Shown here: positions 1 to 64,000 of the stretch, one piece after another
Position numbering within the stretch: position 1 is the first letter of the stretch
Layout of the letters: the number at the start of each line of letters is the position of its first letter
Source of the DNA: an uncultured cyanobacterium
Lineage (GTDB): Bacteria; Cyanobacteriota; Cyanobacteriia; Cyanobacteriales; CAWUOF01
Assembly: GCA_963744145.1 (NCBI GenBank)
Contig: CAVUSO010000001.1
Span: forward strand, 1,408,001 to 1,472,000
DNA: 64,000 nt
Direction of reading: 5' to 3'
Made by a program: the position numbers and the translations under genes
Notes under the pieces: generated by a model
The model's input: the letters and a program-made list of their open reading frames with translations, nothing else
The model's database searches: none
Told to the model about the DNA's origin: nothing

Positions 1-396
1 AGCATGGAGATGGGATAAAATCTCTGCCATCGCTAGGGCGATTTCTAAGACTTGTTGTAAAGTTAAGGGCTGCTCTTGGGTATATTTTGTCAAAGAAATA
101 TTACCCCCATCTTCCATGATGAGAGCATAGCCATTTTTGTACGGTTCTAGGCTCAAAGAACGAACAATACCAGGGACATTCAGATTTTTGGTAATAGTAT
201 ACTGATTGCGAAATTGGATTAATTCGCTCAAACTGGGATATTCCTGTCGCAGTATTTTAATCACTACTGGACGTTTTGCGGTTTCTTGTATACCTCTATA
301 TACTAGCGTCTTAGAGCCAGTATAGAGTTCTGCTTGGATGCTATAGCCGGGGATTTCAGGTAAGCTATTGGGAGTAATGCTAGCGTGGGCTGTCAT
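1..396 (-). CDS. N-terminal part (runs off window) of a Ser/Thr kinase, paralogue of the kinase-AAA-His kinase gene at 3040-9060
   Basis: Not in the ORF track. Manual translation from ATG at 396: MTAHASITPNSLPEIPGYSIQAELYTGSKTLVYRG...RQEYPSLSELIQFRNQYTITKNLNVPGIVRSLSLEPYKNGYALIMEDGG...LEIALAMAEILSHLHA, nearly colinear with the N-terminus of the 3040-9060 protein. Confidence 0.85.
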   Translation of the reverse strand, partial: MTAHASITPNSLPEIPGYSIQAELYTGSKTLVYRGIQETAKRPVVIKILRQEYPSLSELIQFRNQYTITKNLNVPGIVRSLSLEPYKNGYALIMEDGGNISLTKYTQEQPLTLQQVLEIALAMAEILSHLHA

Positions 397-627
397 TGGT
401 TCGGATCAGGAAATGTGATTAACTGAACATTCTACTTAAATAATAGAGGATAATATTAGGTTCGTTGTCGTGCTGTCTTCGACCTGATGGTTCTGGGATA
501 ATAGCGGCTTGCTGTAAACCTCTTATCCCCAGACTAGACTAATTGCGATTACATCAAATTTGATCTATTTTTTAACTTAAAGTCTCTACACCCTAACTCC
601 ATATCTTCATTAGGATGGTAATTTTGT

Positions 628-2256
628 ATGGGTTCCTCTTTATCCGAGGTTTTAATCATTGGTGCTGGCCCTGTTGGACTAACACTGGCATCTGAGCTAG
701 CTCGCTATGGAGTGCAATGTCGCATTGTCGATAAAGAACCTAGCCCAAAAACAATTTCCAAAGCCTTGATTCTGCATGTCCGCACCCAGGAAGTATTTGA
801 TGCTATGGGGGCAATTACTGCGGAAAAATCGATCAGCATACCCCTGCGACGGATCAGTTTGCATACTTACGGAAAGTTAATTGGACACTTGCACGCTGAT
901 GCAATTGATAGTCCCCATCCTCACCCGATTATTTTAGGTCAGGACAAAACCGAGCGTGTGTTAGAAGAACATCTGCATAACCTGGGAAATAAGGTGGAAT
1001 GGCAGGTGGAGGCGATCGGCTTTGAGCAAACGGAAACAGGTGTTGCTGTAACCCTGCGTCATCCTGATGGCCAGGAAGAAGTTGCCCATGCCAACTATCT
1101 TGTCGGTTGTGATGGTGCCCATAGTATGGTGCGAAAAAAGCTGGGCTTGAGCTTTGCAGGTGGCAAATATGAGAACGAGCAATTCATCCAAACCGATGCC
1201 AAAATTCGCTGGACACTGCCAAAAGGTACGAGCTACCTGTTCCTGACCCAGCAAGGTTACATGATGGTGATTGAAATGCCCGACGATATCGTCCGGGTGT
1301 TTATCTCTCTGTCCGACCCCGATCCTACAAATGAGACACCACCGACGTTACAGGAAGTACAGGATGCCTTGAACCAACTGGGAGGGCTGGAAGCCGAACT
1401 CTACGATCCGATCTGGCTAGCCCGCTATCGCACATCTCATCGTCGCGCCGATCGCTTCCGAGAAGGACGCATTTTTGTCGCCGGAGATGCCGGACATATC
1501 CATGTTCCTCTGGGCGGACAAGGGATGAATACAGGTATTCAGGATGCTTTTAACCTAGGATGGAAACTGGCATACACCCTGCAAGGCAAAGTGAATCCTA
1601 CTTTGTTGGATACCTATAACGCCGAGCGCATTCCAGTCGCAGAAGCGCTTTTGGCAGGCACAGATAAAGGCTACCGCATCATTTTGCATCCGAATGAGTT
1701 GAAACAGAATGCGGTGCGGTTATTAGGACCATTCATTGTTGGGCAGGAGTCGATTCGAGCAAAAATCCTACACACACTCGAAGAAGTGGATATCAGCTAC
1801 AAAGATACCAGCCCGATCGCGGCAGATTATGGGGGTAGTAGTGGACCGGTAGCAGGCGATCGCGCTCCTAGTGCAACAATCCTTCGACTTGCCGATTATG
1901 CAACAGTACAAATGTTCGATGTCTTCCGAGGCACCCACTGGACTTTGTTGCTCTTTGCTGGACAAAAAGCAGCACCTGAAATTTATGTGCAATTGTTGAG
2001 CATTCAACAAAGGGTGAGTGATAAATATCCTCAAGCGATCCACCCCTACCTGCTTGTCCCAGAACTACTCCCACCGCAAAACCTACCTCAGAGCAGCAGA
2101 ATCTTGATGGATAGTGAGCTTTATGCCCATGAAAAATATGGCATTTCTGCTCCATGCCTCTATTTAATTCGACCTGATTGGTATATCGGATTTCGGGGCG
2201 GGATCTCACAGAGCGATCGCCTGTTTGATTATCTCACTAAACTTTTCCTAGAGTAG
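628..2256 (+). CDS. FAD-dependent monooxygenase (PheA/TfdB-like aromatic hydroxylase family)
   Basis: GAGPVG Rossmann motif, VGCDGAHS (DG motif), AGDAGHIHVPLGGQGMNTGIQDAFNLGWKL (GD motif), C-terminal LIRPDWYIG. Confidence 0.9.
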   Translation: MGSSLSEVLIIGAGPVGLTLASELARYGVQCRIVDKEPSPKTISKALILHVRTQEVFDAMGAITAEKSISIPLRRISLHTYGKLIGHLHADAIDSPHPHPIILGQDKTERVLEEHLHNLGNKVEWQVEAIGFEQTETGVAVTLRHPDGQEEVAHANYLVGCDGAHSMVRKKLGLSFAGGKYENEQFIQTDAKIRWTLPKGTSYLFLTQQGYMMVIEMPDDIVRVFISLSDPDPTNETPPTLQEVQDALNQLGGLEAELYDPIWLARYRTSHRRADRFREGRIFVAGDAGHIHVPLGGQGMNTGIQDAFNLGWKLAYTLQGKVNPTLLDTYNAERIPVAEALLAGTDKGYRIILHPNELKQNAVRLLGPFIVGQESIRAKILHTLEEVDISYKDTSPIAADYGGSSGPVAGDRAPSATILRLADYATVQMFDVFRGTHWTLLLFAGQKAAPEIYVQLLSIQQRVSDKYPQAIHPYLLVPELLPPQNLPQSSRILMDSELYAHEKYGISAPCLYLIRPDWYIGFRGGISQSDRLFDYLTKLFLE

Positions 2257-2342
2257 ATACTGCTCGATTAATTGGGCGATCGCACGATCATTAAAATCTG
2301 CTGTCAGTTCTAGGATACGGGTACTAAAAGCATGATAGCGAT
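2254..2342 (-). repeat. Stray copy of the 3' end of the hybrid kinase gene (matches 3049-3137)
   Basis: 89-nt alignment with 7 mismatches by eye. Confidence 0.9.
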
Positions 2343-2421
2343 GTTCTAAGTTACGATCGAGTGTGGCTTTTTCGATCGTGATCGCCTATAATCAAAACAT
2401 AATTGAGCGCATCTATTCTTT

Positions 2422-2712
2422 ATGGGGTTCAAATTTGAATGGGATACTAAAAAAGCGGAAATTAATTTCCATAAACATGGCATCAGTTTTGATGAAGCAT
2501 CTACTGTATTTAATGATCCATTAGCTGTGATTTTTGATGATCCAGTTCATTCCTTCGGTGAACAACGAGAAATTATTATCGGTCATTCCGATCAAAATAA
2601 ATTACTTTTAGTTTGTTTTACTGAAAAGAAAAATAATATTATCCGTGTTTTCAGTTCTCGTTTAACTACTAAAAAAGAAAGGAAAGATTATGAACAAAAT
2701 TCCTTCCATTAA
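2422..2712 (+). CDS. brnT: BrnT family toxin (DUF497), type II toxin-antitoxin
   Basis: FEWDTKKAEINFHKHGISFDEASTVFNDP...EQREIIIG...LLLVCFTE...IRVFSSR..TKKERKDYE matches the BrnT pattern; overlaps the downstream small ORF. Confidence 0.9.
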   Translation: MGFKFEWDTKKAEINFHKHGISFDEASTVFNDPLAVIFDDPVHSFGEQREIIIGHSDQNKLLLVCFTEKKNNIIRVFSSRLTTKKERKDYEQNSFH

Positions 2713-2911
2713 TTCTGATTCTGATGAATCAGATGATTTATTAGCTGAATATAATTTTGATTATAGCCAAGCTCGTCCCAATCGTTTTGGATTAAAATCG
2801 CCCACTAAAATTACGATTACTCTCGATCCAGATGTTGCTGAAGTTTTTCAAACATCAGAATCAGTTAATCGTGCTTTACGTTGTTTACTAGCAGCTATTC
2901 CCAAGAATTAA
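2690..2911 (+). CDS. brnA: BrnA-type antitoxin
   Basis: Acidic N-terminus, EYNFDYSQARPNRF, ITLDPDVAEVF..SESVNRALR (ribbon-helix-helix-like); overlaps brnT. Confidence 0.8.
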   Translation: MNKIPSINSDSDESDDLLAEYNFDYSQARPNRFGLKSPTKITITLDPDVAEVFQTSESVNRALRCLLAAIPKN

Positions 2912-2914
2912 GTT

Positions 2915-2998
2915 CTCTGTTCTCTTTTCGATAGGGATACTCAATGGCTTTTTCAATGGCTGCTGACGGAATCGCTGTTTCCAAAGCTTTGATAATCA
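2915..2998 (-). pseudogene. Possible remnant of an IS4-family transposase N-terminus
   Basis: Minus frame reads MIIKALETAIPSAAIEKAIE, reminiscent of cyanobacterial IS4 transposase N-termini. From memory only; very short. Confidence 0.3.
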
Positions 2999-3039
2999 TC
3001 CATTTCTAATTCGCTAACCTGAGTAGAAATCTGGACTAT

Positions 3040-6000
3040 TTAAACTCCTAGATGCTGTTCGATTAATTGGGCGATCGCACTATCATTAAAATCTGCTGTC
3101 AGTTCTAGGATGCTAGTACCAAAAGCATGATAGCGATCGTCCCTTACCATTAAAGACTTTACTGCTTCCTCAATTGCGGCAATATCTCCCATTTTAGCTC
3201 CCTTTAGCAGCATTTCTAACTCTTGAGGAGGTGGGATGATCTGCTCTACATTTGGAACGACTTCCTCTGTTGTTAAAGTGGTAAACTCTTCATAAATCCA
3301 CTCCAATTGGAAATATTTTTGCAGACCAGCTAACAACTGCTCAAAGTTAATCGGTTTTTGGAGAAAGTCATTGCAACCTACCTCTAAACTCCTTGCTTGG
3401 TCTTCAGTCAAAACGCTAGCGGAAGAAGCAATTATTATGGTGTTTTGTAACTGAGAAAGCGATCGCAGTTGTCGCACCATTTCCCAACTATCTAAAATCG
3501 GGATCAGTAACTCTGTAATGATCAAATCAGGTTGAACCACTAGCGATTGATTTAGACCTTCTTCCCCATTTTCTGCTTCGTAACATTCAAATCCTAAAGG
3601 TATTAATAGTTTTAATAAAATCTCGCGGTTTACCAATTTATCATCCACAATTAACAGCTTGCGTCTTGGACCATGATAACCAATAATTTTACCCTGGATA
3701 TTTCCTAATCTTTCCTCAATCTGAGCGATCGGAACTTCCACCTCAAAGAAAAATCTACTTCCTATTCCTAGTTGACTCGTGACTTGAATATTACTATCCA
3801 TCAAATTGACGATTTTTTGCGAGATCGCTAACCCCAAACCCGTACCCTCTGCTTGTCGTGATTTCGAGCCAACTTGCTCAAAAGGTAAGAATATTTTGGT
3901 TAATTGTGCTGGACTCATCCCAATCCCTGTATCCTCTACTACAAAACGCAATTTAATCTGATGATTGGATGAGATGGAAAGCTTTTGTACAATAAAAGTC
4001 ACACTACCTGTATCCGTAAATTTAATGGCATTACCTAACAGATTAAGTAATACTTGACGGAGACATTTTTCATCAACAGTGATAGCATTGGGTAAATTAG
4101 GATCAATCATTGAATGAAAAGCAATTCCTTTCTGTTGGGCGCGGATATCTAACATTTCTACTACACCGAGCAAGAAAAAGGACAACTTAATTTCTTGGGG
4201 ATTTAATTCTAGTTTACGGGCTTCAATTTTCGCCAGATCCAGGATATCGTTAATTAAATTTAGGAGATGATGGGCAGATTGAGCGATGACATCCACCCCA
4301 CGACTTTGAGTATTCAGGTCTCGAACCCGTTTCATAATTTGAGTATAGCCAAGAATTCCATTCAGAGGAGTGCGTAACTCATGGCTCATCGAAGCGAGAA
4401 ATTCACTTTTGGCTTGGTTAGCAGATTCAGCTACAGCTTTAGCTTGTTTGAGTTCTTCGGTTCTTTGTTCAACTTTTTGTTCGAGGGTATGGGAGTATTC
4501 TTCTAAGCGACTGTAAAGAAGGGCATTTTCGATCGCGATCGAGACTTGAGTAGTTAAAATTTTCAGAATTTCTTGGTGACGTTCGGTAAAAGCAGCTACG
4601 GTTTGGCTATTTTCTAGATAGAGAATCCCGATCATCGTATTTTGTTTGAGGATGGGTAAACATAAGATGCTTTTTGGTTGTTGAATTTGAATATAGCGAT
4701 CGCTACTCCATCGCTCAATTTGAGTAACATCATCAAAAACTAGGGTTTCTGTGGTGTTGCGAACGTAACGAATCAGGGAAATAGGTACATCAGCACTGGT
4801 TTCTAGTGATTCTTTGGGGAAAGACTCCTGCTTTTGCTGTTCTTGTAAAGTAGCCAGAGCTTCTACTTGCCACTCAGGATGAGCAGGTAAAATCAACGCA
4901 CATTTAGCAGCACCAGAATTTTCCATTAAAATTCCGGCTAGTTTGCTAATTAGTTGGTCATGCTGGAGTTCGCTAGAGATGGCTTGAGCGGCTTTGAGAA
5001 TACTAGCGACATCAAGGGTTTTAGAAGTGCTACTACTGCTAGAGGTGCTAGAAGTCTTGCGGGTAGTAAGAGTCGGGGCTGCGATCGTGTCTTGGGGATT
5101 GAGTTTCAGTTGGGTAATTGATAAAATTGACTCTAATAGTTGCGGGTAGCGTTCCTCCAGATCGTTGATTTTGGCTAAAGCTCCCCAACGAGCATAGCCG
5201 TAGTAGGCAGCCAGCATATAACCTGTTGCTACTTGTTCTTTGCCACGATTGAGATAATATTCGGCGGCGAGTTCGTTGGCTAGGGCTTCTTCTTGGATGT
5301 AGCTGTGGTTTTTAGCCCCAGCGATCGCGCGATCGTAATAGTCTTCAGCTTTCAGACGATCGCCTGAAATTCGTGCTTTTTCTGCTTCTACTAGGTCATA
5401 CTTGTGTTGATAGTTGACCGGGGCATGGTGCGCCCAGTGCTGCATTTTTTGCTGATTTTCTTGTACTTGGAGCAGATATTGTTGTTGTTCGGTAGGTTCA
5501 ACGTTAGTATAGTTAGCCAGGAGAGATAGGGAATAATAAAAGTTATAAGCTACCAAAGTTATCAATCCGATCCCGCTGCCAATTTGTTCTAGTGCTAACA
5601 AAGCATTGTCAATTGCTTGAGGGAAATTTTTGAATAAATAGCAAAGAATTGTTTTATTAACATATACAGCCAAAAGAGTTACACGATTTTTTGTTGCTTG
5701 CAAATATGGCAGCATGGCTGTTTCGTCAAAACTTTCACCAATCAACAGAAATTTATTTGACGTTAGCCCTTGTAAATTTAAGGTTAGTTGATGAAAATTT
5801 TGGATGTATTTAGTTGGAAATTTTTGCTTTAATTTACTCATTAAATCAATGTATCCTAGCTGCTCATTTGCCACTAATTCTAATGGTTTACCAGTCCAAA
5901 ATATGTGACCTGAATAGTGAAGAGCGCAAATCCCAGCATACTCTATATCTCCAACCTCTAGTCCACTATGAAATCCCTCTCTTAACGGTGCTAAAGTTTC

Positions 6001-9000
6001 CTCTATATGCTCTTTCCAGTGTCGAACCAATCCGTTAAAAGGAGCATAAACTCTACTTTTTAGTTCTTTGGCATTGAATTGCTCTAATAATCTTAAAGAT
6101 AGTTGACCAGCATAATATCCAGCATCTAATTCACCCATTAATCCAGATAAAATCATGCCATAATCAATATAGGCGATCGCAGCTATGGCTGAATGACCTT
6201 CTTCAATACAAAGACTAATCATAGTCAAAACTATCTGCATAGAAGCTGGAGAATTAGCAATCACAGCAGCCGCACTAATCTTCATCAAAATTTGCATAGC
6301 TGCCAGCTTATACGGATCGGTCATTATCGGGAAATTTTCTAAATCTTCAAGCTGAGGTAACTGCATTTTCTCAGTGTTCTCATTGCCAGGAAGAGGAGAT
6401 AATTGCACTCCCAATAATTCAACTACTTTTATTCCTGTTTCAATTGCTTCTAGCATTTGATTTTGGCTAATCGCAAACTGGATTTTCAACTCATAGACCT
6501 TTACCTTATCCAGCAGATTTTTAGCTTGTTGTAAAACAATTTCCACTAATTTTTCTGATTGCTCAAAATCAGTGTTTAAATATTCAGTTTCCGCTAATGC
6601 TATATGAAGTTTAAGGGTCAATTCATAGTGACTCTGCCAACTATTTGCTGGCAACAATTCCAAACCCACCATTAAATATTCATTCGCTATGCCATAAGCC
6701 GTGGCTGTTTTCGCTTTTCCTCCCGCCCGCAGATTTAATTCAATTAGTTCTTGACGTTGACTTTCTTCCTCTAACAGTTCTCGTCCTTTATTCAATTGAT
6801 TAACAATAGAAAACAGTTTTTTTTCCTGTTGTTCTGGGAATGTTTCACTTAATAATAATTGCCCAATCTTGAGATGAGTAGCAGGTTTTTCAGCTTCGGC
6901 AATTAATAAATAAGCTGCCTGTTGTATCCGGTCATGGAGAAAGCGATAAGTTAAAGAAATATCTTTTAATTGTGATAACTCTTGATTGTCTTCAGACTGA
7001 AAAAATTTATATACTTGTGTAGTCGGCAAAATCAATCCTTCTTGCAGAGATACCCACAATCTAGAAGTAATCTCTAAAGCAGATTGTTCACACACGATCG
7101 CCAATGTTTCTAAATCAAACTGATTACCAATACAAGCAGCAACTTGCATTACTTTTTGAGTTTCTGCGGGTAGTTTTTGTAGCTGAATTGCCATAAATTC
7201 AACTATATCATCACTGATGGCAAGTAAACCTATCCCGCTTAAATCACACTGCCAATAACCCAATGTCCGCTCAAACTTAATCAAATCTTCTCCATACAAA
7301 AACTTGAGAAACTGATTGGTAAAAAACGGATTTCCGCCAGTTTTTTGATATACTAAGTTAGTCAGTGGTTCGGCTAATTCCCCCGCACAATTAAGCGTAG
7401 CTGCGATTAATTGATTAATATCTTTTACAGTTAATGCTTCTAGGGTTATCGTCTGAAGTGCTAGCCCAAATTTTTTCATTTCTGCTACGGTTTGCATCAA
7501 GGGATGGACAGGAGAAACTTCATTATCCCGATAAGCACCAATTAACAATAAATAGCCACTTTGATTGTCACTCAGTAAGAGTTGAAGCAGTTGTAATGAG
7601 GTATAATCAGCCCATTGTAAATCATCGAGGAAAATGACTAGAGGATGAACCGGAGTAGCTAGGGTACAGATGAAATTCTGAAATAATAAATTAAAGCGAT
7701 TTTGAGCAGCACTCCCAGAAAGCTCTGGTGCTGGAGCTGGTTGACCAATGATTCTTTCTAATTCGGGAATAACTTCAATTAATACTTGTGCGCTTTCTCC
7801 TAATGCTGCTAATATCTTCTCACGCCAGATTTGTAATTCTTGGTCACTTTCACTAAGTAATTGTCCCAGGAAATCTCGGAAAGCTTGAGCGATCGCACTT
7901 AAAGGAATATTCCGATTAAATTGGTCAAATTTCCCTTTAATAAAATATCCTTTTTGCCTGGTAATTGGTTTATGCACTTCATTAACAACAGCAGTTTTCC
8001 CAATTCCAGAAAAACCTGCTACTAAGATTAATTCCCTATTACCATTACTGATTCTCTCAAAAGCATTTAATAGTTGATTAACTTCGTTTTCTCTACCGTA
8101 GAGTTTTTCGGGGATAATGAAGCGATCGGACAGATCCCGCTCTCCTAATCTAAAATTAACTATCTCCCCGGTACTTTCCAACTGTTGCCAACATTTTTCT
8201 AGATCATATTTTAACCCCAAGGCACTTTGATATCGATCTTCGGCATTTTTCGCCATCAATTTGACAATAATCGCTGATACTACTGGGGAGATAGTTTCAT
8301 TGAGCGCATGAGGTGGTACTGGGTTTTTGGCAATGTGAGAATATACTAATTCTAAGGGATCATTCGTGGGAAAAGGTAACTGCTCTGTCAACAGTTCATA
8401 CAAGGTTACCCCTAAACTATAAAAATCAGCACGGTAATCAATCCCACGATTCATCCTTCCGGTTTGTTCGGGTGCTAAATAAGCGAGAGTTCCTTCTAAG
8501 ACATTAGGATTTTGAATTTCTTGGGTTTCTTTTGGCAATAATGAGGCAATGCTGAAGTCAATTAGATTAATTTGTTGCGTTTCTGGATGAATAAGAATAT
8601 TAGAAGGTTTGATATCTTTGTGGATGACTCGGTTAGCGTGCAGATGGTGCAATATCTCCGCCATTGCTAGGGCAATTTCTAATACCTGAGTCAAGGTAAA
8701 TGGTTGATGTTGAGCATATTGTCTCAGGGAGATGCTACCTCCATCTTCCATAACTAGAGCATAGCCATTTTTGTAAGGTTCTAGGCTCAAAGAACGAACG
8801 ATACCAGGAATATTCAGGTTTTTGGTAATAGTATACTGATTGCGAAACTGCACTAAGTCGCTAAAATTGGGATATTCCTGTCGCAATACCTTAATGATAG
8901 CTGGACGTTGTTGGCTAATTTGGATTGCTCGATATACCAGCGTCTTAGAACCTGCGTATATTTGCGATTGAATGCTGTACCCTGGGATCTCAGGCAAGTT

Positions 9001-9060
9001 GTTGGGGGTAATGCGGTCAGTGGGTTTCATAGGTTTGGGGGGTATAGATTCAATAGCCAT
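3040..9060 (-). CDS. Multidomain Ser/Thr kinase - AAA ATPase - helical region - GAF - His kinase - receiver protein (HstK-like)
   Basis: HKDIKPSN, DFSIAS, GTLAYLAPEQTGRMNR; Walker A GFSGIGKT and Walker B IFLDDLQW; GAF; H-box MSHELRTPLNG; N-box NLLGNAIKFT; G-boxes DTGIG and GTGLGL; receiver. Start moved to ATG 9060 (MAIESIPP). Confidence 0.93.
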   Translation of the reverse strand: MAIESIPPKPMKPTDRITPNNLPEIPGYSIQSQIYAGSKTLVYRAIQISQQRPAIIKVLRQEYPNFSDLVQFRNQYTITKNLNIPGIVRSLSLEPYKNGYALVMEDGGSISLRQYAQHQPFTLTQVLEIALAMAEILHHLHANRVIHKDIKPSNILIHPETQQINLIDFSIASLLPKETQEIQNPNVLEGTLAYLAPEQTGRMNRGIDYRADFYSLGVTLYELLTEQLPFPTNDPLELVYSHIAKNPVPPHALNETISPVVSAIIVKLMAKNAEDRYQSALGLKYDLEKCWQQLESTGEIVNFRLGERDLSDRFIIPEKLYGRENEVNQLLNAFERISNGNRELILVAGFSGIGKTAVVNEVHKPITRQKGYFIKGKFDQFNRNIPLSAIAQAFRDFLGQLLSESDQELQIWREKILAALGESAQVLIEVIPELERIIGQPAPAPELSGSAAQNRFNLLFQNFICTLATPVHPLVIFLDDLQWADYTSLQLLQLLLSDNQSGYLLLIGAYRDNEVSPVHPLMQTVAEMKKFGLALQTITLEALTVKDINQLIAATLNCAGELAEPLTNLVYQKTGGNPFFTNQFLKFLYGEDLIKFERTLGYWQCDLSGIGLLAISDDIVEFMAIQLQKLPAETQKVMQVAACIGNQFDLETLAIVCEQSALEITSRLWVSLQEGLILPTTQVYKFFQSEDNQELSQLKDISLTYRFLHDRIQQAAYLLIAEAEKPATHLKIGQLLLSETFPEQQEKKLFSIVNQLNKGRELLEEESQRQELIELNLRAGGKAKTATAYGIANEYLMVGLELLPANSWQSHYELTLKLHIALAETEYLNTDFEQSEKLVEIVLQQAKNLLDKVKVYELKIQFAISQNQMLEAIETGIKVVELLGVQLSPLPGNENTEKMQLPQLEDLENFPIMTDPYKLAAMQILMKISAAAVIANSPASMQIVLTMISLCIEEGHSAIAAIAYIDYGMILSGLMGELDAGYYAGQLSLRLLEQFNAKELKSRVYAPFNGLVRHWKEHIEETLAPLREGFHSGLEVGDIEYAGICALHYSGHIFWTGKPLELVANEQLGYIDLMSKLKQKFPTKYIQNFHQLTLNLQGLTSNKFLLIGESFDETAMLPYLQATKNRVTLLAVYVNKTILCYLFKNFPQAIDNALLALEQIGSGIGLITLVAYNFYYSLSLLANYTNVEPTEQQQYLLQVQENQQKMQHWAHHAPVNYQHKYDLVEAEKARISGDRLKAEDYYDRAIAGAKNHSYIQEEALANELAAEYYLNRGKEQVATGYMLAAYYGYARWGALAKINDLEERYPQLLESILSITQLKLNPQDTIAAPTLTTRKTSSTSSSSSTSKTLDVASILKAAQAISSELQHDQLISKLAGILMENSGAAKCALILPAHPEWQVEALATLQEQQKQESFPKESLETSADVPISLIRYVRNTTETLVFDDVTQIERWSSDRYIQIQQPKSILCLPILKQNTMIGILYLENSQTVAAFTERHQEILKILTTQVSIAIENALLYSRLEEYSHTLEQKVEQRTEELKQAKAVAESANQAKSEFLASMSHELRTPLNGILGYTQIMKRVRDLNTQSRGVDVIAQSAHHLLNLINDILDLAKIEARKLELNPQEIKLSFFLLGVVEMLDIRAQQKGIAFHSMIDPNLPNAITVDEKCLRQVLLNLLGNAIKFTDTGSVTFIVQKLSISSNHQIKLRFVVEDTGIGMSPAQLTKIFLPFEQVGSKSRQAEGTGLGLAISQKIVNLMDSNIQVTSQLGIGSRFFFEVEVPIAQIEERLGNIQGKIIGYHGPRRKLLIVDDKLVNREILLKLLIPLGFECYEAENGEEGLNQSLVVQPDLIITELLIPILDSWEMVRQLRSLSQLQNTIIIASSASVLTEDQARSLEVGCNDFLQKPINFEQLLAGLQKYFQLEWIYEEFTTLTTEEVVPNVEQIIPPPQELEMLLKGAKMGDIAAIEEAVKSLMVRDDRYHAFGTSILELTADFNDSAIAQLIEQHLGV

Positions 9061-9144
9061 AGTCAATCGAACTCTTGCAAAATTACAAGTTGTCACTGAG
9101 AGAAACCCACCCATGCGAGGGGTCGGGATAAATCAGGCTACCCC

Positions 9145-9247
9145 GATCATATTATCATCAAAATCTGCTGTCAGTTCTAGGATACTAGTACCAAAAGCAT
9201 GATAACCATCGTCCCTTGTCCTCAAATACCTTACTGCTTCCTGAATT
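9145..9247 (-). repeat. Second stray copy of the hybrid-kinase 3' segment (matches about 3073-3175)
   Basis: AAATCTGCTGTCAGTTCTAGGAT-CTAGTACCAAAAGCATGATA core is shared; the flanks are more diverged. Confidence 0.85.
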
Positions 9248-9327
9248 ATACAAAGAATGGCATAAAAATAAAAATTAGCCAGAGCTGAGTCATTACTAAT
9301 GGCTAATTATTTGATCTACAGATTAAA

Positions 9328-12132
9328 TCATTGCGATCGCATAATTGATTCAAGGAATTTAATAATACCAGTATCATCAAAATCTTCTGCAAAATCAATT
9401 AAACGAGTAGCAAAAGATTGATATTCAGGGTTCAACTGTTCTAGCCGATTAGCTTCATTTATAATCATATCCACATCACCAATTCTACTAGCTTGATAAA
9501 TTTTTTCTAGTTCTGTTGTTGGTGGAAATATTATTTTTGGTTGATTTACTGCTTCTACTTCTTCATAGTTCCAAGTTAGTTGTAAATGATTGGCTAATAG
9601 ATTAAATAAATCTTGGGCATTAACTGGTTTAGCTAAGAAAGCATCACCACCCGAATCTAGACTCATTTGTTGATCTACTTGTGCTACTGAAGCTGAGGAA
9701 ACGAATACTTTTAAATGCTTTAAATTTTCATCATTTCGTAATTGTTTAAGAAATTCAAACCCATCCATTACGGGCATTGCTAAATCTGTAATTACTAAAT
9801 CGGGTAGATTTTCCCGGATTTTCTTTAAGCCGATTTGTCCGTTTTCAGCATCAATCACTCCAAAACCAATTGGGGATAATAAATTGACAATTACTGCTCG
9901 ATTTTCCCAGCGATCGTCTACAACTAATATTTGTTTTTTATTCCCATTATAACTAATAATATTTCCAGCCTTACTGGTTGGTCGCTGTGCCCGTTCGACC
10001 TGTAATGGTAGTTCGACTTCAAAAAAGAATTTACTCCCAACTCCCAAGGTACTCTCAACTTTAATTTCTCCCCCCATCATCTGCACAATTTGCTGACTAA
10101 TTGCTAATCCTAATCCGGTTCCTTCTGCTTGACGAGTACGATCGCCTACTTGTTGAAATGCTTGGAATAGTTTTTGAATATTTTCCGCACTAATCCCAAC
10201 TCCCGTATCTGTAATCGAAAAGCGTAGGTAAGTAAATAGATTCGGATTAGTATTTGAGTTTAATTGTTCAACTTTAAGAGTAACACTACCTTGATCAGTA
10301 AATTTAATCGCATTACCTAAGAGATTAATTAATACCTGACGTAACCTTTTCTCATCAGCAATAATACCATGAGGTAAATTAGGATCTGGTAGATAATAAA
10401 AATCGATCGCTTTTTGTTGGGCACGAATTTGGGAGATTTCCACAACTCCTTGGATTAGAGATGGTAAGTGAATCGCATTAGGAACAAGCTCAACTTTACG
10501 AGCTTCAATTTTAGCTATGTCCAGAACATCATTAATTAAAGTCAGTAAATGAGACCCACATTCGTGAATAATATTGACTTGATGTTTTTCTTTCTCAGGA
10601 ATAGTTTTGGAACGTCCCAGAATTTCGGCATACCCTAAAATACCATTCAATGGTGTTCTTAGTTCGTGACTCATATTAGCCAGAAATTCACTTTTAGCTT
10701 GATTAGCACTATCCGCTAATTGTTTAGCTTGTTTGAGTTCGGTGGTACGTTCTTCAACTCGTTTTTCCAGTTCGATATTGGTATTTTCGAGGAAACTGAA
10801 AGCAGCTTGGAGTTGACTACTCATTTCATTGAAAGTTTGTCCTAGTTGATCTAGCTCTTTAATGTTTTCTGGTTGGATTTGTTGGTCAAGATTACCTCTA
10901 GTGATTTCTTCGGATGCTTTATTTAAACGGGCAATAGGTTGTAAAATCCATCGGGATGTATAGATACCAGAGTTTACTGCTATAATTAAAGCCAAGATAC
11001 ATAGAAAAATAGTAGTACGAGAGTTGGCATTAATTCGCTCCATAAAATCAGATTCAGGTACCACCACTACAATGAGCCAATCCAACCCAAATTTATCTTT
11101 AAACGGTAGTACCTGAAGAAAGTTGCGTTGACCATCTTTGGTAAATTCAAGTTGCTGGTCGTGGTTGATTTTGCCGATTTCGCCAAATTCGGAGGTTAAA
11201 TATTGACTAGCTTGATTAATCAACGCATCATTAGTTTCTTGGGGTTTAAGTCGCTGGAAAGTTTTTTGACCAATAGACTGCTGACTACTTAGAAAAAGGA
11301 TTGGTTTTGCTTGAGAACTTGCTACTAATTTTTCATCTCTTTCCACAATAAAAACTTTTCCTGACTTTCCCACTTGTAGACTTTGTAAAAATTTACTGAT
11401 CTCTAAAAGATAAAGATTAACAGAAAAAATGCCTAATTGGTGATTATTTTTATCAAATATGGGACGATAGGCGCTAATAGCAAGAGTTTCATTATTACCA
11501 ATTGGAAAAATTTCACTCCATCCTGGTTGGGTCGTTTTTAGTCCTTTTTTATACCAGCTCTTTGTCCTCAGATCATAGTTGGGTGTTGTCTCCAAAAAAT
11601 TGATTCGATTACCATCTTGGTCTACAGAATAGTCAGAATATTGATTGGGAGAAGAGTGATCTGATATGGAAATACGCACTTGTTTATTTTTCGTATGAAT
11701 CCCTCTCATATCTCTCTGTAAATTAGCAAATAAAATATAACTTACCGTCGAGTTAACTTCTAATAGTTGAAAGTAGAGATGACGCTCTATAGCTGAGAAG
11801 TCTTGTAAATCTAATTTACCCAGACGAACATCATTCGCACTAATAAGATTAATCAAATGAGGGGTAGCTAAATAGGTATTGAGATACTGCTTAACCCTTG
11901 CACCAATCTCAGTTTGTAGCTGATTCGCCACATCATTAACTGTCTTTTGTCCGTTCAGTAAAGACAACCATCCGGTCAATCCAACCGCAGCAAATATTTG
12001 GATAATAAATGGTGCAATTAGGATTAATCTTAGAGGGATTGAATGGATATTCGGCGATCGCTTAGTCGAGTCTGGTTTTTTAACTTTCACCAGATCCGAT
12101 GTACTAGCTTTGGCTGATTGTTTAGTTACCAT
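9328..12132 (-). CDS. Membrane hybrid sensor His kinase (TM-Cache-TM-HAMP-HisKA-HATPase-REC)
   Basis: LRLILIAPFIIQIFAAVGLTGWLS TM; GLDWLIVVVVPESDFM; HAMP; MSHELRTPLNG; NLLGNAIKFT; receiver PDLVITDLAMPVMDG with intact Asp. Confidence 0.93.
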   Translation of the reverse strand: MVTKQSAKASTSDLVKVKKPDSTKRSPNIHSIPLRLILIAPFIIQIFAAVGLTGWLSLLNGQKTVNDVANQLQTEIGARVKQYLNTYLATPHLINLISANDVRLGKLDLQDFSAIERHLYFQLLEVNSTVSYILFANLQRDMRGIHTKNKQVRISISDHSSPNQYSDYSVDQDGNRINFLETTPNYDLRTKSWYKKGLKTTQPGWSEIFPIGNNETLAISAYRPIFDKNNHQLGIFSVNLYLLEISKFLQSLQVGKSGKVFIVERDEKLVASSQAKPILFLSSQQSIGQKTFQRLKPQETNDALINQASQYLTSEFGEIGKINHDQQLEFTKDGQRNFLQVLPFKDKFGLDWLIVVVVPESDFMERINANSRTTIFLCILALIIAVNSGIYTSRWILQPIARLNKASEEITRGNLDQQIQPENIKELDQLGQTFNEMSSQLQAAFSFLENTNIELEKRVEERTTELKQAKQLADSANQAKSEFLANMSHELRTPLNGILGYAEILGRSKTIPEKEKHQVNIIHECGSHLLTLINDVLDIAKIEARKVELVPNAIHLPSLIQGVVEISQIRAQQKAIDFYYLPDPNLPHGIIADEKRLRQVLINLLGNAIKFTDQGSVTLKVEQLNSNTNPNLFTYLRFSITDTGVGISAENIQKLFQAFQQVGDRTRQAEGTGLGLAISQQIVQMMGGEIKVESTLGVGSKFFFEVELPLQVERAQRPTSKAGNIISYNGNKKQILVVDDRWENRAVIVNLLSPIGFGVIDAENGQIGLKKIRENLPDLVITDLAMPVMDGFEFLKQLRNDENLKHLKVFVSSASVAQVDQQMSLDSGGDAFLAKPVNAQDLFNLLANHLQLTWNYEEVEAVNQPKIIFPPTTELEKIYQASRIGDVDMIINEANRLEQLNPEYQSFATRLIDFAEDFDDTGIIKFLESIMRSQ

Positions 12133-12522
12133 TGTGGTTTTTGTGGGGAGCCTTTATGGCTAGAATACACTAAGACTTGATCTGAGAGTGATCGAGCCAG
12201 ATCTTGTAGAGGATTTAATTAATCCGATCGCTTTTTCCTAAATTCTTGATCCCATCAGTATAAATCCGAAGATTAATTCTAATACCATAGGTTAAGAATT
12301 ATTGCTTCAGTGAAAATACGGAATCAAGCTCGTGATAAGCTTGAGCCACAAAGGCAGAAAAGCATGATCCTTAAATAAAAATATGGCTTTCAAGAATGCC
12401 GGACAAGTCTTGGTAGGGTATGGGGGAAGTTAAGTCAATCAATTGAGTGACAAAAATACCACGAATCATCGTTGTTATAGCTCATTTCTCAGTCTAATCA
12501 AACACTCATCGAAGGATAGTCT

Positions 12523-13714
12523 ATGAACGAAGCTTACATTGTTTCAGCAGTACGGACCCCCATAGGTCGTTTTGGCGGTGCCCTAGCCGAATTATCCCCT
12601 GCGGATCTCGGCGCACACGCGATAAAAGCAGCTTTAGATAAGGCCGAATCTACCAGCGTCAGCACTGGAATTATATATTTTTGGTAATGTCTTGGGGGCA
12701 GGACATGGACAATTAGTCCCTCGTCAAGCAGCACTTAAAGCTGGAATTCCTGCTGAGATTGATGGTTATCGGGTAGATATGGTCTGCTCTTCTGGGATGA
12801 TGAGTGTGATTAATGCTGCTAGAACGATCAGTGCTGGGGATGCAGATCTAGTCTTAGCTGGTGGGATAGAATCTATGTCTCAAACGGGATTTTATCTATC
12901 CCATCGGGCCCGTTGGGGATATAAATTTCTGTTAGGTGCTCCAGAGCAGTTAAATGATCTCGTCTTGAATGATGGACTGACTGATGCGACCACCGGTGAA
13001 GTCATGGGTATTCAAGTTGATCGTCTCTCTGTTGACCGTGGAGTCACTCGAGATGAATTAGATGCTGTAGCGGTAGAATCCCATCTCCGCGCTGCCGCAG
13101 CCACCGAAAAAGGCTATTTCAAAAATGAGATTGCACCGATCAAAATTACTGTCAAAAAAGAAACCAAAGTAATTGATACGGATGAAGGTATCCGTCCTGA
13201 TAGCAGTGCCGCTAGTTTAGGAAAATTACGTCCAGCATTCAACTCTGATGGTATACTTACTGCTGGTAACAGTAGTCAAATTTCTGATGGAGCCGCAGCC
13301 CTGATTTTAGCTAGTGAGAAAGCAATTAAAGAATATGGACTCAAACCGATCGCTAAGGTCTTAGGAGGAAGTTGGGCTGGTGGAGTAACCTGGCGTTTCC
13401 CTGAATATACAGTCCATGCCACGAAAAAACTGCTGAACCAGCTCAAAATGCAGATCAGTGATTTCGATCTGTTTGAAAATAATGAAGCGTTCGCCCTCAA
13501 TAACATCCTGTTTGAAAGGGATTTAGAGGTCGCCCACGATCGCCAAAATATCTATGGTGGGGCGATCGCCCTCGGACACCCCATTGGTGCATCCGGAGCG
13601 CGGGTAATTGTCACCCTGATCAATGCTTTATCCACAGAGAATAAAGCTCGAGGTTTAGCGGCAATTTGTCATGGGACTGGTGGGGGTACTGCCTTTGCCA
13701 TCGAACGAGTTTAA
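12523..13714 (+). pseudogene. phaA: Acetyl-CoA acetyltransferase PhaA with a +1 frameshift near 12644 (real lesion or assembly error)
   Basis: ATG 12523 gives MNEAYIVSAVRTPIGRFGGAL...AALDKA. Removing one C at 12644-12645 continues as NLPASALELYIFGNVLGAGHGQ into the 12692-13714 ORF. Thiolase motifs VCSSG, NEAF, GHPIGASG, CHGTGG are present. Confidence 0.9.
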
Positions 13715-13784
13715 ACCATAATTTGGAGTCAATTGAAATCAATTTTGACTCTTCAACCATTGAGATAGGAGTGCAGAAGTTATT

Positions 13785-14501
13785 ATGGTATCCTTGGGAT
13801 TAGAAGATAAAGTCATTGTTGTCACTGGTGGCAATCGGGGGATAGGTGCCGCAATGGTTTCCTTATTCACCGATTTAGGGGCAAAGGTAGCTTATACAGA
13901 TATTGCGATCGATAACACCAAAGGCTTAGGAGTTAAAGCTGATGTTACCGATCTCGCTTCGATGGAAGCAGCAGGAAAAGAGATCGTCGAAAAACTCGGA
14001 CCTGTTTATGGGGTAGTTGCTAATGCTGGAATTACCCGGGATGACTTTTTTAATAAGCTCACTCCTGAAGCTTGGGATGTAGTGATTAATGTCAACCTCA
14101 AAGGGGTGGTAAATACCATTAAACCCTTTATTCAGGGAATGTATGACCAAAACCAAGGTTCGATCATTGCGATTAGTTCCATTACTGGTGAACGTGGTAA
14201 TGCGGGACAGACTAACTATGGTGCTACCAAAGCCGCGGTGATTGGGATCATTAAATCCTTAGCCCGGGAAGGCGCGCGTTATAATGTACGTGCCAATGCG
14301 ATCGCTCCTGGTTTTATCAATACAGAAATGACGAAAGCCGTTCCGGATAAAGTCAAAGAGAAAATTTACACGGAAATTCCTTTCCGTCGTTTTGGTGAAC
14401 CAGAAGATATCGCTTGGGCTGCTGCTTATCTCTTATCTCCAGTTGCTAGCAATTACGTTTCTGGACAAGTTCTCCGAGTTAATGGTGCCCACCATACCTA
14501 A
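13785..14501 (+). CDS. phaB: Acetoacetyl-CoA reductase PhaB (SDR)
   Basis: TGGNRGIG, ANAGITRD, GQTNYGATK (YxxxK), ends NGAHHT as in cyanobacterial PhaB; lies between phaA and phaE. Confidence 0.92.
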   Translation: MVSLGLEDKVIVVTGGNRGIGAAMVSLFTDLGAKVAYTDIAIDNTKGLGVKADVTDLASMEAAGKEIVEKLGPVYGVVANAGITRDDFFNKLTPEAWDVVINVNLKGVVNTIKPFIQGMYDQNQGSIIAISSITGERGNAGQTNYGATKAAVIGIIKSLAREGARYNVRANAIAPGFINTEMTKAVPDKVKEKIYTEIPFRRFGEPEDIAWAAAYLLSPVASNYVSGQVLRVNGAHHT

Positions 14502-14546
14502 AGTGGCAAAAAAACCTTAAGTCAAGGAAATTTTCCTAAACCCAAT

Positions 14547-14596
14547 TCATGGTTCAAGATTGATGATAATGTTGACTCGCAATCTCAGAACCATGA
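14547..14596 (+). other. Intercistronic stem-loop between phaB and phaE
   Basis: TCATGGTTC(AAGATTG)...(CAATCTCA)GAACCATGA inverted repeat. Confidence 0.45.
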
Positions 14597-14617
14597 GTTC
14601 AATGACTATCAATCTGA

Positions 14618-15634
14618 ATGGAGGGAAAAATGGCCAGTTCTGATGTGAATAAAGATTGGACTGATATCGCTAGTGAGGTAGTCGGTCGATGGACAGAAAC
14701 CAGCACTTTAATGTGGAAAAACTGGTTTGATTTAATGAGTTTAGTCCCGACAGAAATCGCTAGCACTGAGACTGTTCCTGAATTGAAAGATGTGAGTAAA
14801 AAATTTTTAGGGAATCGGGAATTAGCGATCGATTTTCTCCAACTATCTATCGATGCTTGGAAAAGTATTTTGCCCCAAGTTAAAGCCGGAGATGACTGGC
14901 AACATACTTTAAACAAATCGATTGAAAAAATGCGAGAGCAGTTCAATAAATTCTCTTTGGGAGCGATCAGAATCGGTCAGGATTCTACCGAATTATGGGA
15001 AGTTTATCTCCAGCAAATGCAGAAATTTAACCAGCTTTGGGTATCTTCCTGGGGATTTACAGAACTTTTGGGTCAAGCCTCAACTGGCAAAAGTTCTGCT
15101 TTAATTGAGATGAATAATCTTTACTGGGATTTGCTCTACAATAAAGGTTTTGGCTCTTTGATGCAAACGCCTTCTCTCGGACTGTCCAGAGAGATTAACG
15201 GCAAAGTCATGGACAATTTTGAGAGTTGGCGTCATCTCTACCAAGCGAGTGCTGACTATCAGGTGGTTTTAGGGGAGATTCAAGTTAAATCCTTTGAAGC
15301 TTTGATCAGAAAGCTAGTTCTCTTAACTGAGGAAGGAAAAACTGTCAAAGACTGGCGCGAGTTTCAAACTATTTGGAGTGAAGTCGCTGATCAGGTTTTT
15401 GAAAATGCTTTTTTTCATGAAAAAAATCTCAAAATTCGAGGTAAATTCTTAAATGCGTTGAATTCTTATCGCATTAAAGAACAAGAATTAAAGGAAGTTT
15501 ATCTGAAAATGATGAATGTACCATTGCGAAGTGAAGTGGATGAAATTCACCAGACTATCTATGAGTTACGCAAGGAAGTTAAGCGGCTCAAAAAAATAGT
15601 AGGAAGTTCGGAAAGTAATTCCGTTATGGGTTAG
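14618..15634 (+). CDS. phaE: Class III PHA synthase subunit PhaE
   Basis: GLSREING, WREFQTIWSEVAD, C-terminal PLRSEVDEIHQTIYELRKEVK PhaE signature; directly upstream of phaC. Confidence 0.92.
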   Translation: MEGKMASSDVNKDWTDIASEVVGRWTETSTLMWKNWFDLMSLVPTEIASTETVPELKDVSKKFLGNRELAIDFLQLSIDAWKSILPQVKAGDDWQHTLNKSIEKMREQFNKFSLGAIRIGQDSTELWEVYLQQMQKFNQLWVSSWGFTELLGQASTGKSSALIEMNNLYWDLLYNKGFGSLMQTPSLGLSREINGKVMDNFESWRHLYQASADYQVVLGEIQVKSFEALIRKLVLLTEEGKTVKDWREFQTIWSEVADQVFENAFFHEKNLKIRGKFLNALNSYRIKEQELKEVYLKMMNVPLRSEVDEIHQTIYELRKEVKRLKKIVGSSESNSVMG

Positions 15635-15789
15635 ATCATTAGTAGCGAGAAGTTGGAGATGCTCAAGAGAGATTACTGATGCTCAACCCAGGATTGTTAG
15701 CCAATTCCCTATCTCTACAGTTAACCGGGAATAATTATGACTAACACTCACAAGTTCTAACCTTACCTTTAGGGAGTAACGTCAAAGCT

Positions 15790-16882
15790 ATGCTACCTTT
15801 TTTAACTCAAATCCAATTGGAAGATGTTGCCCATGAATATCTGGAGATCACTAAGAAAATGATCAAAGGAATGGACAATTTAAGCCAACTCCGCGAAGAA
15901 GATATTGAAAGCGGTGTCTCACCGAAAGAAATTGTTTATCAAGAAGATAAAGTTGTTCTTTATCGGTTTAAATCAGAAGTTAGGAATGTGTCTGTTCCTT
16001 TATTGATGGTTTACGCTTTGGTAAATCGTCCTTTTATGGTAAGATCTGGAAGAAGGCAAATCTTTAGTAGCTAATTTGCTGAAATTGGGGTTAGATGTCT
16101 ATTTAATTGATTGGGGTTATCCCAGTCGAGCCGATCGCTGGTTGACCTTAGATGATTATATCAATGGTTATATCAACAATTGTGTTGATTTCCTGCGTGA
16201 GCGATATCAAATAGACAAAATTAATATGTTGGGGATCTGTCAAGGAGGTACATTTAGTACCTGTTACAGTTCTCTTTATCCCGAAAAGGTCAAAAACCTG
16301 ATTACGATGGTTGCTCCCTTTGATTTTTATCAACCAAAAACCTTGTTAAATATGAGGGGGGGCTGTTCTTTAGGTCCTGAAGCGATCGATGTGGATCTCA
16401 TGGTTGATGCTTTAGGAAATGTCCCAGGAGATTTTCTCAATTTAGAGTTTTTGATGCTCAAACCACTTCAGTTAGGTTATCAGAAGTATCTGAGTTTTCC
16501 TGATCTGCTGGAAAGTAGAGAGAAACTTACTAGTTTCATGCGGATGGAGAAGTGGATTTTTGATAGTCCGGATCAAGCGGGAGAAACCTATCGTCAGTTT
16601 ATGAAAGATTTCTATCAACAGAATAAACTGATCAAAGGAGAGGTGATGATTGGGGATAAACGGGTGGATTTAAAAAATGTTACTATGCCCGTTTTGAATC
16701 TTTATGCTGAGAAGGATCATTTAGTCCATCCAGTTTCTTCCCTAGCTCTGCAAAAATATATATCTTCTACAGATTATACTGCTCAAGGATTTCCAGTTGG
16801 ACATATTGGGATGTATGTCAGTGGAAAAGTCCAACGGGATTTACCTCCGACGATTGTGAATTGGTTGAGACAAAGATGCTGA
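15790..16882 (+). pseudogene. phaC: Class III PHA synthase PhaC with a +1 frameshift at 16041-16042 (real lesion or assembly error)
   Basis: ORFs 15790-16074 and 16076-16882 join if one A is removed: [35 protein letters not shown]. Lipase box GICQGG, EKDHLV and GHIG are present. Confidence 0.92.
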
Positions 16883-16913
16883 TCTCGATCGCTAGATTTG
16901 GTTAGATCATAGC

Positions 16914-16950
16914 AAAAATCCCTCAGTAGTTAGAGCTGAGGGATTTAATT
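16914..16950. terminator. Intrinsic terminator between convergent phaC and phaP
   Basis: AAATCCCTCAG-tagttagag-CTGAGGGATTT hairpin with A/T runs on both sides. Confidence 0.7.
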
Positions 16951-16999
16951 ATGCAGAAATTCAATCTAGTTGAACGCAACTTTATTGATGATTCTATTT

Positions 17000-17133
17000 C
17001 AATACGGTTCAGTTAAGGATATTTTGGGAGATATCGGCGAAGAAGGGTGAAGCATTCGGATATAAATTACTTCGTTTAAGTGATAAATTATCGCTAAACA
17101 TGCTTCACCCCTACGCTTAACTGAACCGGATTG
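17000..17133. mobile_element. MITE (134 bp) with CAATACGGTTCAGTTAA terminal inverted repeats and an internal REP-type hairpin
   Basis: TIR CAATACGGTTCAGTTAA...TTAACTGAACCGGATTG; flanks GATTCTATTT/GATACTATTT (9/10 TSD); internal GGGTGAAGCAT...ATGCTTCACCCCTAC. Confidence 0.85.
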
Positions 17134-17137
17134 GATA

Positions 17138-17392
17138 CTATTTACCTGTTTTCCGCATTAGCTCAAAATAACCTTCCCAAAATTTCTTTTGTGTTTCCAG
17201 GGAAAGCTTAATTGCTGTTTCTTGTGCTTGTAGGTACTGACTGACTACTTCTTCTTGCGCTTCGATTCCTTTACCTAGATCTGGCGTTTTGGGACTAGCA
17301 GAACTGGAAACGCTAGAGAGCCATGTCTCAAAAAATTTCTTTTGCCACTCGTTAAGTTGATTTTGGTAGTCGTCAAAAATTTTGTTACTCAT
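17138..17392 (-). CDS. phaP: Cyanobacterial phasin PhaP (Ssl2501-like)
   Basis: FDDYQNQLNEWQKKFFETW...QEEVVSQYLQAQE...QKKFWEGYF resembles Synechocystis PhaP; adjacent to phaEC; SD-like AGGAG upstream. Confidence 0.85.
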   Translation of the reverse strand: MSNKIFDDYQNQLNEWQKKFFETWLSSVSSSASPKTPDLGKGIEAQEEVVSQYLQAQETAIKLSLETQKKFWEGYFELMRKTGK

Positions 17393-17647
17393 AAAATTCT
17401 CCTGTTAGATCCCCCATTAACTGAATGAGGAAAAAGAATGGCATTATATACCATTTCCTTAGTTTCAAGTCTCAGTTTTTCTTGTGGATAGGAAACCTGA
17501 GCTAAACCCTATCAAATTATTTTTGGTTGTTTTTTCCACTTTCTTGATAATAGCAAATTTTTTAAATATTATCTTGATTTTAATGTTAAAAAATGCTAAT
17601 ATCAATTTATGATATAATTGTGTTTGATTAATCATCTGTATAGGTAG

Positions 17648-17911
17648 ATGATGCTGAATCAACCAATTAACCAAATAATCGTTCTTGACCGATCACCTCA
17701 TGGATCGGTCAACTTGAAAATATTTTCGCCTGACTTAAATAATCAGGATAATAATTTTAATGCTCAGGAACATAAATCTGAAGCAAAAATTCATCTTTTC
17801 CGTTTAAGTGACTGGATTGGGGATGGTCCAGCTTTATTTTTATGGGGATCTTTGTGGTTTATTCCACTTTTATTTATAGCCATTTTTCTCTGGCGTCGCC
17901 GCCGAAATTAA
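17648..17911 (+). CDS. Possible small membrane protein (C-terminal TM helix plus RRRRN tail)
   Basis: Hydrophobic ALFLWGSLWFIPLLFIAIFLW followed by basic residues; no recognised family. Confidence 0.35.
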   Translation: MMLNQPINQIIVLDRSPHGSVNLKIFSPDLNNQDNNFNAQEHKSEAKIHLFRLSDWIGDGPALFLWGSLWFIPLLFIAIFLWRRRRN

Positions 17912-18209
17912 AATATAATTAAAAGGGTAAGTAGGGCAAGCTGGGGTCAGAAAAGTTTAATGATTATTGAACATTTTTGGGAACATTTTTCGGTTATACT
18001 GGCGAAGTCTGTGCCGATGAATTAGCCGACCATTTGACCAGAGAGCTGTCTATCCCCATTACGCCCAAATTTTAGCTGTAATCTAAATCACATCAATATT
18101 CGCAACATCATCACAAAGTTTTAAAACTAACGTCACTCATGGATTCAGGAATAAGGCTGATACTAAATGTATCGCAATAAACATACTTTTAAATCGGCCA
18201 GGGTGAATT

Positions 18210-18431
18210 ATGATTCGTAAAGTTGTCCAACAGATTTTCCAAAATGGCTACATCACGATCGAAGCAGAACAGCAACTAAAGTTACTATTTGAAAATGGTT
18301 GTGATTTAGAAGACTTGGATGCTCTGACTGATTTACAACAAGCTGTGATGTATGGTCATATTAAACGAGTATCTCGTCATAAGCGGGAATGCAACTATAT
18401 GAAGCAACCAGTCGGTTTATTGTCAAGATAA
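18210..18431 (+). CDS. Conserved small cyanobacterial hypothetical protein
   Basis: IRKVVQQIFQNGYITIEAEQQL...DLEDLDALTDLQQAVMYG resembles a recurrent cyanobacterial ~70-aa family. Confidence 0.7.
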   Translation: MIRKVVQQIFQNGYITIEAEQQLKLLFENGCDLEDLDALTDLQQAVMYGHIKRVSRHKRECNYMKQPVGLLSR

Positions 18432-18451
18432 GTGAGGGCGATCGCCCTCAC
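18432..18451. terminator. Perfect 20-bp palindrome centred on a HIP1 site between convergent genes
   Basis: GTGAGGGCGATCGCCCTCAC. Confidence 0.6.
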
Positions 18452-18476
18452 CTTAAGTTCCATCAACCAGAATATT

Positions 18477-20264
18477 TTATATTTTCGGCTTATAAGTAGA
18501 ACTGACATGAAGCTCCTTCAACTGTTTATCATCCACATAAGAAGGAGCATTAGTTAATAAACAACGAGCCTGTTGTGTTTTGGGAAAAGCAATGACATCC
18601 CGAATGGATTCTTCACCTGCTAATAACATGACTAACCGATCTAACCCATAAGCGATCCCACCATGGGGAGGTGTACCATATTCAAATGCTTCGAGGAGAA
18701 AACCAAACTTTTGGTCAGCTTCCTCTGGAGATAACCCAATCAGCTCAAATACTTGTTCTTGCAATTCTGCTTGATAAATCCGTAAACTACCACCACCCAC
18801 TTCATAACCGTTATAAATTAAGTCATAAGCTTGAGCGCGAGCAGTTTTGAGATCCCCAAGATCATCTGGATGGGGAGCAGTAAAGGGATGGTGCAGAGCT
18901 TCGAGTCGTTTTTCTTCTGCATTCCATTCAAACATCGGAAAATCTGTTACCCAGAGTAGATTAATTTTATTTGAGTCAATTAACCCTAATTCCTTACCTA
19001 CTAATAGACGTAACCGATCTAAAGTTTTATTGACAACATCAGGAAGTCCAGCACCAAATAGCAACAAATGTCCAGCTTTTGCCCCAGTCCGAGTCAATAA
19101 TTCTTGTTTATCTGCTTCAGTGAGACTATCTTTAATCGCACCGATCGTGTCAATTTCCCCATCATCCCGGACTCGAATATATGCTAAACCCTTAGCACCC
19201 ATTTCCGTTGCAGCTTGAAATAAATCTCCACCTGGTTTAATCCGGACATTAGAAATCGCCGCATTACCTGTAGGAATAGGAAGGATTTTCACGATCCCCC
19301 CTGATGCGATCGCGCCAGAAAAGACTTTAAATGTAGAATCTTTCATTAAATCCGAAACATCTACCAATTCCAACCCAAAGCGAGTATCTGGTTTATCGCT
19401 ACCATATTTACTCATTGCTGCTTTGTAGGTGAGACGGGGAAAAGGTCGAGGTAAGTCAATTCCCTTGACAGATTGAAATATCTGTGCTACTAAATTTTCA
19501 TTTAATTCCAGAATTTCAGCCTGAGACATGAAACTCATTTCCATATCCAGTTGAGTAAATTCCGGTTGTCGATCAGCCCGTAAATCTTCATCACGGAAGC
19601 AACGAGCAATTTGGTAATAGCGGTCAAATCCAGACACCATCAGCAATTGTTTAAATAGCTGGGGAGATTGGGGCAGAGCAAACCATTCACCAGCATTAAC
19701 TCGACTGGGTAAGATATAATCTCGGGCACCTTCAGGAGTGGAACGAGTCAGAACTGGGGTTTCGACTTCAATGAAATTTTCTTGGTCTTCAAGATAGCGA
19801 CGGATCGCTTTGACAACTTGGTGACGCAATTGCAGATTTTGACTCATGCGATCGCGTCGTAAATCTAAATAGCGATATTTGAGACGCAATTCTTCCCGCA
19901 CAGGTTCGTTTTCGGATGTGGCTACTTGAAAGGGTAACTGTTTCCGCACTGAGTTCAGTAACTCAATTTGGTCAGCATAGATTTCCACTTCACCAGTAGC
20001 AATGCGGGGATTAAGAGATGCTTCAGGACGTTGCGTTACCCGACCCGTGATTTTCACCACATATTCACTGCGAAGCTTTTCCGCTTGTGTATAGGAATCG
20101 GGGGTGCGAACTGGGTCACTGACAATTTGCACCACCCCAGTGCGATCGCGCAAATCCAAGAATATTACTCCCCCATGATCCCGACGACGGTCAACCCATC
20201 CGCAGATAGTGACACTTTCTCCAATCTGTTTGCTGAGGAGTTGACCGCAATAGTAGCTTCGCAT
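18477..20264 (-). CDS. aspS: Aspartate--tRNA ligase
   Basis: MRSYYCG...[33 protein letters not shown], motif 2 [18 protein letters not shown], motif 3 [13 protein letters not shown]. Start moved to ATG 20264. Confidence 0.97.
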
Positions 20265-20388
20265 GTTAAAAAAAAATAGAACGGTGGAATGAATTATGTT
20301 AACGCCGATATTTGCTATAAATACTGGCGTTTTCATTATGCAACATGATGGATGATCATTGAACAAAAGTTCGCTGGGTCTAATCACC

Positions 20389-21252
20389 CTAATTCAGATG
20401 GAGACTTTTTTGCTCTAATTGGAGTAACTTCTCAATCCTAGCTTCGGTGGAGGGGTGGGTAGAAAATAAGTTGCTTAAAAATTGACCAGAAAAAGGATTG
20501 ACAATTAACAGTGGCTCAAATGCTGGGTTGGACGACATAGGTATTTGTTTAGCACTGTGGTCCAGTCGTTGCAAAGCGCGGGCTAAAGCACGAGGATTTC
20601 CGGTGAGTCGAGCTGAACCTGCATCAGCTGAAAATTCTCTAGTCCGAGAAATCCCTAACTGAATGATCGTCGCAGCTACGGGAGCTAACAGAATGGTTAA
20701 GAGCCACCCAATCGGATTAGATTCATTGTTATTACTCCGTGAACCACCACTAAACCAAAGACTGTAACTAGCAATTTGGGCTAATAAGGAAATTGCACCA
20801 GCAATTGTCGCTGCAATAGCTTGGGTTAAGGTATCGCGGTTCGCTACATGGGTGAGTTCATGACCGATGACTGCTTCTAATTCATCTTCAGGTAATAGAT
20901 CTAAAATCCCTTGAGTGACAGCAACTGCTGCGTGTTCAGGATCGCGTCCAGTTGCAAAAGCATTAGCACCAGCAGTGGGAATAATATAAAGTGCGGGCAT
21001 GGGCAACCCACCGCGATCGCATAGTTGCTGCACCATATTATATAGATGGGGTGCTTCTGAGGGACTAATTGGTTGAGCGTGATAGACAGCTAAGGCAATT
21101 TGATCTGAATAGTACCAAGAGCCGAGATTCATTAAGGCAGCGATCGCGATCCCCGCGATCGCTCCCAGCGTGCCACCGATCACCCAGTAGCTAATTGTGA
21201 CTAACAGGGCACTTAATAGTCCTAATAAAGCAACCGTTTTCACTTGGTTCAT
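20389..21252 (-). CDS. htpX: Zinc metalloprotease HtpX (M48)
   Basis: [31 protein letters not shown]. Start moved to MNQVKT. Confidence 0.93.
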
Positions 21253-21529
21253 CTCTTTATCCTGCGGGTAGTAATTAAATGGCAATACAAATATTTAGTC
21301 TGATTTTTCCAACTTGGTTACATTTTATCAATGCCGATTTAGACTGTATATGGGAACAACGCTAATTTTTGGTACGGTTTAGCGTACTTTTACTGGACAT
21401 AATGATAGTAGTTGATTGGCAAGATTTCTCCCATATTTAATATTGATCAGCACCCTAATCTGGCTGGTAATATTTTGACCAGATATTATGCTACATTAAA
21501 CTGGTCTAAATAGCGGGAGAATAGGGAAG

Positions 21530-22687
21530 ATGAAATTAGCAATAGGAATAATTACTACCTTATTGTTAACGAGCGGTTATTGGTTTGCCAAACAGGAACC
21601 AGTTTATGCAGAAAATTCATCAGAAAGTGCAGAAAGCTTGCCAAAAAAAATTACCATAAACTTACAATCAGTGTTAGATACAGCCGTAAAAGAGCAAGGG
21701 ATTCCTGGAGCAGTAATGTATGTGGAAACCTCGAATGGAGTTTGGAACGGAGCCGCAGGAATTGCAGATTTAAACAATCGAAAAATAATGAAGCCAAGCG
21801 ATCGCTTTCGGATTGCTAGTATGAGTAAGATGTTTGTAGCAACGGTAGTATTACAACTAGTTGAAGAAGAGGAATTGAGTCTAGATGATCGGCTGACAGA
21901 TTGGTTGTCAGAGGAAGTGACCGATCGCTTACCAAACAGCGACAAAATCAAGATTCGGCAATTACTTAACCATACCAGTGGGTTAGATGATTATTTTGGT
22001 AATGATGAGTTTGAGCAAGCTGTCAAACAAGCTGGTCTACATCATATTTGGACAGCAAGTGAAGCGATCCAATATGCTTATAATTTAGAACCATTATCGA
22101 CACCAGGAAAGGAACATCACTATTCTAATACTAATTATATCTTATTGGAATTGATCGTAGAACAAGTAACCGAAAATAGTCTCGCTCAAGAAATGCGCGA
22201 TCGGATTTTCACACCCTTGGGACTAAAAAATACATTTACAGAAATGCGAGAAAAGATTCCCGGTGGTTTTGTACATGGTTATCAAAATGACGAGGAAAAT
22301 GGCACCCGTCGTGATATGACAGAGACAAATTTCGGAAATGGTTTAGGGGATGGGGGGTTGATTTCTACTGCTTCCGATGTAGGGATATTTGTACGAGCAT
22401 TATTTGGAGGAGCAGAATTATTAGCACCGGAAACTTTAGCCCAAATGTTGAATTTTGTTGATGATGGAAATGGGAATTTCTATGGTTTGGGAGTAGCTGC
22501 TTCTGAAACAGAATGGGGAAAAGCATTAGGACATAATGGGAACGCTAATGGGTTTGCATCGACTAGTTGGTATTTAGTTGATGAAGATGTCACAGTAGTT
22601 GTCCTCACTAATGATGCGGATCATGCTACACCTGATGATATTGCTGAGAATGCGATCGGAGTGGTATTGAATGAGTTAGAAGAATAA
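21530..22687 (+). CDS. Secreted serine hydrolase (beta-lactamase / D-Ala-D-Ala carboxypeptidase family)
   Basis: Signal peptide; FRIASMSK (SxxK), LLNHTSG, YSNTNY, GHNG. Confidence 0.9.
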   Translation: MKLAIGIITTLLLTSGYWFAKQEPVYAENSSESAESLPKKITINLQSVLDTAVKEQGIPGAVMYVETSNGVWNGAAGIADLNNRKIMKPSDRFRIASMSKMFVATVVLQLVEEEELSLDDRLTDWLSEEVTDRLPNSDKIKIRQLLNHTSGLDDYFGNDEFEQAVKQAGLHHIWTASEAIQYAYNLEPLSTPGKEHHYSNTNYILLELIVEQVTENSLAQEMRDRIFTPLGLKNTFTEMREKIPGGFVHGYQNDEENGTRRDMTETNFGNGLGDGGLISTASDVGIFVRALFGGAELLAPETLAQMLNFVDDGNGNFYGLGVAASETEWGKALGHNGNANGFASTSWYLVDEDVTVVVLTNDADHATPDDIAENAIGVVLNELEE

Positions 22688-22749
22688 GCATTACCGGTAG
22701 CTACCGATCGCTGCTATAATCAGAAATATGATACCATAGCAATGCTAAT

Positions 22750-23325
22750 ATGACGACCATTACTGTTGACATCAATTCTGTCATTCACCTGACCGATGAG
22801 CAATATTTCCAACTTTGTCAAAATAATCGCAGCTTAAGATTTGAACGCAATGCTACCGGAGAATTAATTATTATGTCACCTACGGGAGGAGAAACTAGCA
22901 ACTGTAATGCTGGTTTAACTGCACAACTTTGGTTTTGGAATAAAAAAACTAAATTAGGTAAAGTTTTTGATTCTTCTGGTGGGTTTAAACTTCCTAATGG
23001 TGCCGATCGCTCTCCCGATGCAGCTTGGCTCAAATTAGAACGTTGGAATAGTTTAACCACAGAAGAACAAAAACGTTTTCCACCCTTATGTCCAGATTTT
23101 GTGGTGGAGTTACTTTCACCAAGCGATCGACTCCCAGATACCCAAGCAAAAATGGAGGAATATATTGCTAATGGTACTCGATTAGGATGGTTAATGATTC
23201 CTTCTGCTCGGAAAGTTGAAGTTTATCGACCAGGACAACCAGTGGAAATCTTAGCAGATCCAGTAAGTTTATCAGGGGAAGATGTTTTACCTGGATTTAG
23301 CTTAAATCTTGACCTAATTTGGTGA
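22750..23325 (+). CDS. Uma2 family endonuclease (DUF820)
   Basis: ERNATGELIIMSPTGG, FDSSGGFKLPNGADRSPDAAW, PDFVVELLSPSD. Confidence 0.93.
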   Translation: MTTITVDINSVIHLTDEQYFQLCQNNRSLRFERNATGELIIMSPTGGETSNCNAGLTAQLWFWNKKTKLGKVFDSSGGFKLPNGADRSPDAAWLKLERWNSLTTEEQKRFPPLCPDFVVELLSPSDRLPDTQAKMEEYIANGTRLGWLMIPSARKVEVYRPGQPVEILADPVSLSGEDVLPGFSLNLDLIW

Positions 23326-23381
23326 AAATTTTCGACTCTTCTGGTGAGTTTAAACGCTTAGTTTTACTTGATTTTATATAT

Positions 23382-23848
23382 CAATACGGTTCAGTTAACT
23401 GTAGGGGCAAAGCATTTCGGCGAATAAATGATAGCTTAAACGAAGAATAATATTACCGAAATGCTTTGCCCTCTTAGTTTTAGTTAATTTTATATACCAA
23501 TATGGTTCAGTTAACTGTAGGGGCAAAGCATTTCGGCGAATAAATGATAGCTTAAGCGAAGAATAATATTACCGAAATGCTTTGCCCTCATTATCTATGC
23601 AACCAACCGATCAACTAGATATTAAAATACATTCAGTTAAGAATTTTTTTTAGAGATCTCGGCGAAGAACTGGGCGAAGCATTCGGATATAATGTTAACT
23701 GCTTTAAGTGATAAATTATCGCCCGAATGCTTCGCCCCTACAAATCTCGGCGCAGAACCGGGCGAAGCATTCGGATATAATGTTAAGTGCTTTAAGTGAT
23801 TAATTATCGCCCGAATGCTTCGCCCCTACAATTAACTGAACTGTATTG
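23382..23848. mobile_element. Composite, internally duplicated MITE of the CAATAC-TIR family with four REP-type hairpins
   Basis: Ends CAATACGGTTCAGTTAA...TTAACTGAACTGTATTG; two ~116-bp tandem units (GTAGGGGCAAAGCATTTCGG...CCGAAATGCTTTGCCC) and two ~88-bp units (GGGCGAAGCATTCGG...CCGAATGCTTCGCCCCTAC); no TSD retained. Confidence 0.85.
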
Positions 23849-23850
23849 AT

Positions 23851-24444
23851 CTAGAGTAATGTTTTAAAATAAGTTGAAAATTTCTGAGATGGTACACCAA
23901 CCATCAAAGCAGATTCTTGGCGCAAATGAATTTCTACATCTCGTTGACGTTCGGTAAATAAACTAGCTTCTGATAAATGCCGGGAAGTCAGAAAATGAAT
24001 AGTTTGGTTAGCCGAACCGCGCCAACCTTTATTGTCATTTAGTTCCGGAATATATTGTCCGTCAATGAGAACATCAATTCTATTGAGAATTTGATCAATA
24101 GCTGGGTCTAATTTGCTTTGTAATTCCTGTAGTGTAAAACCCGTAAAACACATAATAGAAAGATCCCGATGCTGACGAAGATGGGTAAATAATTCGTTTA
24201 ATGCAGTTGCTTGTAACATTGGTTCACCGCCAGAAATTGTTATTCCATCAATGCCAGCAACTGATAAAATCTGATCAGCTAATTTTATTGGCTCGACTAA
24301 GGTAGCTTCTACCTGGGGAATCCATTCTGGGGAAATACATTCACGACAGCGAAAACAACAACCTTGCATCCAGATCACAAATCTTAGCCCTGGACCAAGA
24401 GTATAAGTAGTGGGACAGATTTCAGCAATATTGAGAAGAGTCAT
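23851..24444 (-). CDS. NrdG-like radical SAM (4Fe-4S) protein
   Basis: LGPGLRFVIWMQGCCFRCREC (CxxxCxxC), GITISGGEPMLQ, IDVLIDGQY, WRGSANQ. No nrdD in the window. Confidence 0.88.
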   Translation of the reverse strand: MTLLNIAEICPTTYTLGPGLRFVIWMQGCCFRCRECISPEWIPQVEATLVEPIKLADQILSVAGIDGITISGGEPMLQATALNELFTHLRQHRDLSIMCFTGFTLQELQSKLDPAIDQILNRIDVLIDGQYIPELNDNKGWRGSANQTIHFLTSRHLSEASLFTERQRDVEIHLRQESALMVGVPSQKFSTYFKTLL

Positions 24445-24446
24445 AT

Positions 24447-25511
24447 TTACAAAGGGATACGATTTTTTTGTTGAGCTTGTTCGTGTTTAATTAGAGCTGT
24501 TGTTAATTCTTGGTCAATTTCTGCTAAATACTGTTGGATATTTTTGACTAATGAATCAACTTTTTGGCGGTCTACTGGCAATAGGGTTCCTAATGTCCGA
24601 TCGGAGTGATAATGGGTAGTTATAGCTGTGCGAATTTCGGCGGTTTCGGTTTGATATTTTTGGAAATCTTCTCGGCATTTTTGTAATTGTTGTTGAGCTT
24701 GATGATAAGATTCTTGTTGTTGGATTAATTCTGATCGTTGTTGTTCAATGGCAGCTAATTCTTTGGCTAAAGCTTCTGATAAACTCTGTCGTTGTACTTG
24801 GGTGAGATTTATTAATTCAGAAACAGAGCCGGAGATACTATTTTCTAGTCTATTTTGTCGGGACTGCCAATAGGTAATCTCTTCTTTGAGAGTAGTTTGC
24901 TGTCGTTGTAAAGCTCCTATTTGCTCATCCAGGTCTGCTTTTTGTTGTTGCAGTGATTTGAGAATTTCTCTTTGTGGTTCTAGTTCAGCAGATTGAGTAG
25001 CGATCGCTTGACGCAAATCTTCTAGGTTAGTTTCTTGCAATGCTGTTTGAATTTCTTGGAGTTGTCTAGCTTTTTCTTTTAATGTTTGTAGATTGGTATT
25101 GTCTTCATTTAACTGTTGTTCTTGACGCAGTAAGTTAGCTGCTGATTGAATTAGTTGGGATTTATCGTTGGCAATTTGTTGGATGGATGCAGTGCGATCG
25201 CTGATTTTCTGTTTGAGTGTTATTGGTACTGGTAATGTGTTCAGGTGAGGGAGCCAAGAATTGAGAATTTCGAGCTGGGTGTTGAGGGTTTTACTCAGAG
25301 CGATCGCCCAAGCGTCTAATGTCTCTGGGTCTACATTTGCCAGTTGTCCTAGCACTTCTGGATGAAAGGTAGATTCCCAAAGGTTTATTCCTGCTGCTAC
25401 TAATTCAAAAGGCAATTTAATAGTATCAAACTCGCTCAAGCTTATTGCTTGTTCTATTTTCTGCACTAAATTTTTAAGAGTTTGTAAATCCTGTTGCTGA
25501 TTTTGCTGCAT
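24447..25511 (-). CDS. Long coiled-coil protein of unknown function
   Basis: Q/E/L-rich heptads over about 250 aa; ATG 25511 has SD-like GAGG; stop lies 2 nt from the radical SAM start. Confidence 0.85.
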   Translation of the reverse strand: MQQNQQQDLQTLKNLVQKIEQAISLSEFDTIKLPFELVAAGINLWESTFHPEVLGQLANVDPETLDAWAIALSKTLNTQLEILNSWLPHLNTLPVPITLKQKISDRTASIQQIANDKSQLIQSAANLLRQEQQLNEDNTNLQTLKEKARQLQEIQTALQETNLEDLRQAIATQSAELEPQREILKSLQQQKADLDEQIGALQRQQTTLKEEITYWQSRQNRLENSISGSVSELINLTQVQRQSLSEALAKELAAIEQQRSELIQQQESYHQAQQQLQKCREDFQKYQTETAEIRTAITTHYHSDRTLGTLLPVDRQKVDSLVKNIQQYLAEIDQELTTALIKHEQAQQKNRIPL

Positions 25512-25563
25512 AAAATCCCTCAATCTATGTAATTAAGTGTTTCTTTGAACAAGTTAAACCTGA

Positions 25564-27174
25564 TTAGTTTTCTGAATTTTCCAGCAGGACGTAACCAGGA
25601 AACATTTTGGAAATAACATTACCTAGTTGATATTCAACTACTTTTCCTCCTCTGGCTTCTTGAATTAATAAATAAGCTATTTGAGACCGATCAACTTTCA
25701 TCCCAACATGATATTTAGCGTTAGTAGAATAGTTGGGTAATTCAATCATGTCGGGTAGAGATTCTTGGTGTTTATTACCTTTAGATAAAAGCTGGACCCA
25801 GAGAGTAATAGCAATGCGATTTTCAACAGGTACAATTGGTTCAGGATAAAATTTTGGTGGTGCTAAAGTATCTAAATTAATACCACCTTCGATCAGAGTA
25901 ATCTCTGGTCTTTCCCGTTTTCCTGTGTGAATATTGATTGTTTCTAACAAAATACCAATGGTATGAACATATTTTTCTGTAGGATCGACTAAACCGTTAG
26001 CAATTAGACAAGCACCATAAGATATAGCATAAGCGCTATTAGTAATATTAAAACTTTTGTCAAGCCGGGGGTCATTTCCACCAATCCCTAAAGCATCGGT
26101 AATGGCTTTTTGAACGAGGATAAACTGACTAAATCCACCTACCATAAAAATACGATCAATTTCCATTCTTTCTTTTTGGATGTAAGATTTAACTTTTTTA
26201 ATGACATCACAAATACCTTGGGTGATCGGAGTAAAAGCCTCGTTAACTTCTCCTAATGTGATTGTGTATTCATTAAATTTATAAGCTTCATCTTGGGCTT
26301 TGTCTTCTGGAGCATTTAGATAGTTAGTTAACCTTTTAGTAGCTCGATCGTGATGGTCAATTTTAATCTTTTCAAAAGCTTGGAGTAAACTAATAAATTC
26401 TGATGTGTTTTCAGCCAAAGGTTTACCATACTTTTTAGTGTAAGCTTGTTGGATGATGCGGCGATCGAAAGCTACTCCAGCAAATTCTAATCCTTGATCT
26501 CCTTGTCCATCAAAATAGAGAACCTCTACTTTATTGTCGCCATAAATCCGACAAAGACTAACATCAAAAGTGCCACCTCCCATATCACAAACGAGTAAGT
26601 TACCGCTAAAAGATTCACTACCTTTTTGTCTAGCACGCCGTTGCGTTTCCCAGGCATAATAGGCAGCAGCAGCAACAGGTTCACTGACAAGTTGGATGAG
26701 TTGATTTTCTAGTCTTAAGTCTTTTTTAATTAATTCTTGTAGACGTTCCCGACCTAAATTATAAATATCACGTTGCCAAATTTCTGGAACTGAGACAACA
26801 ATGCTAGTAATTTCACCTTTTTCACGGCTAAAACTGTAGGATTTTTCCACAGATATTAGCAGTTCACGCAGGTAATCAACGGTAACACTAATGGGGGTAC
26901 GAGGATGGGTAAAATATTTGCTAAACTCCGATTCTGGTAAGGGCAATCTCATTTTAAAATTGCCATAAGTTTCAACAGAAGAATCATGGGCAGCGGTACT
27001 GCGGGCAGCATTACCAATTGTGATCCCCTCTGATTCATAGGCAATGAAGGAGGGGATATATTTTTGTCCATCTGGTGGTGGATAGGGAAATACTTCAAGT
27101 TCTCCGTTGGGGGTAAGGTAGGAGATAATCGAGTTGGTAGTGCCGAAGTCTAGACCGATTTTGTAAGTTGGCAT
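25564..27174 (-). CDS. Atypical Hsp70-family ATPase (not housekeeping DnaK)
   Basis: IGLDFGTTNS, VSVPEIW, LVSEPVAAA, VCDMGGGTFDVS, FMVGGFS; short divergent C-terminus. Start moved to MPTYKIG because the upstream extension runs through a REP. Confidence 0.9.
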   Translation of the reverse strand: MPTYKIGLDFGTTNSIISYLTPNGELEVFPYPPPDGQKYIPSFIAYESEGITIGNAARSTAAHDSSVETYGNFKMRLPLPESEFSKYFTHPRTPISVTVDYLRELLISVEKSYSFSREKGEITSIVVSVPEIWQRDIYNLGRERLQELIKKDLRLENQLIQLVSEPVAAAAYYAWETQRRARQKGSESFSGNLLVCDMGGGTFDVSLCRIYGDNKVEVLYFDGQGDQGLEFAGVAFDRRIIQQAYTKKYGKPLAENTSEFISLLQAFEKIKIDHHDRATKRLTNYLNAPEDKAQDEAYKFNEYTITLGEVNEAFTPITQGICDVIKKVKSYIQKERMEIDRIFMVGGFSQFILVQKAITDALGIGGNDPRLDKSFNITNSAYAISYGACLIANGLVDPTEKYVHTIGILLETINIHTGKRERPEITLIEGGINLDTLAPPKFYPEPIVPVENRIAITLWVQLLSKGNKHQESLPDMIELPNYSTNAKYHVGMKVDRSQIAYLLIQEARGGKVVEYQLGNVISKMFPGYVLLENSEN

Positions 27175-27306
27175 AATTATGTTAATTAACTGATCTATTG
27201 TATTATCCGAACAACAGCAATGCTTATCCCAGATTGCTGAAAACAGCTTCCGGACAGACTTGATCACAGCAAAATCCTGATCCACCTTATTCCTTACCTT
27301 GGACGA

Positions 27307-27336
27307 GTAGGGGCGCAAGAGATCTTGCGCCCCTAC
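27307..27336. repeat. GTAG-type REP palindrome
   Basis: GTAGGGGCGCAAGAGATCTTGCGCCCCTAC. Confidence 0.8.
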
Positions 27337-27452
27337 CAATTATTGCTCGACTAGGTGGTTGGTCTGGCTATCGGTCTCAAAAACCGCCGGGAATTGCTAC
27401 CTTAGTGCGCGGAATACACAATCGCATCTACGATCCAGGGATTATTCTATTG

Positions 27453-27543
27453 GGCGTTGCTGATTTACGGTATGAATAAATAATTTGTAGGGGCATAAGG
27501 CCATACGCCCCGATTGATTTTCATACCCTGATTAAGCAACGCC
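27453..27543. mobile_element. 91-bp MITE with GGCGTTGCT terminal repeats and an 8-bp TSD
   Basis: GGCGTTGCTGA...TAAGCAACGCC, flanked on both sides by TTCTATTG. Confidence 0.8.
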
Positions 27544-27706
27544 TTCTATTGCAAAGGATTGAAAAATTTCCAAACTTAATGACGTTTGGCTGTTTGGCTT
27601 AAGTCCCCAATCAAGCATTTTATGAAGTTTTGTTACAAAATCTTTGGTTGACTAAGTAATTGTTGATATAAATATTTGTGTTATCTAATGAGAAAAGGAG
27701 AAACTC

Positions 27707-29170
27707 ATGTCTCGAACTCAATTAGAACTAAAATATATAAAATCTATACATGAAGCATTATATCCCCGTTGGGGTTGGAGTGGTGGATATATTATTGCTA
27801 ACGTTTTTGATAATGGTAAGAAAGTTGTATTAGAATGCTATGCAGAGCCTTCTCTAGAAGAATCTGCTATTCTGAGCGATAAAATACAGAATTGTTTAGA
27901 TACAGTTCCGGAAATTTTTTGGAAATTAATAGGTGGCAGAGATGAAATTAACCTGAAATTAATAAACGAAAGCAGCAGTCAAATAACAGTTAAAAGAAAT
28001 GTTCAAAAACCAGTTATTGAACAACCTTTTCAAACAAGTCTTCAACAACAAGTTACAACCGAAATTTCTAATTTATTAGATATAATTTACAAAAAAGCAG
28101 AGCAAGATATTGAAACTGTAAAAAGAATACAAGATTCTACAATTAACTACTTTTCTACAGCCAGTGATTCGGTAATTCAATGTAGTAAACAAGGAATTTA
28201 TTTTATTCAAAATAATTACACTCAAATAGTTGATGGAACTATTAAAGTTATTGAACCACTTAGACAAGAATTAATAAAATATCCTGATGATTGGCTGAGA
28301 AAACTTAATAAAGATACACTGGCAAAAGTAGATCAGGCTGAAAAAACTTTTTACATAATTAAAGAAAAAAACAAACATAAAAAAACAGATAAACTGGCTA
28401 CAGCTATAATTATTGAAAGTCTCAAGAAATCAACATTGGCTAGGTTTATAGATTCCGGAATATATGTGATTAGCTCATCATTGTTTGATATGCCTGATAA
28501 GTCATTGTCTGATTGCATTAAGCCATTGTCTGATTGGATTAAGTCTTTAGAAGATAAGAATTATCCTTTTCTAAATCAGATGATATTGATATCGGAAAAG
28601 ATAGATGAAGAAATAAGAAAAACGTTTGAACAACCAAAAACGTCAGATTTAATGCTGGCTATGATTGTTCAGATTGCTTGTGTTTATGAACGTGCAAACT
28701 TTCATTCCTCAGAAAAGCAAGCAGAATTAGTCTGTATTTTAATAATTTCATTTTTATGCAGTTTAGCTGTAGATATGGAATTTATAGATTTCTGCAAAAA
28801 GATTATCTCTAATCTAAATTTAGAACAAATTCTGCAAAAAATGGGAATAAGTTATGATAAAGATTTAATTAATAAAATTCAAAAAAATATCGCTCCTAAT
28901 AACAATTTGGTTAATCTTTTACAAAATTTCTTAGTTTCTATTAGTATGAATATAGCTCTTTTCTTGTTGGTTGGTTTTATTGCTAAATATATTTACCAAA
29001 ATTATGATAAGATTTTTGAAATTATAGGATCAATAAACTTATATAATCAAATCAAAGCCGAAGCTAGTAAGTCTGTTTTAGAAATAACACAAAAGACTAA
29101 CATTATTGAAAATGCTATTGTTGAATGCTATCAGACCGGAAAACTTACTAAGACTAGCGATCGCATCTAA
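27707..29170 (+). CDS. AT-rich hypothetical protein, possibly a divergent EcsC-family protein
   Basis: SD AGGAG; DDWL...KVDQAEKT...KLATAIIIE...AMIVQIACVY...KQAELVCILII is reminiscent of cyanobacterial EcsC proteins; hydrophobic C-terminal helices. Confidence 0.7.
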   Translation: MSRTQLELKYIKSIHEALYPRWGWSGGYIIANVFDNGKKVVLECYAEPSLEESAILSDKIQNCLDTVPEIFWKLIGGRDEINLKLINESSSQITVKRNVQKPVIEQPFQTSLQQQVTTEISNLLDIIYKKAEQDIETVKRIQDSTINYFSTASDSVIQCSKQGIYFIQNNYTQIVDGTIKVIEPLRQELIKYPDDWLRKLNKDTLAKVDQAEKTFYIIKEKNKHKKTDKLATAIIIESLKKSTLARFIDSGIYVISSSLFDMPDKSLSDCIKPLSDWIKSLEDKNYPFLNQMILISEKIDEEIRKTFEQPKTSDLMLAMIVQIACVYERANFHSSEKQAELVCILIISFLCSLAVDMEFIDFCKKIISNLNLEQILQKMGISYDKDLINKIQKNIAPNNNLVNLLQNFLVSISMNIALFLLVGFIAKYIYQNYDKIFEIIGSINLYNQIKAEASKSVLEITQKTNIIENAIVECYQTGKLTKTSDRI

Positions 29171-29221
29171 AGATGGGAATTTTAAAAAAACGCAAAAATA
29201 ATTTCTACCAAACTAAGATGT

Positions 29222-29410
29222 CTATTCAGACTGCGATCGCTTCCACATCCTAATCGCCCAATCTAGTTTTCCTCGTTCCTTCTCCAAAAAAGCTTCCGGC
29301 AATTGCCCAGGAAAAGTCAATGGATATGGCATCATATCCCATTCGCAAGTACAGCAGAAGCTTACCTGTCCTTCAACATATTCATTTTGACAAACCGGAC
29401 ACTGTACCAT
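29222..29410 (-). CDS. 62-aa Zn-ribbon protein or truncated gene, paralogous to the dynamin N-terminus
   Basis: SD GAGG then MVQCPVCQNEYVEGQVSFCCTCEWDMMPYPLTFPGQLPEAFLEKERGKLDWAIRMWKRSQSE; shares an 18-aa identical run with the dynamin N-terminus. Confidence 0.75.
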   Translation of the reverse strand: MVQCPVCQNEYVEGQVSFCCTCEWDMMPYPLTFPGQLPEAFLEKERGKLDWAIRMWKRSQSE

Positions 29411-29412
29411 GT

Positions 29413-29562
29413 CTAATTCCTCACAAATCCAAACACAGTCCTCAACATTTCCCCCAACGCTGCTGAGAAGTCGGAGTGACAAATATTGCCACCCCGCTCG
29501 CAGATAGGTCGGAAAATCTCGGATAACTCCTCACCAGGATAATTGCTAAATTCGATTTTGTA
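29413..29562 (-). pseudogene. Remnant of the C-terminal lid of a paralogous CbbX/SpoVK-type AAA ATPase
   Basis: Manual translation YKIEFSNYPGEELSEIFRPICERGGNICHSDFSAALGEML aligns with YKIEFPDYNDNELSQIFINLCQKSGWIVTPEVSARLREIF of the 30822-33377 protein. Confidence 0.7.
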
Positions 29563-29613
29563 TATCCTGATGCTCCTCTATTCCTGTTAAATTTCTTCTT
29601 ATGCTAACAAATC

Positions 29614-30777
29614 TTAAAACTCTTGTACCGAATTCACAGTAATAGAGCGTTTGAGCAGTCGTTTCAGCAGGGTTAAATCCCTTATGGCAAAAAGCCTATT
29701 TCTTATGGTATCTGGTACGACGGAAAACCGCGTTTCCAAAATATCAATGATAGCTTCACGCGCAATTTCCAATTTTGCATCTCGCTCAAAACTGCTCATG
29801 TATGGCTGTCTTTCTTGCTCCATTCTTCTCAATCTTTGAGCATCTTCGCTCTGGCTTTCTGACAGCCGTTGTACAAATTCTTCTACAGATGCTACCGTTA
29901 CTGCCGGGACTAGCAATTCTTCGATCAATTCCAAATTCCCGATCTGATTAATTCTTTCAATCAAATCCGTTGGCACGACTGAAAACCGCGTTTCCAGAAC
30001 TTTGATAGCAGATTTGCGAGCAATTTCCAATTTTCCATCCCGTTCAAAACTAATCATGTATGACATTCGTCTTTGCTCCTCTATTTGCTTGATTTCCGTT
30101 TTAAACTCTTGCTGAATTGCCTCTGGTAAAACCATGATCCATTCAATGAACCGGAGCAGCTCCGATATCTGATTTCTACTATAACCCCGTTGGTAAAGTC
30201 GGCGCACTAAGCTTAACTTTGACTGGAAACGTTGCTCTAAATCGTTGCGTGTTGCCTGGGTTTCTAAATGAGCCGCGATAATTGTAGCAAAGGGATTGGT
30301 GCTTTCTGCTAGGATAGAAGCTGGATAGTCAAGTAGTTTCACAACTGGAAACTGCAAATTGCTCTCAAATCCCCATCGACTATAACTATATCCGGTTGGT
30401 CGCCAATTCCTATTTTCGTCTCCTAATATTGCAAAACTGAACACTTTTTGCCGATAGCGATCAAACAATCTATGATTGTAGATATACATCCGTTCGGCAA
30501 AATCTAACTGCTCTTGTCCTTGGATTTCGACGTGAATTAATACCAGGGCATCTTCACCTGAATTCAACCATACCTTTATTAGCTTATCTGCTAAACGTCT
30601 CCCGGTTTCGGCATCACGAATCAGTTCTTGCAATTCGGTATCTAAGGTTTCATATCCTCTCTCCCAATTAATATCACTGTGAACAGCGGGAAAACAAAAA
30701 GCCATAAATGCTTCAAAATAGATAGTGAGTGCTTCTTTCCAAGCACTATCGTAATCCGATCGCAGTTCTTCTACCAT
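29614..30777 (-). CDS. Rpn / PD-(D/E)xK putative transposase-like nuclease with a duplicated DUF4351-like C-terminal domain
   Basis: DYDSAWKEAL...RRLADKLIKVW...VLIHVEIQG...FAERMYIYNHRLFDRY; two C-terminal repeats YMxSFERDxKLEIAR..I..LETRFSVVP. Start moved to ATG 30777. Confidence 0.85.
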   Translation of the reverse strand: MVEELRSDYDSAWKEALTIYFEAFMAFCFPAVHSDINWERGYETLDTELQELIRDAETGRRLADKLIKVWLNSGEDALVLIHVEIQGQEQLDFAERMYIYNHRLFDRYRQKVFSFAILGDENRNWRPTGYSYSRWGFESNLQFPVVKLLDYPASILAESTNPFATIIAAHLETQATRNDLEQRFQSKLSLVRRLYQRGYSRNQISELLRFIEWIMVLPEAIQQEFKTEIKQIEEQRRMSYMISFERDGKLEIARKSAIKVLETRFSVVPTDLIERINQIGNLELIEELLVPAVTVASVEEFVQRLSESQSEDAQRLRRMEQERQPYMSSFERDAKLEIAREAIIDILETRFSVVPDTIRNRLFAIRDLTLLKRLLKRSITVNSVQEF

Positions 30778-30821
30778 ATAGTAACCTTCTACTCCTCTAA
30801 TTGATTGTAAAAAGACATCAC

Positions 30822-33377
30822 TTAACCCTCCCAATCTAGTATATCCTCTAACTTAAATGTCTTCATTGCATCCCCAGTTAAATTATCTCGTACAATTCGA
30901 TTTTTTAGTCGGGCCACTGTTTTTTCGTAAAAATTACGCACCTCTCTAGCATTACCAAAATTTCTCCCTTTATTTTGATACATTTTCTGAAAAATTTCCC
31001 GCAAACGTGCTGATACTTCTGGGGTAACAATCCACCCAGATTTCTGACACAGATTGATAAAAATTTGGGACAATTCATTATCATTATAGTCGGGAAATTC
31101 AATCTTGTAGGCAATTCGGGAAGCGATCCCGGAGTTAGCAGAGATAAACTGTTCCATTTCACGGGAATATCCTGCTAAAATAACTACTAGGCGATCGCGT
31201 TCGTTTTCCATAACTGGTACTAAAGTATCGATCGCTTCTCGCCCAAAATCCCACTGAGCTTCACCTTGTCGAGACAGAGCATAAGCTTCATCAATAAACA
31301 ACACTCCATCCAAAGCAGATTGAATTGCTTCCGCAGTTTTCAGTGCTGTTTGTCCTACATATCCAGCTACTAATTTTTCTCTATTTACTTCGATAAATTG
31401 TCCTTTTTGTAATAACCCCAACGCCTTAAAAATTTGTCCAATTAATCGCGCTATTGTAGTTTTTCCCGTTCCAGGATTTCCAGTAAATAACAGATGTCGT
31501 GTTTCTATTTCCTCCTTAGTTTGCATTCCTGCTTCCCGCAGACGTTGATTGGCAATTTGAGTATTAACGATTTCCCGAATCGCTTGTTTTACTGAATGCA
31601 ACCCAATCATCTGATCTAATTCTTGCAATAATTTCTGTAAAATTTCCTCATTTTTTCTTCCCTCTTGACGATACTGAGTAGGCAAATCTACTATTTGAAA
31701 AGGTTCTCGTAACGGATCAAGATTCTGTTCAACAACTCGCTGACTTCGCCGCTCATCTATCTGGTTAAACAAATTTTCTACTAACCCAGCATTTCCGAAA
31801 TTCTGGTCGCGTCTTTCATAAAGCTGAGTAAACAAATTCCTTAGCACTTCTGTCAATTCGGGTGTAATTGAACACTGCACTCGCGATACTCGTTGTTGAA
31901 AAATTGCTAATAATTCGGCAGGGGTATAATCTTCAAAAATAATTTCATTAGCAAAGCGACGATTTAACCCAGGATTTGAGTTAATAAAATCTTCCATCTG
32001 AACTGGGTATCCAGCTACAATTACTGCCAATCGATGCCGATCGTCTTCCATCCGTTTCAGCAAGGTATTTATTGCTTCTTGCCCAAAATCATTTCCTCCA
32101 CCCTGATTCAATGTATAAGCTTCGTCAATAAATAACACACCGTCAAGGGCTTCATCGATAATTTCATTGGTACGAATAGCTGTTTGTCCTATATATCCTG
32201 CTACTAAATCTCGCCCTCCTACTTCTCGCACATGACCCCGCTTTAACAGTCCCAAATCACGATATATTTCGCCAATTAATCTGGCAACTGTAGTTTTTCC
32301 GGTGCCAGGATTGCCTTTAAAAATATAATGTAGCCGAGCCGGGTCGGTGCTAATTCCTTGTTGTACCCGTTTTTGCTCAACTTCAAGGATTTGCATTCGT
32401 CGTCGAATGGTATCTTTTACTGATGTCAGACCAATCATTTGCTGTAATCGTTCTTGTGCGGGTTCTGTACTCATATCTCCTGAGAGCCAATTTAGCCGAC
32501 GTGCTTCCGTTAGGGATATTTGACGAGCAGCTTGAAAGCGATCGCACCAATGTTTTAGAGAGTGGTTTTCTGCGGCGATCCAAACAGATAATTTTTCTGC
32601 TGTTATCCAATCTACTATCTTCTGGTGTTTGAGTCGGAAATAATCATTTAAAGCTCTAATTTCGCTTGGATCTGGAGAAGTTAGGCGAACCAAATTAAAC
32701 CCACGATTTGCTAATAGATTGCGGTTAGTGATCAGGTTTGCTAAAAATGTAAATCCTATGCGATCGCAAAAGTTTTTCAATTCGGTGCGATTTTCATGGT
32801 GAAAAATTAAAATACAAAGGTTATTATTATGAGGAGGTAAGCGCGACCAATCTACGACCCGACCAAATAATTCGCGTCGGTTGTTGAAATGCTCTAAGTC
32901 TTCAGCGTGAGAAAAGATAATGGCAGATTTTTGAGATTTGTCCTCCATGACGGTTTGAAAAATCGGCAAGATGTTAATATCCTGTAACCGTCTGGTTGGG
33001 AAATTTGGTGATGTGGGTGTTGGTAATGGTGGATCATTTGTTTGGGTTGATCGTCTACCAAGCAATCCGCGCTTAGATCCCAATGGACCAGGTGTTACCC
33101 GCATTTGGGCTGAGGATACGGAATTGAGGGGAGTTTGAGGTTGGAGACGACAGCGATCGCGCGATCGTTGATCGAGAAAATATAGCTTTTGAACACCTGA
33201 ATAAAATAGTATCCGCTCATAACCTTGAGAACGAAGATATTCGTGCAACACTTCCTCGATATTTAGCAGCAATAAATCTGGAGTGCAAAAAGTATCGCTG
33301 GTGTTCACTCCATAGAAAATCAGGAAGCGATCGCCTGATTGTAAATTTAATTCTGATGTAACTCTGGCAACTGACAT
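30822..33377 (-). CDS. Tandem AAA+ ATPase, CbbX/SpoVK/EccA family, with a ~300-aa N-terminal region
   Basis: Two modules, each with MIGL..VK, GNPGTGKTT (Walker A), LVAGY.GQTA, VLFIDEAY (Walker B), VIxAGY, an Arg-finger region and NFGNA lid. Confidence 0.93.
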   Translation of the reverse strand: MSVARVTSELNLQSGDRFLIFYGVNTSDTFCTPDLLLLNIEEVLHEYLRSQGYERILFYSGVQKLYFLDQRSRDRCRLQPQTPLNSVSSAQMRVTPGPLGSKRGLLGRRSTQTNDPPLPTPTSPNFPTRRLQDINILPIFQTVMEDKSQKSAIIFSHAEDLEHFNNRRELFGRVVDWSRLPPHNNNLCILIFHHENRTELKNFCDRIGFTFLANLITNRNLLANRGFNLVRLTSPDPSEIRALNDYFRLKHQKIVDWITAEKLSVWIAAENHSLKHWCDRFQAARQISLTEARRLNWLSGDMSTEPAQERLQQMIGLTSVKDTIRRRMQILEVEQKRVQQGISTDPARLHYIFKGNPGTGKTTVARLIGEIYRDLGLLKRGHVREVGGRDLVAGYIGQTAIRTNEIIDEALDGVLFIDEAYTLNQGGGNDFGQEAINTLLKRMEDDRHRLAVIVAGYPVQMEDFINSNPGLNRRFANEIIFEDYTPAELLAIFQQRVSRVQCSITPELTEVLRNLFTQLYERRDQNFGNAGLVENLFNQIDERRSQRVVEQNLDPLREPFQIVDLPTQYRQEGRKNEEILQKLLQELDQMIGLHSVKQAIREIVNTQIANQRLREAGMQTKEEIETRHLLFTGNPGTGKTTIARLIGQIFKALGLLQKGQFIEVNREKLVAGYVGQTALKTAEAIQSALDGVLFIDEAYALSRQGEAQWDFGREAIDTLVPVMENERDRLVVILAGYSREMEQFISANSGIASRIAYKIEFPDYNDNELSQIFINLCQKSGWIVTPEVSARLREIFQKMYQNKGRNFGNAREVRNFYEKTVARLKNRIVRDNLTGDAMKTFKLEDILDWEG

Positions 33378-33430
33378 TTTAGTTTTTACCTGATTGGTAA
33401 GGAATAAAAAATAAATAACTTGATGATTTA

Positions 33431-33472
33431 GTTCGTAGTAAGCGCTTTAGCGCTAAAGCGCTTACTACAAAC
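33431..33472. repeat. Palindromic REP-like element
   Basis: GTTCGTAGTAAGCGCTTTAGCGCTAAAGCGCTTACTACAAAC; a related half-site GTTCGTAGTAGGGACTTCAGTCCC lies near 41314. Confidence 0.75.
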
Positions 33473-33554
33473 CTTAAGATTTTCCCATCTGTTAATTTTA
33501 CCAAGTTATCTATCAAGCCAATCTACCTGTCTGATCTAGCATAATTTTATAAGA

Positions 33555-35960
33555 TTATAGCAAACTTCTAATCTCGATTAATTTATCTAGATATTGCTGA
33601 AGATCAATTTTATCTTTTTCTAATCTCTGTCGAATTTCAATAGTTTCTACTTCTCTTGTTTCTCGTTCTTTCAACAATTGATCAAACTTGGTTTGAAAAT
33701 TATTAATGTAATTATTAATTTGGTCTTCAGCATTTTTAAAATCTTCTGACATTTGTTTTTCAATGACATTTTTTAACAAAACTTTAATTTGCGCTACTTG
33801 GGGATCTATTTTTGACGTTATTTCTTGTTTTATTCTGTTCAAATCAATCTCATAATAGTCAACGGTTTCTTCATAATGAACCTCGACTTCAGTCAATATA
33901 TCATCATTACAGCAACGCTTTTCACGGTTGAATTCTTTGCGCGTTCTCCAGAAAACTTCCTGCTGTTTTAAAACTTGGGCATCGATCCCCGTAAATTGAA
34001 ATCTGGGAAATTGGATTTGACTATTATTCAGTTCTATTCGTAGACTTTGTCCTAAATAGTTAGAAAGCTCTTTGGAAATAGATTGGGTAGTCTGCTGAAT
34101 TTCTTGGACAAGTTTCTCTCTAATTTCTGTTCCATCTCGGACAAGCTTATCTTGGGTATCTAACCACCAGGTCTGAATCACAGGAGCGCAGTATTTATTT
34201 ATTGTATCTACAATTTTATCAGCATCATCGCGGTTATTAACTCTAATTTTGTAAGGATCTGAACTACGATTTCCAGTAAAATCATCAAAGATTTTTTTTA
34301 AATGATCTAATAAGCTATCTGACGATGAATCAGGATTTTGCTTATTCTCACTATTGGCAACCCGGTCGATCTCTATACCAATATTCTTTTTAGCTTCTTG
34401 AGCAAATTGCTTAATTCCGCGATTAAATCCATCAATTAGGTTACCTTTTTCCTTTTTAAGAGACTTGTTTATGTTTTCTACTTCTTTTTTGGCGATATCA
34501 GCGCGTTTCCTATATCCCTGTACTGTACTTTTGAGAGTTTCAAGTTCCGTTTCCCATCCTCGGATTTCTGTATTTAACATATCCTCTATAGATTGGGCGC
34601 TTTTCTCTATTTTTGCCAATACATCATTTAGCAGATTCCAACCGGAGTTCTGAACTACTTTTTGAATCACTGAATTTTCGATCTTGGGAATACCACTTTC
34701 TGGTAAAGCTTGTTCAGCAGCTTCAGCATCTTCCAACAAGATTCTCTTCCCATTTGGATCTGTTATAATCAGATAACGTCCAAAGTTATTTTGAAAATCC
34801 TCTTTATCTTGCTGAATTGCTGTTTGATTAAGAATTAATTTAGATAACAATCCTTGTAAAGCACTAACAGGATAAATATTTGGGTTGGGAATACCAAAAT
34901 CAATCAAAATTTTTCTTAAATCATTAATAACATCGTCAATAGCTCGATCACGAACTTGCTTTCTATCAATTTTATTCAGAATAAAAAAGATTTTACCCTG
35001 GTCACTAATCAAAGAATCTTTTCGTTCCTTTAAGATTTTAATCAATTCGGAATTAGTCTGATCTTTAAAAGAAGAATAATCTAATATAAATAAAATAACA
35101 TCACAAGTTCGCAGCGATTCCAAGGCAGTTTTCTTCAAGATAGTGGTATCAAAATTAGCAGATTGCCATTCATTAGGTCCAGGAGTATCTACCAAAGTAA
35201 ACCCTGTCAAGGAAGAAAAATTACTGATTGCTTCAATCGGATATTGAAGTTCAAATCTAGTGGTGCGATCGCGATTGTTGGTGGCTCGTATTTCGTGGGT
35301 ACGTTCTAAAAATTTCTGCTTAATTATCTGGGCATTTCCCTCCACAAGTACCGAAGGTTTTTTATGCGCTTCTCGATATTCCAGCAGTTTGGGAGTTGCT
35401 GAAGTAGCGATCGGACGAATATCGGTGCGACAGACAGTACAAGCTTCAGATTCACTAGCTAGTACATCAGCACCTATGATCGCATTGAGAAAGGTACTTT
35501 TACCTGCTTTCATTGCTGCAATCACAGCCACTTGATATTTTTGCTCTTTCAAAGCTGTTAAAGCTTGAGTTAAATCTTCTTCAATACTTTGGAATTCCTT
35601 AGTTTTATTTCCCTCCTTTAATCGTCCACTTCTAAATTCTTTAATGTACTGTAAAAGACAAGTACCAGTTTCAGAAAGACGGTTATATGCTCGTTGAAAT
35701 TGTTCAGAAGGTTTTGCTGGATCAGACTGGGGAGAATTAGTCATCATATTTAACAATCGGTCTAGTTGTACTTTTTGATCTTGATACTTAAGCCAAATCT
35801 GCTTTGCCCAAAACAGTTTTGCTCGTTCCTTCTCCAAAAAAGCTTCCGGTAATTGTCCAGGAAACGTTAGGGGATAGGAAGTCAAATCCCATTCACAGAC
35901 AGAACAAAAATTGACCTGAGCTTCAATAAATTCAGTTTGACAAACTGGACAATTAGCCAC
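33555..35960 (-). CDS. Dynamin-like GTPase (CrfC/YjdA-like) with an N-terminal Zn-ribbon module
   Basis: G1 AAMKAGKST, G2 EACT, G3 LVDTPGPNE, G4 LNKID, VSALQG, long helical stalk; N-terminal CPVC...CSVC. GTG start at 35960 preferred. Confidence 0.9.
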   Translation of the reverse strand: MANCPVCQTEFIEAQVNFCSVCEWDLTSYPLTFPGQLPEAFLEKERAKLFWAKQIWLKYQDQKVQLDRLLNMMTNSPQSDPAKPSEQFQRAYNRLSETGTCLLQYIKEFRSGRLKEGNKTKEFQSIEEDLTQALTALKEQKYQVAVIAAMKAGKSTFLNAIIGADVLASESEACTVCRTDIRPIATSATPKLLEYREAHKKPSVLVEGNAQIIKQKFLERTHEIRATNNRDRTTRFELQYPIEAISNFSSLTGFTLVDTPGPNEWQSANFDTTILKKTALESLRTCDVILFILDYSSFKDQTNSELIKILKERKDSLISDQGKIFFILNKIDRKQVRDRAIDDVINDLRKILIDFGIPNPNIYPVSALQGLLSKLILNQTAIQQDKEDFQNNFGRYLIITDPNGKRILLEDAEAAEQALPESGIPKIENSVIQKVVQNSGWNLLNDVLAKIEKSAQSIEDMLNTEIRGWETELETLKSTVQGYRKRADIAKKEVENINKSLKKEKGNLIDGFNRGIKQFAQEAKKNIGIEIDRVANSENKQNPDSSSDSLLDHLKKIFDDFTGNRSSDPYKIRVNNRDDADKIVDTINKYCAPVIQTWWLDTQDKLVRDGTEIREKLVQEIQQTTQSISKELSNYLGQSLRIELNNSQIQFPRFQFTGIDAQVLKQQEVFWRTRKEFNREKRCCNDDILTEVEVHYEETVDYYEIDLNRIKQEITSKIDPQVAQIKVLLKNVIEKQMSEDFKNAEDQINNYINNFQTKFDQLLKERETREVETIEIRQRLEKDKIDLQQYLDKLIEIRSLL

Positions 35961-35994
35961 ACCTACTCTCACTAAGAAATTAGTTGACAATCTT

Positions 35995-37500
35995 TTAAGA
36001 AGATATCTTACCAAATTGTTCCGGTTTAACCTGCCGTCCTTTCACTTTCTCTATATTCTGATATTCCTGTCTTGCCTGTGGATTACATTCTAGCGGTCTA
36101 CCCTGTACCCCTTCTTCCTTCAAAGCATCAAAAATAGCGTCAGCATTGTCTTTTGTAGCTTTCTCATCTACTATAGTTTGACTAAATGTGTTAATCGAAA
36201 CCGAGTTGGCTCCAAATTCTTTCTCTGGACTAATTATGGTGACCACTTCATCACCAGCTATATTTTTTACCTTGACTACATAAGCATTTCTTTGGTCATC
36301 ACCTTCATAAACAGCGTCAGATTCTCTATTCTCAAGATTGTATCCCAATGACTCAAGCGTTTCTACAATTCTGTCGGCAATTTCCACCCGCAATTGCGAG
36401 CCTAATATTGTTAGTTTTGCCTGTTCGACAATTTCTCCTAGTTTTGGTTGTAAAGCAGTTATTTTTTCTCCTAACTCCTTCAGTTGTTCAATGGTAAGCG
36501 TCGATTCACCAGTTTTTAATTGCGATTCCAACTGCTGCAATTGTTCTGCATACTGGCTCAAGCGACCATTAACCCAGTAATCTACTTCCAATTGAAATTT
36601 CTCAGCCTCATTACCCTGACCAACTTCAATTTCGCATTGTCGATTAGCTTGTACTTCAGTAATTAAAGTTTTTAAATCCTCCAATGCAGCACTATAAAGT
36701 AACAACCATTCTTGCTCTTTTTGTTCCAATTCCAACCGTAAATCTGCCAAATCTAAATAAGTTTGTTGAGTTGTGGCGATCGCTGCTTCAGTGACACCAG
36801 CTTGGATATTAGTTCGAGCTATTTCCAATCCCCTACGCAAATCTGCCAAACGTCCAGGAGCAAATCGCTCATGTTGGTAATCCCGATTAATTTGTGACCA
36901 AACTGTTTCTACATCTGCAAGTAACTCTTTAGCTATCTGTGCTTTTCGCTGTTTTTCCTGTACAAGGTCTGTCACCACCTGATCAATCTGCTGCTGAAGA
37001 ATTTGTTGTCCCTGTTCTCTTGCTTGCCGTTCCTCTCCAATCAACTGAGTAAATTTTTGGTCTTGTTGTTTAATTAATCGGGTATATTCCTGCCGTTGTT
37101 CAGAGGTAATTCGCAAATATTCACTACGTTGCTGCTCAAACCCTTGACGCATAGCCGATTCTAAACGATTTGTCTCTCGCTCTAACGCCTGTTGTTGACG
37201 ATACTCGGTCTCACGTACTGCTGTTTGAAATTCTTCTCGTTGTTTCTGCAAACGCTTTTGGGTGTTTTTTTCTGTATCGGCTAGACTGCTTCTGAGTTTC
37301 TGTGTTTCTTGTTCCTGCTGTCGAGCGCGTTGTTCTAAAGGTGCTAAACGTTGCTGAAACTCTTGCCGTGCTTGCTCTCTAACTGCATTCAACCGCTCTG
37401 GTAAATCCTGTTGTACAGACCGTAATCGGCTCTCCTGTTCCCGGAGTCGTCGCAACTCTTGGTCTTCAACCTGGACATACCGTCGTTTTTCGCCACTCAT
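35995..37500 (-). CDS. Coiled-coil protein with a small C-terminal alpha/beta domain; first gene of the dynamin-AAA cluster
   Basis: About 190 aa of R/Q/E heptads, then HERFAPG, EVDYWVNG, LESLGY...VVKVKNIAGDEVVTII; SD GGAG. Confidence 0.88.
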   Translation of the reverse strand: MSGEKRRYVQVEDQELRRLREQESRLRSVQQDLPERLNAVREQARQEFQQRLAPLEQRARQQEQETQKLRSSLADTEKNTQKRLQKQREEFQTAVRETEYRQQQALERETNRLESAMRQGFEQQRSEYLRITSEQRQEYTRLIKQQDQKFTQLIGEERQAREQGQQILQQQIDQVVTDLVQEKQRKAQIAKELLADVETVWSQINRDYQHERFAPGRLADLRRGLEIARTNIQAGVTEAAIATTQQTYLDLADLRLELEQKEQEWLLLYSAALEDLKTLITEVQANRQCEIEVGQGNEAEKFQLEVDYWVNGRLSQYAEQLQQLESQLKTGESTLTIEQLKELGEKITALQPKLGEIVEQAKLTILGSQLRVEIADRIVETLESLGYNLENRESDAVYEGDDQRNAYVVKVKNIAGDEVVTIISPEKEFGANSVSINTFSQTIVDEKATKDNADAIFDALKEEGVQGRPLECNPQARQEYQNIEKVKGRQVKPEQFGKISS

Positions 37501-37591
37501 GTTTTTTCTCCGGATCGTTACAGGTTAGTCTGTTGATTTCTCGAAAATAGTTTTTTAGATGGCAGAATTGGCCCTACTATTGCCCACTAAC

Positions 37592-37614
37592 TGTCCCAGT
37601 CTAAACATGGGACA
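37592..37614. promoter_or_regulatory. Candidate operator, TGTCCCA-N9-TGGGACA
   Basis: Perfect 7-bp inverted repeat about 90 nt upstream of the first cluster gene. Confidence 0.4.
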
Positions 37615-37796
37615 AATAAGTTAATAATTTCTAATAACTTATCGGGATGTCAACTCTAATTTTACGCAAATCCGACCTATTGGTAATAAAACTTAATAAA
37701 TTAATACCTAGAGCGCCAGTCTAGTAGAAAGTATTGACAAAAAAAAAGAAGCCGCAGAAGGGTGAAGCATATTTAGCGACAATTGAACAATCAAAC

Positions 37797-37919
37797 TAGA
37801 CCTCTTGCAAAAGTCATGGTGATCAATTTATTGGACAGGCAAGATGCCTGTCCCACAACGAAAAAGACTATTGTAGGACAGGCATCTTGCCTGTCCTAGT
37901 TATTTTTGCAAGAAGTCTA
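37797..37919. mobile_element. MITE with TAGACCTCTTGCAAAA-type ends and paired GGACAGGCAAGATGCCTGTCC palindromes
   Basis: TAGACCTCTTGCAAAA...TTTTGCAAGAAGTCTA; TA at both ends. Confidence 0.75.
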
Positions 37920-37972
37920 CTTAGTGTAGTGGTCAATTAGCTTAATGCTTTACAGAACAAGGTTTTTCAAGG

Positions 37973-38449
37973 TTACAGGTTACATTTTTCAAGACGTGCA
38001 AAAAGATGTTCAGACCATACTCTACTACATATCCGACTAGGAAAATCTGGACATACTGCCCAAGGGAAATGACCATTGAAAAGATATTGCCCTGGAGCAG
38101 GTAAAACTATTGCCCGATCTTCCTCCCACCAACCAATGCGATCGCCAAAAATATTCCAGACTTTTTCATAGTCCTGTTTAAACTTTTCCCTCAGACTTCT
38201 ATTAAGATAATCATATATTTCTTTCTGGATAGAAAAGCCAAACCGATCATGACTAGCTGTTACCCAAAGTTGGTCAATTTTCAGAAGGTCTTCGCAGGGA
38301 AAATTCTGAATATCTGCGACGCTTAGATGATGATTTGTTTCCATTACTTCTAACATTTTTTGAGCTGTTTCGTTGTTAGCAGCATACCAATTCTTTGCGG
38401 CTAGTAAGCTTTCTAAATTTGTGTAATCTATATTTTTAGATGAGTGCAT
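37973..38449 (-). CDS. Stand-alone GUN4 domain protein
   Basis: IDYTNLESLLAAKNWYAANNET, IQNFPCEDLLKIDQLWVTASHDRFGFSIQKEIY, FGDRIGW, GHFP. Confidence 0.9.
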   Translation of the reverse strand: MHSSKNIDYTNLESLLAAKNWYAANNETAQKMLEVMETNHHLSVADIQNFPCEDLLKIDQLWVTASHDRFGFSIQKEIYDYLNRSLREKFKQDYEKVWNIFGDRIGWWEEDRAIVLPAPGQYLFNGHFPWAVCPDFPSRICSRVWSEHLFARLEKCNL

Positions 38450-38556
38450 TATTTATCTCTCCAATAATTTCTCTATTGAAAATTTAGTAAGTTCTGAAAG
38501 TTTTAATTTTAAAGCGATTCACCCATTAAAGTAAATGCTGTTATTTTTGGTTGATT

Positions 38557-39774
38557 TTAAATACTTCTCAGGGCAACAATGGGATCTAGTTTAGCAGCTT
38601 GACGTGCAGGAACAACTCCAAAAAATAAGCCAATTCCACCAGAAATTCCGACCGCGATCGCGATCGCAATGGGGGAAACTCCAGCTTTTAAAGGAGAAAA
38701 TACAGCGATCAATCCGATCCCACTAATACCACATAAAGTGCCGACTAATCCCCCAGCAGCAGATAAAATTACCGCTTCGATCATAAATTGAATCAAAATC
38801 TCTTGTTCCGATGCACCGATCGCTTTTCTTAAGCCAATTTCTTGAGTTCTTTCCGTTACAGAAACGAGCATAATATTCATAATCCCAATTCCTCCAACTA
38901 ACAGAGAAATTCCCGCAGTTGCAGCTAACATTATGGTTAATCCACCCGTAATTGTACCGACAATGTTTAAAATATCTTTCTGGGTGCTCACCGTGAAATC
39001 ATCGACGGTACTAATTTTATGTCTCAAGCGGATTAAATTAGTAATTTGAAACTCTGCTGCTTGAATACTAGCTTCATCTCGAGCTGAGATCGAAATAAAA
39101 GAAACTTGAATTCCGAATAAAGAACTTCTCCCGATTAAACGATTAGACATAGTAGAAATTGGAATATACCCAGCATCATCCTGATTATTTCCGAGGAAAG
39201 TACCTTTAGCTTTCATCAATCCAATCACTTCAAAAGATACATTTTTAATTCTCACTAACTGACCAATTGGATCTTGACCAACAAATAATTTTTCTGCTAA
39301 TTCCGGACCGAGAACTAAGACCCGATTATTACGTTTAACATCCTCATCAGTAAAAAACCTTCCCTTCGCTAAATCAAAGCTACGGACAGATAAAAAAGAT
39401 GCAGTTGTCCCGACAGTTAAGCTTTGCGAGTTCCGATTGCGGTAGGTAAATAATTGTTGATTTTGGAGTTGAGCAGCTACACTTTTGACTGAAGGTACTT
39501 GAGATGCGATCGCTTCAGCATCTTCTAAAATCAAAGTCTTCGGTAAATCAAAGCTAGTTCTTCTTGCTTCTCTAGTACCAGGAACCACAAATAATAGATT
39601 TGGTCCGAGTGATTCAAATTGTTCAGCTGCGAGTTTTTGCGCTCCTTGACCAATTCCAATCATCGCAATGACCGAAGCATTACCAATAATCATTCCTAAC
39701 ATAGTTAAACTACTCCGTAGTCGATTAGCGACTAGAGTTGTCACTGCCATTTTAATACTTTCGGTTAAATCCAT
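38557..39774 (-). CDS. MacB/FtsX-family ABC transporter permease
   Basis: NRLRSSLTMLGMIIG, VGGIGIMNIMLVSVTERTQEIGLRKAIGA, PARQAAKLDPIVALR. Confidence 0.93.
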   Translation of the reverse strand: MDLTESIKMAVTTLVANRLRSSLTMLGMIIGNASVIAMIGIGQGAQKLAAEQFESLGPNLLFVVPGTREARRTSFDLPKTLILEDAEAIASQVPSVKSVAAQLQNQQLFTYRNRNSQSLTVGTTASFLSVRSFDLAKGRFFTDEDVKRNNRVLVLGPELAEKLFVGQDPIGQLVRIKNVSFEVIGLMKAKGTFLGNNQDDAGYIPISTMSNRLIGRSSLFGIQVSFISISARDEASIQAAEFQITNLIRLRHKISTVDDFTVSTQKDILNIVGTITGGLTIMLAATAGISLLVGGIGIMNIMLVSVTERTQEIGLRKAIGASEQEILIQFMIEAVILSAAGGLVGTLCGISGIGLIAVFSPLKAGVSPIAIAIAVGISGGIGLFFGVVPARQAAKLDPIVALRSI

Positions 39775-39784
39775 ATCTACTCAA

Positions 39785-41278
39785 TTACTTTTTCTGATCT
39801 TCTGGTTGTTGATCTTTAGGTAAATCGACAAATACTCTGTCACCAGCTTGAATACCCTTGATAATCTGAATCTCGTTACCCAAACTTATCCCCGTTGTAA
39901 TTGGTCGAAATTCAGCTTGATTATTTTCATCGGGAACCAATACACCAGATTGACCATTTTTAGTGACGATCGCGACGGTGGGTATAACTAAAGCATTGTC
40001 AAGTTTTTGTCCTAAAAAAGTTAAATCTACATTCATCCCAGATAATAACTCGATCTGACCCTGAGCAAGAGCGATGCGGACTTCAAATGAAGTGACATTT
40101 TCTTGCTTAACTGCTTCCGGAGCAATTAAGCGCACATTACCTTTAAAAATGCGATCGGGATAAGCATCAGCATGAATTTCGACGGATTGTCCCAATTTAA
40201 TTTGGCTAATATCTACTTCTGGAACATCTGCTAAAATTTCTAGTTCTGTGCTAGCAAGTGTCACTATGGATGTGGAAGTTGCAGAAGAACTAGCGGAAGC
40301 GGAAGTCGTAGGAGTCACAAAAGCTCCTTCCGTCGCATATTTTTGAGTAATAATTCCAGCAAAAGGAGCTTTCACTAAAGTATCTTCCTTTTGTGCTTCT
40401 ACCGCACGTAAACGTCCCACAGCTTCTGCTACATCAGCTTGAGTTTGAGTAATCACCTCTGGTCTTGTACCGACTTGTAATAATTCTAAGGATTTTTTTG
40501 CTTCTGCTAATTCAGCTTCACCACGTTGAATTTCTTCAGGACGAGAACCATTCTGGACTTGCTCTAGTTTTTGTTTTAGTTCCCTCACTGCTGCTTTTGC
40601 TTGTTCTAAAGCAGAGGAACGACTACGCTGTTCATTTAATACACCATCAAGACTATCACTAGAAATAGCGCCTTCTGTGGCTAATTGTCGGTTACGAATT
40701 ACTCGTTGAGTTGCTAAATCTAGCCAAGATTGAGCATCTTTTACTTTTGCTTCGGCTTGGGCTAAACTAGATTTAGCTTGAGCAACTTCTTCCGGACGAC
40801 TACCTACTCTTAATAGGTCTAAACTAGCTTGAGCTTGATCTAACTTCGCTTGAGCTTGGGCAATTTCTTGGGGTCGATTACCAGCTTTAAGTTCATCTAG
40901 ATGAGCTTTAGTCCGATCTAAGTTAGCTTGAGCTTGAATTAATTGTGCATCTACATCGTCGCTATCCATGCGGGCAATTATTTGTCCTTGGGTCACGCGA
41001 TCGCCCTGTTCCACTAATAATTTAGCGACTCTACCTGATGTTTTTGGACTTAGGTTAACTGTTTGGACTGGTCTGACTGTCCCACTAGCTGTAATTCGCA
41101 CGGTGACAGTTTTTGCTTTTACTGGAACTGTCAGAGTATTAATGTCAGTTTTTGGAGCTGAATTGCGGATCACCAGATAAACTGTGATGCTAGTACCAAT
41201 TAATCCAACTCCTAATAATCCAATTAACCAGGGAGTAAATTTTCTGTCTATTTTTGTACCAAGCAGGGAGATGTGCAT
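39785..41278 (-). CDS. Efflux periplasmic adaptor subunit (MacA/HlyD family)
   Basis: N-terminal TM, SPKTSGRVAKLLVEQGDRV, repeated G-RPEEI-QA hairpin, VKAPFAGII, GMNVD. Confidence 0.92.
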   Translation of the reverse strand: MHISLLGTKIDRKFTPWLIGLLGVGLIGTSITVYLVIRNSAPKTDINTLTVPVKAKTVTVRITASGTVRPVQTVNLSPKTSGRVAKLLVEQGDRVTQGQIIARMDSDDVDAQLIQAQANLDRTKAHLDELKAGNRPQEIAQAQAKLDQAQASLDLLRVGSRPEEVAQAKSSLAQAEAKVKDAQSWLDLATQRVIRNRQLATEGAISSDSLDGVLNEQRSRSSALEQAKAAVRELKQKLEQVQNGSRPEEIQRGEAELAEAKKSLELLQVGTRPEVITQTQADVAEAVGRLRAVEAQKEDTLVKAPFAGIITQKYATEGAFVTPTTSASASSSATSTSIVTLASTELEILADVPEVDISQIKLGQSVEIHADAYPDRIFKGNVRLIAPEAVKQENVTSFEVRIALAQGQIELLSGMNVDLTFLGQKLDNALVIPTVAIVTKNGQSGVLVPDENNQAEFRPITTGISLGNEIQIIKGIQAGDRVFVDLPKDQQPEDQKK

Positions 41279-41492
41279 ATAATATATGTGTTACTAAGGT
41301 TTATCAAAATCTTGTTCGTAGTAGGGACTTCAGTCCCATAATCTCCAGCATCAGACAGAAGATCCCCTGACTAAGAACAGACATTTTTAATTTTTGCTTT
41401 CTTGGTCATCACATCCAGAATTCTTGGTATCCACTACCCTAACTAGACAAACACCACCTGTTACCCGGATCAATAACTTGTCAAACTACCAA

Positions 41493-41565
41493 CGAGCATG
41501 GAGGGATTCGAACCCCCGACCCTTAGAACCGGAATCTAATGCTCTATCCACTGAGCTACATGCCC
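41493..41565 (-). tRNA. trnR-CCG: tRNA-Arg(CCG)
   Basis: GGGCATGTAGCTCAGTGGATAGAGCATTAGATTCCGGTTCTAAGGGTCGGGGGTTCGAATCCCTCCATGCTCG; cloverleaf, anticodon CCG, no encoded CCA. Confidence 0.97.
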
Positions 41566-41942
41566 TCATATTTTTCTACTATAACACAATCGTCACAATT
41601 TGCCAAATCCAAAGCAGAAATTTTCCTGATCCATGATCTTTATTTTTAATCCCCCTTTAAAATTTGAACGCGATAGTTCTTCCTTATCAACTTCATTATA
41701 TCATAAAACCAAAGACCTGTCTAGAGGTCTCCCCCATTTAGTCAAACCCGAATGTATATTATGCTATTGAATAGGAGATGGGAGGAAAATTCGTTTGAGG
41801 CTAGATCAAGTATGATCATATATTAATCGGTGCAAATCTAATTGATCAATGCGATCGAAAATTTATCAGTAACTAATTGACAGGGGTGCAGTTATCTGCT
41901 AGGGCAATTCCAAAACGTCTAAAGTAAATTAAATTAAATTGA

Positions 41943-43313
41943 ATGGAAGCAAAAATTATCCTCACTATTATCGAAGGTGAGTTAATGGGACAAGAATTTA
42001 TATTTGAAGACCGTAATACAAGTGTAATCGGTCGTGCTAAGGATTGTTATCCCCACATCCCTGATAACGATACCCATCGCATTATTTCTCGTTATCATTG
42101 CTTATTGGATATCAATCCTCCAGATATTCGGGTCCGAGATTTAGGAAGTAAAAACGGTACTTATGTAAACGGGCAAAAAATCAGTAAACCGACCGTCACT
42201 CAAACGGAGGAAGGAGATCCTCTATATAATTTTCCTGAACAGGATTTACAAGCAGGAGATGAGGTGAAACTAGGTAAAAATATATTTAGAGTATATGTAG
42301 AAGTAATTAGAGAAGAAGATGAAACCCTGAATGTGGGTGGAGGAGGGTTTTATCCACCAACTCTGTCAGCACATAAACCCAATATGTTGGATTTAGCTAA
42401 TCGATTAATCCAACAAGCAAACACAGGACAAAAGAACCTCCAAGCAATTCGCGATCATCAGATTGTTAAATTATTAGGAAAAGGTAGATATGGAGAAGTT
42501 TATTTAACCGTAAATCAGCACACTGGTGCGGAAGTAGCATTAAAAATTATGCTCCCAGAAGTTTTAGCTAATCAAAGAGCGATCGGGAGGTTTGAGTTTG
42601 ATATTGAAAATGCCAAAGCATTGCAACATCAGCATATAGTCAAATTACTAGATTATGGTTATTGGTACGGCACCTTCTTTTTTACCACCGAATATTGTGC
42701 AGGAGGTAGTATAATTGATTTAATGGCACAAAAGGGAGGAAAATTATCGATTCCCGAAGCAGTAGGAATTATTTTACCAGTTTTAGATGGGTTAGAATAT
42801 GCCCACAATGCGGAAATTCCTTATGTAAAAAATGCGAATGGTAGTTTTAGTCAGGGGAAAGGATTAGTACATCGAAACTTAAGACCAAGTAATATTTTGA
42901 TTAGTCACATAGATCAACAACAAGTTGTCAAAATTGCCAATTATGGATTAACCAAGTCCTTTGATTTAGCGGGATTAAGTGGTCAAACCATGAGTGGTCT
43001 TAAAGTAGAGATACCCGATTTTATTCCCCGACAACAGATCATTAACTTTCAATATGCTAAACCAGAAGTAGATGTTTGGGCAGCAGCGGCAATTTTTTAT
43101 TTCATGTTAACAGGATGTTTACCGCGTGAGTTTAAAGCTGGAGAAGATCCATTTTTAAACGTATTACAAAATCGAGCAGTACCAATCCATCAACGTGATC
43201 CTGCTATTCCTACCCAGTTAGCAAAATTAATGGATCTAGCTTTAATAGATTCACCAGAAATTCGGTTTAAAAATGCACGAGACTTCAAGCGATCGCTAGA
43301 GAGCGTCATCTAA
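41943..43313 (+). CDS. FHA domain + Ser/Thr kinase-fold protein (probable pseudokinase)
   Basis: FHA IGR...ISRYH...DLGSKNGTYVNG; kinase GKGRYGEV, VALK, but HRNLRPSN and IANYG in place of HRD and DFG/DYG. Confidence 0.9.
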   Translation: MEAKIILTIIEGELMGQEFIFEDRNTSVIGRAKDCYPHIPDNDTHRIISRYHCLLDINPPDIRVRDLGSKNGTYVNGQKISKPTVTQTEEGDPLYNFPEQDLQAGDEVKLGKNIFRVYVEVIREEDETLNVGGGGFYPPTLSAHKPNMLDLANRLIQQANTGQKNLQAIRDHQIVKLLGKGRYGEVYLTVNQHTGAEVALKIMLPEVLANQRAIGRFEFDIENAKALQHQHIVKLLDYGYWYGTFFFTTEYCAGGSIIDLMAQKGGKLSIPEAVGIILPVLDGLEYAHNAEIPYVKNANGSFSQGKGLVHRNLRPSNILISHIDQQQVVKIANYGLTKSFDLAGLSGQTMSGLKVEIPDFIPRQQIINFQYAKPEVDVWAAAAIFYFMLTGCLPREFKAGEDPFLNVLQNRAVPIHQRDPAIPTQLAKLMDLALIDSPEIRFKNARDFKRSLESVI

Positions 43314-43408
43314 ATCAAGTCCAAGGGAATTCATCGAAAATCAGACATGGGAATCAATGCACCAAAAGGATTAAAATAAACCTAATCTTCGCTTTACAAC
43401 TGTAACAG

Positions 43409-43912
43409 ATGTCAGCCACAGTTATCCTCACCGTCATCTCTGGTAGCCTGAAAGGGCTAGAATTTGAATTTAGTGATCACATTACCTTCATAATTGGTCG
43501 TGGGAAAGACTGCTATATCAGACTACCAGATGACGAAATCCATCTTAACATTTCCCGTCATCACTGTCTTTTTAATATCAACCCACCCCTGATCTGGGTC
43601 AGAGATTTAGGTAGTAAAAACGGTACTTATGTAAACGGGCAAAAAATCGGGCAACGACGGTCACACCAAAGCTTAGATTATGGTCTAGAAATGAATTTAC
43701 CAGAGTACAATCTAACTAATGGGGATGAAATTGCGATCGGACAGGTAATCTTCCGAGTGAGTATTTCCCTCGACAATAGTAATTTGAACTTACCCATGAT
43801 TGAAGGTTATACCTTACTCAGAGAATTAGGAAAAGAAGGAAACAAAATAGTTTACTTAGCTAACAATCATATAACTGGACAATTAGTAGCCTTAACGGTC
43901 AGGCTACCATAA
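43409..43912 (+). CDS. FHA protein with a truncated kinase N-lobe (partial paralogue of the upstream gene)
   Basis: Same FHA; shares a near-identical ~47-nt stretch; ends just after GYTLLRELGKEG...GQLVAL. Confidence 0.8.
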   Translation: MSATVILTVISGSLKGLEFEFSDHITFIIGRGKDCYIRLPDDEIHLNISRHHCLFNINPPLIWVRDLGSKNGTYVNGQKIGQRRSHQSLDYGLEMNLPEYNLTNGDEIAIGQVIFRVSISLDNSNLNLPMIEGYTLLRELGKEGNKIVYLANNHITGQLVALTVRLP

Positions 43913-43928
43913 ACAAAGATCAGATTGA

Positions 43929-45425
43929 CTAAATCTGGAATAAATCCATGATTTTCTGAGGAGCGGGTAACAGAATCATCACTAACAAAAAGAGTGCTGC
44001 TAACCCCCAGAAATCGCGATGATTATCAAGGTCACTGACATCATTAAGAGCAGGTTCATCAACAATAGGCATTAAAAATAAGAAAATCGCCCAAACAAAC
44101 AACCCAGTATGTTGAGACAACTGACTAATAGCTAAGATTAACAACAAAAAGCGAGAAACTTGACCAATCATTGCACCAGATAAACGTCCAAACATAGCAT
44201 GAACAATGTGACCACCATCTAATTGACCAACGGGCATCAAATTTAGAGCTGTGACAATCAAACCCAAATATCCTGCAACTGCAACGGGATGAAGGTTAAT
44301 TGCGGATTTAGCAGTGAGAACATTACCCAGAGATAACTTACTAAGTAAAGTTAATAATAGAGAAAATCTGGGATTGAGGGAATTAAAATTTAACAAATGA
44401 GAGGAAGAGGATAAATCGACTACATGGGAATGAGCTAAACCCCAGATTAAGAGGGGGAAAGTAATTACTAATCCAGCCGCAGGTCCAGCAATACTAACAT
44501 CAAACAAAGCTTTGCGATTGGGAATGGGACTGCGAATAGAAATGAAAGCGCCAAAAGTACCTAAAAAAGCCGGAACGGGAATAAAATAAGGAAGAGTAGT
44601 GCGAATTTTATAGAATCTAGCCATCAGATAATGACCTAATTCGTGAATTCCTAAAATCGCGATCAATCCGCAAGCATAGGGAATACCTTTGAGCAACAAA
44701 ACCGGATTAGCTTGGATTGCTTGGGGAGAAATACCACTCAGATTAGTGCCAACTATAGTGGTAGTTAAGAAAGTGAAAAATAGCAGAGCCAGAGCAAGTT
44801 TAGGACGAGTTAAAGATTGAGAATTAGTATTTTTTAAAGCATTAGGCACAATAATAAAAAAAGGTTTACCATTGAGACCTTCTTCAAAAATTACCAAAAA
44901 GCGATCGGCAAACCTAGCTTCAATATTTTCCCGGATAGTTTGATACGCTACTCCTGGTTCAGAACGTAACTGTCCCCGACAAATAATTGCTTGAGGACGA
45001 TACTCAATACTTTGGATCGAATAAATAGACCAAGAAAAACAATTTTTTAAATCAGCTTCTTCAGTTAAATTGATCGGACGTAAAGGAGTAGGTTCGGGTG
45101 CTGTTTTCATCTGTGATCCAGATTGCTCGGGTTGATTCTGACTATTGGGATCAGCAACAGTAGTCTTCAGATTTTTTTGTCCCAAGTGAACCAACCAACC
45201 ATAGACAAACGGACAGCTTAGACATAACGCAATTAAAACACCTACAGGAATCGGTTTTTTTTCACCATAGATCACAATCCAACTTACCCAACTAAAAGCT
45301 GGAATCATCATCACTAACCACAAAAGCCAAACAGGCGTGCGAGTGAGATGAGCCACACTGCGTTGCACGATGGAATAAGTCATCAATCCCAAGAGGATTA
45401 AAAGTAACCACAATTCAAAAGTCAT
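43929..45425 (-). CDS. Site-2 protease (M50) family protein
   Basis: HELGH, GTFGAFI, IAGP, NLMPVGQLDGGH; multiple TM helices. Confidence 0.93.
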   Translation of the reverse strand: MTFELWLLLILLGLMTYSIVQRSVAHLTRTPVWLLWLVMMIPAFSWVSWIVIYGEKKPIPVGVLIALCLSCPFVYGWLVHLGQKNLKTTVADPNSQNQPEQSGSQMKTAPEPTPLRPINLTEEADLKNCFSWSIYSIQSIEYRPQAIICRGQLRSEPGVAYQTIRENIEARFADRFLVIFEEGLNGKPFFIIVPNALKNTNSQSLTRPKLALALLFFTFLTTTIVGTNLSGISPQAIQANPVLLLKGIPYACGLIAILGIHELGHYLMARFYKIRTTLPYFIPVPAFLGTFGAFISIRSPIPNRKALFDVSIAGPAAGLVITFPLLIWGLAHSHVVDLSSSSHLLNFNSLNPRFSLLLTLLSKLSLGNVLTAKSAINLHPVAVAGYLGLIVTALNLMPVGQLDGGHIVHAMFGRLSGAMIGQVSRFLLLILAISQLSQHTGLFVWAIFLFLMPIVDEPALNDVSDLDNHRDFWGLAALFLLVMILLPAPQKIMDLFQI

Positions 45426-45511
45426 ATCTATTCCTCTACGGACGATTTTTTTTGCTAAATTGAGCAGACAGGATTTAAGATCCCTATTAGAGAATTAAAC
45501 ACAGCAACGCA

Positions 45512-46237
45512 GTGCCACCGGAAGATCCAGAACACCTTTTTCCCATCTCTGAACCCAATTTTAGGTCAGAGCAATTGACTACGACCAAACTACCTCGGTT
45601 AGTCTTAGAGGGAATTTTTGCCTTTCCACCCAACCGAGATACATTGGGAGGAACAGCTTATCTCATTCTAGAAAACTCTGCCAATATCCTGATCGATAGT
45701 CCAACTTGGGGGGAAATTAACCAACGATTTCTCCAAGAGCAGGGAGGTATCCAGTGGTTGTTTATTACACATCGGGGCAACATTGGTAAAGCGAGAGAGA
45801 TTCAAGCAACATTTGGGTGCGAAATTGTCATTCAGGAACAAGAAGCTTATTTGTTACCAGGATTAAAGGTAACGTCTTTTGGCACTGAGTTTAATTTTAG
45901 TCCTCAGTCTACCGCAATTTGGACTCCCGGTCATTCTCCTGGATCTTCATGTTTGTATAATCAACGTTGGGGTGGAGTATTATTTTCGGGACGGCACTTG
46001 TTACCCAATCAACAAGGAGAACCAGTCCCATTACGAACCACCAAGACTTTTCATTGGCCCCGACAAATTCGCAGTGTCCAAGCTTTACGCGATCGCTTTC
46101 GGGCCGAAACTCTCGCATTTATTTGTCCAGGGGCAAATACAGATTTTTTCCGCAACAAATTATATATTGAACGAGCCTATCAGGGGATCAGCAAATTGGA
46201 CTTAAATGCTTACTTGCAAATCAAGGCTATACTTTGA
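45512..46237 (+). CDS. MBL-fold metallo-hydrolase (cyanobacterial type)
   Basis: FPPNRDTLGGTAY, LFITHRG, WTPGHSPGSSC; exact start uncertain. Confidence 0.85.
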   Translation: MPPEDPEHLFPISEPNFRSEQLTTTKLPRLVLEGIFAFPPNRDTLGGTAYLILENSANILIDSPTWGEINQRFLQEQGGIQWLFITHRGNIGKAREIQATFGCEIVIQEQEAYLLPGLKVTSFGTEFNFSPQSTAIWTPGHSPGSSCLYNQRWGGVLFSGRHLLPNQQGEPVPLRTTKTFHWPRQIRSVQALRDRFRAETLAFICPGANTDFFRNKLYIERAYQGISKLDLNAYLQIKAIL

Positions 46238-46321
46238 GAAATTAGTAGTCATAGGTGCATCAAAAGCAGATCCTATGACCAAGTACATCATAGGTTAGTG
46301 GTAAACATTAGGTAAACAATC

Positions 46322-46780
46322 ATGGCCAATGGGGTTTTTAAAAATACTGGTGTCGCTGGAGACGACTATGTAGTTTTGGGTTTAGCAACTTGCTTTATTA
46401 AAGAAGAAGGGGAAGTTCACGAAGTCAAAATTGTTGAACCCATCCCTTCTGCTGCTTTAGAAGCGATCGTCAAAGGAATTCCCACTTCTTATCAAATGGG
46501 ATATGGCACAACTTTAGGTGAGGTGATTAAAGGAGATATCTTAGAAATGCCTTCGGAATTTCCTGCTGAGGCTCAGTTTGCGGATGAATTTGTCTATCGA
46601 GCGATCGCGGCTGCTCGCACTTACAAACGACGGGAAATCGCTAAATCTTTTATTCCTTTGGGAACTATTCGGGAAGATTTTAACTATTCGCTGGAACGGA
46701 AACGGATCTTAAATTCACAGCGAATTGTCAAAACAGAAGATAATGTCAAACAGCACGAATATACCCATAAAGTGTTGTAG
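46322..46780 (+). CDS. Conserved cyanobacterial hypothetical protein
   Basis: DDYVVLGLATCF...EPIPSAALE...AAARTY...DNVKQH motifs; typical codon usage. Confidence 0.8.
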   Translation: MANGVFKNTGVAGDDYVVLGLATCFIKEEGEVHEVKIVEPIPSAALEAIVKGIPTSYQMGYGTTLGEVIKGDILEMPSEFPAEAQFADEFVYRAIAAARTYKRREIAKSFIPLGTIREDFNYSLERKRILNSQRIVKTEDNVKQHEYTHKVL

Positions 46781-46935
46781 AAAGGGGGAATAGAGGGTTA
46801 AAAAAAACAGAATTATCAAAAATTCATGATCATGCTATAATTTAATTTAGCTTGACTCAATTCTGCTCAAATAAATCTAATCAACTATCAACCTAAGCTT
46901 CGCTGTTTAGGTAAGTTTAACTATTGGTAATAATA

Positions 46936-48093
46936 ATGGTTATAGGCAAATTAGAGAAAATATCAGTCAAAGGTTTTCGTCGTCTTCAGAATATTGATCT
47001 GGAAATGAGAGAGCTAACTGTAATGATTGGGGCAAACGGAGCAGGAAAAACTTCTTTTTTAGATATTCTTTCAACCCTAGCTGCTTCAGCTAACGGTAAA
47101 CTATCTGAGCGATTACAACTTAAAGGTGGTTTGAACGAAATTTTAACCAGAGGAAAAGCCAAAAAACTGGAAATTACAGTTTCGATGACAGTTCCAGAAC
47201 AACAACCTTTGCAATATAGTTTAACTTTATCTCCTCAAGGGTTATCCTATGAAATCACAGAAGAAACCCTAACACAACAAAGTGATCCGAGTGCGCGTGA
47301 ACCATTCAAATATATTGAATCTTATGGTTTAGATATTAAATATTTTAATCAGGAAACTCGCAAACTTTTGCATCCAGATTGGGAACATAATTATCTGGAA
47401 ACATCACTTTCCCAAGTTCCGAAAATGTATCGTCAACCAGAGAACTTGAGAAAAAGCCTGGCTTCATGTACCTATTATGCAGCACTTGATGTTTCGGAAA
47501 AAAGTTCCATTCGACTACCTCAAGCGATGCGTCCTGCTAAGTTACCTGGTGCAAATGGTGAAGATTTAGTTTCTTGTCTGTTCGAGCTACGAGAGACGGA
47601 TCAAGATAGATTTGAAATGATTGAAAATATTATTAATACCGCATTTCCGGATAGTTTTGAGCGGCTAAATTTTCCTCCAGTTGCTGCCGGAATTCTTTCG
47701 ATGACTTGGAAGGATCAAAACTTTTCTCAACCCATATATATCCATGAACTATCAGAAGGAACATTACGCTTTCTTTGGTTAGCAACTCTTTTGCAAAGTC
47801 AAAGTTTGACCAGAATTACTTTACTAGATGAACCAGAGGTTAGTTTACACCCTGACCTGTTGAGACACTTAGTGTATTTAATGAGAGAAGCAGCAAAATC
47901 CACCCAACTTATAGTCGCAACACATTCAGATCGACTGATTAGATTTCTTGAACCTCGTGAAGTTTTGATTTGCGATTTGGAAGAAGGTGTAGCAAAAATG
48001 ACATGGGCAGATACCCTGGATTTAGATAAATGGTTGGAAGATTACAGTCTTGATCAAGTATGGGCAAAGAATTTAATGGGTGGTTGTCCATGA
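46936..48093 (+). CDS. AAA_21/AAA_15-type ABC ATPase (partner of DUF4276)
   Basis: GFRRL, GANGAGKT, LSEGTLR signature, LLDEPE, ATHS. Confidence 0.9.
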   Translation: MVIGKLEKISVKGFRRLQNIDLEMRELTVMIGANGAGKTSFLDILSTLAASANGKLSERLQLKGGLNEILTRGKAKKLEITVSMTVPEQQPLQYSLTLSPQGLSYEITEETLTQQSDPSAREPFKYIESYGLDIKYFNQETRKLLHPDWEHNYLETSLSQVPKMYRQPENLRKSLASCTYYAALDVSEKSSIRLPQAMRPAKLPGANGEDLVSCLFELRETDQDRFEMIENIINTAFPDSFERLNFPPVAAGILSMTWKDQNFSQPIYIHELSEGTLRFLWLATLLQSQSLTRITLLDEPEVSLHPDLLRHLVYLMREAAKSTQLIVATHSDRLIRFLEPREVLICDLEEGVAKMTWADTLDLDKWLEDYSLDQVWAKNLMGGCP

Positions 48094-48246
48094 AGATTGC
48101 TATTTTAGTAGAAGGAGCTACCGAAATAGCTTTTAAACCATGTCTTGAAAAATAATGAGCTGATAATTGCTATACAAGCTTGTCCAGAGTTAAAAGCTTT
48201 GATCAACACAATTCTTTCTCTAAGTAATGCAACCTTAATTCCTTAG
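48090..48246 (+). pseudogene. DUF4276 (TOPRIM-like) gene with a large internal deletion
   Basis: ATGA overlap; MKIAILVEGATEIAFKP then, in another frame, LKNNELIIAIQACPELKALINTILSL..IP*, i.e. the two ends of a DUF4276 protein. Confidence 0.75.
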
Positions 48247-48453
48247 ACTAAAACTAGCATTAGTTATTTGACTAGCAAGAAATTATCTTGACTAACTCCC
48301 CAAAACATCATAAAAGCGATCGCACTCCACCCCCAAATAAACCCGTAATCTGGCGCGATCGCCAAGTCTAAAAAATGTTCTGGAGTCTAAATGTTTGGGA
48401 ACAAAACCCAAAATCTGTATAATTTTGATTATACTGTCAACTAGGTAAAATCT

Positions 48454-48771
48454 ATGATTGTTACAGAAATTAACAATAAAGAGCAATTTGATCAAAAAGT
48501 CCTAAAAGCCGACAAATCTGTCGTGATGTTTACGGCAAATTGGAATATAAATTGCCGGATTATGAAACCATTTTTCTTGAAACTGTCAGCATCCGAGCCG
48601 ATTCGTTTCTATCTACTTGATATTGACAGAGTACGGAATATACTTTCAGCTACTGAAATCAGCACCATACCTTTGTTTCAATTTTTCCATCAAGGACAAA
48701 AAATATCTCAATTATCAGGAGCTGATCAAAATGAATTGTTAAAATTAATTGCAAAGTTTAAAGATTTATAA
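48454..48771 (+). CDS. Thioredoxin-fold protein with an atypical WNINC active site
   Basis: VVMFTANWNINCRIMKP, LDID, ISTIP-F-FF..GQKI...SGA. Confidence 0.8.
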   Translation: MIVTEINNKEQFDQKVLKADKSVVMFTANWNINCRIMKPFFLKLSASEPIRFYLLDIDRVRNILSATEISTIPLFQFFHQGQKISQLSGADQNELLKLIAKFKDL

Positions 48772-48870
48772 ACGATCAGATCACTGATTTGATCGCTAAA
48801 AAAAGTGAGCGGGCCGGGTCGAATAAATGATTTCCAAAAACCCGCTTGAACTCAATCAACAGGAGAAAAA

Positions 48871-49352
48871 CTACTTTCTTAACAATTTAAAAGCAATATT
48901 TCGTCCTAACTGTTGTTTGAGAGCTAAATCAATCCATAACAAAGCAAAAGGTTCTGTCAGACGAGCATTTTTTAAAGGACCACAGTCGATTACTTCAAAC
49001 CCAATATCAGCAGCAAGTTGAGAAACGATCACTTTAGCTTTAGAGTCATCTCCACAGACATGAATATCAATAGTTTCTGTACCATATTTGACTTGAGCTA
49101 AATTATTCGCACCAGTAGTATTGAAACATTTAACCACTTTAGTATTAGGCACAATTTTGGCGATTTCTTCAGCTCCCGATGTCGTTGTACCAACTGCTAA
49201 TCCAGCTAAATTGGGTAAGAGAGGATTAGTGCTATCAATCAAAATTTTTCCCCCAATATCTCCCAAGGATGCGACCACACTCAAAGTTACTTCCTAAGGA
49301 GTTGTTAAAACAATTACTTCACTAAGTTGAGCAGCTTCAATCAGTTCCCCAA
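48871..49352 (-). pseudogene. NADPH-dependent F420 reductase-like oxidoreductase; 5'-truncated, with an in-frame stop
   Basis: GKILIDSTNPL, SGAEEIA, VVKCFNT, CGDD..AK, DCGPL..AR..EP; upstream EAAQLSEVIVLTTP*EV (TAG at 49294-49296); no GxGxxG N-terminus. Confidence 0.8.
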
Positions 49353-49597
49353 GTCAACGGCTGATTTTTCTTGGGGTGGTCATATATTGAGAGATTTGGG
49401 GGCGATCGCTTTCCTCGCTAGTTGATCGGGAACGCCCCCTAAATCCCCCAATGCTGGGGGAATTTGAACCTTTGGCAATTATCTTCCCCCAAAGTTAACA
49501 GCCTAGGCCGGCTCAGTGTGATCGCGTTGAAACTGTGCCAGATGGTTATTGACGTTTGACTGTGCTGTCTATATGTTATATTTGGCAATACAGTTCA

Positions 49598-49697
49598 TAC
49601 CAAATCAGCTTTGGTAAGGCTACTATCACCAACCCAAAACCTTTGCTCAAAGCGGATTTGTAAATCACATAAAAAGTCATCGTAACCGGATTTAATA
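49598..49697. mobile_element. Degenerate 100-bp MITE inserted into a CAATAC-type terminal repeat
   Basis: TACCAAATC...GATTTAATA flanked by TCA/TCA; removing it restores CAATACAGTTCAGTTGAG. Confidence 0.5.
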
Positions 49698-49881
49698 TCA
49701 GTTGAGTCCAATCACTGTGAGCCTAGGCTGTTGAATTTGTGCCTTTTTAAGGGGAGTTTTGTTTCGCTAACAGACTCTAAAAATAGGATTTAAACACTCC
49801 TGTCCCCTAAGAGTTAATATAATTCTTTTAAAGAATTATGGCTCTACCGCTCCCTTTATGAAATAAATTAGGAATTTAACC

Positions 49882-51372
49882 ATGTCTGTTAAAAATGGCG
49901 TAATGATGCAATACTTTCACTGGTATCTGCCAGCGGATGGTAGCTTGTGGAATCAGGTAGCTGAGAAAGCCGAGGAATTAGCGAAAATTGGCATTTCTTC
50001 CTTATGGTTGCCGCCTGCCTACAAAGGTACAGGTGGAGGCATGGATGTCGGTTATGGTGTTTATGACTTATTTGATCTAGGTGAGTTCGATCAAAAAGGC
50101 TCAGTACGGACAAAATACGGTACCAAAGATGAATATATTCGGGCGATTCAAGTAGCGAAAAAAGCCGGAATTAGTATCTACGCCGATGTGGTTTTTAATC
50201 ACAAAATGGGAGCGGATGAGACAGAAGAGGCGGAAGCGATCCCATTGAGTATGGACGATCGTAATCAGCCGATTCAGGACTACCAAACAATCAAAGCCTG
50301 GACTCACTTCACTTTTCCAGGACGTAAGGGGCAATATTCTACTATGGAATGGCATTGGTGGCATTTTGATGCGATCGATTACAACGCCTATAATCAGGGC
50401 GAAAATGCTATCTACTTGTTCAAGGGCAAGTCATTTGATCGCAATGTTGACCTAGAAAAAGGTAATTTTGACTATTTGATGGGTTGCGATCTTGATATGC
50501 AAAATTCCGAAGTCCAAGGAGAACTGAAATATTGGGGGGAATGGCATGATGATACGACCCATGTAGATGGTTTCCGATTTGATGCTGCCAAGCATGTGTC
50601 AGCCGACTTCTTTCAGGAATGGTTAGAGCATATGTGTCACTATGCCAAACGAGATCTATATGCTGTAGGAGAATACTGGTCTTACGAAGTAGACGCTTTA
50701 CATCATTTCATTACCGTGACCAATGGCAAAGTCGATTTATTTGATGTGCCTTTACATTACAACTTTCATGTGGCTAGTCAATCGGGGAAGGATTACAACC
50801 TAAGCCAAATTTTTGACAATACATTAGCCAAAAACCAACCTACGCTTGCCGTCACCTTTGTTGATAACCATGACTCTCAGCCGTTACAATCACTAGAATC
50901 GATTGTTGAAGCTTGGTTTAAGCCTCTGGCTTATGCACTTATTTTGCTCCGGCAAGAAGGATATCCTTGCATTTTTTACGCTGATTATTACGGAGCAAAT
51001 TACAAAGATCGGGGTAAAGATGGCAACGAGTATGAAATCTTTATAGATAGCCATCAATGGTTACTTGATAAGTTTCTCTTTGTCCGGCAAACTTACGCTT
51101 ATGGCGCTCAGTATGACTATTTTGATCATCCCAATACGGTTGGCTGGACGAGATTGGGAGATGATGAGCATCCTGGTGGTATGGCAGTCCTGCTCAGTAA
51201 TGGTGAGGATGGCAGAAAATTGATGGAAGTGGGGCATCCCAACCGCACTTATATTGATATTACTGAGCATGTGGATGAGACTATTACCACAGATGATCGA
51301 GGTTGGGCTGAATTTCGTTGTAATGGAGGTTCAGTCTCGGTGTGGGTATGGATTGAGCAAGTTTCTGGATAG
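49882..51372 (+). CDS. amyA: Alpha-amylase (GH13, cytoplasmic AmyA type)
   Basis: VMMQYFHWY, DVGYGVYDLFDLGEFDQKG, DVVFNH, DGFRFDAAKH, GEYW, FVDNHD. Confidence 0.93.
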   Translation: MSVKNGVMMQYFHWYLPADGSLWNQVAEKAEELAKIGISSLWLPPAYKGTGGGMDVGYGVYDLFDLGEFDQKGSVRTKYGTKDEYIRAIQVAKKAGISIYADVVFNHKMGADETEEAEAIPLSMDDRNQPIQDYQTIKAWTHFTFPGRKGQYSTMEWHWWHFDAIDYNAYNQGENAIYLFKGKSFDRNVDLEKGNFDYLMGCDLDMQNSEVQGELKYWGEWHDDTTHVDGFRFDAAKHVSADFFQEWLEHMCHYAKRDLYAVGEYWSYEVDALHHFITVTNGKVDLFDVPLHYNFHVASQSGKDYNLSQIFDNTLAKNQPTLAVTFVDNHDSQPLQSLESIVEAWFKPLAYALILLRQEGYPCIFYADYYGANYKDRGKDGNEYEIFIDSHQWLLDKFLFVRQTYAYGAQYDYFDHPNTVGWTRLGDDEHPGGMAVLLSNGEDGRKLMEVGHPNRTYIDITEHVDETITTDDRGWAEFRCNGGSVSVWVWIEQVSG

Positions 51373-51395
51373 ACTCTAAGTTTGCACTAAAGAAA

Positions 51396-51488
51396 CTAGG
51401 ACTTAAGCAACTATTCTAGAAATAGGGGCAACCACGGGGGGATTGCCCCTACAAAACTCTACATATAGAGGCTCTGCGTAAGTCCTAG
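51396..51488. mobile_element. MITE with CTAGGACTTA(C/A)GCA terminal repeats and an internal REP
   Basis: CTAGGACTTAAGCA...TGCGTAAGTCCTAG; internal TAGGGGCAACCACGGGGGGATTGCCCCTAC. Confidence 0.75.
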
Positions 51489-51555
51489 AGATATAACAAC
51501 GGTAGAATTAACCAAATTGACAATTGCTAAAGTTCACGCTTGAGAAAGCGATCGA

Positions 51556-53103
51556 TTATTTCTTATTTACAGGAGGAGGGGGAATTGTCACATCAATTAA
51601 ATTCACATTTATCCCCTGACTCAGACTGGTAAGAGGTGGTTGAATATTCTGATTATTACCAACCACTAAGATCACAGTATTTTCTGGCTTTAGATAAGTT
51701 TTAGCCACTCTTTGCACATCCGCGATCGTCGTTGCTTCCAATTGTCGCTGATAACGGAAAATAAAATCAGCCGGATAGCCAAAATATTCATAACGCATTA
51801 AACGAGAGAGAGTTTGACTAGGACTTTGGAAATTGAAAATAAAAGAATTAAGTGCAGATTCTTTAGCATAAGCAAGTTCTTCGGTTGTAATCGGTTCATT
51901 CCGAATTCGATCGATTTCCATCTGAATCGCTTGAATAAAAGGTACGGTTGCTTCCGATCGCGTCTGTCCACCAGCAATAAAAGTGCCAGGATAATCATAT
52001 CTAGGACTCCAAGTCGCATATACTGAATAAGCTAGACCTTTACTAGCTCGTACTTGGTTAAACATCCGTCCACCAAAACCATTGAGAACTGAATTTAAAA
52101 CCATCAGCGCTGGATAATCCGGATCATTTATTTGCCCACCTAAATGACCCATCAACACCGAACTTTGAGTTAGGTGAGGTTGATTGACTACAAACACACC
52201 CTGAGAATTTGCTTGAGATACATCTGGTAACTTTGGTAATTTCCATTCTGGTGCAGGTTTCCAATCACCAAACTTTTTCTCAATCAGCGATCGCATTTTG
52301 TCTGGATCAAAATCTCCTACTATTCCTAAAATCATATTATTAGGATGGAAATTTTGATCATAAAAATCCACTACATCCTGACGATCAATATGGCTGAGAT
52401 TTACATACTCTGTAGTCCGAGCATAGGGACTCTGAGCACCATAAATTAATTTTTGGAATTCCCGACCAGCAATCCCATTCGGGTCATCATTCCGACGCGC
52501 AATCTCCCCCTTGAGTTGATTTTTAGCAAAATCTAACTGATCTTGAGCAAAAATCGGTTCACGGATCACTTCCGCAAATAACCCTAAAACCTTCTCTAAA
52601 TCCTCACTCAAAGCACTAAAACTCGCACTAGCACTAGTCCCATCTAATCCAGTTTCCACCGCAGCTGCTTCTGTTTCAAGGATTTCATTGAGTTCTGTGC
52701 CCGAATGTTTACTAGTACCACCGATCCTCATTACCGTTCCGACCAAATTCCCTAGACCAACTTTATCCTCTGGTTCAAAGCGATCGCCCGTCCGAAATAT
52801 TGCGCTCCCACTCACCAGAGGAAGTTCTCGATCTTGCATCAAATAGACTATGATCCCATTGGCCATTTGATAGCGAGTAGATTTGGGTAATTTAATTGCT
52901 GGTAACTGGGGAAAAGTTAAATCTGTATAATGTTTAGCTTCAACTGCTAATACTGGTAACAATAGCCCCAAAATTACCCAAATAAAAACTCCCACAAATA
53001 AGCCAAATTGCTGGAGTTGTTGATGAATTTTTACTGCCATTTTTGATATTTTTTTCTGAATTTTTCTGGGATGATGACGCTGATTCCAACCAAACAATTG
53101 CAT
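51556..53103 (-). CDS. M16 (pitrilysin) family protein, non-catalytic subunit
   Basis: M16 fold (NGIIVYL, IVGDFD, RASKGLAYSV) without HxxEH; start uncertain. Confidence 0.88.
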   Translation of the reverse strand: MQLFGWNQRHHPRKIQKKISKMAVKIHQQLQQFGLFVGVFIWVILGLLLPVLAVEAKHYTDLTFPQLPAIKLPKSTRYQMANGIIVYLMQDRELPLVSGSAIFRTGDRFEPEDKVGLGNLVGTVMRIGGTSKHSGTELNEILETEAAAVETGLDGTSASASFSALSEDLEKVLGLFAEVIREPIFAQDQLDFAKNQLKGEIARRNDDPNGIAGREFQKLIYGAQSPYARTTEYVNLSHIDRQDVVDFYDQNFHPNNMILGIVGDFDPDKMRSLIEKKFGDWKPAPEWKLPKLPDVSQANSQGVFVVNQPHLTQSSVLMGHLGGQINDPDYPALMVLNSVLNGFGGRMFNQVRASKGLAYSVYATWSPRYDYPGTFIAGGQTRSEATVPFIQAIQMEIDRIRNEPITTEELAYAKESALNSFIFNFQSPSQTLSRLMRYEYFGYPADFIFRYQRQLEATTIADVQRVAKTYLKPENTVILVVGNNQNIQPPLTSLSQGINVNLIDVTIPPPPVNKK

Positions 53104-53122
53104 GAAAATAGCTCCTGCTTTT

Positions 53123-54757
53123 TTACTGACTTAAAATCCGCCCAATCGTTCGATTTGCTGGCGTAAAAGTAATTTGAGCTACCCTTTGAATATCAGCAGG
53201 TGTAACTCGCTCAATTGCTTCTAATTCTTTAAATAGATTCAGCCAAGTCCCAGTTTTAATTTCGTATTCTAATAACAAACTAGCCATCCCATTGTTAGAA
53301 TCTAGCGATCGCAACAACCCAGCACGGGCTTGATTTTTTACTCGGACTAATTCCAATTCGGAAACCGGTTCAGTTTTCAACCGTTCTATTTCTGTTCTTA
53401 ATGCTGTTTCCACTTCATCTACAGTATGATCTTTCGCTGTCAAAGCATAAAACAACATGACATTAGCATACTTATTTCCGGGAAATCCGCTAAAACCCTG
53501 AGCAACTAGCGCAATTTGCTGTTTTTCCACCAAAGATTTATACAAACGCGAAGTTCTACCATTACTAAGAATACTACCGATCAGGTCATAAACTACATGA
53601 TCCGGATGTTTCATTGCTGGACGATGATATCCTTCTAAATACCAAGGTTGAGAAGCAAGTTTCAGATTTACTTCTCTCGGTTCTGTTTGGGGTGGTTCTA
53701 CCAGTTCAAGTTCTTTTGGTTTTGGTTGAGCTGGATAACGACCAAAATAAATCTGAGCTAATTGTTTGACTTGCAGAGGAGAAACATCCCCCACGATCGC
53801 GATGGTTAAATTACTCGGAACATAGTGAGTTTTGAAAAACTCTTGCACATCAAGTCTAGTCAGATTACGAATATCTTGATTGTAACCAATGACCGGACGC
53901 TTATAGGGGTGTACTTGATAAGCTTTATCCAGAAATGCTTCGAGCATCTGACCGATCGGTGAATTATCAGTCCGTAAACGTCTTTCTTCCAAAATTACCA
54001 GTTTTTCTTTATAAAATTCTCGAAATACAGGATCAAGAAACCGTTCCGACTCTAACGACATCCACAATTCTAATTTATTGGCTGGAAAACTGTAGAAATA
54101 ACGAGTAGCATCAGTGGAAGTATTAGCATTTAGTCCAACTCCACCTTCTCTTTCCACGATCTTTCCTAGTTCATTTTGCTTCACATATTTAGCTGCTTGG
54201 GCTTCTACTTGGTCAAATTCGGCTTTCAGTTTGGTTACATCTGCATCTTGACCAGCTTTTTTGCTAATTTGGATTTGGTCAAATAATTGATCTAATTGGT
54301 CTAATAAGGGTTTTTCCTGGTTATAGTCTCGCGTTCCGATCTTGGTTGTACCTTTAAACGCTAAATGTTCCAAAAAATGCGCTACACCCGTTTTTCCATC
54401 AGGTTCATTTGCCCCACCCACATCTGCGTATGTAAGAAAGGAAACTATGGGTGCTTTATGTCTTTCTAAGACAATAAATTTGAGCCCATTGTCTAAACGA
54501 AACTCGGTTACTTGTTTAATTACCCGATCTAAATAGGGCTGAATTAAACTAGTTGCTACCTGGTTGAGTGGTTCAGATTGAGCAAAAGCCATTTTTATGG
54601 GTATTCCTGACCACAGCAGCACCAAGCTCAGAATTAGTGTGAGCAATTTTTGCCAGTAATGGTACATCTTTTGAATTTTTCGGCTTGGCTTTTTAATTGA
54701 GATTAAATAGCTTAAACTTAATCTAGTTGAGAAATTTGACATAAGCAGTTGGTCCAT
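53123..54757 (-). CDS. M16 family zinc peptidase, catalytic subunit
   Basis: GVAHFLEHLAFKGT (HxxEH), NANTSTD, GRTSRLY; the true start is probably a little downstream. Confidence 0.92.
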   Translation of the reverse strand: MDQLLMSNFSTRLSLSYLISIKKPSRKIQKMYHYWQKLLTLILSLVLLWSGIPIKMAFAQSEPLNQVATSLIQPYLDRVIKQVTEFRLDNGLKFIVLERHKAPIVSFLTYADVGGANEPDGKTGVAHFLEHLAFKGTTKIGTRDYNQEKPLLDQLDQLFDQIQISKKAGQDADVTKLKAEFDQVEAQAAKYVKQNELGKIVEREGGVGLNANTSTDATRYFYSFPANKLELWMSLESERFLDPVFREFYKEKLVILEERRLRTDNSPIGQMLEAFLDKAYQVHPYKRPVIGYNQDIRNLTRLDVQEFFKTHYVPSNLTIAIVGDVSPLQVKQLAQIYFGRYPAQPKPKELELVEPPQTEPREVNLKLASQPWYLEGYHRPAMKHPDHVVYDLIGSILSNGRTSRLYKSLVEKQQIALVAQGFSGFPGNKYANVMLFYALTAKDHTVDEVETALRTEIERLKTEPVSELELVRVKNQARAGLLRSLDSNNGMASLLLEYEIKTGTWLNLFKELEAIERVTPADIQRVAQITFTPANRTIGRILSQ

Positions 54758-54941
54758 ATCCTTGGCAAGTATAACGCAAAATTCCCTAACCCGGTTTCCT
54801 TGGTTCCAAATTGATTTTAAAGGTTTCTGATGGAAGTCAATCAGGAAACTTTAATGCTATGTGAAGTTTTTGTACTTTCCTCGATTCCATGTTGGACAAT
54901 ATAATTACAGTTTTCTGAATGTAGTTCTTTTTCTAATCACT

Positions 54942-55562
54942 ATGAGAATTTTTACTCAATCACCTCCTCCTGAAGCCGAAACTCGCACGCGCATTCTCAA
55001 AGCAGCGCAGAAATTATTTGCACACCAAGGTTATGATGGGACTACTACTCGTGATTTAGCTGCATCAGCAGGAGTAGCTGAAGGCACCCTATTTCGACAT
55101 TTTGCCAATAAAAAGGCAATTTTAATTGAATTGGCTACTCAAGGATGGGTAGAAATTCTCACCGATCTGCTGACGGAATTGAGCGAAATGGGTAGCTATA
55201 AAGCGATCGCGCAAGTGATGCGTCATCGGATGCTTAATTTCCATCAAAATGCAGATCTGCTCCGAGTTTGTTTTATGGAAGCTCAGTTTCACCCAGAATT
55301 ACGCGATCGCATTCAAGCAGAAGTAATCGGTAAAATGACTGATGTCACGGAAGCTTTTTTCCAAACTGCGATGGACAGAGGTACTTATCGCCAAATGAAC
55401 CCCAAAATAGTTGCCCATGTATTTCTGGGAATGTTTGCTGTTTCTGGGTTTAGCTACACTACTATGGCTGAACCTAGTGCATCTCCTCAACAAATGCAAG
55501 AAATGGCTGAAGGAATTGCTGATATTTTTCTCAATGGTGTTTTAGTCAAAGAAGAATCTTAG
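54942..55562 (+). CDS. TetR/AcrR family transcriptional regulator
   Basis: TRTRILKAAQKLFAHQGYDGTTTRDLAASAGVAEGTLFRHFANK. Start moved to ATG 54942. Confidence 0.93.
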   Translation: MRIFTQSPPPEAETRTRILKAAQKLFAHQGYDGTTTRDLAASAGVAEGTLFRHFANKKAILIELATQGWVEILTDLLTELSEMGSYKAIAQVMRHRMLNFHQNADLLRVCFMEAQFHPELRDRIQAEVIGKMTDVTEAFFQTAMDRGTYRQMNPKIVAHVFLGMFAVSGFSYTTMAEPSASPQQMQEMAEGIADIFLNGVLVKEES

Positions 55563-55647
55563 TTACACGGGGGAATACGTTTTCTTCATCCTACTGAGTG
55601 ATCGGCATTCTCCTGTCTTCTATTTATTTTCAACTTACCAATCTATT

Positions 55648-57024
55648 ATGTATATTCCTACCCAGTACGATTTAATCACAACTACTCTAGGACAACGTCG
55701 GCAGAAATTAGCCAATTTAATTAATTTCCCTGTCATTCTTTGGTCGGGAGATAGTTGTGCTCGTAATTATCCTGCTAATACTTTTCCGTTTCGTGCTAGT
55801 AGTCATTTTCTCTATTTTGCTGGTTTACCACTGCTCAATGCAGCGATTCGTCTAGACTCTGGTAAGTTAGAACTATTTATGGATGATTTACCTGCTAGTC
55901 ATACTCTTTGGTCTGGAGAAATTCCTGAACGGGAGAAAATTGCCAATATTATTGGTGCTGATGCTCATTTTCCTCTTTTAGAGTTATCTAATCACGCTCT
56001 TGGTGCTGCAACTATTGCGGTCCAGCATTATCCCACTCAGTTACAACAATCCCAGGTACTCAACCGATCGCTCGTTCCTCCCCAAGAAATCGATCGAGAA
56101 CTAACTAAGGCAATTATCTCTTTACGATTGACCCATGATGAATTAGCTTTAACCGAATTACGACAAGCCGCAGCTTGTACTATTCTAGCTCACCAAACAG
56201 GAATATTAGCAACTAAAAATGCCCAAAGTGAAGCCCAAATTCGAGCCGCAATGGAAGGTGTGATCATTGCTCACAATATGACTTTAGCTTATCCGAGTAT
56301 TGTGACTGTTTATGGTGAAGTTCTTCATAATAATATGTATCATCACCCGCTCCAATCAGGAGATTTATTATTAGCTGATGTGGGTGCAGAAACTTCCCTG
56401 GGTTGGGCAAGTGATGTGACGCGAACATGGCCTGTTTCTGGGAAATTTTCCCCTACACAACGAGATATTTATAATCTAGTTCTGACAGCTCACGATGTTT
56501 GTATTGATCACATTTGTGCTGGAGTCGAATATCAAGATATTCATTGGTTAGCTAGTAGAATCATTGCTCAAGGTTTGGTAGATTTAGGGATTTTACGTGG
56601 TCATCCTGAAGATTTAGTTAATCATGATGCCCATGCTTTATTTTTTGTGCATGGAATCGGACATTTATTAGGTTTAGATGTTCATGATATGGAAGATTTT
56701 GGAGATTTAGCGGGTTATGAAGAAGGTCGAACTAGAAGCGATCGCTTTGGGCATAAATTTTTACGCTTAAATCGTCAATTACAACCGGGAATGTTAGTGA
56801 CAATTGAGCCTGGATTTTATCAAGTTCCCGCAATTTTAAATCATCCCGATACTCGTGCCAAATATCGGGAAATGGTAAATTGGGATCAACTAGAACAGTT
56901 TGCTGATGTGCGTGGGATTCGGATTGAAGATGATGTTTTAGTTACGGAAACTGGTCGAGAGGTTTTAACTAAAGGATTACCAAATCAAGCGGATGAAATT
57001 GAGAATTTGCTTAATGATTACTGA
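55648..57024 (+). CDS. pepP: Xaa-Pro aminopeptidase (M24B)
   Basis: LADVGAE..ASDVTRTWP, HGIGHLLGLDVHD, TIEPGFY, GIRIEDDVLVT. Confidence 0.9.
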   Translation: MYIPTQYDLITTTLGQRRQKLANLINFPVILWSGDSCARNYPANTFPFRASSHFLYFAGLPLLNAAIRLDSGKLELFMDDLPASHTLWSGEIPEREKIANIIGADAHFPLLELSNHALGAATIAVQHYPTQLQQSQVLNRSLVPPQEIDRELTKAIISLRLTHDELALTELRQAAACTILAHQTGILATKNAQSEAQIRAAMEGVIIAHNMTLAYPSIVTVYGEVLHNNMYHHPLQSGDLLLADVGAETSLGWASDVTRTWPVSGKFSPTQRDIYNLVLTAHDVCIDHICAGVEYQDIHWLASRIIAQGLVDLGILRGHPEDLVNHDAHALFFVHGIGHLLGLDVHDMEDFGDLAGYEEGRTRSDRFGHKFLRLNRQLQPGMLVTIEPGFYQVPAILNHPDTRAKYREMVNWDQLEQFADVRGIRIEDDVLVTETGREVLTKGLPNQADEIENLLNDY

Positions 57025-57029
57025 GTCAG

Positions 57030-58103
57030 TTAAACTACCACAGCACCCCGATCGCTCAAATCATATTTCATCGCTTGAGATAGACCAATATTATTCATAA
57101 ACCTAGCATTTTCTAACCTAGCACCTGTTAAATCAGCCCGAGTTAAATTAGTCCCAATTAACTCTGCTTCTTTCAGATTCACACTGGTCAGATCAGCATT
57201 ACTTAAGTCCGCATCAATCAGATTAGCACCATTGAGATTAGCTAAACATAGATAAGCACTACTTAAATTCGCACCCTTTAATAAAGCATTTTTGAGATTA
57301 GCGCGACTTAAATTAGTCCGTAGATCCGCACCAGTGAGATTAGCAGCTTGCAGGTTAGCGCGACTCAGATTAGCATTGACTAAATAACTATGACTCAAAT
57401 TAGCACCAATCAGATTAGCACCACTCAAATCGGCTAAAGTTAAATTAGTATTACTTAAATTTGCCTGTTGTAAATCGGCATTATGAAAATTAACATAGTG
57501 CAAATCTAAACCGCTTAAGTCAGCTTCAGTTAAATCTTCAATCGGATTTATACCCATCCTTTGGGCGATCGCGATAAAATCAGTTTTTTCTTGTAAAAAC
57601 AATTCCTTGGCGCTGACTATTTGCTGTTGATTACAAGTAAGTGCTTCCGCTTCATTTCCAGCTACAGCATGAACAGTTCTTAATTTTCCTAAAGTTTGTC
57701 CGATCCCAAGATAATCTTGATTTGACCGAGCAAACACTAATACTTGCTGATAATAGGCGATCGCTTGTGCATATTCACCCAAAGTATAGTAAATATTACC
57801 GAGATTAGTGAGCGCATTAGTTTTACCCCGATGATCAGCAATTTCAGTAGCGATCGCTAAATGTTGTTCATAACAAGCGATCGCATTTGGCAAATCACCC
57901 AAAGTCTGGTAAGCGACGCCCAAATTTCCTAATGCTGCTCCTTCTTTTCGTCGTTGATGGATTTGTTGATAGATTAATAGTGCTTGTTGCCAAGACTCTA
58001 AAGCAGCCTTAACCTCACCATTTTGATATTGCTCGATTCCTTGTTTGAGCAGAACGTCAGCTTCAGGCGTCATATAACTTATGGAATGGAAAACCTTTTC
58101 CAT
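57030..58103 (-). CDS. TPR + pentapeptide repeat protein
   Basis: ALGNLGVAY/NLGNIY TPRs followed by A(D/N)LxxA repeats. Confidence 0.9.
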   Translation of the reverse strand: MEKVFHSISYMTPEADVLLKQGIEQYQNGEVKAALESWQQALLIYQQIHQRRKEGAALGNLGVAYQTLGDLPNAIACYEQHLAIATEIADHRGKTNALTNLGNIYYTLGEYAQAIAYYQQVLVFARSNQDYLGIGQTLGKLRTVHAVAGNEAEALTCNQQQIVSAKELFLQEKTDFIAIAQRMGINPIEDLTEADLSGLDLHYVNFHNADLQQANLSNTNLTLADLSGANLIGANLSHSYLVNANLSRANLQAANLTGADLRTNLSRANLKNALLKGANLSSAYLCLANLNGANLIDADLSNADLTSVNLKEAELIGTNLTRADLTGARLENARFMNNIGLSQAMKYDLSDRGAVVV

Positions 58104-58129
58104 TATATAAATAAAACATTAATCTGGTT

Positions 58130-59365
58130 TTAACCATCTATAAAAATTGCCCCACGTTGTTTTAAGTCTTGGATGATTGCCACAGATAATCCTGAATCGT
58201 GACGAAATCTTGCCTGATTTACCTTAGCACCATGGAGATTAGTCCCGGTTAAATTAGTTAATCCTAGCCCAGCTTGATGCAGATCAGCATTACTGAGGTT
58301 AGCACCACTCAAATCAGCATCACTAAGATTAGCATTACTTAAATTTGTTTCGCGCAGATTAGCATTCCGCAGATTGGCACCACTCAAGTTAGCCAAAGCT
58401 AAACTACATCGATGTAAATCAGCACCGCTAAGATTAGCATCACTTAAAAGCGCACCACTAGCATCAGCACCACCTAAATAAGCACCTTGCAAATTGACAT
58501 CACTTAAATCAGCATCACTTAAGTCTGCACCACGCAAAATTGCTTGCTCAAAATTAAACCCACCCAGATCAGCCCCAATTAAATTAACTCCCAGCAGATT
58601 AGCACCAACAAAGTCTGATTGGGGATCAAGCTGGGCAATTTTTGCTAATTCCACAAATTTATCTGTGTTTGCGTCTAAAACCTGATGAATCAAATTTTCC
58701 AGTTCAGCCGGAATTGTAGCAGACATTTGGGATTGATCAGTCTTTACTGCTGGGGATTCGAGGAGAGAGTTGTATTGTAAGACAACTGAACTAGTTAGAT
58801 GAGTTTTAAGTTGTAATTTTTTTAGGGAAATATCTAATTTCGTTGCTAAGATCGCGTGTTTATTGGGACTGATGTCGTGTCTCCATACTCCTTCTACTTC
58901 CGTTAGCTGTATATCTGCTGGTAGGATTTCTAATCTTGCTATCACCTGACAGGGAATATTGGTGACATGGATCTTTCCGAGGGGGAAATTAGGAATCAGA
59001 CCACTCACTACTGGTTGAGGGAAACTAAGCAACCAATAGGGTTCGGTTTGGGTCCCACCTAAAGTCCCATGACAAGCGATCGCTGATTTTGATTCGCTAT
59101 AGTGCTCAATCAGATTAGCTTGAGTCGGGTCTGTACAAATCATACAGTTTTCTAGCTTCAGCTTAAACAGACCACTTTTTACACCAAATCTAAATCTACC
59201 CCCTAAGAGTGGTTCCCAAGCTTCCTTAAATCTGAGGGTTAAATATAGATCTATTTCCTTGGGATCGGCTAAATCGGTCTGAGATAAGATGCTGGTCAAT
59301 TCCATTAACAGACAATCTGATTGATCTAACTGAAGCATAGGGGAAGAAGATTCTTGCATGGCCAA
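58130..59365 (-). CDS. Pentapeptide repeat protein
   Basis: C-terminal ADLSDADLSD/ANLSGANL repeats; N-terminal domain of unknown family. Confidence 0.9.
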   Translation of the reverse strand: MAMQESSSPMLQLDQSDCLLMELTSILSQTDLADPKEIDLYLTLRFKEAWEPLLGGRFRFGVKSGLFKLKLENCMICTDPTQANLIEHYSESKSAIACHGTLGGTQTEPYWLLSFPQPVVSGLIPNFPLGKIHVTNIPCQVIARLEILPADIQLTEVEGVWRHDISPNKHAILATKLDISLKKLQLKTHLTSSVVLQYNSLLESPAVKTDQSQMSATIPAELENLIHQVLDANTDKFVELAKIAQLDPQSDFVGANLLGVNLIGADLGGFNFEQAILRGADLSDADLSDVNLQGAYLGGADASGALLSDANLSGADLHRCSLALANLSGANLRNANLRETNLSNANLSDADLSGANLSNADLHQAGLGLTNLTGTNLHGAKVNQARFRHDSGLSVAIIQDLKQRGAIFIDG

Positions 59366-59405
59366 TACTGGAGTAAGGATTCAGAAATTCTCACTAAATA
59401 TAAAG

Positions 59406-59806
59406 CAATACGGTTCAGTTAACTGTAGGGGCGAAGCATTCGGGCGATCATTTATTGCCCAAGTTTTACCCTGAGCGTAGTCGAAGGGCCGTTAATATTA
59501 GATCCGAATGCTTCGCCCAGTTCTGTGCCGATATCTCCCAAAATATTCTTAACTGAATTAATTTTAATATATAGTTGATCTGTTGGCTGCATAGATGGTA
59601 AGGGCAAAGCATTTCGGTAATATTATACTTCCCTTCGACTACGCCCCCTTCGGCTACGCTCAGGGCAAGCTTCGACTCCGCTCAGGGCAAGCTTCGGCTA
59701 CGCTCAGGGCAAGCTTCGACTCCGCTCAGGGAACACTCAGGGTAAACGTTTAGCCATCATTTATGTGCCGAAATGCTTTGCCCCTACGGTTAACTGAACT
59801 GTATTG
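59406..59806. mobile_element. 401-bp composite MITE (CAATAC TIR family) with a perfect 10-bp TSD and nested short repeats
   Basis: CAATACGGTTCAGTTAAC...GTTAACTGAACTGTATTG flanked by AAATATAAAG on both sides; inverted homologue of 23498-23848. Confidence 0.9.
59631..59746. repeat. Nested tandem array of 22-nt short dispersed repeats (CTTCG(A/G)CT(A/C)CGCTCAGGGCAAG)
   Basis: Four alternating units inside a split CCCTTCGACTAC..CTCAGGGTAAA copy; an inverted single copy at 59465-59488. Confidence 0.85.
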
Positions 59807-59842
59807 AAATATAAAGTTAGTAATAAGAACCAATTGGCAAAA

Positions 59843-59882
59843 GCAAAAAAAATTAGGGCGTTGTTTTAGTAAACGCCCAATT
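59843..59882 (-). terminator. Intrinsic terminator downstream of the gifA pair
   Basis: Minus strand GGGCGTT-tactaaaac-AACGCCC followed by a T-run. Confidence 0.65.
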
Positions 59883-59972
59883 TGTTCTTGATCATGCAAT
59901 TAAAACTATTTCACTGATGGAATAACTGGTTGACTTGCTACCAGTAGGCTCAATACCATCCAACTTGTCCAT

Positions 59973-60122
59973 CTAGCTCATGCTAGAATGGTTACCATCA
60001 TTCAATTTAGCACCATCAAGACCAATTTCGCTCGCGACACGACTGAGCATTGATTGTTGACGGTTTTTCACGATTTGTTGATGACGCACCATCAGACTAC
60101 GAGCTTGTTCTTGGGTAGACAT
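59973..60122 (-). CDS. gifA: Second, short (49 aa) glutamine synthetase inactivating factor IF7-like protein
   Basis: Absent from the ORF track: MSTQEQARSLMVRHQQIVKNRQQSMLSRVASEIGLDGAKLNDGNHSSMS; SD GGAG. Confidence 0.85.
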   Translation of the reverse strand: MSTQEQARSLMVRHQQIVKNRQQSMLSRVASEIGLDGAKLNDGNHSSMS

Positions 60123-60202
60123 AATAGTTCTCCAGCAAAATATTTTCGGTTTGTTCAGAATCAGATCGGATTTTTGGTCTAGTGCTAAATTGCACTGATT
60201 GA

Positions 60203-60397
60203 TCAGCTCATCGTTGCATTACTACGGTCATAGCTGACCCGGAAGGATGAATGGGTCTTTCCTTGAATGTTGCTCCAGTATTCTCCAGCATCAATACCTA
60301 CTTCGTCAGCAACGCGACTGAGCATGGATTGCTGTCGATTTTTGATCAGGTGATGATGACGCATCATTAGTGCCCGTGCTTGTTCTTGTGCAGACAT
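60203..60397 (-). CDS. gifA: Glutamine synthetase inactivating factor IF7
   Basis: MSAQEQARALMMRHHHLIKNRQQSMLSRVADEVG...W..IQGK..SSFR.SYDRSNATMS matches IF7; SD AAGGAG; start moved to ATG 60397. Confidence 0.92.
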   Translation of the reverse strand: MSAQEQARALMMRHHHLIKNRQQSMLSRVADEVGIDAGEYWSNIQGKTHSSFRVSYDRSNATMS

Positions 60398-60466
60398 AAT
60401 TATGTTCTCCTTGTGATGTTTAACTGGTTGTTTTTTGTCTATGAAATTAATGTAGCAGATAATTCT

Positions 60467-60508
60467 GTATCTAAATTGACAAAATCCGGTTTTATTACAA
60501 AACGTTAC
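60467..60508. promoter_or_regulatory. Two near-consensus NtcA boxes upstream of gifA
   Basis: GTAtctaaattGAC (60467-60480) and TTAcaaaacgtTAC (60495-60508), each one mismatch from GTA-N8-TAC; gifA is known to be NtcA-repressed. Confidence 0.5.
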
Positions 60509-60565
60509 ATTAATTTTAGAAATAGGTAACCAAGTGATGATTTTTCCGCTCAATCCGGTTTCTTG

Positions 60566-60600
60566 GGAAAAAAAAACCTCTCACAAATCGGGAGAGGGTG
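60566..60600 (-). terminator. Intrinsic terminator after the GH57 gene
   Basis: Minus strand CCTCTC-ccgatttgt-GAGAGG followed by a long T-run. Confidence 0.7.
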
Positions 60601-60628
60601 ATCAGAAATCTGGTGAAAATGGGTCGAT

Positions 60629-62218
60629 CTAAATGGGTCGATAGACGCGATAGTTAATTTGAGGAAAGATATTATCGATTTCTTGGACTTTTTCTAGCCA
60701 ACCACTATCAACCTTACCAAAATTAAGATCCTCATACAATTTGTTAAAACGCATCAGATGCGATCGGGTGCGTTTGACTGCATAAGGAACCATTGTCCCA
60801 GTCCGCATAATAAATGCCCAATCAGAAGATTGAGCCAGTAAAACTTCCCGAGCCGCTTGATTGAGAGCCCGCCATTCTAATTCATCAACAGGTTCTCTCC
60901 GAGCCAGTTCAATCATTCTTTCCGCAGCTTTATGTAAATGGGGATAAACCCAAGAATTAGTTTCATTCAGCCAATATTCGTGGAATCCTTTATAGCCCCA
61001 ACTAGATTGAGCCGGACGAGTTACTTGCTGAGTCGGATAATTTTGCAAGTAGTCCGCTAAATGGGTCATCTCATAAGTATGTTGATCGTACCAAGTTTTC
61101 CGGAACAAATAATCAATAAACCAAGGACCTTCATACCACCAATGACCAAATAGTTCCGCATCATAAGGGGAAACAATAATGGGGGGACGGTGCATCATCG
61201 ACCGGAGATTTTCGACTTGGCGTTCCCGATTATACATAAAATTCCCAGCGTGTTCAGCTGCTTTTTCCCGAGCCCAGTAAGGATCATATAGTTTTTTATC
61301 AGCTAATCCCAAGCCCCGACCTGTAATTTTATGGTATTTAATCCCGGTATTTTTTCGCTGGCCATTGGGCATAATGTAAGGTTTGATATATTCATATTCC
61401 GCTTCCCAACCTAGATCTTTATAAAATTCACGATATTCTGCGGCTCCAGGATAGCCGACTTCTGAAGACCAAACCTGCTGAGATGATTCGTGATCTCGAC
61501 CAAACGCAGCTACACCACACTCAGTGAAAACTGGTGCATAAGTGCCAAATCGGGGACGGGGACGAGCGTAGAGAATCCCATGGCCATCGGTGAGAAAGTA
61601 GCGCAAACCAGCATCAGCCAGCATTCTCTCCACACCTTCATAATAAGCGCATTCTGGCAGCCAAATTCCTTTTGGCTCACGACCAAAATGTTCCTCATAG
61701 TGTTCACAAGCGACCTTAATTTGCGCCCAGACCGCCTGGGGGTACATTTTCATTAGTGGGAAATAACCGTGGGTAGCACCACAGGTAATGATTTCCAGGT
61801 TGTTAGTATCTAAAAAGTTTTTAAAGGCGGTTACCAGATCTCCACCATAGCGTTCCCAAGTTTGTCGAACTTGATTAAATTCTGCGACATAATGTTCGGC
61901 TAAGTAACGCAAATGGCCATTATATTGATTATGCTCAACCTCTAGCGCTGCTAGTTCCTCTAATTTGCTTAAGTGGGCCTCGTAGCGGTTTTGTAAAAGT
62001 GGATCGCGGAGCATTGACACTAAAGGAGGTGTCATGCTCATCGTCATTTTAAAGTTTATGCCATCCCGTTTTAGTCCTTCAAAGACTAACAATAAGGGAA
62101 TATATGTTTCTGTAATGGCTTCAAATAGCCATTCTTCTTCGAGTACATAATCACTTTCCGGATGCCGCACAAAAGGGAGATGGGCATGGAGGACAAGTGC
62201 GAGGTAACCATTAGCCAT
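60629..62218 (-). CDS. Glycoside hydrolase family 57 protein (branching-enzyme type, DUF1957 C-terminus)
   Basis: LVLHAHLPFVRH, EAITETYIPLL, GIWLPECAY, PYDAELFGHWWYEGP, LAQSSDWAFI. Confidence 0.93.
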   Translation of the reverse strand: MANGYLALVLHAHLPFVRHPESDYVLEEEWLFEAITETYIPLLLVFEGLKRDGINFKMTMSMTPPLVSMLRDPLLQNRYEAHLSKLEELAALEVEHNQYNGHLRYLAEHYVAEFNQVRQTWERYGGDLVTAFKNFLDTNNLEIITCGATHGYFPLMKMYPQAVWAQIKVACEHYEEHFGREPKGIWLPECAYYEGVERMLADAGLRYFLTDGHGILYARPRPRFGTYAPVFTECGVAAFGRDHESSQQVWSSEVGYPGAAEYREFYKDLGWEAEYEYIKPYIMPNGQRKNTGIKYHKITGRGLGLADKKLYDPYWAREKAAEHAGNFMYNRERQVENLRSMMHRPPIIVSPYDAELFGHWWYEGPWFIDYLFRKTWYDQHTYEMTHLADYLQNYPTQQVTRPAQSSWGYKGFHEYWLNETNSWVYPHLHKAAERMIELARREPVDELEWRALNQAAREVLLAQSSDWAFIMRTGTMVPYAVKRTRSHLMRFNKLYEDLNFGKVDSGWLEKVQEIDNIFPQINYRVYRPI

Positions 62219-62586
62219 AGTAGTAGAAGTTTTAGCAGTGGACAGGTCGTCTTGAGGCAGGCTGGGGAAATTTTACGATATTTTAAGATTTTAGGAGTAA
62301 ATGGGGAATAAAGGAAAAAAGTTAGCGATCGCTGGAAATTGCTGCCAGCCAAAGCTGAGCGGATCTGTTACGCTTTTGATGGTGAGCAAAGGTAAGAACC
62401 AAGGTAGTTTCTGAATCCATTATCGCCAATATCCAGATAAAATTAAACTTGCGGCGTTAATTTTGGGGAAATCAACAGCTATAGTTCTTTTTAAACATTG
62501 GCAGCTTGCCAATGTTATATGTAAGTCCTAATTTTGTTTAGAAGCTATGATTAGCCATCAGTTCCTCATATCCCGCAGTGCTAGCC

Positions 62587-63723
62587 ATGTCACAAGCAAA
62601 TTTTATGGAACTTGCCCAGCAAGGTGACCCGAAAGCGATCGCCACTGTACTCAACCGTTCTCTGCAAAGCCAAGGTGTCACAGCCAAGGTAATTCGGAAA
62701 AATGATTCCCTCCAGGTACTGCTCGAATCAGCACAGATTCCAGCCCAAAAGTCCCTCGTCCCATTAATTTATAAAGAAATCAGCAATCTGAGGATTTCCT
62801 CAATTCAAACCATCAAAGTTTACGGACGTAAACAAGGTGATAAAGACCCATCCTGGCAGGAAGAACTAGAAGTACCTGTCGAAGATGATTTATTGCTCTC
62901 AGAGCTAGAACATGTGATGGCAGAAGATCCTGATTATCACGATCAGGATCAGGATCTCAGCCTCCACCAAGATGCCGATCCGATTTTTGAGGACTTGCCC
63001 ATGGCTAACCAACATGATGATGATCACGAAGCAGATGAAGTCCAAGAAGAATATGATGAAACTGAGGAAGAGGAGCAAGAACAGCCGCGATCGCGTCAGC
63101 TATCTAAACCACTGCTGATCTTATTGTTGTTATTGATTCCCTTGGGATTAGGTATTGGGGTTTATTTAAACTGGTCTACTATTACTGCGGCTCTACCTTT
63201 TCTAGGTGGCTCCCCCACTCCTCCAACTTCACCAGCTCCGGTAGCATCTACACCACCTAAAGCTGCTGCTACTCCGGTTGGAGCTGCTAAACCCTCAACT
63301 GTTGCAGCTAAACCTACCCCAGTAAATCCAGGGACCGCCGCTAAACCCACTCCCACAACTCCAGCGACGGCGATCGCGACTAAAGCTACCCCAACGACGA
63401 CCGCCCCAGTGGCCACAGCTAAACCTACCACACCTGCACCAGTTGAGCAAGCAGCTAAACCCGAGACTGCTAATCCAAAAACCAATGCAGCTCATCCTAA
63501 ACTGCGGGAAGCTGTAAAAAATGCTACAGATGCAGCTAATTTGACTCAAAATGCTACATCCAAGGAAGAATGGAATACGGTGGCTAGTAAATGGCAAGCA
63601 GCGATCAACGCGATGAAGGCTATACCTAAAGATAGCCCTAACTATGCGATCGCACAGGATCGCATACCTATTTATCAGCATAATCTTGAATATGCTCAAC
63701 AAAATGCCGAAAATGGGATTTGA
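62587..63723 (+). CDS. Hypothetical single-pass membrane protein (conserved N-terminal domain, acidic region, TM, Pro/Ala/Thr linker, helical C-terminus)
   Basis: LAQQGDPKAIATVLNRSLQ...VYGRK, LLILLLLLIPLGLGIGV, REAVKNA..AA.LTQ.A.S.EEW..VA.KW. Confidence 0.85.
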   Translation: MSQANFMELAQQGDPKAIATVLNRSLQSQGVTAKVIRKNDSLQVLLESAQIPAQKSLVPLIYKEISNLRISSIQTIKVYGRKQGDKDPSWQEELEVPVEDDLLLSELEHVMAEDPDYHDQDQDLSLHQDADPIFEDLPMANQHDDDHEADEVQEEYDETEEEEQEQPRSRQLSKPLLILLLLLIPLGLGIGVYLNWSTITAALPFLGGSPTPPTSPAPVASTPPKAAATPVGAAKPSTVAAKPTPVNPGTAAKPTPTTPATAIATKATPTTTAPVATAKPTTPAPVEQAAKPETANPKTNAAHPKLREAVKNATDAANLTQNATSKEEWNTVASKWQAAINAMKAIPKDSPNYAIAQDRIPIYQHNLEYAQQNAENGI

Positions 63724-64000
63724 TTTTTAGTCCAAGTTTTGGTCAAAAGATCATTGGGGCTGATAATTTTTTCGCTTAAATTCCATTTTGGTGAGCAGAG
63801 ATTGAATAAACAGGGAGTCCGTGAACTTTTCTGGTGAAGATAATTGTGATGTTTTTCTGAAAAAACCCGTTTTTTCTCAAGAAAAACGGGTTTTTAGCCA
63901 AACTTTTTCTGCTCCTGAGCAAAATAGAACCGGATGAATCCTTGAGCCAAGTCAGGCGATCGCTACTCTCCATCTCGATTATTGGTAAAATTAAAACTAT

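Follow-up and report, generated by a model that had tools for sequence, protein, structure and literature searches.

A candidate five-gene chaperone module with zinc-ribbon-headed variable partners in a filamentous cyanobacterium

Introduction

In the Hsp70-ClpB bichaperone disaggregase, a coiled coil couples Hsp70 to a two-ring AAA+ unfoldase, and bacterial dynamins have a membrane-protective role. The described systems closest to the locus presented here include the MoxR-vWA (VMAP and related) ternary conflict systems of multicellular prokaryotes (Kaur, Burroughs, Iyer and Aravind 2020, PMC7159879; extended in PMC8195603). GUN4, FGS, FtsK and repeats are listed as effectors of the cyanobacterial ternary systems (PMC7159879, PMC8195603), and neighbourhoods with chaperones and radical-SAM enzymes have been noted in predicted immune systems (PMC7159879 among the sources). 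A cyanobacterial dynamin 'chaperone clade' has also been described, with a DnaK-domain gene downstream of 11 listed genes, the annotated downstream gene being a 'molecular chaperone' in 5 of the 11 (Jilly et al. 2018, PMC5827413).

Here we analyse a window of 64,000 nt (the whole stretch of DNA considered; 39.4% GC) from a filamentous cyanobacterium that carries a putative five-gene chaperone set together with a dynamin bearing a zinc-ribbon (ZnR) head. A sequence-only reading of this DNA had taken all six genes for one undescribed system; its observation is partly confirmed, and its interpretation partly supported, by the work below.

Results

Layout of the cluster

Six open reading frames (ORFs), all on the minus strand, were confirmed between positions 23851 and 37500:

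35995..37500, minus strand: CC501 (501 aa), a coiled-coil protein whose C-terminal domain is alpha/beta; predicted core component
33555..35960 (ORF to TTG 36014, 819 aa), minus strand: ZnR-dynamin, Dynamin_N 3.5e-18; slot 1
30822..33377, minus strand: AAA851 (851 aa), two AAA and two AAA_lid_6 domains; predicted core component
25564..27174 (ORF 25564-27339), minus strand: Hsp70, Pfam HSP70 5.2e-22; predicted core component
24447..25523, minus strand: CC358, a coiled-coil protein of 354-358 aa (ATG 25511 gives 354 aa); predicted core component
23851..24444, minus strand: radical-SAM (rSAM) enzyme (197 aa), Fer4_12 1.9e-30; predicted core component

The two tight blocks in which the sequence-only reading had placed these genes were reproduced, with gaps of 34 nt (GTG start 35960), 177 nt, 52 nt (ATG 25511) and 2 nt. 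It had also called the DNA between the blocks inserted or decayed, and this held for some 3.5 kb containing the following:

29614..30834, minus strand: unclassified 406-aa ORF, between AAA851 and the AAA-lid remnant
29431..29562, minus strand: AAA-lid remnant, a pseudogene fragment (matched in tblastn by AAA851 residues 757-800 at 41% identity, E 3e-5)
29222..29410, minus strand: head-only ZnR ORF, 62 aa from ATG 29410; slot 2
27707..29170, plus strand: AT-rich 487-aa ORF (28.5% GC against 39.4% for the window)

The 406-aa ORF had been labelled 'Rpn', a label that no library supports: it matched no family in Pfam or NCBIfam at E<=0.01, gave only chance-level matches at E<=5 and has no relative in the PDB. 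Its C-terminal part carries an internal duplication (109-nt direct repeat, 29713-29821 and 29971-30079), no counterpart lies at the same position in related loci L003, L011 and L080, and it is a probable insertion. The AAA-lid remnant is riddled with stop codons and lies in a different frame from the ZnR ORF. The latter ends directly after the head, is 63% identical to dynamin residues 19-80 and lies in a 159-nt direct repeat (77% identity with 35793-35951), and it is a paralogue of the dynamin head. Both the remnant and the head-only ORF were missing from the sequence-only reading. The AT-rich ORF is either foreign or spurious; it matched no family (Pfam, NCBIfam, PADLOC), had no usable Atlas match and gave no tblastn match in any related locus. 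The window copy is thus rearranged, with inserted ORFs, a remnant and a truncated head, and its function may be incomplete.

Three further features lie at the edges of the cluster:

23357..23826, no strand: tandem 116-nt (x2) and 88-nt (x2) repeats, palindrome-bearing, downstream of the rSAM gene
37833..37896, no strand: 26-nt inverted repeat (hairpin) upstream of CC501, single local copy
37973..38449, minus strand: stand-alone GUN4-like gene (GUN4 7.9e-30) directly upstream of CC501

MITEs had been claimed at both ends. The repeats that follow the rSAM gene are indeed MITE-like, their core motif having four matches in the window (17044, 23671, 23759, 59497) with none expected, but the other end has only the one local hairpin, which is terminator-like on the plus strand. 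The GUN4-like gene is possibly associated with the cluster, since ZnR heads carry GUN4 more often than any other body; no ZnR remnant was found upstream of it. A neighbouring Uma2 gene was confirmed (2.4e-47). The genes flanking the cluster in the window are otherwise of housekeeping type (AspRS, M48 peptidase, MacB/HlyD and PHA genes) and do not form a defence island, which counts against a conflict reading.

Core proteins

CC501 matches no family in Pfam, NCBIfam or PADLOC. Its homologues fall into 191 clusters, and in the 120 rows listed they are named 'hypothetical protein', bar one UniRef 'Smc' label, with no Pfam domain among them; no phage homologue was found. The AF2 model (pLDDT 79) comprises a helix at 84-207, helical bundles and an alpha/beta domain at 396-472, and gave no match in the PDB at E<=0.001 (Foldseek). 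CC358 has only weak SMC/JetC coiled-coil matches.

AAA851 (Pfam AAA 4.9e-36 and AAA_lid_6 1.3e-23, two stretches each) matches CbbX (3syk, 1.2e-57) and EccA1 (9lur, 1.5e-48). Walker A (GNPGTGKT) stands at 355 and 633, Walker B (VLFIDEA) at 414 and 692, and AGY[IV]GQT, which we take to be the pore loop, at 393 and 671, so that the protein is probably a CbbX/SpoVK/EccA-type tandem AAA+ with two active domains. Its N-terminal ~300 aa, kept in 7/7 aligned homologues, are read as a degenerate AAA-like D0.

The Hsp70 (DFGTTN at 9, DMGGGTFD at 197) has homologues of ~530-545 aa starting at MxxYKIGLDFGTTN. Sequence matches to DnaK/BiP are limited to residues 6-393, and it scores at a similar level against HscA, the Fe-S chaperone. 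In the AF2 model (pLDDT 87.4, pTM 0.88) beta strands run from 397 to 516, and the model resembles ATP-state BiP/DnaK over about 570-590 columns (Foldseek, E 1.9e-25). We interpret this as a lidless Hsp70, the model suggesting a nucleotide-binding domain and a beta-sandwich substrate-binding domain without the alpha-helical lid.

The rSAM enzyme has CX3CX2C at 29 and GGEP at 72, resembles PFL-activating enzyme (8fo0, 1.6e-8) and reaches neither the PflA nor the NrdG family cut-off (NrdG TIGR02491, 94.2 bits against 126.1); it is probably a small PflA/NrdG-like radical-SAM enzyme. Across the cluster ORFs the NTPase and radical-SAM motifs are intact, as had been claimed for the NTPases and is confirmed in both AAA+ domains, the dynamin and the Hsp70. 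No J-domain or GrpE gene was found in the cluster, and no MoxR or vWA domain in the window (Pfam, NCBIfam).

Related loci

Every related locus was found through Hsp70, and the counts that follow express linkage given Hsp70. Of 79 loci fetched with an Hsp70 profile, 18 were accepted as true relatives, at 27-76% identity and, unless the contig ended first, near full length; in L002 and L007 the contig breaks off. One plasmid locus brought the sample to 19. All five core genes occur together in 4/19 loci (L011, L012, L015 and L080, the last, from Calothrix, being the only one on a mobilizable plasmid). Four are present in L001 and L003, where the position of CC501 lies beyond the contig end, and also in L017, a locus from a distant bacterium which reads rSAM-CC501-AAA-Hsp70 at 29-39% identity with a weak CC358-like ORF (2.2e-5). 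The diverged set is thus also found in a non-cyanobacterial MAG. L013 (Nitrospirae) reads CC501-Hsp70-ZnR-FGE-sulfatase, again with a weak CC358-like ORF (2.7e-8).

Gene order and orientation vary by locus and divergence is parallel across the proteins. The two blocks are linked, in several arrangements, in L001, L003, L011, L012, L015, L017 and L080. CC501 homologues adjoin an AAA+ or Hsp70 gene in L011, L012, L013, L015, L017 and L080; a CC358 homologue lies directly 3' of Hsp70 in L001, L002, L003, L009, L010, L011, L012, L015 and L016, and in L080 is fused to a TPR protein. The rSAM homologue, present in L001, L003, L009, L011, L012, L015, L017 and L080, is absent from L016 and, within the available stretch, from L013. 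Hsp70 stands without a partner in 6/19 loci within the available stretch (L004, L005, L006, L008, L014, L018; the first three are one species group), and L007, whose contig ends inside the Hsp70 gene, has no partner upstream. Named homologues come almost entirely from filamentous cyanobacteria, and relatives also occur in a Nitrospirae, a Chloroflexaceae and an unclassified bacterial MAG. Neighbours of the related loci include caspase, CHAT and trypsin genes, and the L017 system adjoins a PDC-M26A-like gene (1.3e-31) and a DUF2357/McrC-N protein.

Taken together, CC501, the tandem AAA+, the lidless Hsp70, CC358 and the rSAM enzyme form a recurrent five-gene set. The co-occurrence anticipated for six genes is therefore borne out for five, while the dynamin body fails to recur.

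Zinc-ribbon heads

The head of the ZnR-dynamin spans about residues 19-80 of the 819-aa ORF (CxxC pairs CPVC at 22 and CSVC at 37), with the GTPase body behind it (G1, G3 and G4: AAMKAGKS at 166, DTPG at 276, NKID at 347). Such heads are ~70 residues long, with CxxC-x11-CxxC followed by WDLxPYPxTF...LPExFLxKExxKLxWA, and are usually succeeded by a coiled coil and then by a body that differs by genome. A profile of the head drew 427 protein clusters at E<=1e-3. Of the 150 listed, almost all have a head that begins at residue 1, and the bodies among these include GUN4 (25), FGE-sulfatase (17) and WD40 (11), with TPR, PP2C (2), FtsK, SepF, SH3 and coiled coils also among the matches listed. A dynamin body was not seen on any of these 150.

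ZnR heads occur in 8/19 related loci, usually adjoining or overlapping the AAA gene (in L003, L011 and L080 the ZnR gene directly follows it). Their fusion partners there are coiled coils, FGE-sulfatase, WD40 or GUN4; L016 has a ZnR-GUN4 fusion beside the system. This variable slot differs even between close relatives. The head alone recurs, the body of this dynamin being found in 0/19 loci. Among 120 dynamin homologues listed, 81 lack an N-terminal extension, and in 33 there is one of ~150-225 aa, which in the four read has a hydrophobic start; only P0391-P0393 were confirmed as ZnR-headed from the N-termini read. On a Calothrix brevissima plasmid, a homologue with 54% identity has other surroundings, without Hsp70, AAA+ or rSAM genes and with no chaperone downstream. 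Since the body is absent from all 19 loci and the head was confirmed on so few of its homologues, we take the dynamin to be an exchangeable cargo that an adaptor carries and not to belong to the core.

Discussion

The reading we favour, with slightly more doubt than conviction, is that in the window lies a single, rearranged copy of an accessory chaperone module of five conserved genes working with ZnR-headed variable proteins, likely in a conflict role. To all appearances the set is a system of conflict or defence that has yet to be described, as the sequence-only reading supposed: PADLOC has no match for it, and a full-text literature search turned up no paper describing these genes together. 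Its most likely biological role in filamentous cyanobacteria, we infer, is conflict, directed against phages or mobile elements and possibly working by abortion or containment. The earlier leaning in this direction gains circumstantial support from the variable modules, the plasmid carriage and the caspase, CHAT, trypsin and PDC-M26A neighbours. Against our reading stand the housekeeping flanks, the absence of a PADLOC match, the six loci in which Hsp70 has no partner, the missing rSAM gene of L016, the failure to find a phage homologue of CC501 and the rearranged state of this copy.

The mechanism of the sequence-only reading, in which coiled-coil proteins and dynamin would polymerise, possibly on membranes, with AAA+/Hsp70 recycling them, needs to shift its focus to the ZnR adaptors, and the physical interactions and order of events that we infer from the gene content, conservation, intact motifs, architectures and variable fusions are as follows. 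CC501 would be a long coiled-coil scaffold and CC358 a second coiled-coil protein, while the ZnR head would be the constant handle recognised by the core. AAA+ and Hsp70 would hold, unfold or reset ZnR-headed proteins on these scaffolds, whose assembly would then have to pass a threshold that this ATP-dependent remodelling sets, much as proposed for the MoxR-vWA ternary systems. The bodies may be sensors, decoys or effectors borrowed from cell-biological machinery, and in the window copy the dynamin would provide the output by remodelling or sealing membranes. The rSAM enzyme, a constant part in this scheme, could place a glycyl-type radical or other modification on a partner, or might be a switch that responds to SAM or redox state.

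A cell-biological or proteostasis system seems to us unlikely, if still deserving of weight. Coiled-coil proteins would here form cytoskeleton-like filaments, the ZnR head would target division, membrane or pigment factors, and AAA+ and Hsp70 would maintain or remodel them, with no conflict role. The SepF, FtsK, dynamin and GUN4 bodies would fit such a role equally well, PP2C is also among the bodies, CC501 is a long helical protein in its AF2 model, and the housekeeping flanks and the near restriction of named homologues to filamentous cyanobacteria point the same way; the cyanobacterial dynamin-Hsp70 linkage has moreover been read as membrane-related (PMC5827413). However, FGE-sulfatase and WD40 bodies are described as binding modules typical of predicted conflict systems (PMC7159879). 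The distribution is also patchy, with Hsp70 alone in six of the loci, relatives in a Nitrospirae, a Chloroflexaceae and an unclassified bacterial MAG and one copy on a mobilizable plasmid, the variable slot changes between close relatives, and the caspase, CHAT, trypsin and PDC-M26A-like neighbours do not suit this role.

Activases of the PflA/NrdG type act on proteins, and the rSAM enzyme is seemingly of this type. The system could then centre on maturation, with Hsp70 and AAA+ delivering or unfolding a ZnR-headed or coiled-coil substrate for radical modification and the product, not the chaperones, as the output, an idea we consider quite improbable. The rSAM gene is found in 8/19 loci, always within the cluster, the Hsp70 scores similarly against HscA, and radical-SAM enzymes possibly modifying a peptide effector have been proposed in FtsH ternary systems (PMC7159879). 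Yet sequences inspected by eye contained no glycyl-radical enzyme or recognisable substrate motif in the cluster, L016 and L013 have no rSAM gene in the available stretch, and the NrdG and PflA cut-offs are unreached.

The fixed six-gene machine of the sequence-only reading, with dynamin as a core polymerising part beside the coiled-coil proteins and AAA+/Hsp70 recycling them, is very improbable. In its favour, the window has the six ORFs intact and on the same strand, and one related plasmid has an unrelated dynamin-family gene ~5 kb from Hsp70, but dynamin as core is already contradicted by the 0/19 loci; the 150 ZnR-headed proteins, the 120 dynamin homologues and the Calothrix brevissima plasmid, each as reported above, speak against it as well. 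That two unrelated operons became neighbours by chance through insertions is scarcely credible despite the ~3.5 kb parting them, being already contradicted by the loci in which both blocks are linked.

Comparison with known systems

Returning to our preferred reading of a chaperone module with ZnR-headed partners, Eleos/LeoABC is comparable through the Dynamin_N GTPase of the ZnR-dynamin and a weak LeoBC match (PADLOC, 3.2e-14), but the window has no LeoA partner and the dynamin is not conserved with the cluster. The 'chaperone clade' (PMC5827413) similarly joins a dynamin gene to a DnaK-domain gene; as described it is a two-gene linkage only, without AAA+, coiled-coil, rSAM or zinc-ribbon component, and the 54%-identical plasmid homologue of our dynamin has no chaperone downstream. 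Hsp70-ClpB is a plausible mechanistic analogue, although the AAA+ here is of CbbX/EccA type, the coiled coils are separate proteins and neither a J-domain nor a GrpE gene accompanies them. Cyanobacterial orthocaspases with C-terminal GUN4, FGE-sulfatase or WD40 share the three bodies that dominate ZnR-headed proteins, but have an N-terminal caspase domain where we find a non-enzymatic zinc-ribbon head.

Type III CoCoNuT (PMC11090510) also combines coiled coils with an Hsp70-like NBD/SBD protein, CnuD, in a predicted defence operon, one subtype has a tandem SpoVK-family AAA+ extension, and the DUF2357/McrC-N and PDC-M26A-like neighbours of L017 add to the likeness. In contrast, the window has no McrB GTPase, McrC or HEPN domain; the CoCoNuT ATPase bears LRR and barrel domains and is described as active in its C-terminal AAA domain only, while AAA851 keeps Walker A and B in both, and radical SAM occurs 0 times in the full text of PMC11090510. 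DO-GTPase/GAP1-N2 systems (PMC7159879) are likewise NTPase-centred and variable, with HSP70-family proteins, GrpE and zinc ribbons on components, and a weak DO-GTPase-like gene (Pfam 1.3e-4, below cut-off) stands beside ZnR-coiled-coil genes in L003, L012 and L080. They are described there as nearly absent from cyanobacteria, and the window has no DO-GTPase, GAP1, FNIII protein or GrpE.

The MoxR-vWA ternary systems differ in their parts. The window has neither MoxR nor vWA; its core unites an rSAM enzyme and two coiled-coil proteins with a lidless Hsp70 and a tandem AAA+ of CbbX/SpoVK/EccA type, and the linker is an N-terminal zinc-ribbon-helix head in place of the helical EADs or Death-like domains described for those systems. 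The accessions of the Calothrix plasmid copy are not in the supplements searched for these systems, which for PMC8195603 comprised all but one file. What the two have in common is a conserved NTPase-chaperone core with highly variable linked modules, the same bodies (GUN4, FGS/FGE-sulfatase, FtsK and repeats) and a preference for filamentous cyanobacteria, and the cluster is best read as analogous to the MoxR-vWA ternary conflict systems.

Gene layout of the cluster

The genes of interest form two blocks with a spacer between them, and are bordered by a Uma2 gene on one side and a GUN4-like gene on the other.

Features of the cluster (window positions)
22750-23325 (+): Uma2 gene, bordering the cluster on the radical-SAM side
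23851-24444 (-): rSAM, a 197-aa radical-SAM enzyme, last in transcription order
24447-25523 (-): CC358, a coiled-coil protein, after the Hsp70 gene; an ATG at 25511 gives a 52-nt gap
25564-27174 (-): Hsp70-like gene; ORF open to 27339, homologues begin MxxYKIGLDFG
27707-29170 (+): ORF487, an AT-rich 487-aa ORF, 28.5% GC against 39.4% for the window
29222-29410 (-): short zinc-ribbon ORF, between the 406-aa ORF and the Hsp70 gene
29614-30834 (-): 406-aa ORF, after AAA851
30822-33377 (-): AAA851, an 851-aa tandem AAA+ protein, after the zinc-ribbon dynamin
33555-35960/36014 (-): zinc-ribbon dynamin fusion; a GTG start at 35960 gives a 34-nt gap
35995-37500 (-): CC501, a coiled-coil protein, first in transcription order
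37973-38449 (-): GUN4-like gene, bordering the cluster on the CC501 side

The gaps of 34, 177, 52 and 2 nt given in the sequence-only reading were reproduced using the GTG at 35960 and the ATG at 25511, and its description of the NTPase motifs as intact was borne out by motif inspection for the AAA+, dynamin and Hsp70 proteins; the radical-SAM motifs are present as well. AAA851 carries Walker A, Walker B and an AGY[IV]GQT motif, which we take to be the pore loop, in both of its modules. The dynamin keeps G1, G3 and G4 (AAMKAGKS at 166, DTPG at 276 and NKID at 347), the Hsp70 has both phosphate-binding motifs, and rSAM has CX3CX2C and GGEP. A promoter and terminator scan of 23300-38600 returned chance-level numbers (43 against 44.0 and 11 against 10.7), and a search of 22000-39000 with Rfam gave no matches.

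Elsewhere in the window, a 934-aa Cache-HAMP hybrid histidine kinase (9328-12132) adjoins a 2024-aa signalling protein (3040-9114, minus strand) with Ser/Thr kinase, AAA_16 NTPase, GAF, histidine kinase and receiver domains. An FHA-Ser/Thr kinase gene at 41943-43912 (+) is followed by a small FHA-domain gene, with an M50 peptidase on the opposite strand. The AAA_21/AAA_15 ATPase at 46924-48093 (+), of a kind annotated as AbiEii/OLD-like and flanked on both sides by small ORFs of no family, is possibly a separate small defence gene.

Co-occurrence of the core genes

On the evidence of sequence and neighbourhood, the data show a conserved and mobile five-gene chaperone and radical-SAM module (Hsp70, AAA851, CC501, CC358 and rSAM) that travels with proteins combining a zinc-ribbon-helix (ZnR) head with a variable body. 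A genome scan seeded with a 20-sequence Hsp70 alignment returned 79 loci, 18 of which (L001-L018) are true relatives, with 27-76% identity over almost their full length, save where a contig stops short (L002 and L007). L019 and L032 hold short Hsp70 fragments only. Of the other 59 loci, 58 are ordinary DnaK-like genes without a match to any other window protein, the exception being L074 with a weak 25% dynamin-like match. A tblastn search against plasmids added L080, which lies on pCAL6303.02, a mobilizable plasmid from Calothrix sp. PCC 6303, bringing the total to 19 loci.

Within this set, all of it ascertained through Hsp70, CC358 adjoins Hsp70 in 10 of the 19 loci (in L080 as a fusion to a 1316-aa TPR protein), an rSAM gene is present in 8, AAA+ in 7 and CC501 in 6. 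The full five-gene core was found in L011, L012, L015 and L080, and L001 and L003 have four core genes, the position of CC501 lying past the contig end. More distant loci include an unclassified bacterial MAG (L017), with rSAM-CC501-AAA-Hsp70 at 29-39% identity, and a Nitrospirae locus (L013) with CC501-Hsp70; home-made HMMs also picked out weak, possibly compositional, CC358-like ORFs in L013 (2.7e-8) and L017 (2.2e-5). Hsp70 stands without a partner, over the stretch examined, in L004, L005, L006, L008, L014 and L018 (L004-L006 being one species group), and L007 has no partner upstream, its contig ending within the Hsp70 gene. In Trichodesmium an AAA-CC501 pair is divergent from Hsp70-CC358-rSAM, and the L080 plasmid has the order Hsp70-TPR/CC358-rSAM-CC501-AAA. 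This variation in gene order and orientation argues for selection on linkage, not for shared ancestry of one arrangement.

The zinc-ribbon-helix head

The ZnR head was seen in 8 of the 19 loci, at times twice, usually with a coiled coil next and then a body that differs from locus to locus: an FGE-sulfatase in L001 and L013, WD40 in L011 and GUN4 in L016. In L003, L012, L015 and L080 the body is a coiled coil with or without a 360-aa domain of no known family. When a profile built from ten heads was run on 1.84 billion representative proteins, 427 clusters matched at E≤1e-3 and 148 at E≤1e-10. Among the best 150 of the 427, whose protein lengths range from 40 to 2105 aa, the head sits at residue 1 in nearly all, and Pfam identified GUN4 in 25, FGE-sulfatase in 17 and WD40 in 11. 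The 28 remaining listed proteins of at least 280 aa had a family in 9 cases (TPR 2, PP2C 2, and FtsK/SpoIIIE, SepF, SH3_3 and DUF3331 one each) and none in 19; P0241 is one further ZnR-TPR fusion. Judged by this spread of partners, the head is an adaptor-like module.

Two further arrangements involve ZnR-headed genes. A convergent two-gene cassette follows ZnR-coiled-coil genes at L003:3432-5429 (-), L012:6493-8639 (+) and L080:23558-25557 (-). One of the two genes encodes a 319-494-aa protein with an apparent membrane segment in L003 and L012; the product of the other, a ~330-aa P-loop GTPase, shows a weak, sub-threshold similarity to DO-GTPase1/2 (1.3e-4). A ZnR-coiled-coil-X gene that is uninterrupted in the sister MAG L015 is split by the cassette in L012, which looks as though the cassette were mobile or directed at ZnR-coiled-coil genes. 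Upstream of the main Hsp70, L011 (6277-9965) and L016 (5623-9839) each carry a second triad. It groups a divergent Hsp70 paralogue of 578-590 aa, whose two copies are 70% identical, with a ZnR-coiled-coil protein of 218-303 aa and a ~520-aa protein of no family, which is fragmented in L011.

The dynamin body

The 819-aa fusion belongs to the Dynamin_N superfamily (PF00350, 66.6 bits against a cut-off of 27). The sequence-only reading had made this protein a fixed part of a six-gene machine, which is contradicted by the related loci: a match to the dynamin body was found in 0 of 19. The body was likewise seen in 0 of the 150 listed ZnR-headed proteins. On this distribution the dynamin is a cargo and no part of the core. 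Cyanobacteria have many members of its family (451 clusters); among the best 120 of these, an N-terminal extension is missing from 81 and is ~150-225 residues long in 33, beginning with a hydrophobic stretch in all four inspected, and the ZnR head was read on P0391-P0393. On a plasmid of Calothrix brevissima, a homologue with 54% identity is flanked by two hypothetical genes and has no chaperone, AAA+ or rSAM gene close by.

What appears to be a paralogue in the window's own genome, P0403 (724 aa, 55% identical), is without the ZnR head. On the L080 plasmid (NC_019728.1), a vWA-domain gene and then an unrelated dynamin-family gene occupy 4033-7009, ~5 kb upstream of Hsp70 and with parA/parB in between.

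Proteins of the core

The second module of AAA851 matched CbbX (3syk, 1.2e-57) and EccA1 (9lur, 1.5e-48). Against the CbbX family TIGR02880 the protein scored 418.6 bits, summed over two stretches, for a cut-off of 459.25, and against EccA (TIGR03922) 440.2 bits for a cut-off of 466.65, which places it outside both. AAA851 consists of two modules and an N-terminal region, where CbbX is defined by a single AAA+ module; the matches listed for it, 25 of 27 families, include no TPR, and the cluster is without an ESX family. The SpoVK cut-off (TIGR02881, 422.95) is passed, at 516.8 bits, only when both tandem modules are added up, and the match shows subfamily kinship rather than orthology; SpoVK is a single-module sporulation protein of spore-formers, and the nearest relatives here point to a cyanobacterial host. 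The first ~300 residues, conserved in 7 of 7 aligned homologues, look like a degenerate AAA module.

Membership of the Hsp70 superfamily is clear (PF00012, 78.2 bits against 20.6); scores against the DnaK and HscA equivalogs (76 and 73 bits) fall far below their cut-offs of 648-822, and the protein is not a canonical member. Its sequence matches to DnaK/BiP span residues 6-393 only. The AF2 model (pLDDT 87.4, pTM 0.88) has a beta-rich domain at 397-516 and ends at residue 536, and aligns with ATP-state BiP/DnaK over ~570-590 columns (E 1.9e-25). On this model the protein is an Hsp70 that has a nucleotide-binding domain and a substrate-binding beta-sandwich and lacks the helical lid. Neither a J-domain nor a GrpE family turned up in the family search of the cluster.

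CC501 matches no named family; its homologues fall into 191 clusters, and the names among the 120 listed are all 'hypothetical protein' save one UniRef 'Smc' label. The model of CC501 (pLDDT 79) combines helical bundles with one helix of 124 residues and, at the C-terminus, a small alpha/beta domain; Foldseek returned no PDB match at E≤0.001, and tblastn gave no match in phages and one plasmid record. CC358 gave coiled-coil-type matches only, and in the ESM Atlas SMC-like coiled-coil clusters only, below 0.9. A kinship between CC358 and the ZnR-coiled-coil proteins through the motif W[LI]P[HD]L was considered and dropped, hhalign giving a probability of 10% in the coiled-coil region only.

Spacer and repeats

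The spacer between the two blocks is, from its parts, a mosaic. Comparing the window with its own proteins by tblastn, we located the dynamin's N-terminal zinc ribbon a second time, at 29225-29410 (63% identity), and, at 29431-29562, a stretch resembling AAA851 residues 757-800 (41%, E 3e-5). In translation, the zinc-ribbon ORF ends right after the head, and the AAA-lid fragment is interrupted by stops and lies in a different frame from that ORF. In L003, L011 and L080 a ZnR-headed gene directly follows the AAA gene; what the window retains is therefore a trace of an earlier junction between AAA and a ZnR gene, with the 406-aa ORF upstream and the AT-rich ORF downstream. We rejected the idea that the ZnR fragment is a former N-terminus of Hsp70, whose homologues are ~535 aa and begin MxxYKIGLDFG.

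AAA_lid_6-like pieces also occur outside full AAA+ genes at L013:5611-6576 (+), fused to a trypsin-like protease, and at L016:4525-4962 (-), as a 145-aa ORF adjoining a caspase gene. Rather than being simple decay, the remnant at 29431-29562 in the window may belong with these pieces.

The 406-aa ORF had been taken for an Rpn nuclease, but the libraries place it neither there nor in another family: Pfam and NCBIfam gave no family at E≤0.01 and only chance-level matches at E≤5, and the best PDB match had an E of 0.36. ORF487 had no usable match in the ESM Atlas; that it might correspond to the convergent two-gene cassette of L003, L012 and L080 was rejected, there being no similarity.

Tandem 116-nt and 88-nt repeats lie at 23357-23826, 3' of the rSAM gene, and a palindrome-bearing repeat core recurs in the window at 17044, 23671, 23759 and 59497 (4 matches, 0 expected), a dispersal consistent with a MITE-like element. 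Of the proposed MITEs at both ends, the rSAM side shows these tandem repeats with their dispersed core, and the CC501 side a single hairpin only.

Possible function

We tentatively favour a chaperone-gated conflict system, which would be comparable to the MoxR-vWA ternary systems but not one of them. The ZnR head would be a putative handle for the core, the AAA+ protein and Hsp70 would use ATP to hold and reset ZnR-headed proteins on the coiled-coil scaffolds, and the dynamin would be the output arm in this genome. Neighbours of the related loci include a caspase and a CHAT protein in L016, the AAA_lid_6-trypsin fusion in L013, and, in L017, a PDC-M26A-like gene (1.3e-31) together with a DUF2357/McrC-N protein.

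A bolder version is rather doubtful. It envisages an immune or programmed-death-type system of multicellular cyanobacteria and a few other bacteria, in which the ZnR adaptor would tether borrowed host modules (dynamin, SepF, FtsK, GUN4, lectin-like FGE-sulfatase, WD40) to a private Hsp70 and tandem AAA+ unfoldase on coiled-coil scaffolds, and a glycyl-radical-type rSAM would activate or kill through a novel chemistry; the outcome would be chaperone-gated 'guard/decoy' immunity built from parts unrelated to MoxR-vWA or STAND. If the chaperone-gated reading holds, the NTPase-gated conflict systems would gain a new type of core machine (CbbX/EccA-type tandem AAA+, lidless Hsp70, two coiled coils and an activase-like rSAM), and a new adaptor domain would be defined, accounting for hundreds of puzzling cyanobacterial proteins (ZnR-GUN4, ZnR-FGE-sulfatase, ZnR-WD40 and others). 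That reading would likewise offer a genetically tractable case of Hsp70/AAA+ gating of an immune or cell-fate output in multicellular bacteria, and the first context for CC501 and CC358, two families without any annotation.

The wider flanks of the window are housekeeping genes. A cell-biological role for the cluster, in place of conflict, is in our view unlikely. A maturation pathway centred on the radical-SAM enzyme is more improbable still. By sequence rSAM is nearest to the NrdG and PflA activases, with scores below the cut-off for each (94.2 against 126.1 and 61.6 against 231.75 respectively); no glycyl-radical enzyme family lies within the window, and L016 is without an rSAM gene over the stretch examined.

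Comparison with known systems

PADLOC reported no known or candidate system in the window, and a full-text literature search found no paper describing the gene set, although supplements outside that search may hold such neighbourhoods. The cluster falls outside Eleos/LeoABC, the 819-aa protein having a weak LeoBC match (3.2e-14, 51 bits) and LeoA no match among the 8 proteins scanned by PADLOC. It also lacks the components of MoxR-vWA systems, no MoxR or vWA family being listed for the 15 proteins at 18477-41278 (for the AAA+ protein, among 25 of 27 families); AAA851 is of CbbX/SpoVK/EccA type, whereas the AAA+ of those systems is of MoxR type. GUN4, FGS and FtsK are named as effectors of cyanobacterial ternary systems by Kaur et al. 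(2020, 2021; PMC7159879, PMC8195603).

No DO-GTPase or GAP1 family was found in the window, which sets the cluster apart from the DO-GTPase/GAP1 systems; a gene in L003 gave sub-threshold DO-GTPase1/2 matches only. DO-GTPase systems with HSP70 and GrpE are said in PMC7159879 to be nearly absent from cyanobacteria. Nor is the cluster a CoCoNuT, with no McrB-like GTPase or DUF2357 in the window; DUF2357 occurs only in the distant locus L017, adjoining the system but outside it. Type III CoCoNuTs that have an Hsp70-like CnuD and a SpoVK-type AAA+ extension are described in PMC11090510. In a search listing, the terms GUN4, FGE-sulfatase and WD40 co-occur in papers on cyanobacterial orthocaspases. 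Besides the MoxR-vWA ternary systems, the DO-GTPase systems and the type III CoCoNuTs, the closest published descriptions are a triad with HSP90 and a radical-SAM enzyme and the 'chaperone clade' of cyanobacterial dynamins (PMC5827413).

Follow-up and report, generated by a model that had tools for sequence, protein, structure and literature searches.

A zinc-ribbon-type N-terminal head on a dynamin and on a 62-residue open reading frame in a conserved gene cluster of filamentous cyanobacteria

The window (the whole stretch of 64,000 nucleotides analysed, from an uncultured cyanobacterium) harbours a conserved gene cluster with the order 501-aa coiled-coil protein, slot A, AAA+ protein with two active modules, slot B, Hsp70-like ATPase, 358-aa coiled-coil protein and NrdG-like radical SAM protein (Table 1). 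Slot A encodes a zinc-ribbon (ZnR) head fused to a variable domain (ZnR-X), and slot B contains ZnR-coiled-coil genes or ZnR-X arrays. In the window, a dynamin occupies slot A, and a head-only open reading frame, ORF62, lies at the slot-B position.

The 501-aa protein matched no family in Pfam, NCBIfam or PADLOC. Full-length relatives with 58-85% identity are present in 23 out of 26 loci, in filamentous cyanobacteria; a Desulfobacterales MAG encodes one with 40% identity, and two further matches are partial. Six of the 401 genomes of the class possess the 501-aa protein, and the same six possess the N-domain of the AAA+ protein. The AAA+ protein reaches 516.8 bits with TIGR02881 (cut-off 422.95, two stretches summed) and also matches TIGR03922 and TIGR02880, with the CbbX and EccA models scoring just under their cut-offs. 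Its two AAA modules with AAA_lid_6 and its score above the SpoVK cut-off are shared with the CbbX/SpoVK/EccA remodellers, and by these profile matches it belongs to the SpoVK/CbbX/EccA-type clade, which does not imply the named functions. It differs from these remodellers in the extra N-terminal 310 aa, which look like a degenerate AAA+ module, and in its context, which is not one of sporulation, Rubisco or type VII secretion. Homologues of the Hsp70-like ATPase were found in 13 cluster loci (40-82% identity, some ending at a locus or contig edge), those of the NrdG-like protein are 53-76% identical, and locus L056 holds an FHA-fused relative of the 358-aa protein. Since the AAA modules adjoin an Hsp70-like ATPase and coiled-coil proteins, the combination suggests ATP-driven remodelling of assemblies; the ClpB-Hsp70 bi-chaperone may serve as a functional analogy for the AAA+/Hsp70 pairing.

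Table 1. Features of the cluster in the window, with positions counted from the first nucleotide of the window.
Feature	Position	Strand	Basis or remark
NrdG-like radical SAM protein, 197 aa	23851..24444	-	Fer4_12 106 bits; TIGR02491 NrdG 94 bits (cut-off 126)
358-aa coiled-coil protein	24447..25523	-	coiled-coil type matches only (SMC, JetC); homologues in cluster loci
Hsp70-like ATPase, 591 aa; frequent member	25564..27339	-	PF00012 78 bits, far under DnaK equivalog cut-offs
487-aa ORF, single-copy, convergent on ORF62 (52 nt stop-to-stop)	27707..29170	+	GC 27-30%
ORF62, head only, slot-B position	29222..29410	-	module HMM E 5e-30; ATG 29410, stop 29222
43-nt tract, 41/43 identical to 35822-35864	29272..29314	-	nucleotide comparison
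406-aa gene of a multi-copy family, between AAA+ gene and ORF62	29614..30834	-	13 matches in host genome
851-aa AAA+ protein, N-terminal 310 aa and two CbbX/SpoVK/EccA-type AAA modules; core	30822..33377	-	PF00004 x2, AAA_lid_6 x2
ZnR-dynamin fusion, 801 aa from GTG 35960; slot A, between 501-aa gene and AAA+ gene	33555..35960	-	Dynamin_N
ZnR and helix head, dynamin residues 1-62	35775..35960	-	module HMM E 2e-29; 40/62 identical to ORF62
501-aa coiled-coil protein with C-terminal globular part; core marker	35995..37500	-	relatives in cluster loci

ORF62 and the N-terminus of the dynamin align without gaps (BLASTP, E 7e-32), with 48 out of 62 residues similar and an identical run of 18 aa, YPLTFPGQLPEAFLEKER. 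Over the full module, 132 of 186 nucleotides are identical between the two copies. The flanks, 60 nt on each side, match at 11/60 and 13/60 positions, which is chance level, so the similarity ends at the module edges. These two are the only module copies in the host genome (7.7 Mb). A sequence-only reading had correctly placed them at 35960 and 29410, and its 18-aa run and its count of identical nucleotides in the 43-nt tract were reproduced by BLASTP and nucleotide comparison. The spacing of the Cys pairs, given there as CPVC-x12-CxxC, is C-x2-C-x11-C-x2-C in both proteins.

The ZnR head is a real N-terminal domain of about 60 aa without an earlier model. Its parts are a four-Cys ribbon, a loop with the motif (G/E)WDLTPYP and an amphipathic helix with the pattern ..IPxxFLxKExxKxxWAKxxW; in most proteins this helix extends into a coiled-coil neck, and an interchangeable C-terminal domain follows. 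C4, C7, C19, C22 and one Trp are invariant in all 30 aligned cluster copies. The AF2 model of residues 1-71 of the dynamin head (pLDDT 90.5) shows two short hairpins followed by a helix (residues 39-70), and short paired strands flank both Cys pairs, as in the zinc-ribbon fold, where two CxxC knuckles carried by beta-hairpins can bind a single zinc ion; the head is a putative zinc-binding domain. The search in Pfam, NCBIfam, PADLOC and PHROGs (E <= 0.01) revealed no model for ORF62, and the head matched no catalytic family in Pfam and NCBIfam. Some homologues of the head gave sub-threshold Pfam zinc-ribbon matches, such as Zn_Ribbon_1 with 22.8 bits (cut-off 25). Pfam holds models of effector-associated domains (EADs), and the Pfam scan of ORF62, empty at E <= 0.01, would place it outside the described EAD families.

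Many zinc ribbons bind nucleic acids, and the head could in principle be such a ribbon, one that tethers the domains behind it to DNA or RNA. Representative P0120, which combines the head with an RNA polymerase alpha CTD-like domain, would fit this, as would the Nop10 and ribosomal L32 ribbons among the weak best matches. Nonetheless, we consider it very improbable: no structural or sequence match to a nucleic-acid-binding ribbon reached significance (best Foldseek E 0.67, VIA Z 4.0, PDB profile E 0.006, to LysW), and as read from the alignment, acidic and aromatic residues (EWD, PYP, E, W) rather than basic ones make up the conserved surface.

The open frame of the dynamin spans 33555..36014, with a homology-supported GTG start at 35960. 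PF00350 Dynamin_N matches residues 144-330 with 66.7 bits (cut-off 27). Head-less homologues start at about residue 103, which marks the beginning of the dynamin body. The GC content of this body is 31-35%, compared with 38-42% in the neighbours. Like the dynamin-like proteins of cyanobacteria and other bacteria, among them CrfC and LeoBC of the Eleos defence system, the body represents a complete GTPase of the dynamin family. It falls outside CrfC (63 bits with the equivalog NF007368, cut-off 1146), matches the PADLOC LeoBC model weakly (E 2e-15), and differs from both in the head and in that no LeoA-like partner was noted. The module HMM detected the head in three of the body's 120 closest homologues. 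Among 381 genomes of the same order, 67 possess the dynamin family, and head and dynamin fall in one match only in the host genome, which elsewhere encodes a head-less dynamin paralogue of 724 aa with 55% identity. This is in agreement with the earlier expectation that CrfC-type dynamins normally lack this domain. Because 117 of the 120 relatives are head-less and the head-less paralogue is kept, the dynamin is, on this comparison, a rare cargo in slot A. The occupant of slot A would have arisen when the head, with a short linker, was joined to an entire dynamin from a normally head-less family.

ZnR genes were present in 18 out of 22 clusters that hold the AAA+ gene, in two fixed slots with varying C-termini, and the predicted linkage to the AAA+/coiled-coil/Hsp70/radical SAM cluster therefore holds. 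At least one ZnR gene was found in 16 of 26 loci encoding the 501-aa protein, and in 15 of the 18 among them that include the AAA+ gene; the window, L030 and L039 likewise hold ZnR genes. Seven of 19 ZnR-bearing clusters possess at least two. The seven slot-A genes encode one dynamin, one GUN4, two WD40 and two FGE-sulfatase proteins and one 201-aa protein, as expected if the dynamin is variable cargo. In slot B, eight ZnR genes in eight other clusters start at most about 40 nt from the AAA+ stop, seven encoding coiled coil only and one 2xZnR-TPR. At 0.3 to 1.8 kb beyond the AAA+ gene, there are one more coiled-coil ZnR gene and two tandem ZnR sets, of five genes (three GUN4) and of four genes (three WD40). 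The AAA+ N-domain is kept without a ZnR gene in L056/L081, where an FHA-coiled-coil gene fills slot A, and in L082, within its 5.8 kb. The head was absent from the invariant core (501-aa, AAA+, Hsp70-like, 358-aa and radical SAM proteins); the ZnR-coiled-coil protein of slot B, being nearly constant, might be regarded as core. Neighbouring heads are mutually closest in L080 and L039 (82-100% identity) and in the window pair (65%, reciprocal best), whereas in L059, L060, L065 and L067 the heads of slots A and B share 44-58% identity and the nearest heads are those of the same slot in other genomes. The head tree leaves the slot-A orthology of the dynamin head undecided. Because the head sits twice in a conserved cluster, on the dynamin and on a probable 62-residue remnant, the arrangement suggests that the cluster takes interchangeable head-marked partners.

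ORF62, for which a longer TTG frame reaches 29482, ends in ..WKRSQSE*. The similar endings of its slot-B relatives, ..WARSQSD.. and ..WKQSQNQ.., are followed by 150-300 aa of coiled coil, and tblastn found no coiled-coil remnant downstream of ORF62. The flanking 406-aa gene, with five long paralogues (48-58% identity) among its matches in the host genome, matched no family in Pfam, NCBIfam or PHROGs. The 487-aa ORF has no relative in any cluster locus, and the 494-aa ORF that L030 has in this position is unrelated to it. Given its slot-B position, its slot-B-like ending, and the multi-copy gene and low-GC ORF around it, ORF62 is probably the remnant of a truncated slot-B ZnR-coiled-coil gene. 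Foreign low-GC DNA would have replaced the coiled coil, leaving the bare head, and the multi-copy element would have split ORF62 from the AAA+ gene. The separate 62-aa ORF reported before has an intact head and resembles a truncated gene rather than a unit designed to stand alone.

Short ORFs with the head only or with a short coil exist elsewhere (104 aa in L039, representatives of 70-89 aa), so ORF62 could be functional, for example as a competitor or regulator at the docking site of the dynamin head, matched to it by gene conversion. Its frame is intact, GAGGA lies 9 nt upstream of the ATG, and the four Cys and the conserved Trp are all retained. The 43-nt tract is also closer between the two window copies than either is to any other locus, where the highest values are 37 and 38 of 43, and the seven of 415 between-locus pairs that reach 41/43 are all same-slot copies of two loci. 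Among identical residues, the share encoded by identical codons is 0.64 for the window pair and 0.52 +/- 0.08 for comparable between-locus pairs. However, this excess amounts to about 1.5 sd, the positional relatives are 220-370 aa long with a conserved tail, two insertions flank the gene, and many of the short database entries may be contig fragments. A functional stand-alone ORF62 is therefore unlikely, and we retain the remnant reading. The same tract and codon share lend the proposed recombination point in the conserved DNA modest support.

The head was found on at least 144 other protein clusters, with a coiled coil next in most. The domains behind it in the 144 other representatives include GUN4 (22), FGE-sulfatase (15), WD40 (10), TPR (4), SepF (2), FtsK (1) and SH3 (1), and none is a dynamin. 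The module match begins within residues 1-9 in 130 of these representatives. A second database search revealed 112 proteins with the head; all those with a named organism are cyanobacterial, and those with a descriptive name take it solely from the C-terminal domain. The module is thus portable, as the sequence-only reading had proposed, and not confined to this dynamin family. The same reading took the attached domains for effectors; GUN4, FGE-sulfatase, WD40 and TPR are ligand-binding or scaffolding domains and no obvious effectors.

Twenty-four of 27 module-bearing genomes of the class lack both the 501-aa protein and the AAA+ N-domain, so the head is not merely an address tag for this AAA+ machine, and the idea that it serves the machine exclusively fails. 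Outside the cluster, ZnR genes are single-copy, in ordinary neighbourhoods next to P-type ATPases, PGI and a permease, a response-regulator kinase and a cyclase, or ChlM, which indicates that the head works without this machine. Among the 14 candidates scored per genome, 25 of the 27 genomes show a single copy. The head may then be a general domain by which cyanobacterial coiled-coil proteins self-associate or are localised (e.g. to a ubiquitous structure like the membrane, divisome or nucleoid), with no specific AAA+/501-aa contact, and the ZnR-coiled-coil subunits of the cluster would be structural, duplicated and diversified in place. The housekeeping look of the non-cluster neighbourhoods is in its favour, and so are the partners SepF, FtsK and dynamin, from families with roles at membranes or at the site of division, and the tandem arrays, whose 83-100% identical heads point to local duplication. 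Still, ZnR genes hold the two fixed slots beside the AAA+ gene across distant genera, the spacing to the AAA+ stop is short in eight clusters, and in L069 and L070 the AAA+-ZnR pair is intact though 3.7 kb from the remaining cluster. Such tight coupling usually suggests physical interaction, and we regard the general-domain account as possible, though rather doubtful.

The sequence-only reading had compared the head to the effector-associated domains of conflict systems in multicellular bacteria. EAD1-EAD10, from NTP-dependent systems of this kind, are described by Kaur, Burroughs, Iyer and Aravind (2020, PMC7159879). As far as the relevant parts of that article describe them, EADs are likewise small non-enzymatic terminal domains, present on several proteins per neighbourhood and elsewhere in the genome, and the head, with about 60 aa and no enzymatic features, agrees with this. 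They also share the C-terminal vocabulary (FGS/FGE-sulfatase, GUN4, TPR, beta-propellers, FtsK), neighbouring copies that are sometimes mutually closest, and enrichment in filamentous taxa. However, EADs are described in those parts as all-alpha or alpha+beta with no mention of a zinc ribbon, and classical EADs sit both on a core component and on a separate protein with the effector, often encoded next door, whereas no invariant core protein here carries the head. Most head genomes, moreover, have one copy and no such system. The core found here, with its 501-aa coiled-coil protein, double AAA+ and NrdG-like radical SAM protein, matches none of the systems described in these parts, and the word 'dynamin' is absent from the whole article. 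The DO-GTPases of GTPase-centric conflict systems bear N-terminal zinc ribbons, and their neighbourhoods can include an Hsp70 homologue (PMC7159879, same parts). A GTPase with an N-terminal zinc ribbon and an Hsp70-like neighbour are present here too; the difference, by description, is that this GTPase is of the dynamin family (Dynamin_N). L030 possesses DO-GTPase genes at most 6 kb from the cluster, and in the two DO-GTPase ORFs there Pfam models match from residue 6-11 and the head was not seen.

In the explanation that we favour, head and neck would form oligomers and attach the variable domain to the coiled-coil scaffold, which the AAA+ and Hsp70-like ATPases may build or dismantle. The C-terminal domain would set what is sensed or done, here GTP-driven membrane remodelling. 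Taken as a whole, from the domain, the variable slots and the recruited dynamin to ORF62 as a remnant and the docking mechanism, we consider this explanation moderately probable. More tentatively, and at present as a possibility to which we give limited credence, the head could represent a new EAD-like adaptor family. Together with the core, this family would make up a hitherto undescribed system of filamentous cyanobacteria, chaperone-gated and NTP-dependent, that serves in conflict or in cell fate and exchanges its sensor or effector behind the head. If so, the core would consist of the 501-aa protein, an AAA+ protein with an inactive third module, the Hsp70-like ATPase and the NrdG-like radical SAM protein, the exchangeable parts would be GUN4, FGE-sulfatase, WD40, TPR and, here, a membrane-remodelling dynamin, and their exchange may be aided by recombination in the conserved head-coding DNA.

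Two genes of the window, both on the minus strand, encode the same N-terminal module, the 62-codon ORF62 and the dynamin gene, which starts with GTG. This module, here called the head, is a four-Cys zinc ribbon (ZnR) of about 60 aa with a helix. BLASTP aligned ORF62 with the N-terminus of the dynamin without gaps and with 40 identities over 62 residues (E 7e-32), including the identical 18-aa run YPLTFPGQLPEAFLEKER, and this E-value rules out chance similarity or low complexity as the cause of the repeat. In the DNA of the module, 132 of 186 nucleotides are identical between the copies, and one tract agrees at 41 of 43 positions. The 60-nt flanks match at just 11/60 and 13/60 positions; since they are unrelated, duplication of the entire 5′ end of the gene was rejected. 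ORF62 and the dynamin gene carry the only two copies in the organism's own 7.7-Mb genome. The shared N-terminal module described in a previous sequence-only reading was therefore confirmed, and so was its Cys and motif pattern, except that the Cys pairs are spaced by 11 residues and not by 12.

The four Cys (C-x2-C-x11-C-x2-C) and one Trp are invariant in an alignment of 30 copies of the head, in which the stretch (G/E)WDLTPYP..G.IP..FL.KE..K..WAK..W is conserved as well. The AlphaFold2 model built on this alignment (pLDDT 90.5) consists of two short hairpin knuckles and, from residue 39, a single long helix. ORF62 had no match at E <= 0.01 in Pfam, NCBIfam, PADLOC and PHROGs. Nothing significant was obtained for the head with Foldseek against solved structures (best E 0.67, NZF of HOIL-1L), with a VIA-wide fold search (top Z 4.0, driven mostly by the helix), or with a PDB profile search (best E 0.006, LysW), and the protein atlas contained only unnamed small clusters, at 0.88-0.90. 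Alignment and model show the head as a small zinc ribbon to which a helical tail is attached; no closer relative is known.

The sequence-only reading took the module to be portable, and proposed listing the C-terminal domains fused to it. An exhaustive phmmer search of 1.84 billion cluster representatives (E <= 1e-3) retrieved 145 proteins, the query among them. The match starts in the first nine residues in 130 of the 144 other representatives (hand count from the phmmer table). Pfam domains behind the head, scanned at E <= 1e-3 for the first 74 representatives and at E <= 1e-12 for the last 70, so that weak repeats among the latter would escape detection, were GUN4 (22 of the 144), FGE-sulfatase (15), WD40 (ten, plus one weak), TPR (four, plus one weak), SepF (two), FtsK (one), and SH3_3 (one); Dynamin was found in none of the 144. 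The remaining representatives, many of them short, gave coiled-coil-like matches or none. P0145, with immunoglobulin domains, was discarded as a false positive. With the head alignment as a profile, 112 proteins were retrieved from a second database, and all those naming an organism are cyanobacterial. Their names, where descriptive, reflect the C-terminal domain alone. About 74 of the 112 carry GUN4, mainly in Arthrospira/Limnospira, for which the database lists dozens of ZnR-GUN4 variants, and 12 carry FGE-sulfatase (hand count). Portability is thus largely supported, by the N-terminal position as well as by the variety of the C-terminal domains.

The dynamin gene belongs to a cluster encoding a 501-aa coiled-coil protein, an AAA+ protein (851 aa), an Hsp70-like protein, a 358-aa coiled coil, and an NrdG-like radical SAM protein. 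Twenty module loci from other cyanobacterial genomes (+/-10 kb) were searched with these proteins, and the cluster was present in two, L030 and L039, both without dynamin. L030 has a ZnR-coiled-coil gene directly after AAA+, and L039 possesses four ZnR genes (104 aa, WD40+TPR, WD40, WD40) between the AAA+ and Hsp70-like genes. From the side of the cluster, the alignment of the 501-aa protein was scanned against about 186,000 species genomes and gave 26 loci, including Aerosakkonema, Trichodesmium, Calothrix, Stigonema, Planktothrix, Oscillatoria, Hormoscilla, Microcoleus, Arthrospira, Prochloron, Brasilonema, and others, plus one Desulfobacterales MAG. According to the module HMM and tblastn maps, at least one ZnR gene was present in 16 of the 26 loci. 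Six of the ten ZnR-less loci end at contig ends near the 501-aa or AAA+ gene, two have the 501-aa gene alone or fragmentary, L082 is only 5.8 kb long, and L081, on a contig shared with L056, has an FHA-coiled-coil gene between the 501-aa and AAA+ genes. Fifteen of the 18 AAA+-containing loci possess a ZnR gene; adding the window, L030, L039, and the degraded L057, this holds for 18 of 22 AAA+-containing clusters. The predicted linkage of the module to the AAA+, Hsp70, and radical SAM genes was largely right.

ZnR genes were found in two slots, slot A between the 501-aa gene and AAA+, and slot B after AAA+. The contents of slot A differ among clusters (Table). GUN4, the most frequent domain behind the head, occupies slot A of the closest related cluster, L059. 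In eight clusters, slot B has a ZnR gene whose start lies no more than about 40 nt from the AAA+ stop. The products of seven of them are ZnR-coiled-coil proteins (220-370 aa) that lack any Pfam domain and mostly end in a conserved C-terminal tail, and the eighth (L060) encodes two heads and TPR. L059 has an additional ZnR-coiled-coil gene about 330 nt after AAA+, slot B of L039 contains a WD40 array, and Arthrospira platensis PCC 7345 (L080) possesses a tandem array of five ZnR genes, of which three carry GUN4; the five heads are mutually 82-100% identical. The AAA+-ZnR pair is intact in L069 and L070 though 3.7 kb from the other cluster genes, and the clusters of Trichodesmium and Prochloron have their ZnR gene at another place.

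Features of the window and of related loci
Feature	Locus	Position	Strand	Remark
487-aa ORF	window	27707-29170	+	convergent on ORF62, stop 52 nt beyond the ORF62 stop
Octamer, second copy	window	29157-29164		
ORF62	window	29222-29410	-	starts with ATG
Octamer, first copy	window	29233-29240		
43-nt tract, ORF62 copy	window	29272-29314		
406-aa gene	window	29614-30834	-	between AAA+ stop and ORF62; multi-copy family
AAA+ N-terminal 310 aa	window	32448-33377	-	alpha/beta domain in model, pLDDT 77
Dynamin gene	window	33555-35960	-	slot A
43-nt tract, dynamin copy	window	35822-35864		
Stand-alone GUN4 protein	window	37973-38449	-	158 aa
tRNA	window	41493-41565		
FHA-kinase	window	41943-43313		
FHA protein	window	43409-43912		
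201-aa protein	L060			slot A
WD40	L065, L067			slot A
FGE-sulfatase	L073, L083			slot A
FHA-coiled-coil gene	L056/L081	L056:7252-8166		slot A
FHA protein	L056/L081	L056:11630-12523		after radical SAM gene
Tandem ZnR genes	L080	14351-21468		after AAA+
Tailed slot-B protein	L030	5809-6627		
Tailed slot-B protein	L059	15751-16635		
Tailed slot-B protein	L065	10457-11110		
Tailed slot-B protein	L066	13091-14005		
Tailed slot-B protein	L069	5210-6298		
Tailed slot-B protein	L076	14054-14857		
Second Hsp70-like gene	L059	16661-17815		
Second Hsp70-like gene	L066	14028-15182		
Second Hsp70-like gene	L067	16592-17851		
DO-GTPase genes (PF19993, PF19975)	L030 (G401)	103-987, 2144-3151		

The conserved tails of the slot-B ZnR-coiled-coil proteins are short and contain Gly/Asp and an aromatic residue (..RDIDGDTLYD, ..GGPSLYDAW, ..RDGAGDYFGL, ..NNLWNL, ..DDVWDL). 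That these tails might serve the ATPases or the radical SAM enzyme as recognition peptides is pure speculation. A 'SWLPxL' motif common to the 358-aa protein and the slot-B proteins was not significant (E 0.28). Three clusters possess a very divergent second Hsp70-like gene (21% identity to that of the window) right after the slot-B gene. In the window, the 501-aa gene is closely preceded by a gene for a stand-alone GUN4 protein, and it lies about 4.4 kb from the genes for an FHA-kinase and an FHA protein. The sole Rfam match over the window was a tRNA.

The head was absent from 117 of the 120 best homologues of the dynamin body (47-58% identity), in agreement with the earlier statement that such dynamins normally lack this domain, and present on three (P0160, P0164, and P0180). 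The head-less homologues begin at residues after the linker of the window's protein, or bear a hydrophobic N-terminal extension, which we read as a transmembrane segment. A head-less paralogue of 724 aa is retained in the organism's own genome. The dynamin family was detected in 67 of 381 genomes of the same order, and head and dynamin occurred in one match only in the window's genome. The GC content of the dynamin body is 31-35%, versus 38-42% in the neighbouring core genes. Judging from these comparisons, the dynamin is recruited cargo; its proposed role as variable cargo was largely right, as the fusion is rare and slot A of other clusters is filled differently.

ORF62 is located in slot B. 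It ends with ..MWKRSQSE*, where slot-B relatives (..IWARSQSD.., ..MWKQSQNQ..) run on into the coiled coil, and no remnant of a slot-B coiled coil or tail was found within the window. The 406-aa gene has no match in Pfam, NCBIfam, and PHROGs. Its family has 13 matches in the organism's own genome, including five long paralogues at 48-58% identity, and since alignments with the paralogues set in only at residue ~15-22, the ATG at residue 20 is the probable true start. In L059, a fragment related to this gene is present upstream of the Hsp70-like gene. The 487-aa ORF is single-copy, with a GC content of 27-30% within a region of 38-42%, and looks like recently acquired DNA; it belongs to no family and has no relative in any fetched locus. 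The 494-aa ORF that occupies the corresponding position in L030 is unrelated to it. On the simplest reading, insertion and deletion would have truncated a slot-B gene to give ORF62. Alternatively, ORF62 may be a functional bare head, in line with its intact frame, the retention of all conserved residues, and the existence of short relatives. The slot-B position, the slot-B-like ending, and the insertions around it make the earlier view of ORF62 as a purpose-built separate unit probably wrong. A scan for promoters and terminators around ORF62 gave nothing above shuffles. The octamer GCGATCGC, which we take to be the cyanobacterial HIP1 palindrome, lies in the last codons of ORF62 (K-R-S-Q), with a second copy some 70 nt further downstream, where the 487-aa ORF ends.

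In the 43-nt tract, the best matches of the two window copies with any other locus reach 37 and 38 positions, versus 41 between themselves. Only seven of 415 between-locus pairs reach 41/43, every one involving same-slot copies of two loci. Identical residues are encoded by identical codons at a frequency of 0.64 in the window pair, compared with 0.52 +/- 0.08 for comparable pairs. A short gene-conversion tract between ORF62 and the dynamin head is plausible from these comparisons. In the head tree both window copies are unresolved; the heads nearest to that of the dynamin are from slot A, and the one nearest to ORF62 is from slot B.

The head was detected in 27 of 401 sampled genomes of the class (25 with a single-sequence query), as a single head in 25 of the 27. 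The 501-aa protein and the AAA+ N-domain were found in the same six of the 401 genomes, and together with the head in only three. The model of this N-domain has a disordered insert at residues 80-129, and the folds that it matches best are those of AAA+ modules (Cdc48, ORC/Cdc6, RuvB, RFC, Vps4; Foldseek E 1.5e-3 to 1e-2). Modelled in this way, it resembles a third AAA+ module that has degenerated, and we read 'FLIFYGVNTSD' as occupying the place of its Walker A. Outside the cluster, neighbours of the head include P-type ATPases, PGI with a branched-chain permease, a response-regulator kinase with cyclase, and an Mg-protoporphyrin methyltransferase. This distribution and these neighbourhoods limit the earlier idea of an addressing tag, in which recognition of the head by AAA+ or the 501-aa protein is putative. 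The head therefore has a role independent of the cluster, for which self-association or docking at a coiled-coil tip would be the simplest candidates, and which the cluster presumably exploits.

The closest known concept, by analogy, is that of the effector-associated domains, small terminal adaptors which join variable effectors to NTPase cores in multicellular bacteria (Kaur et al. 2020, PMC7159879). Effectors described there include FGS, GUN4, repeats, and FtsK. However, none of these domains is described as a zinc ribbon in the text of PMC7159879, unlike the head, and dynamin, to which the head is fused in the window, is not mentioned in that text. The same article describes DO-GTPases with N-terminal zinc ribbons, in systems with Hsp70. 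Two DO-GTPase genes are located within 6 kb of the cluster in L030. A full-text literature search, including PMC7159879, PMC8195603, and PMC11090510, found no description of the head or the cluster in the article texts, although supplements or source data might list them.

At minimum, the head merits a family model of its own. If it serves to couple interchangeable domains to a coiled-coil machine driven by ATPases, it would represent a new adaptor family together with a new core system, with a logic as in the conflict systems of multicellular bacteria. This would be relevant to the ecologically important Trichodesmium, Arthrospira/Limnospira, Planktothrix, and Microcoleus. It would also offer an entry point to the roles of cyanobacterial 'GUN4 domain-containing' and 'SUMF1-like' proteins with long N-terminal extensions, and to the recruitment of a bacterial dynamin to a defined partner.
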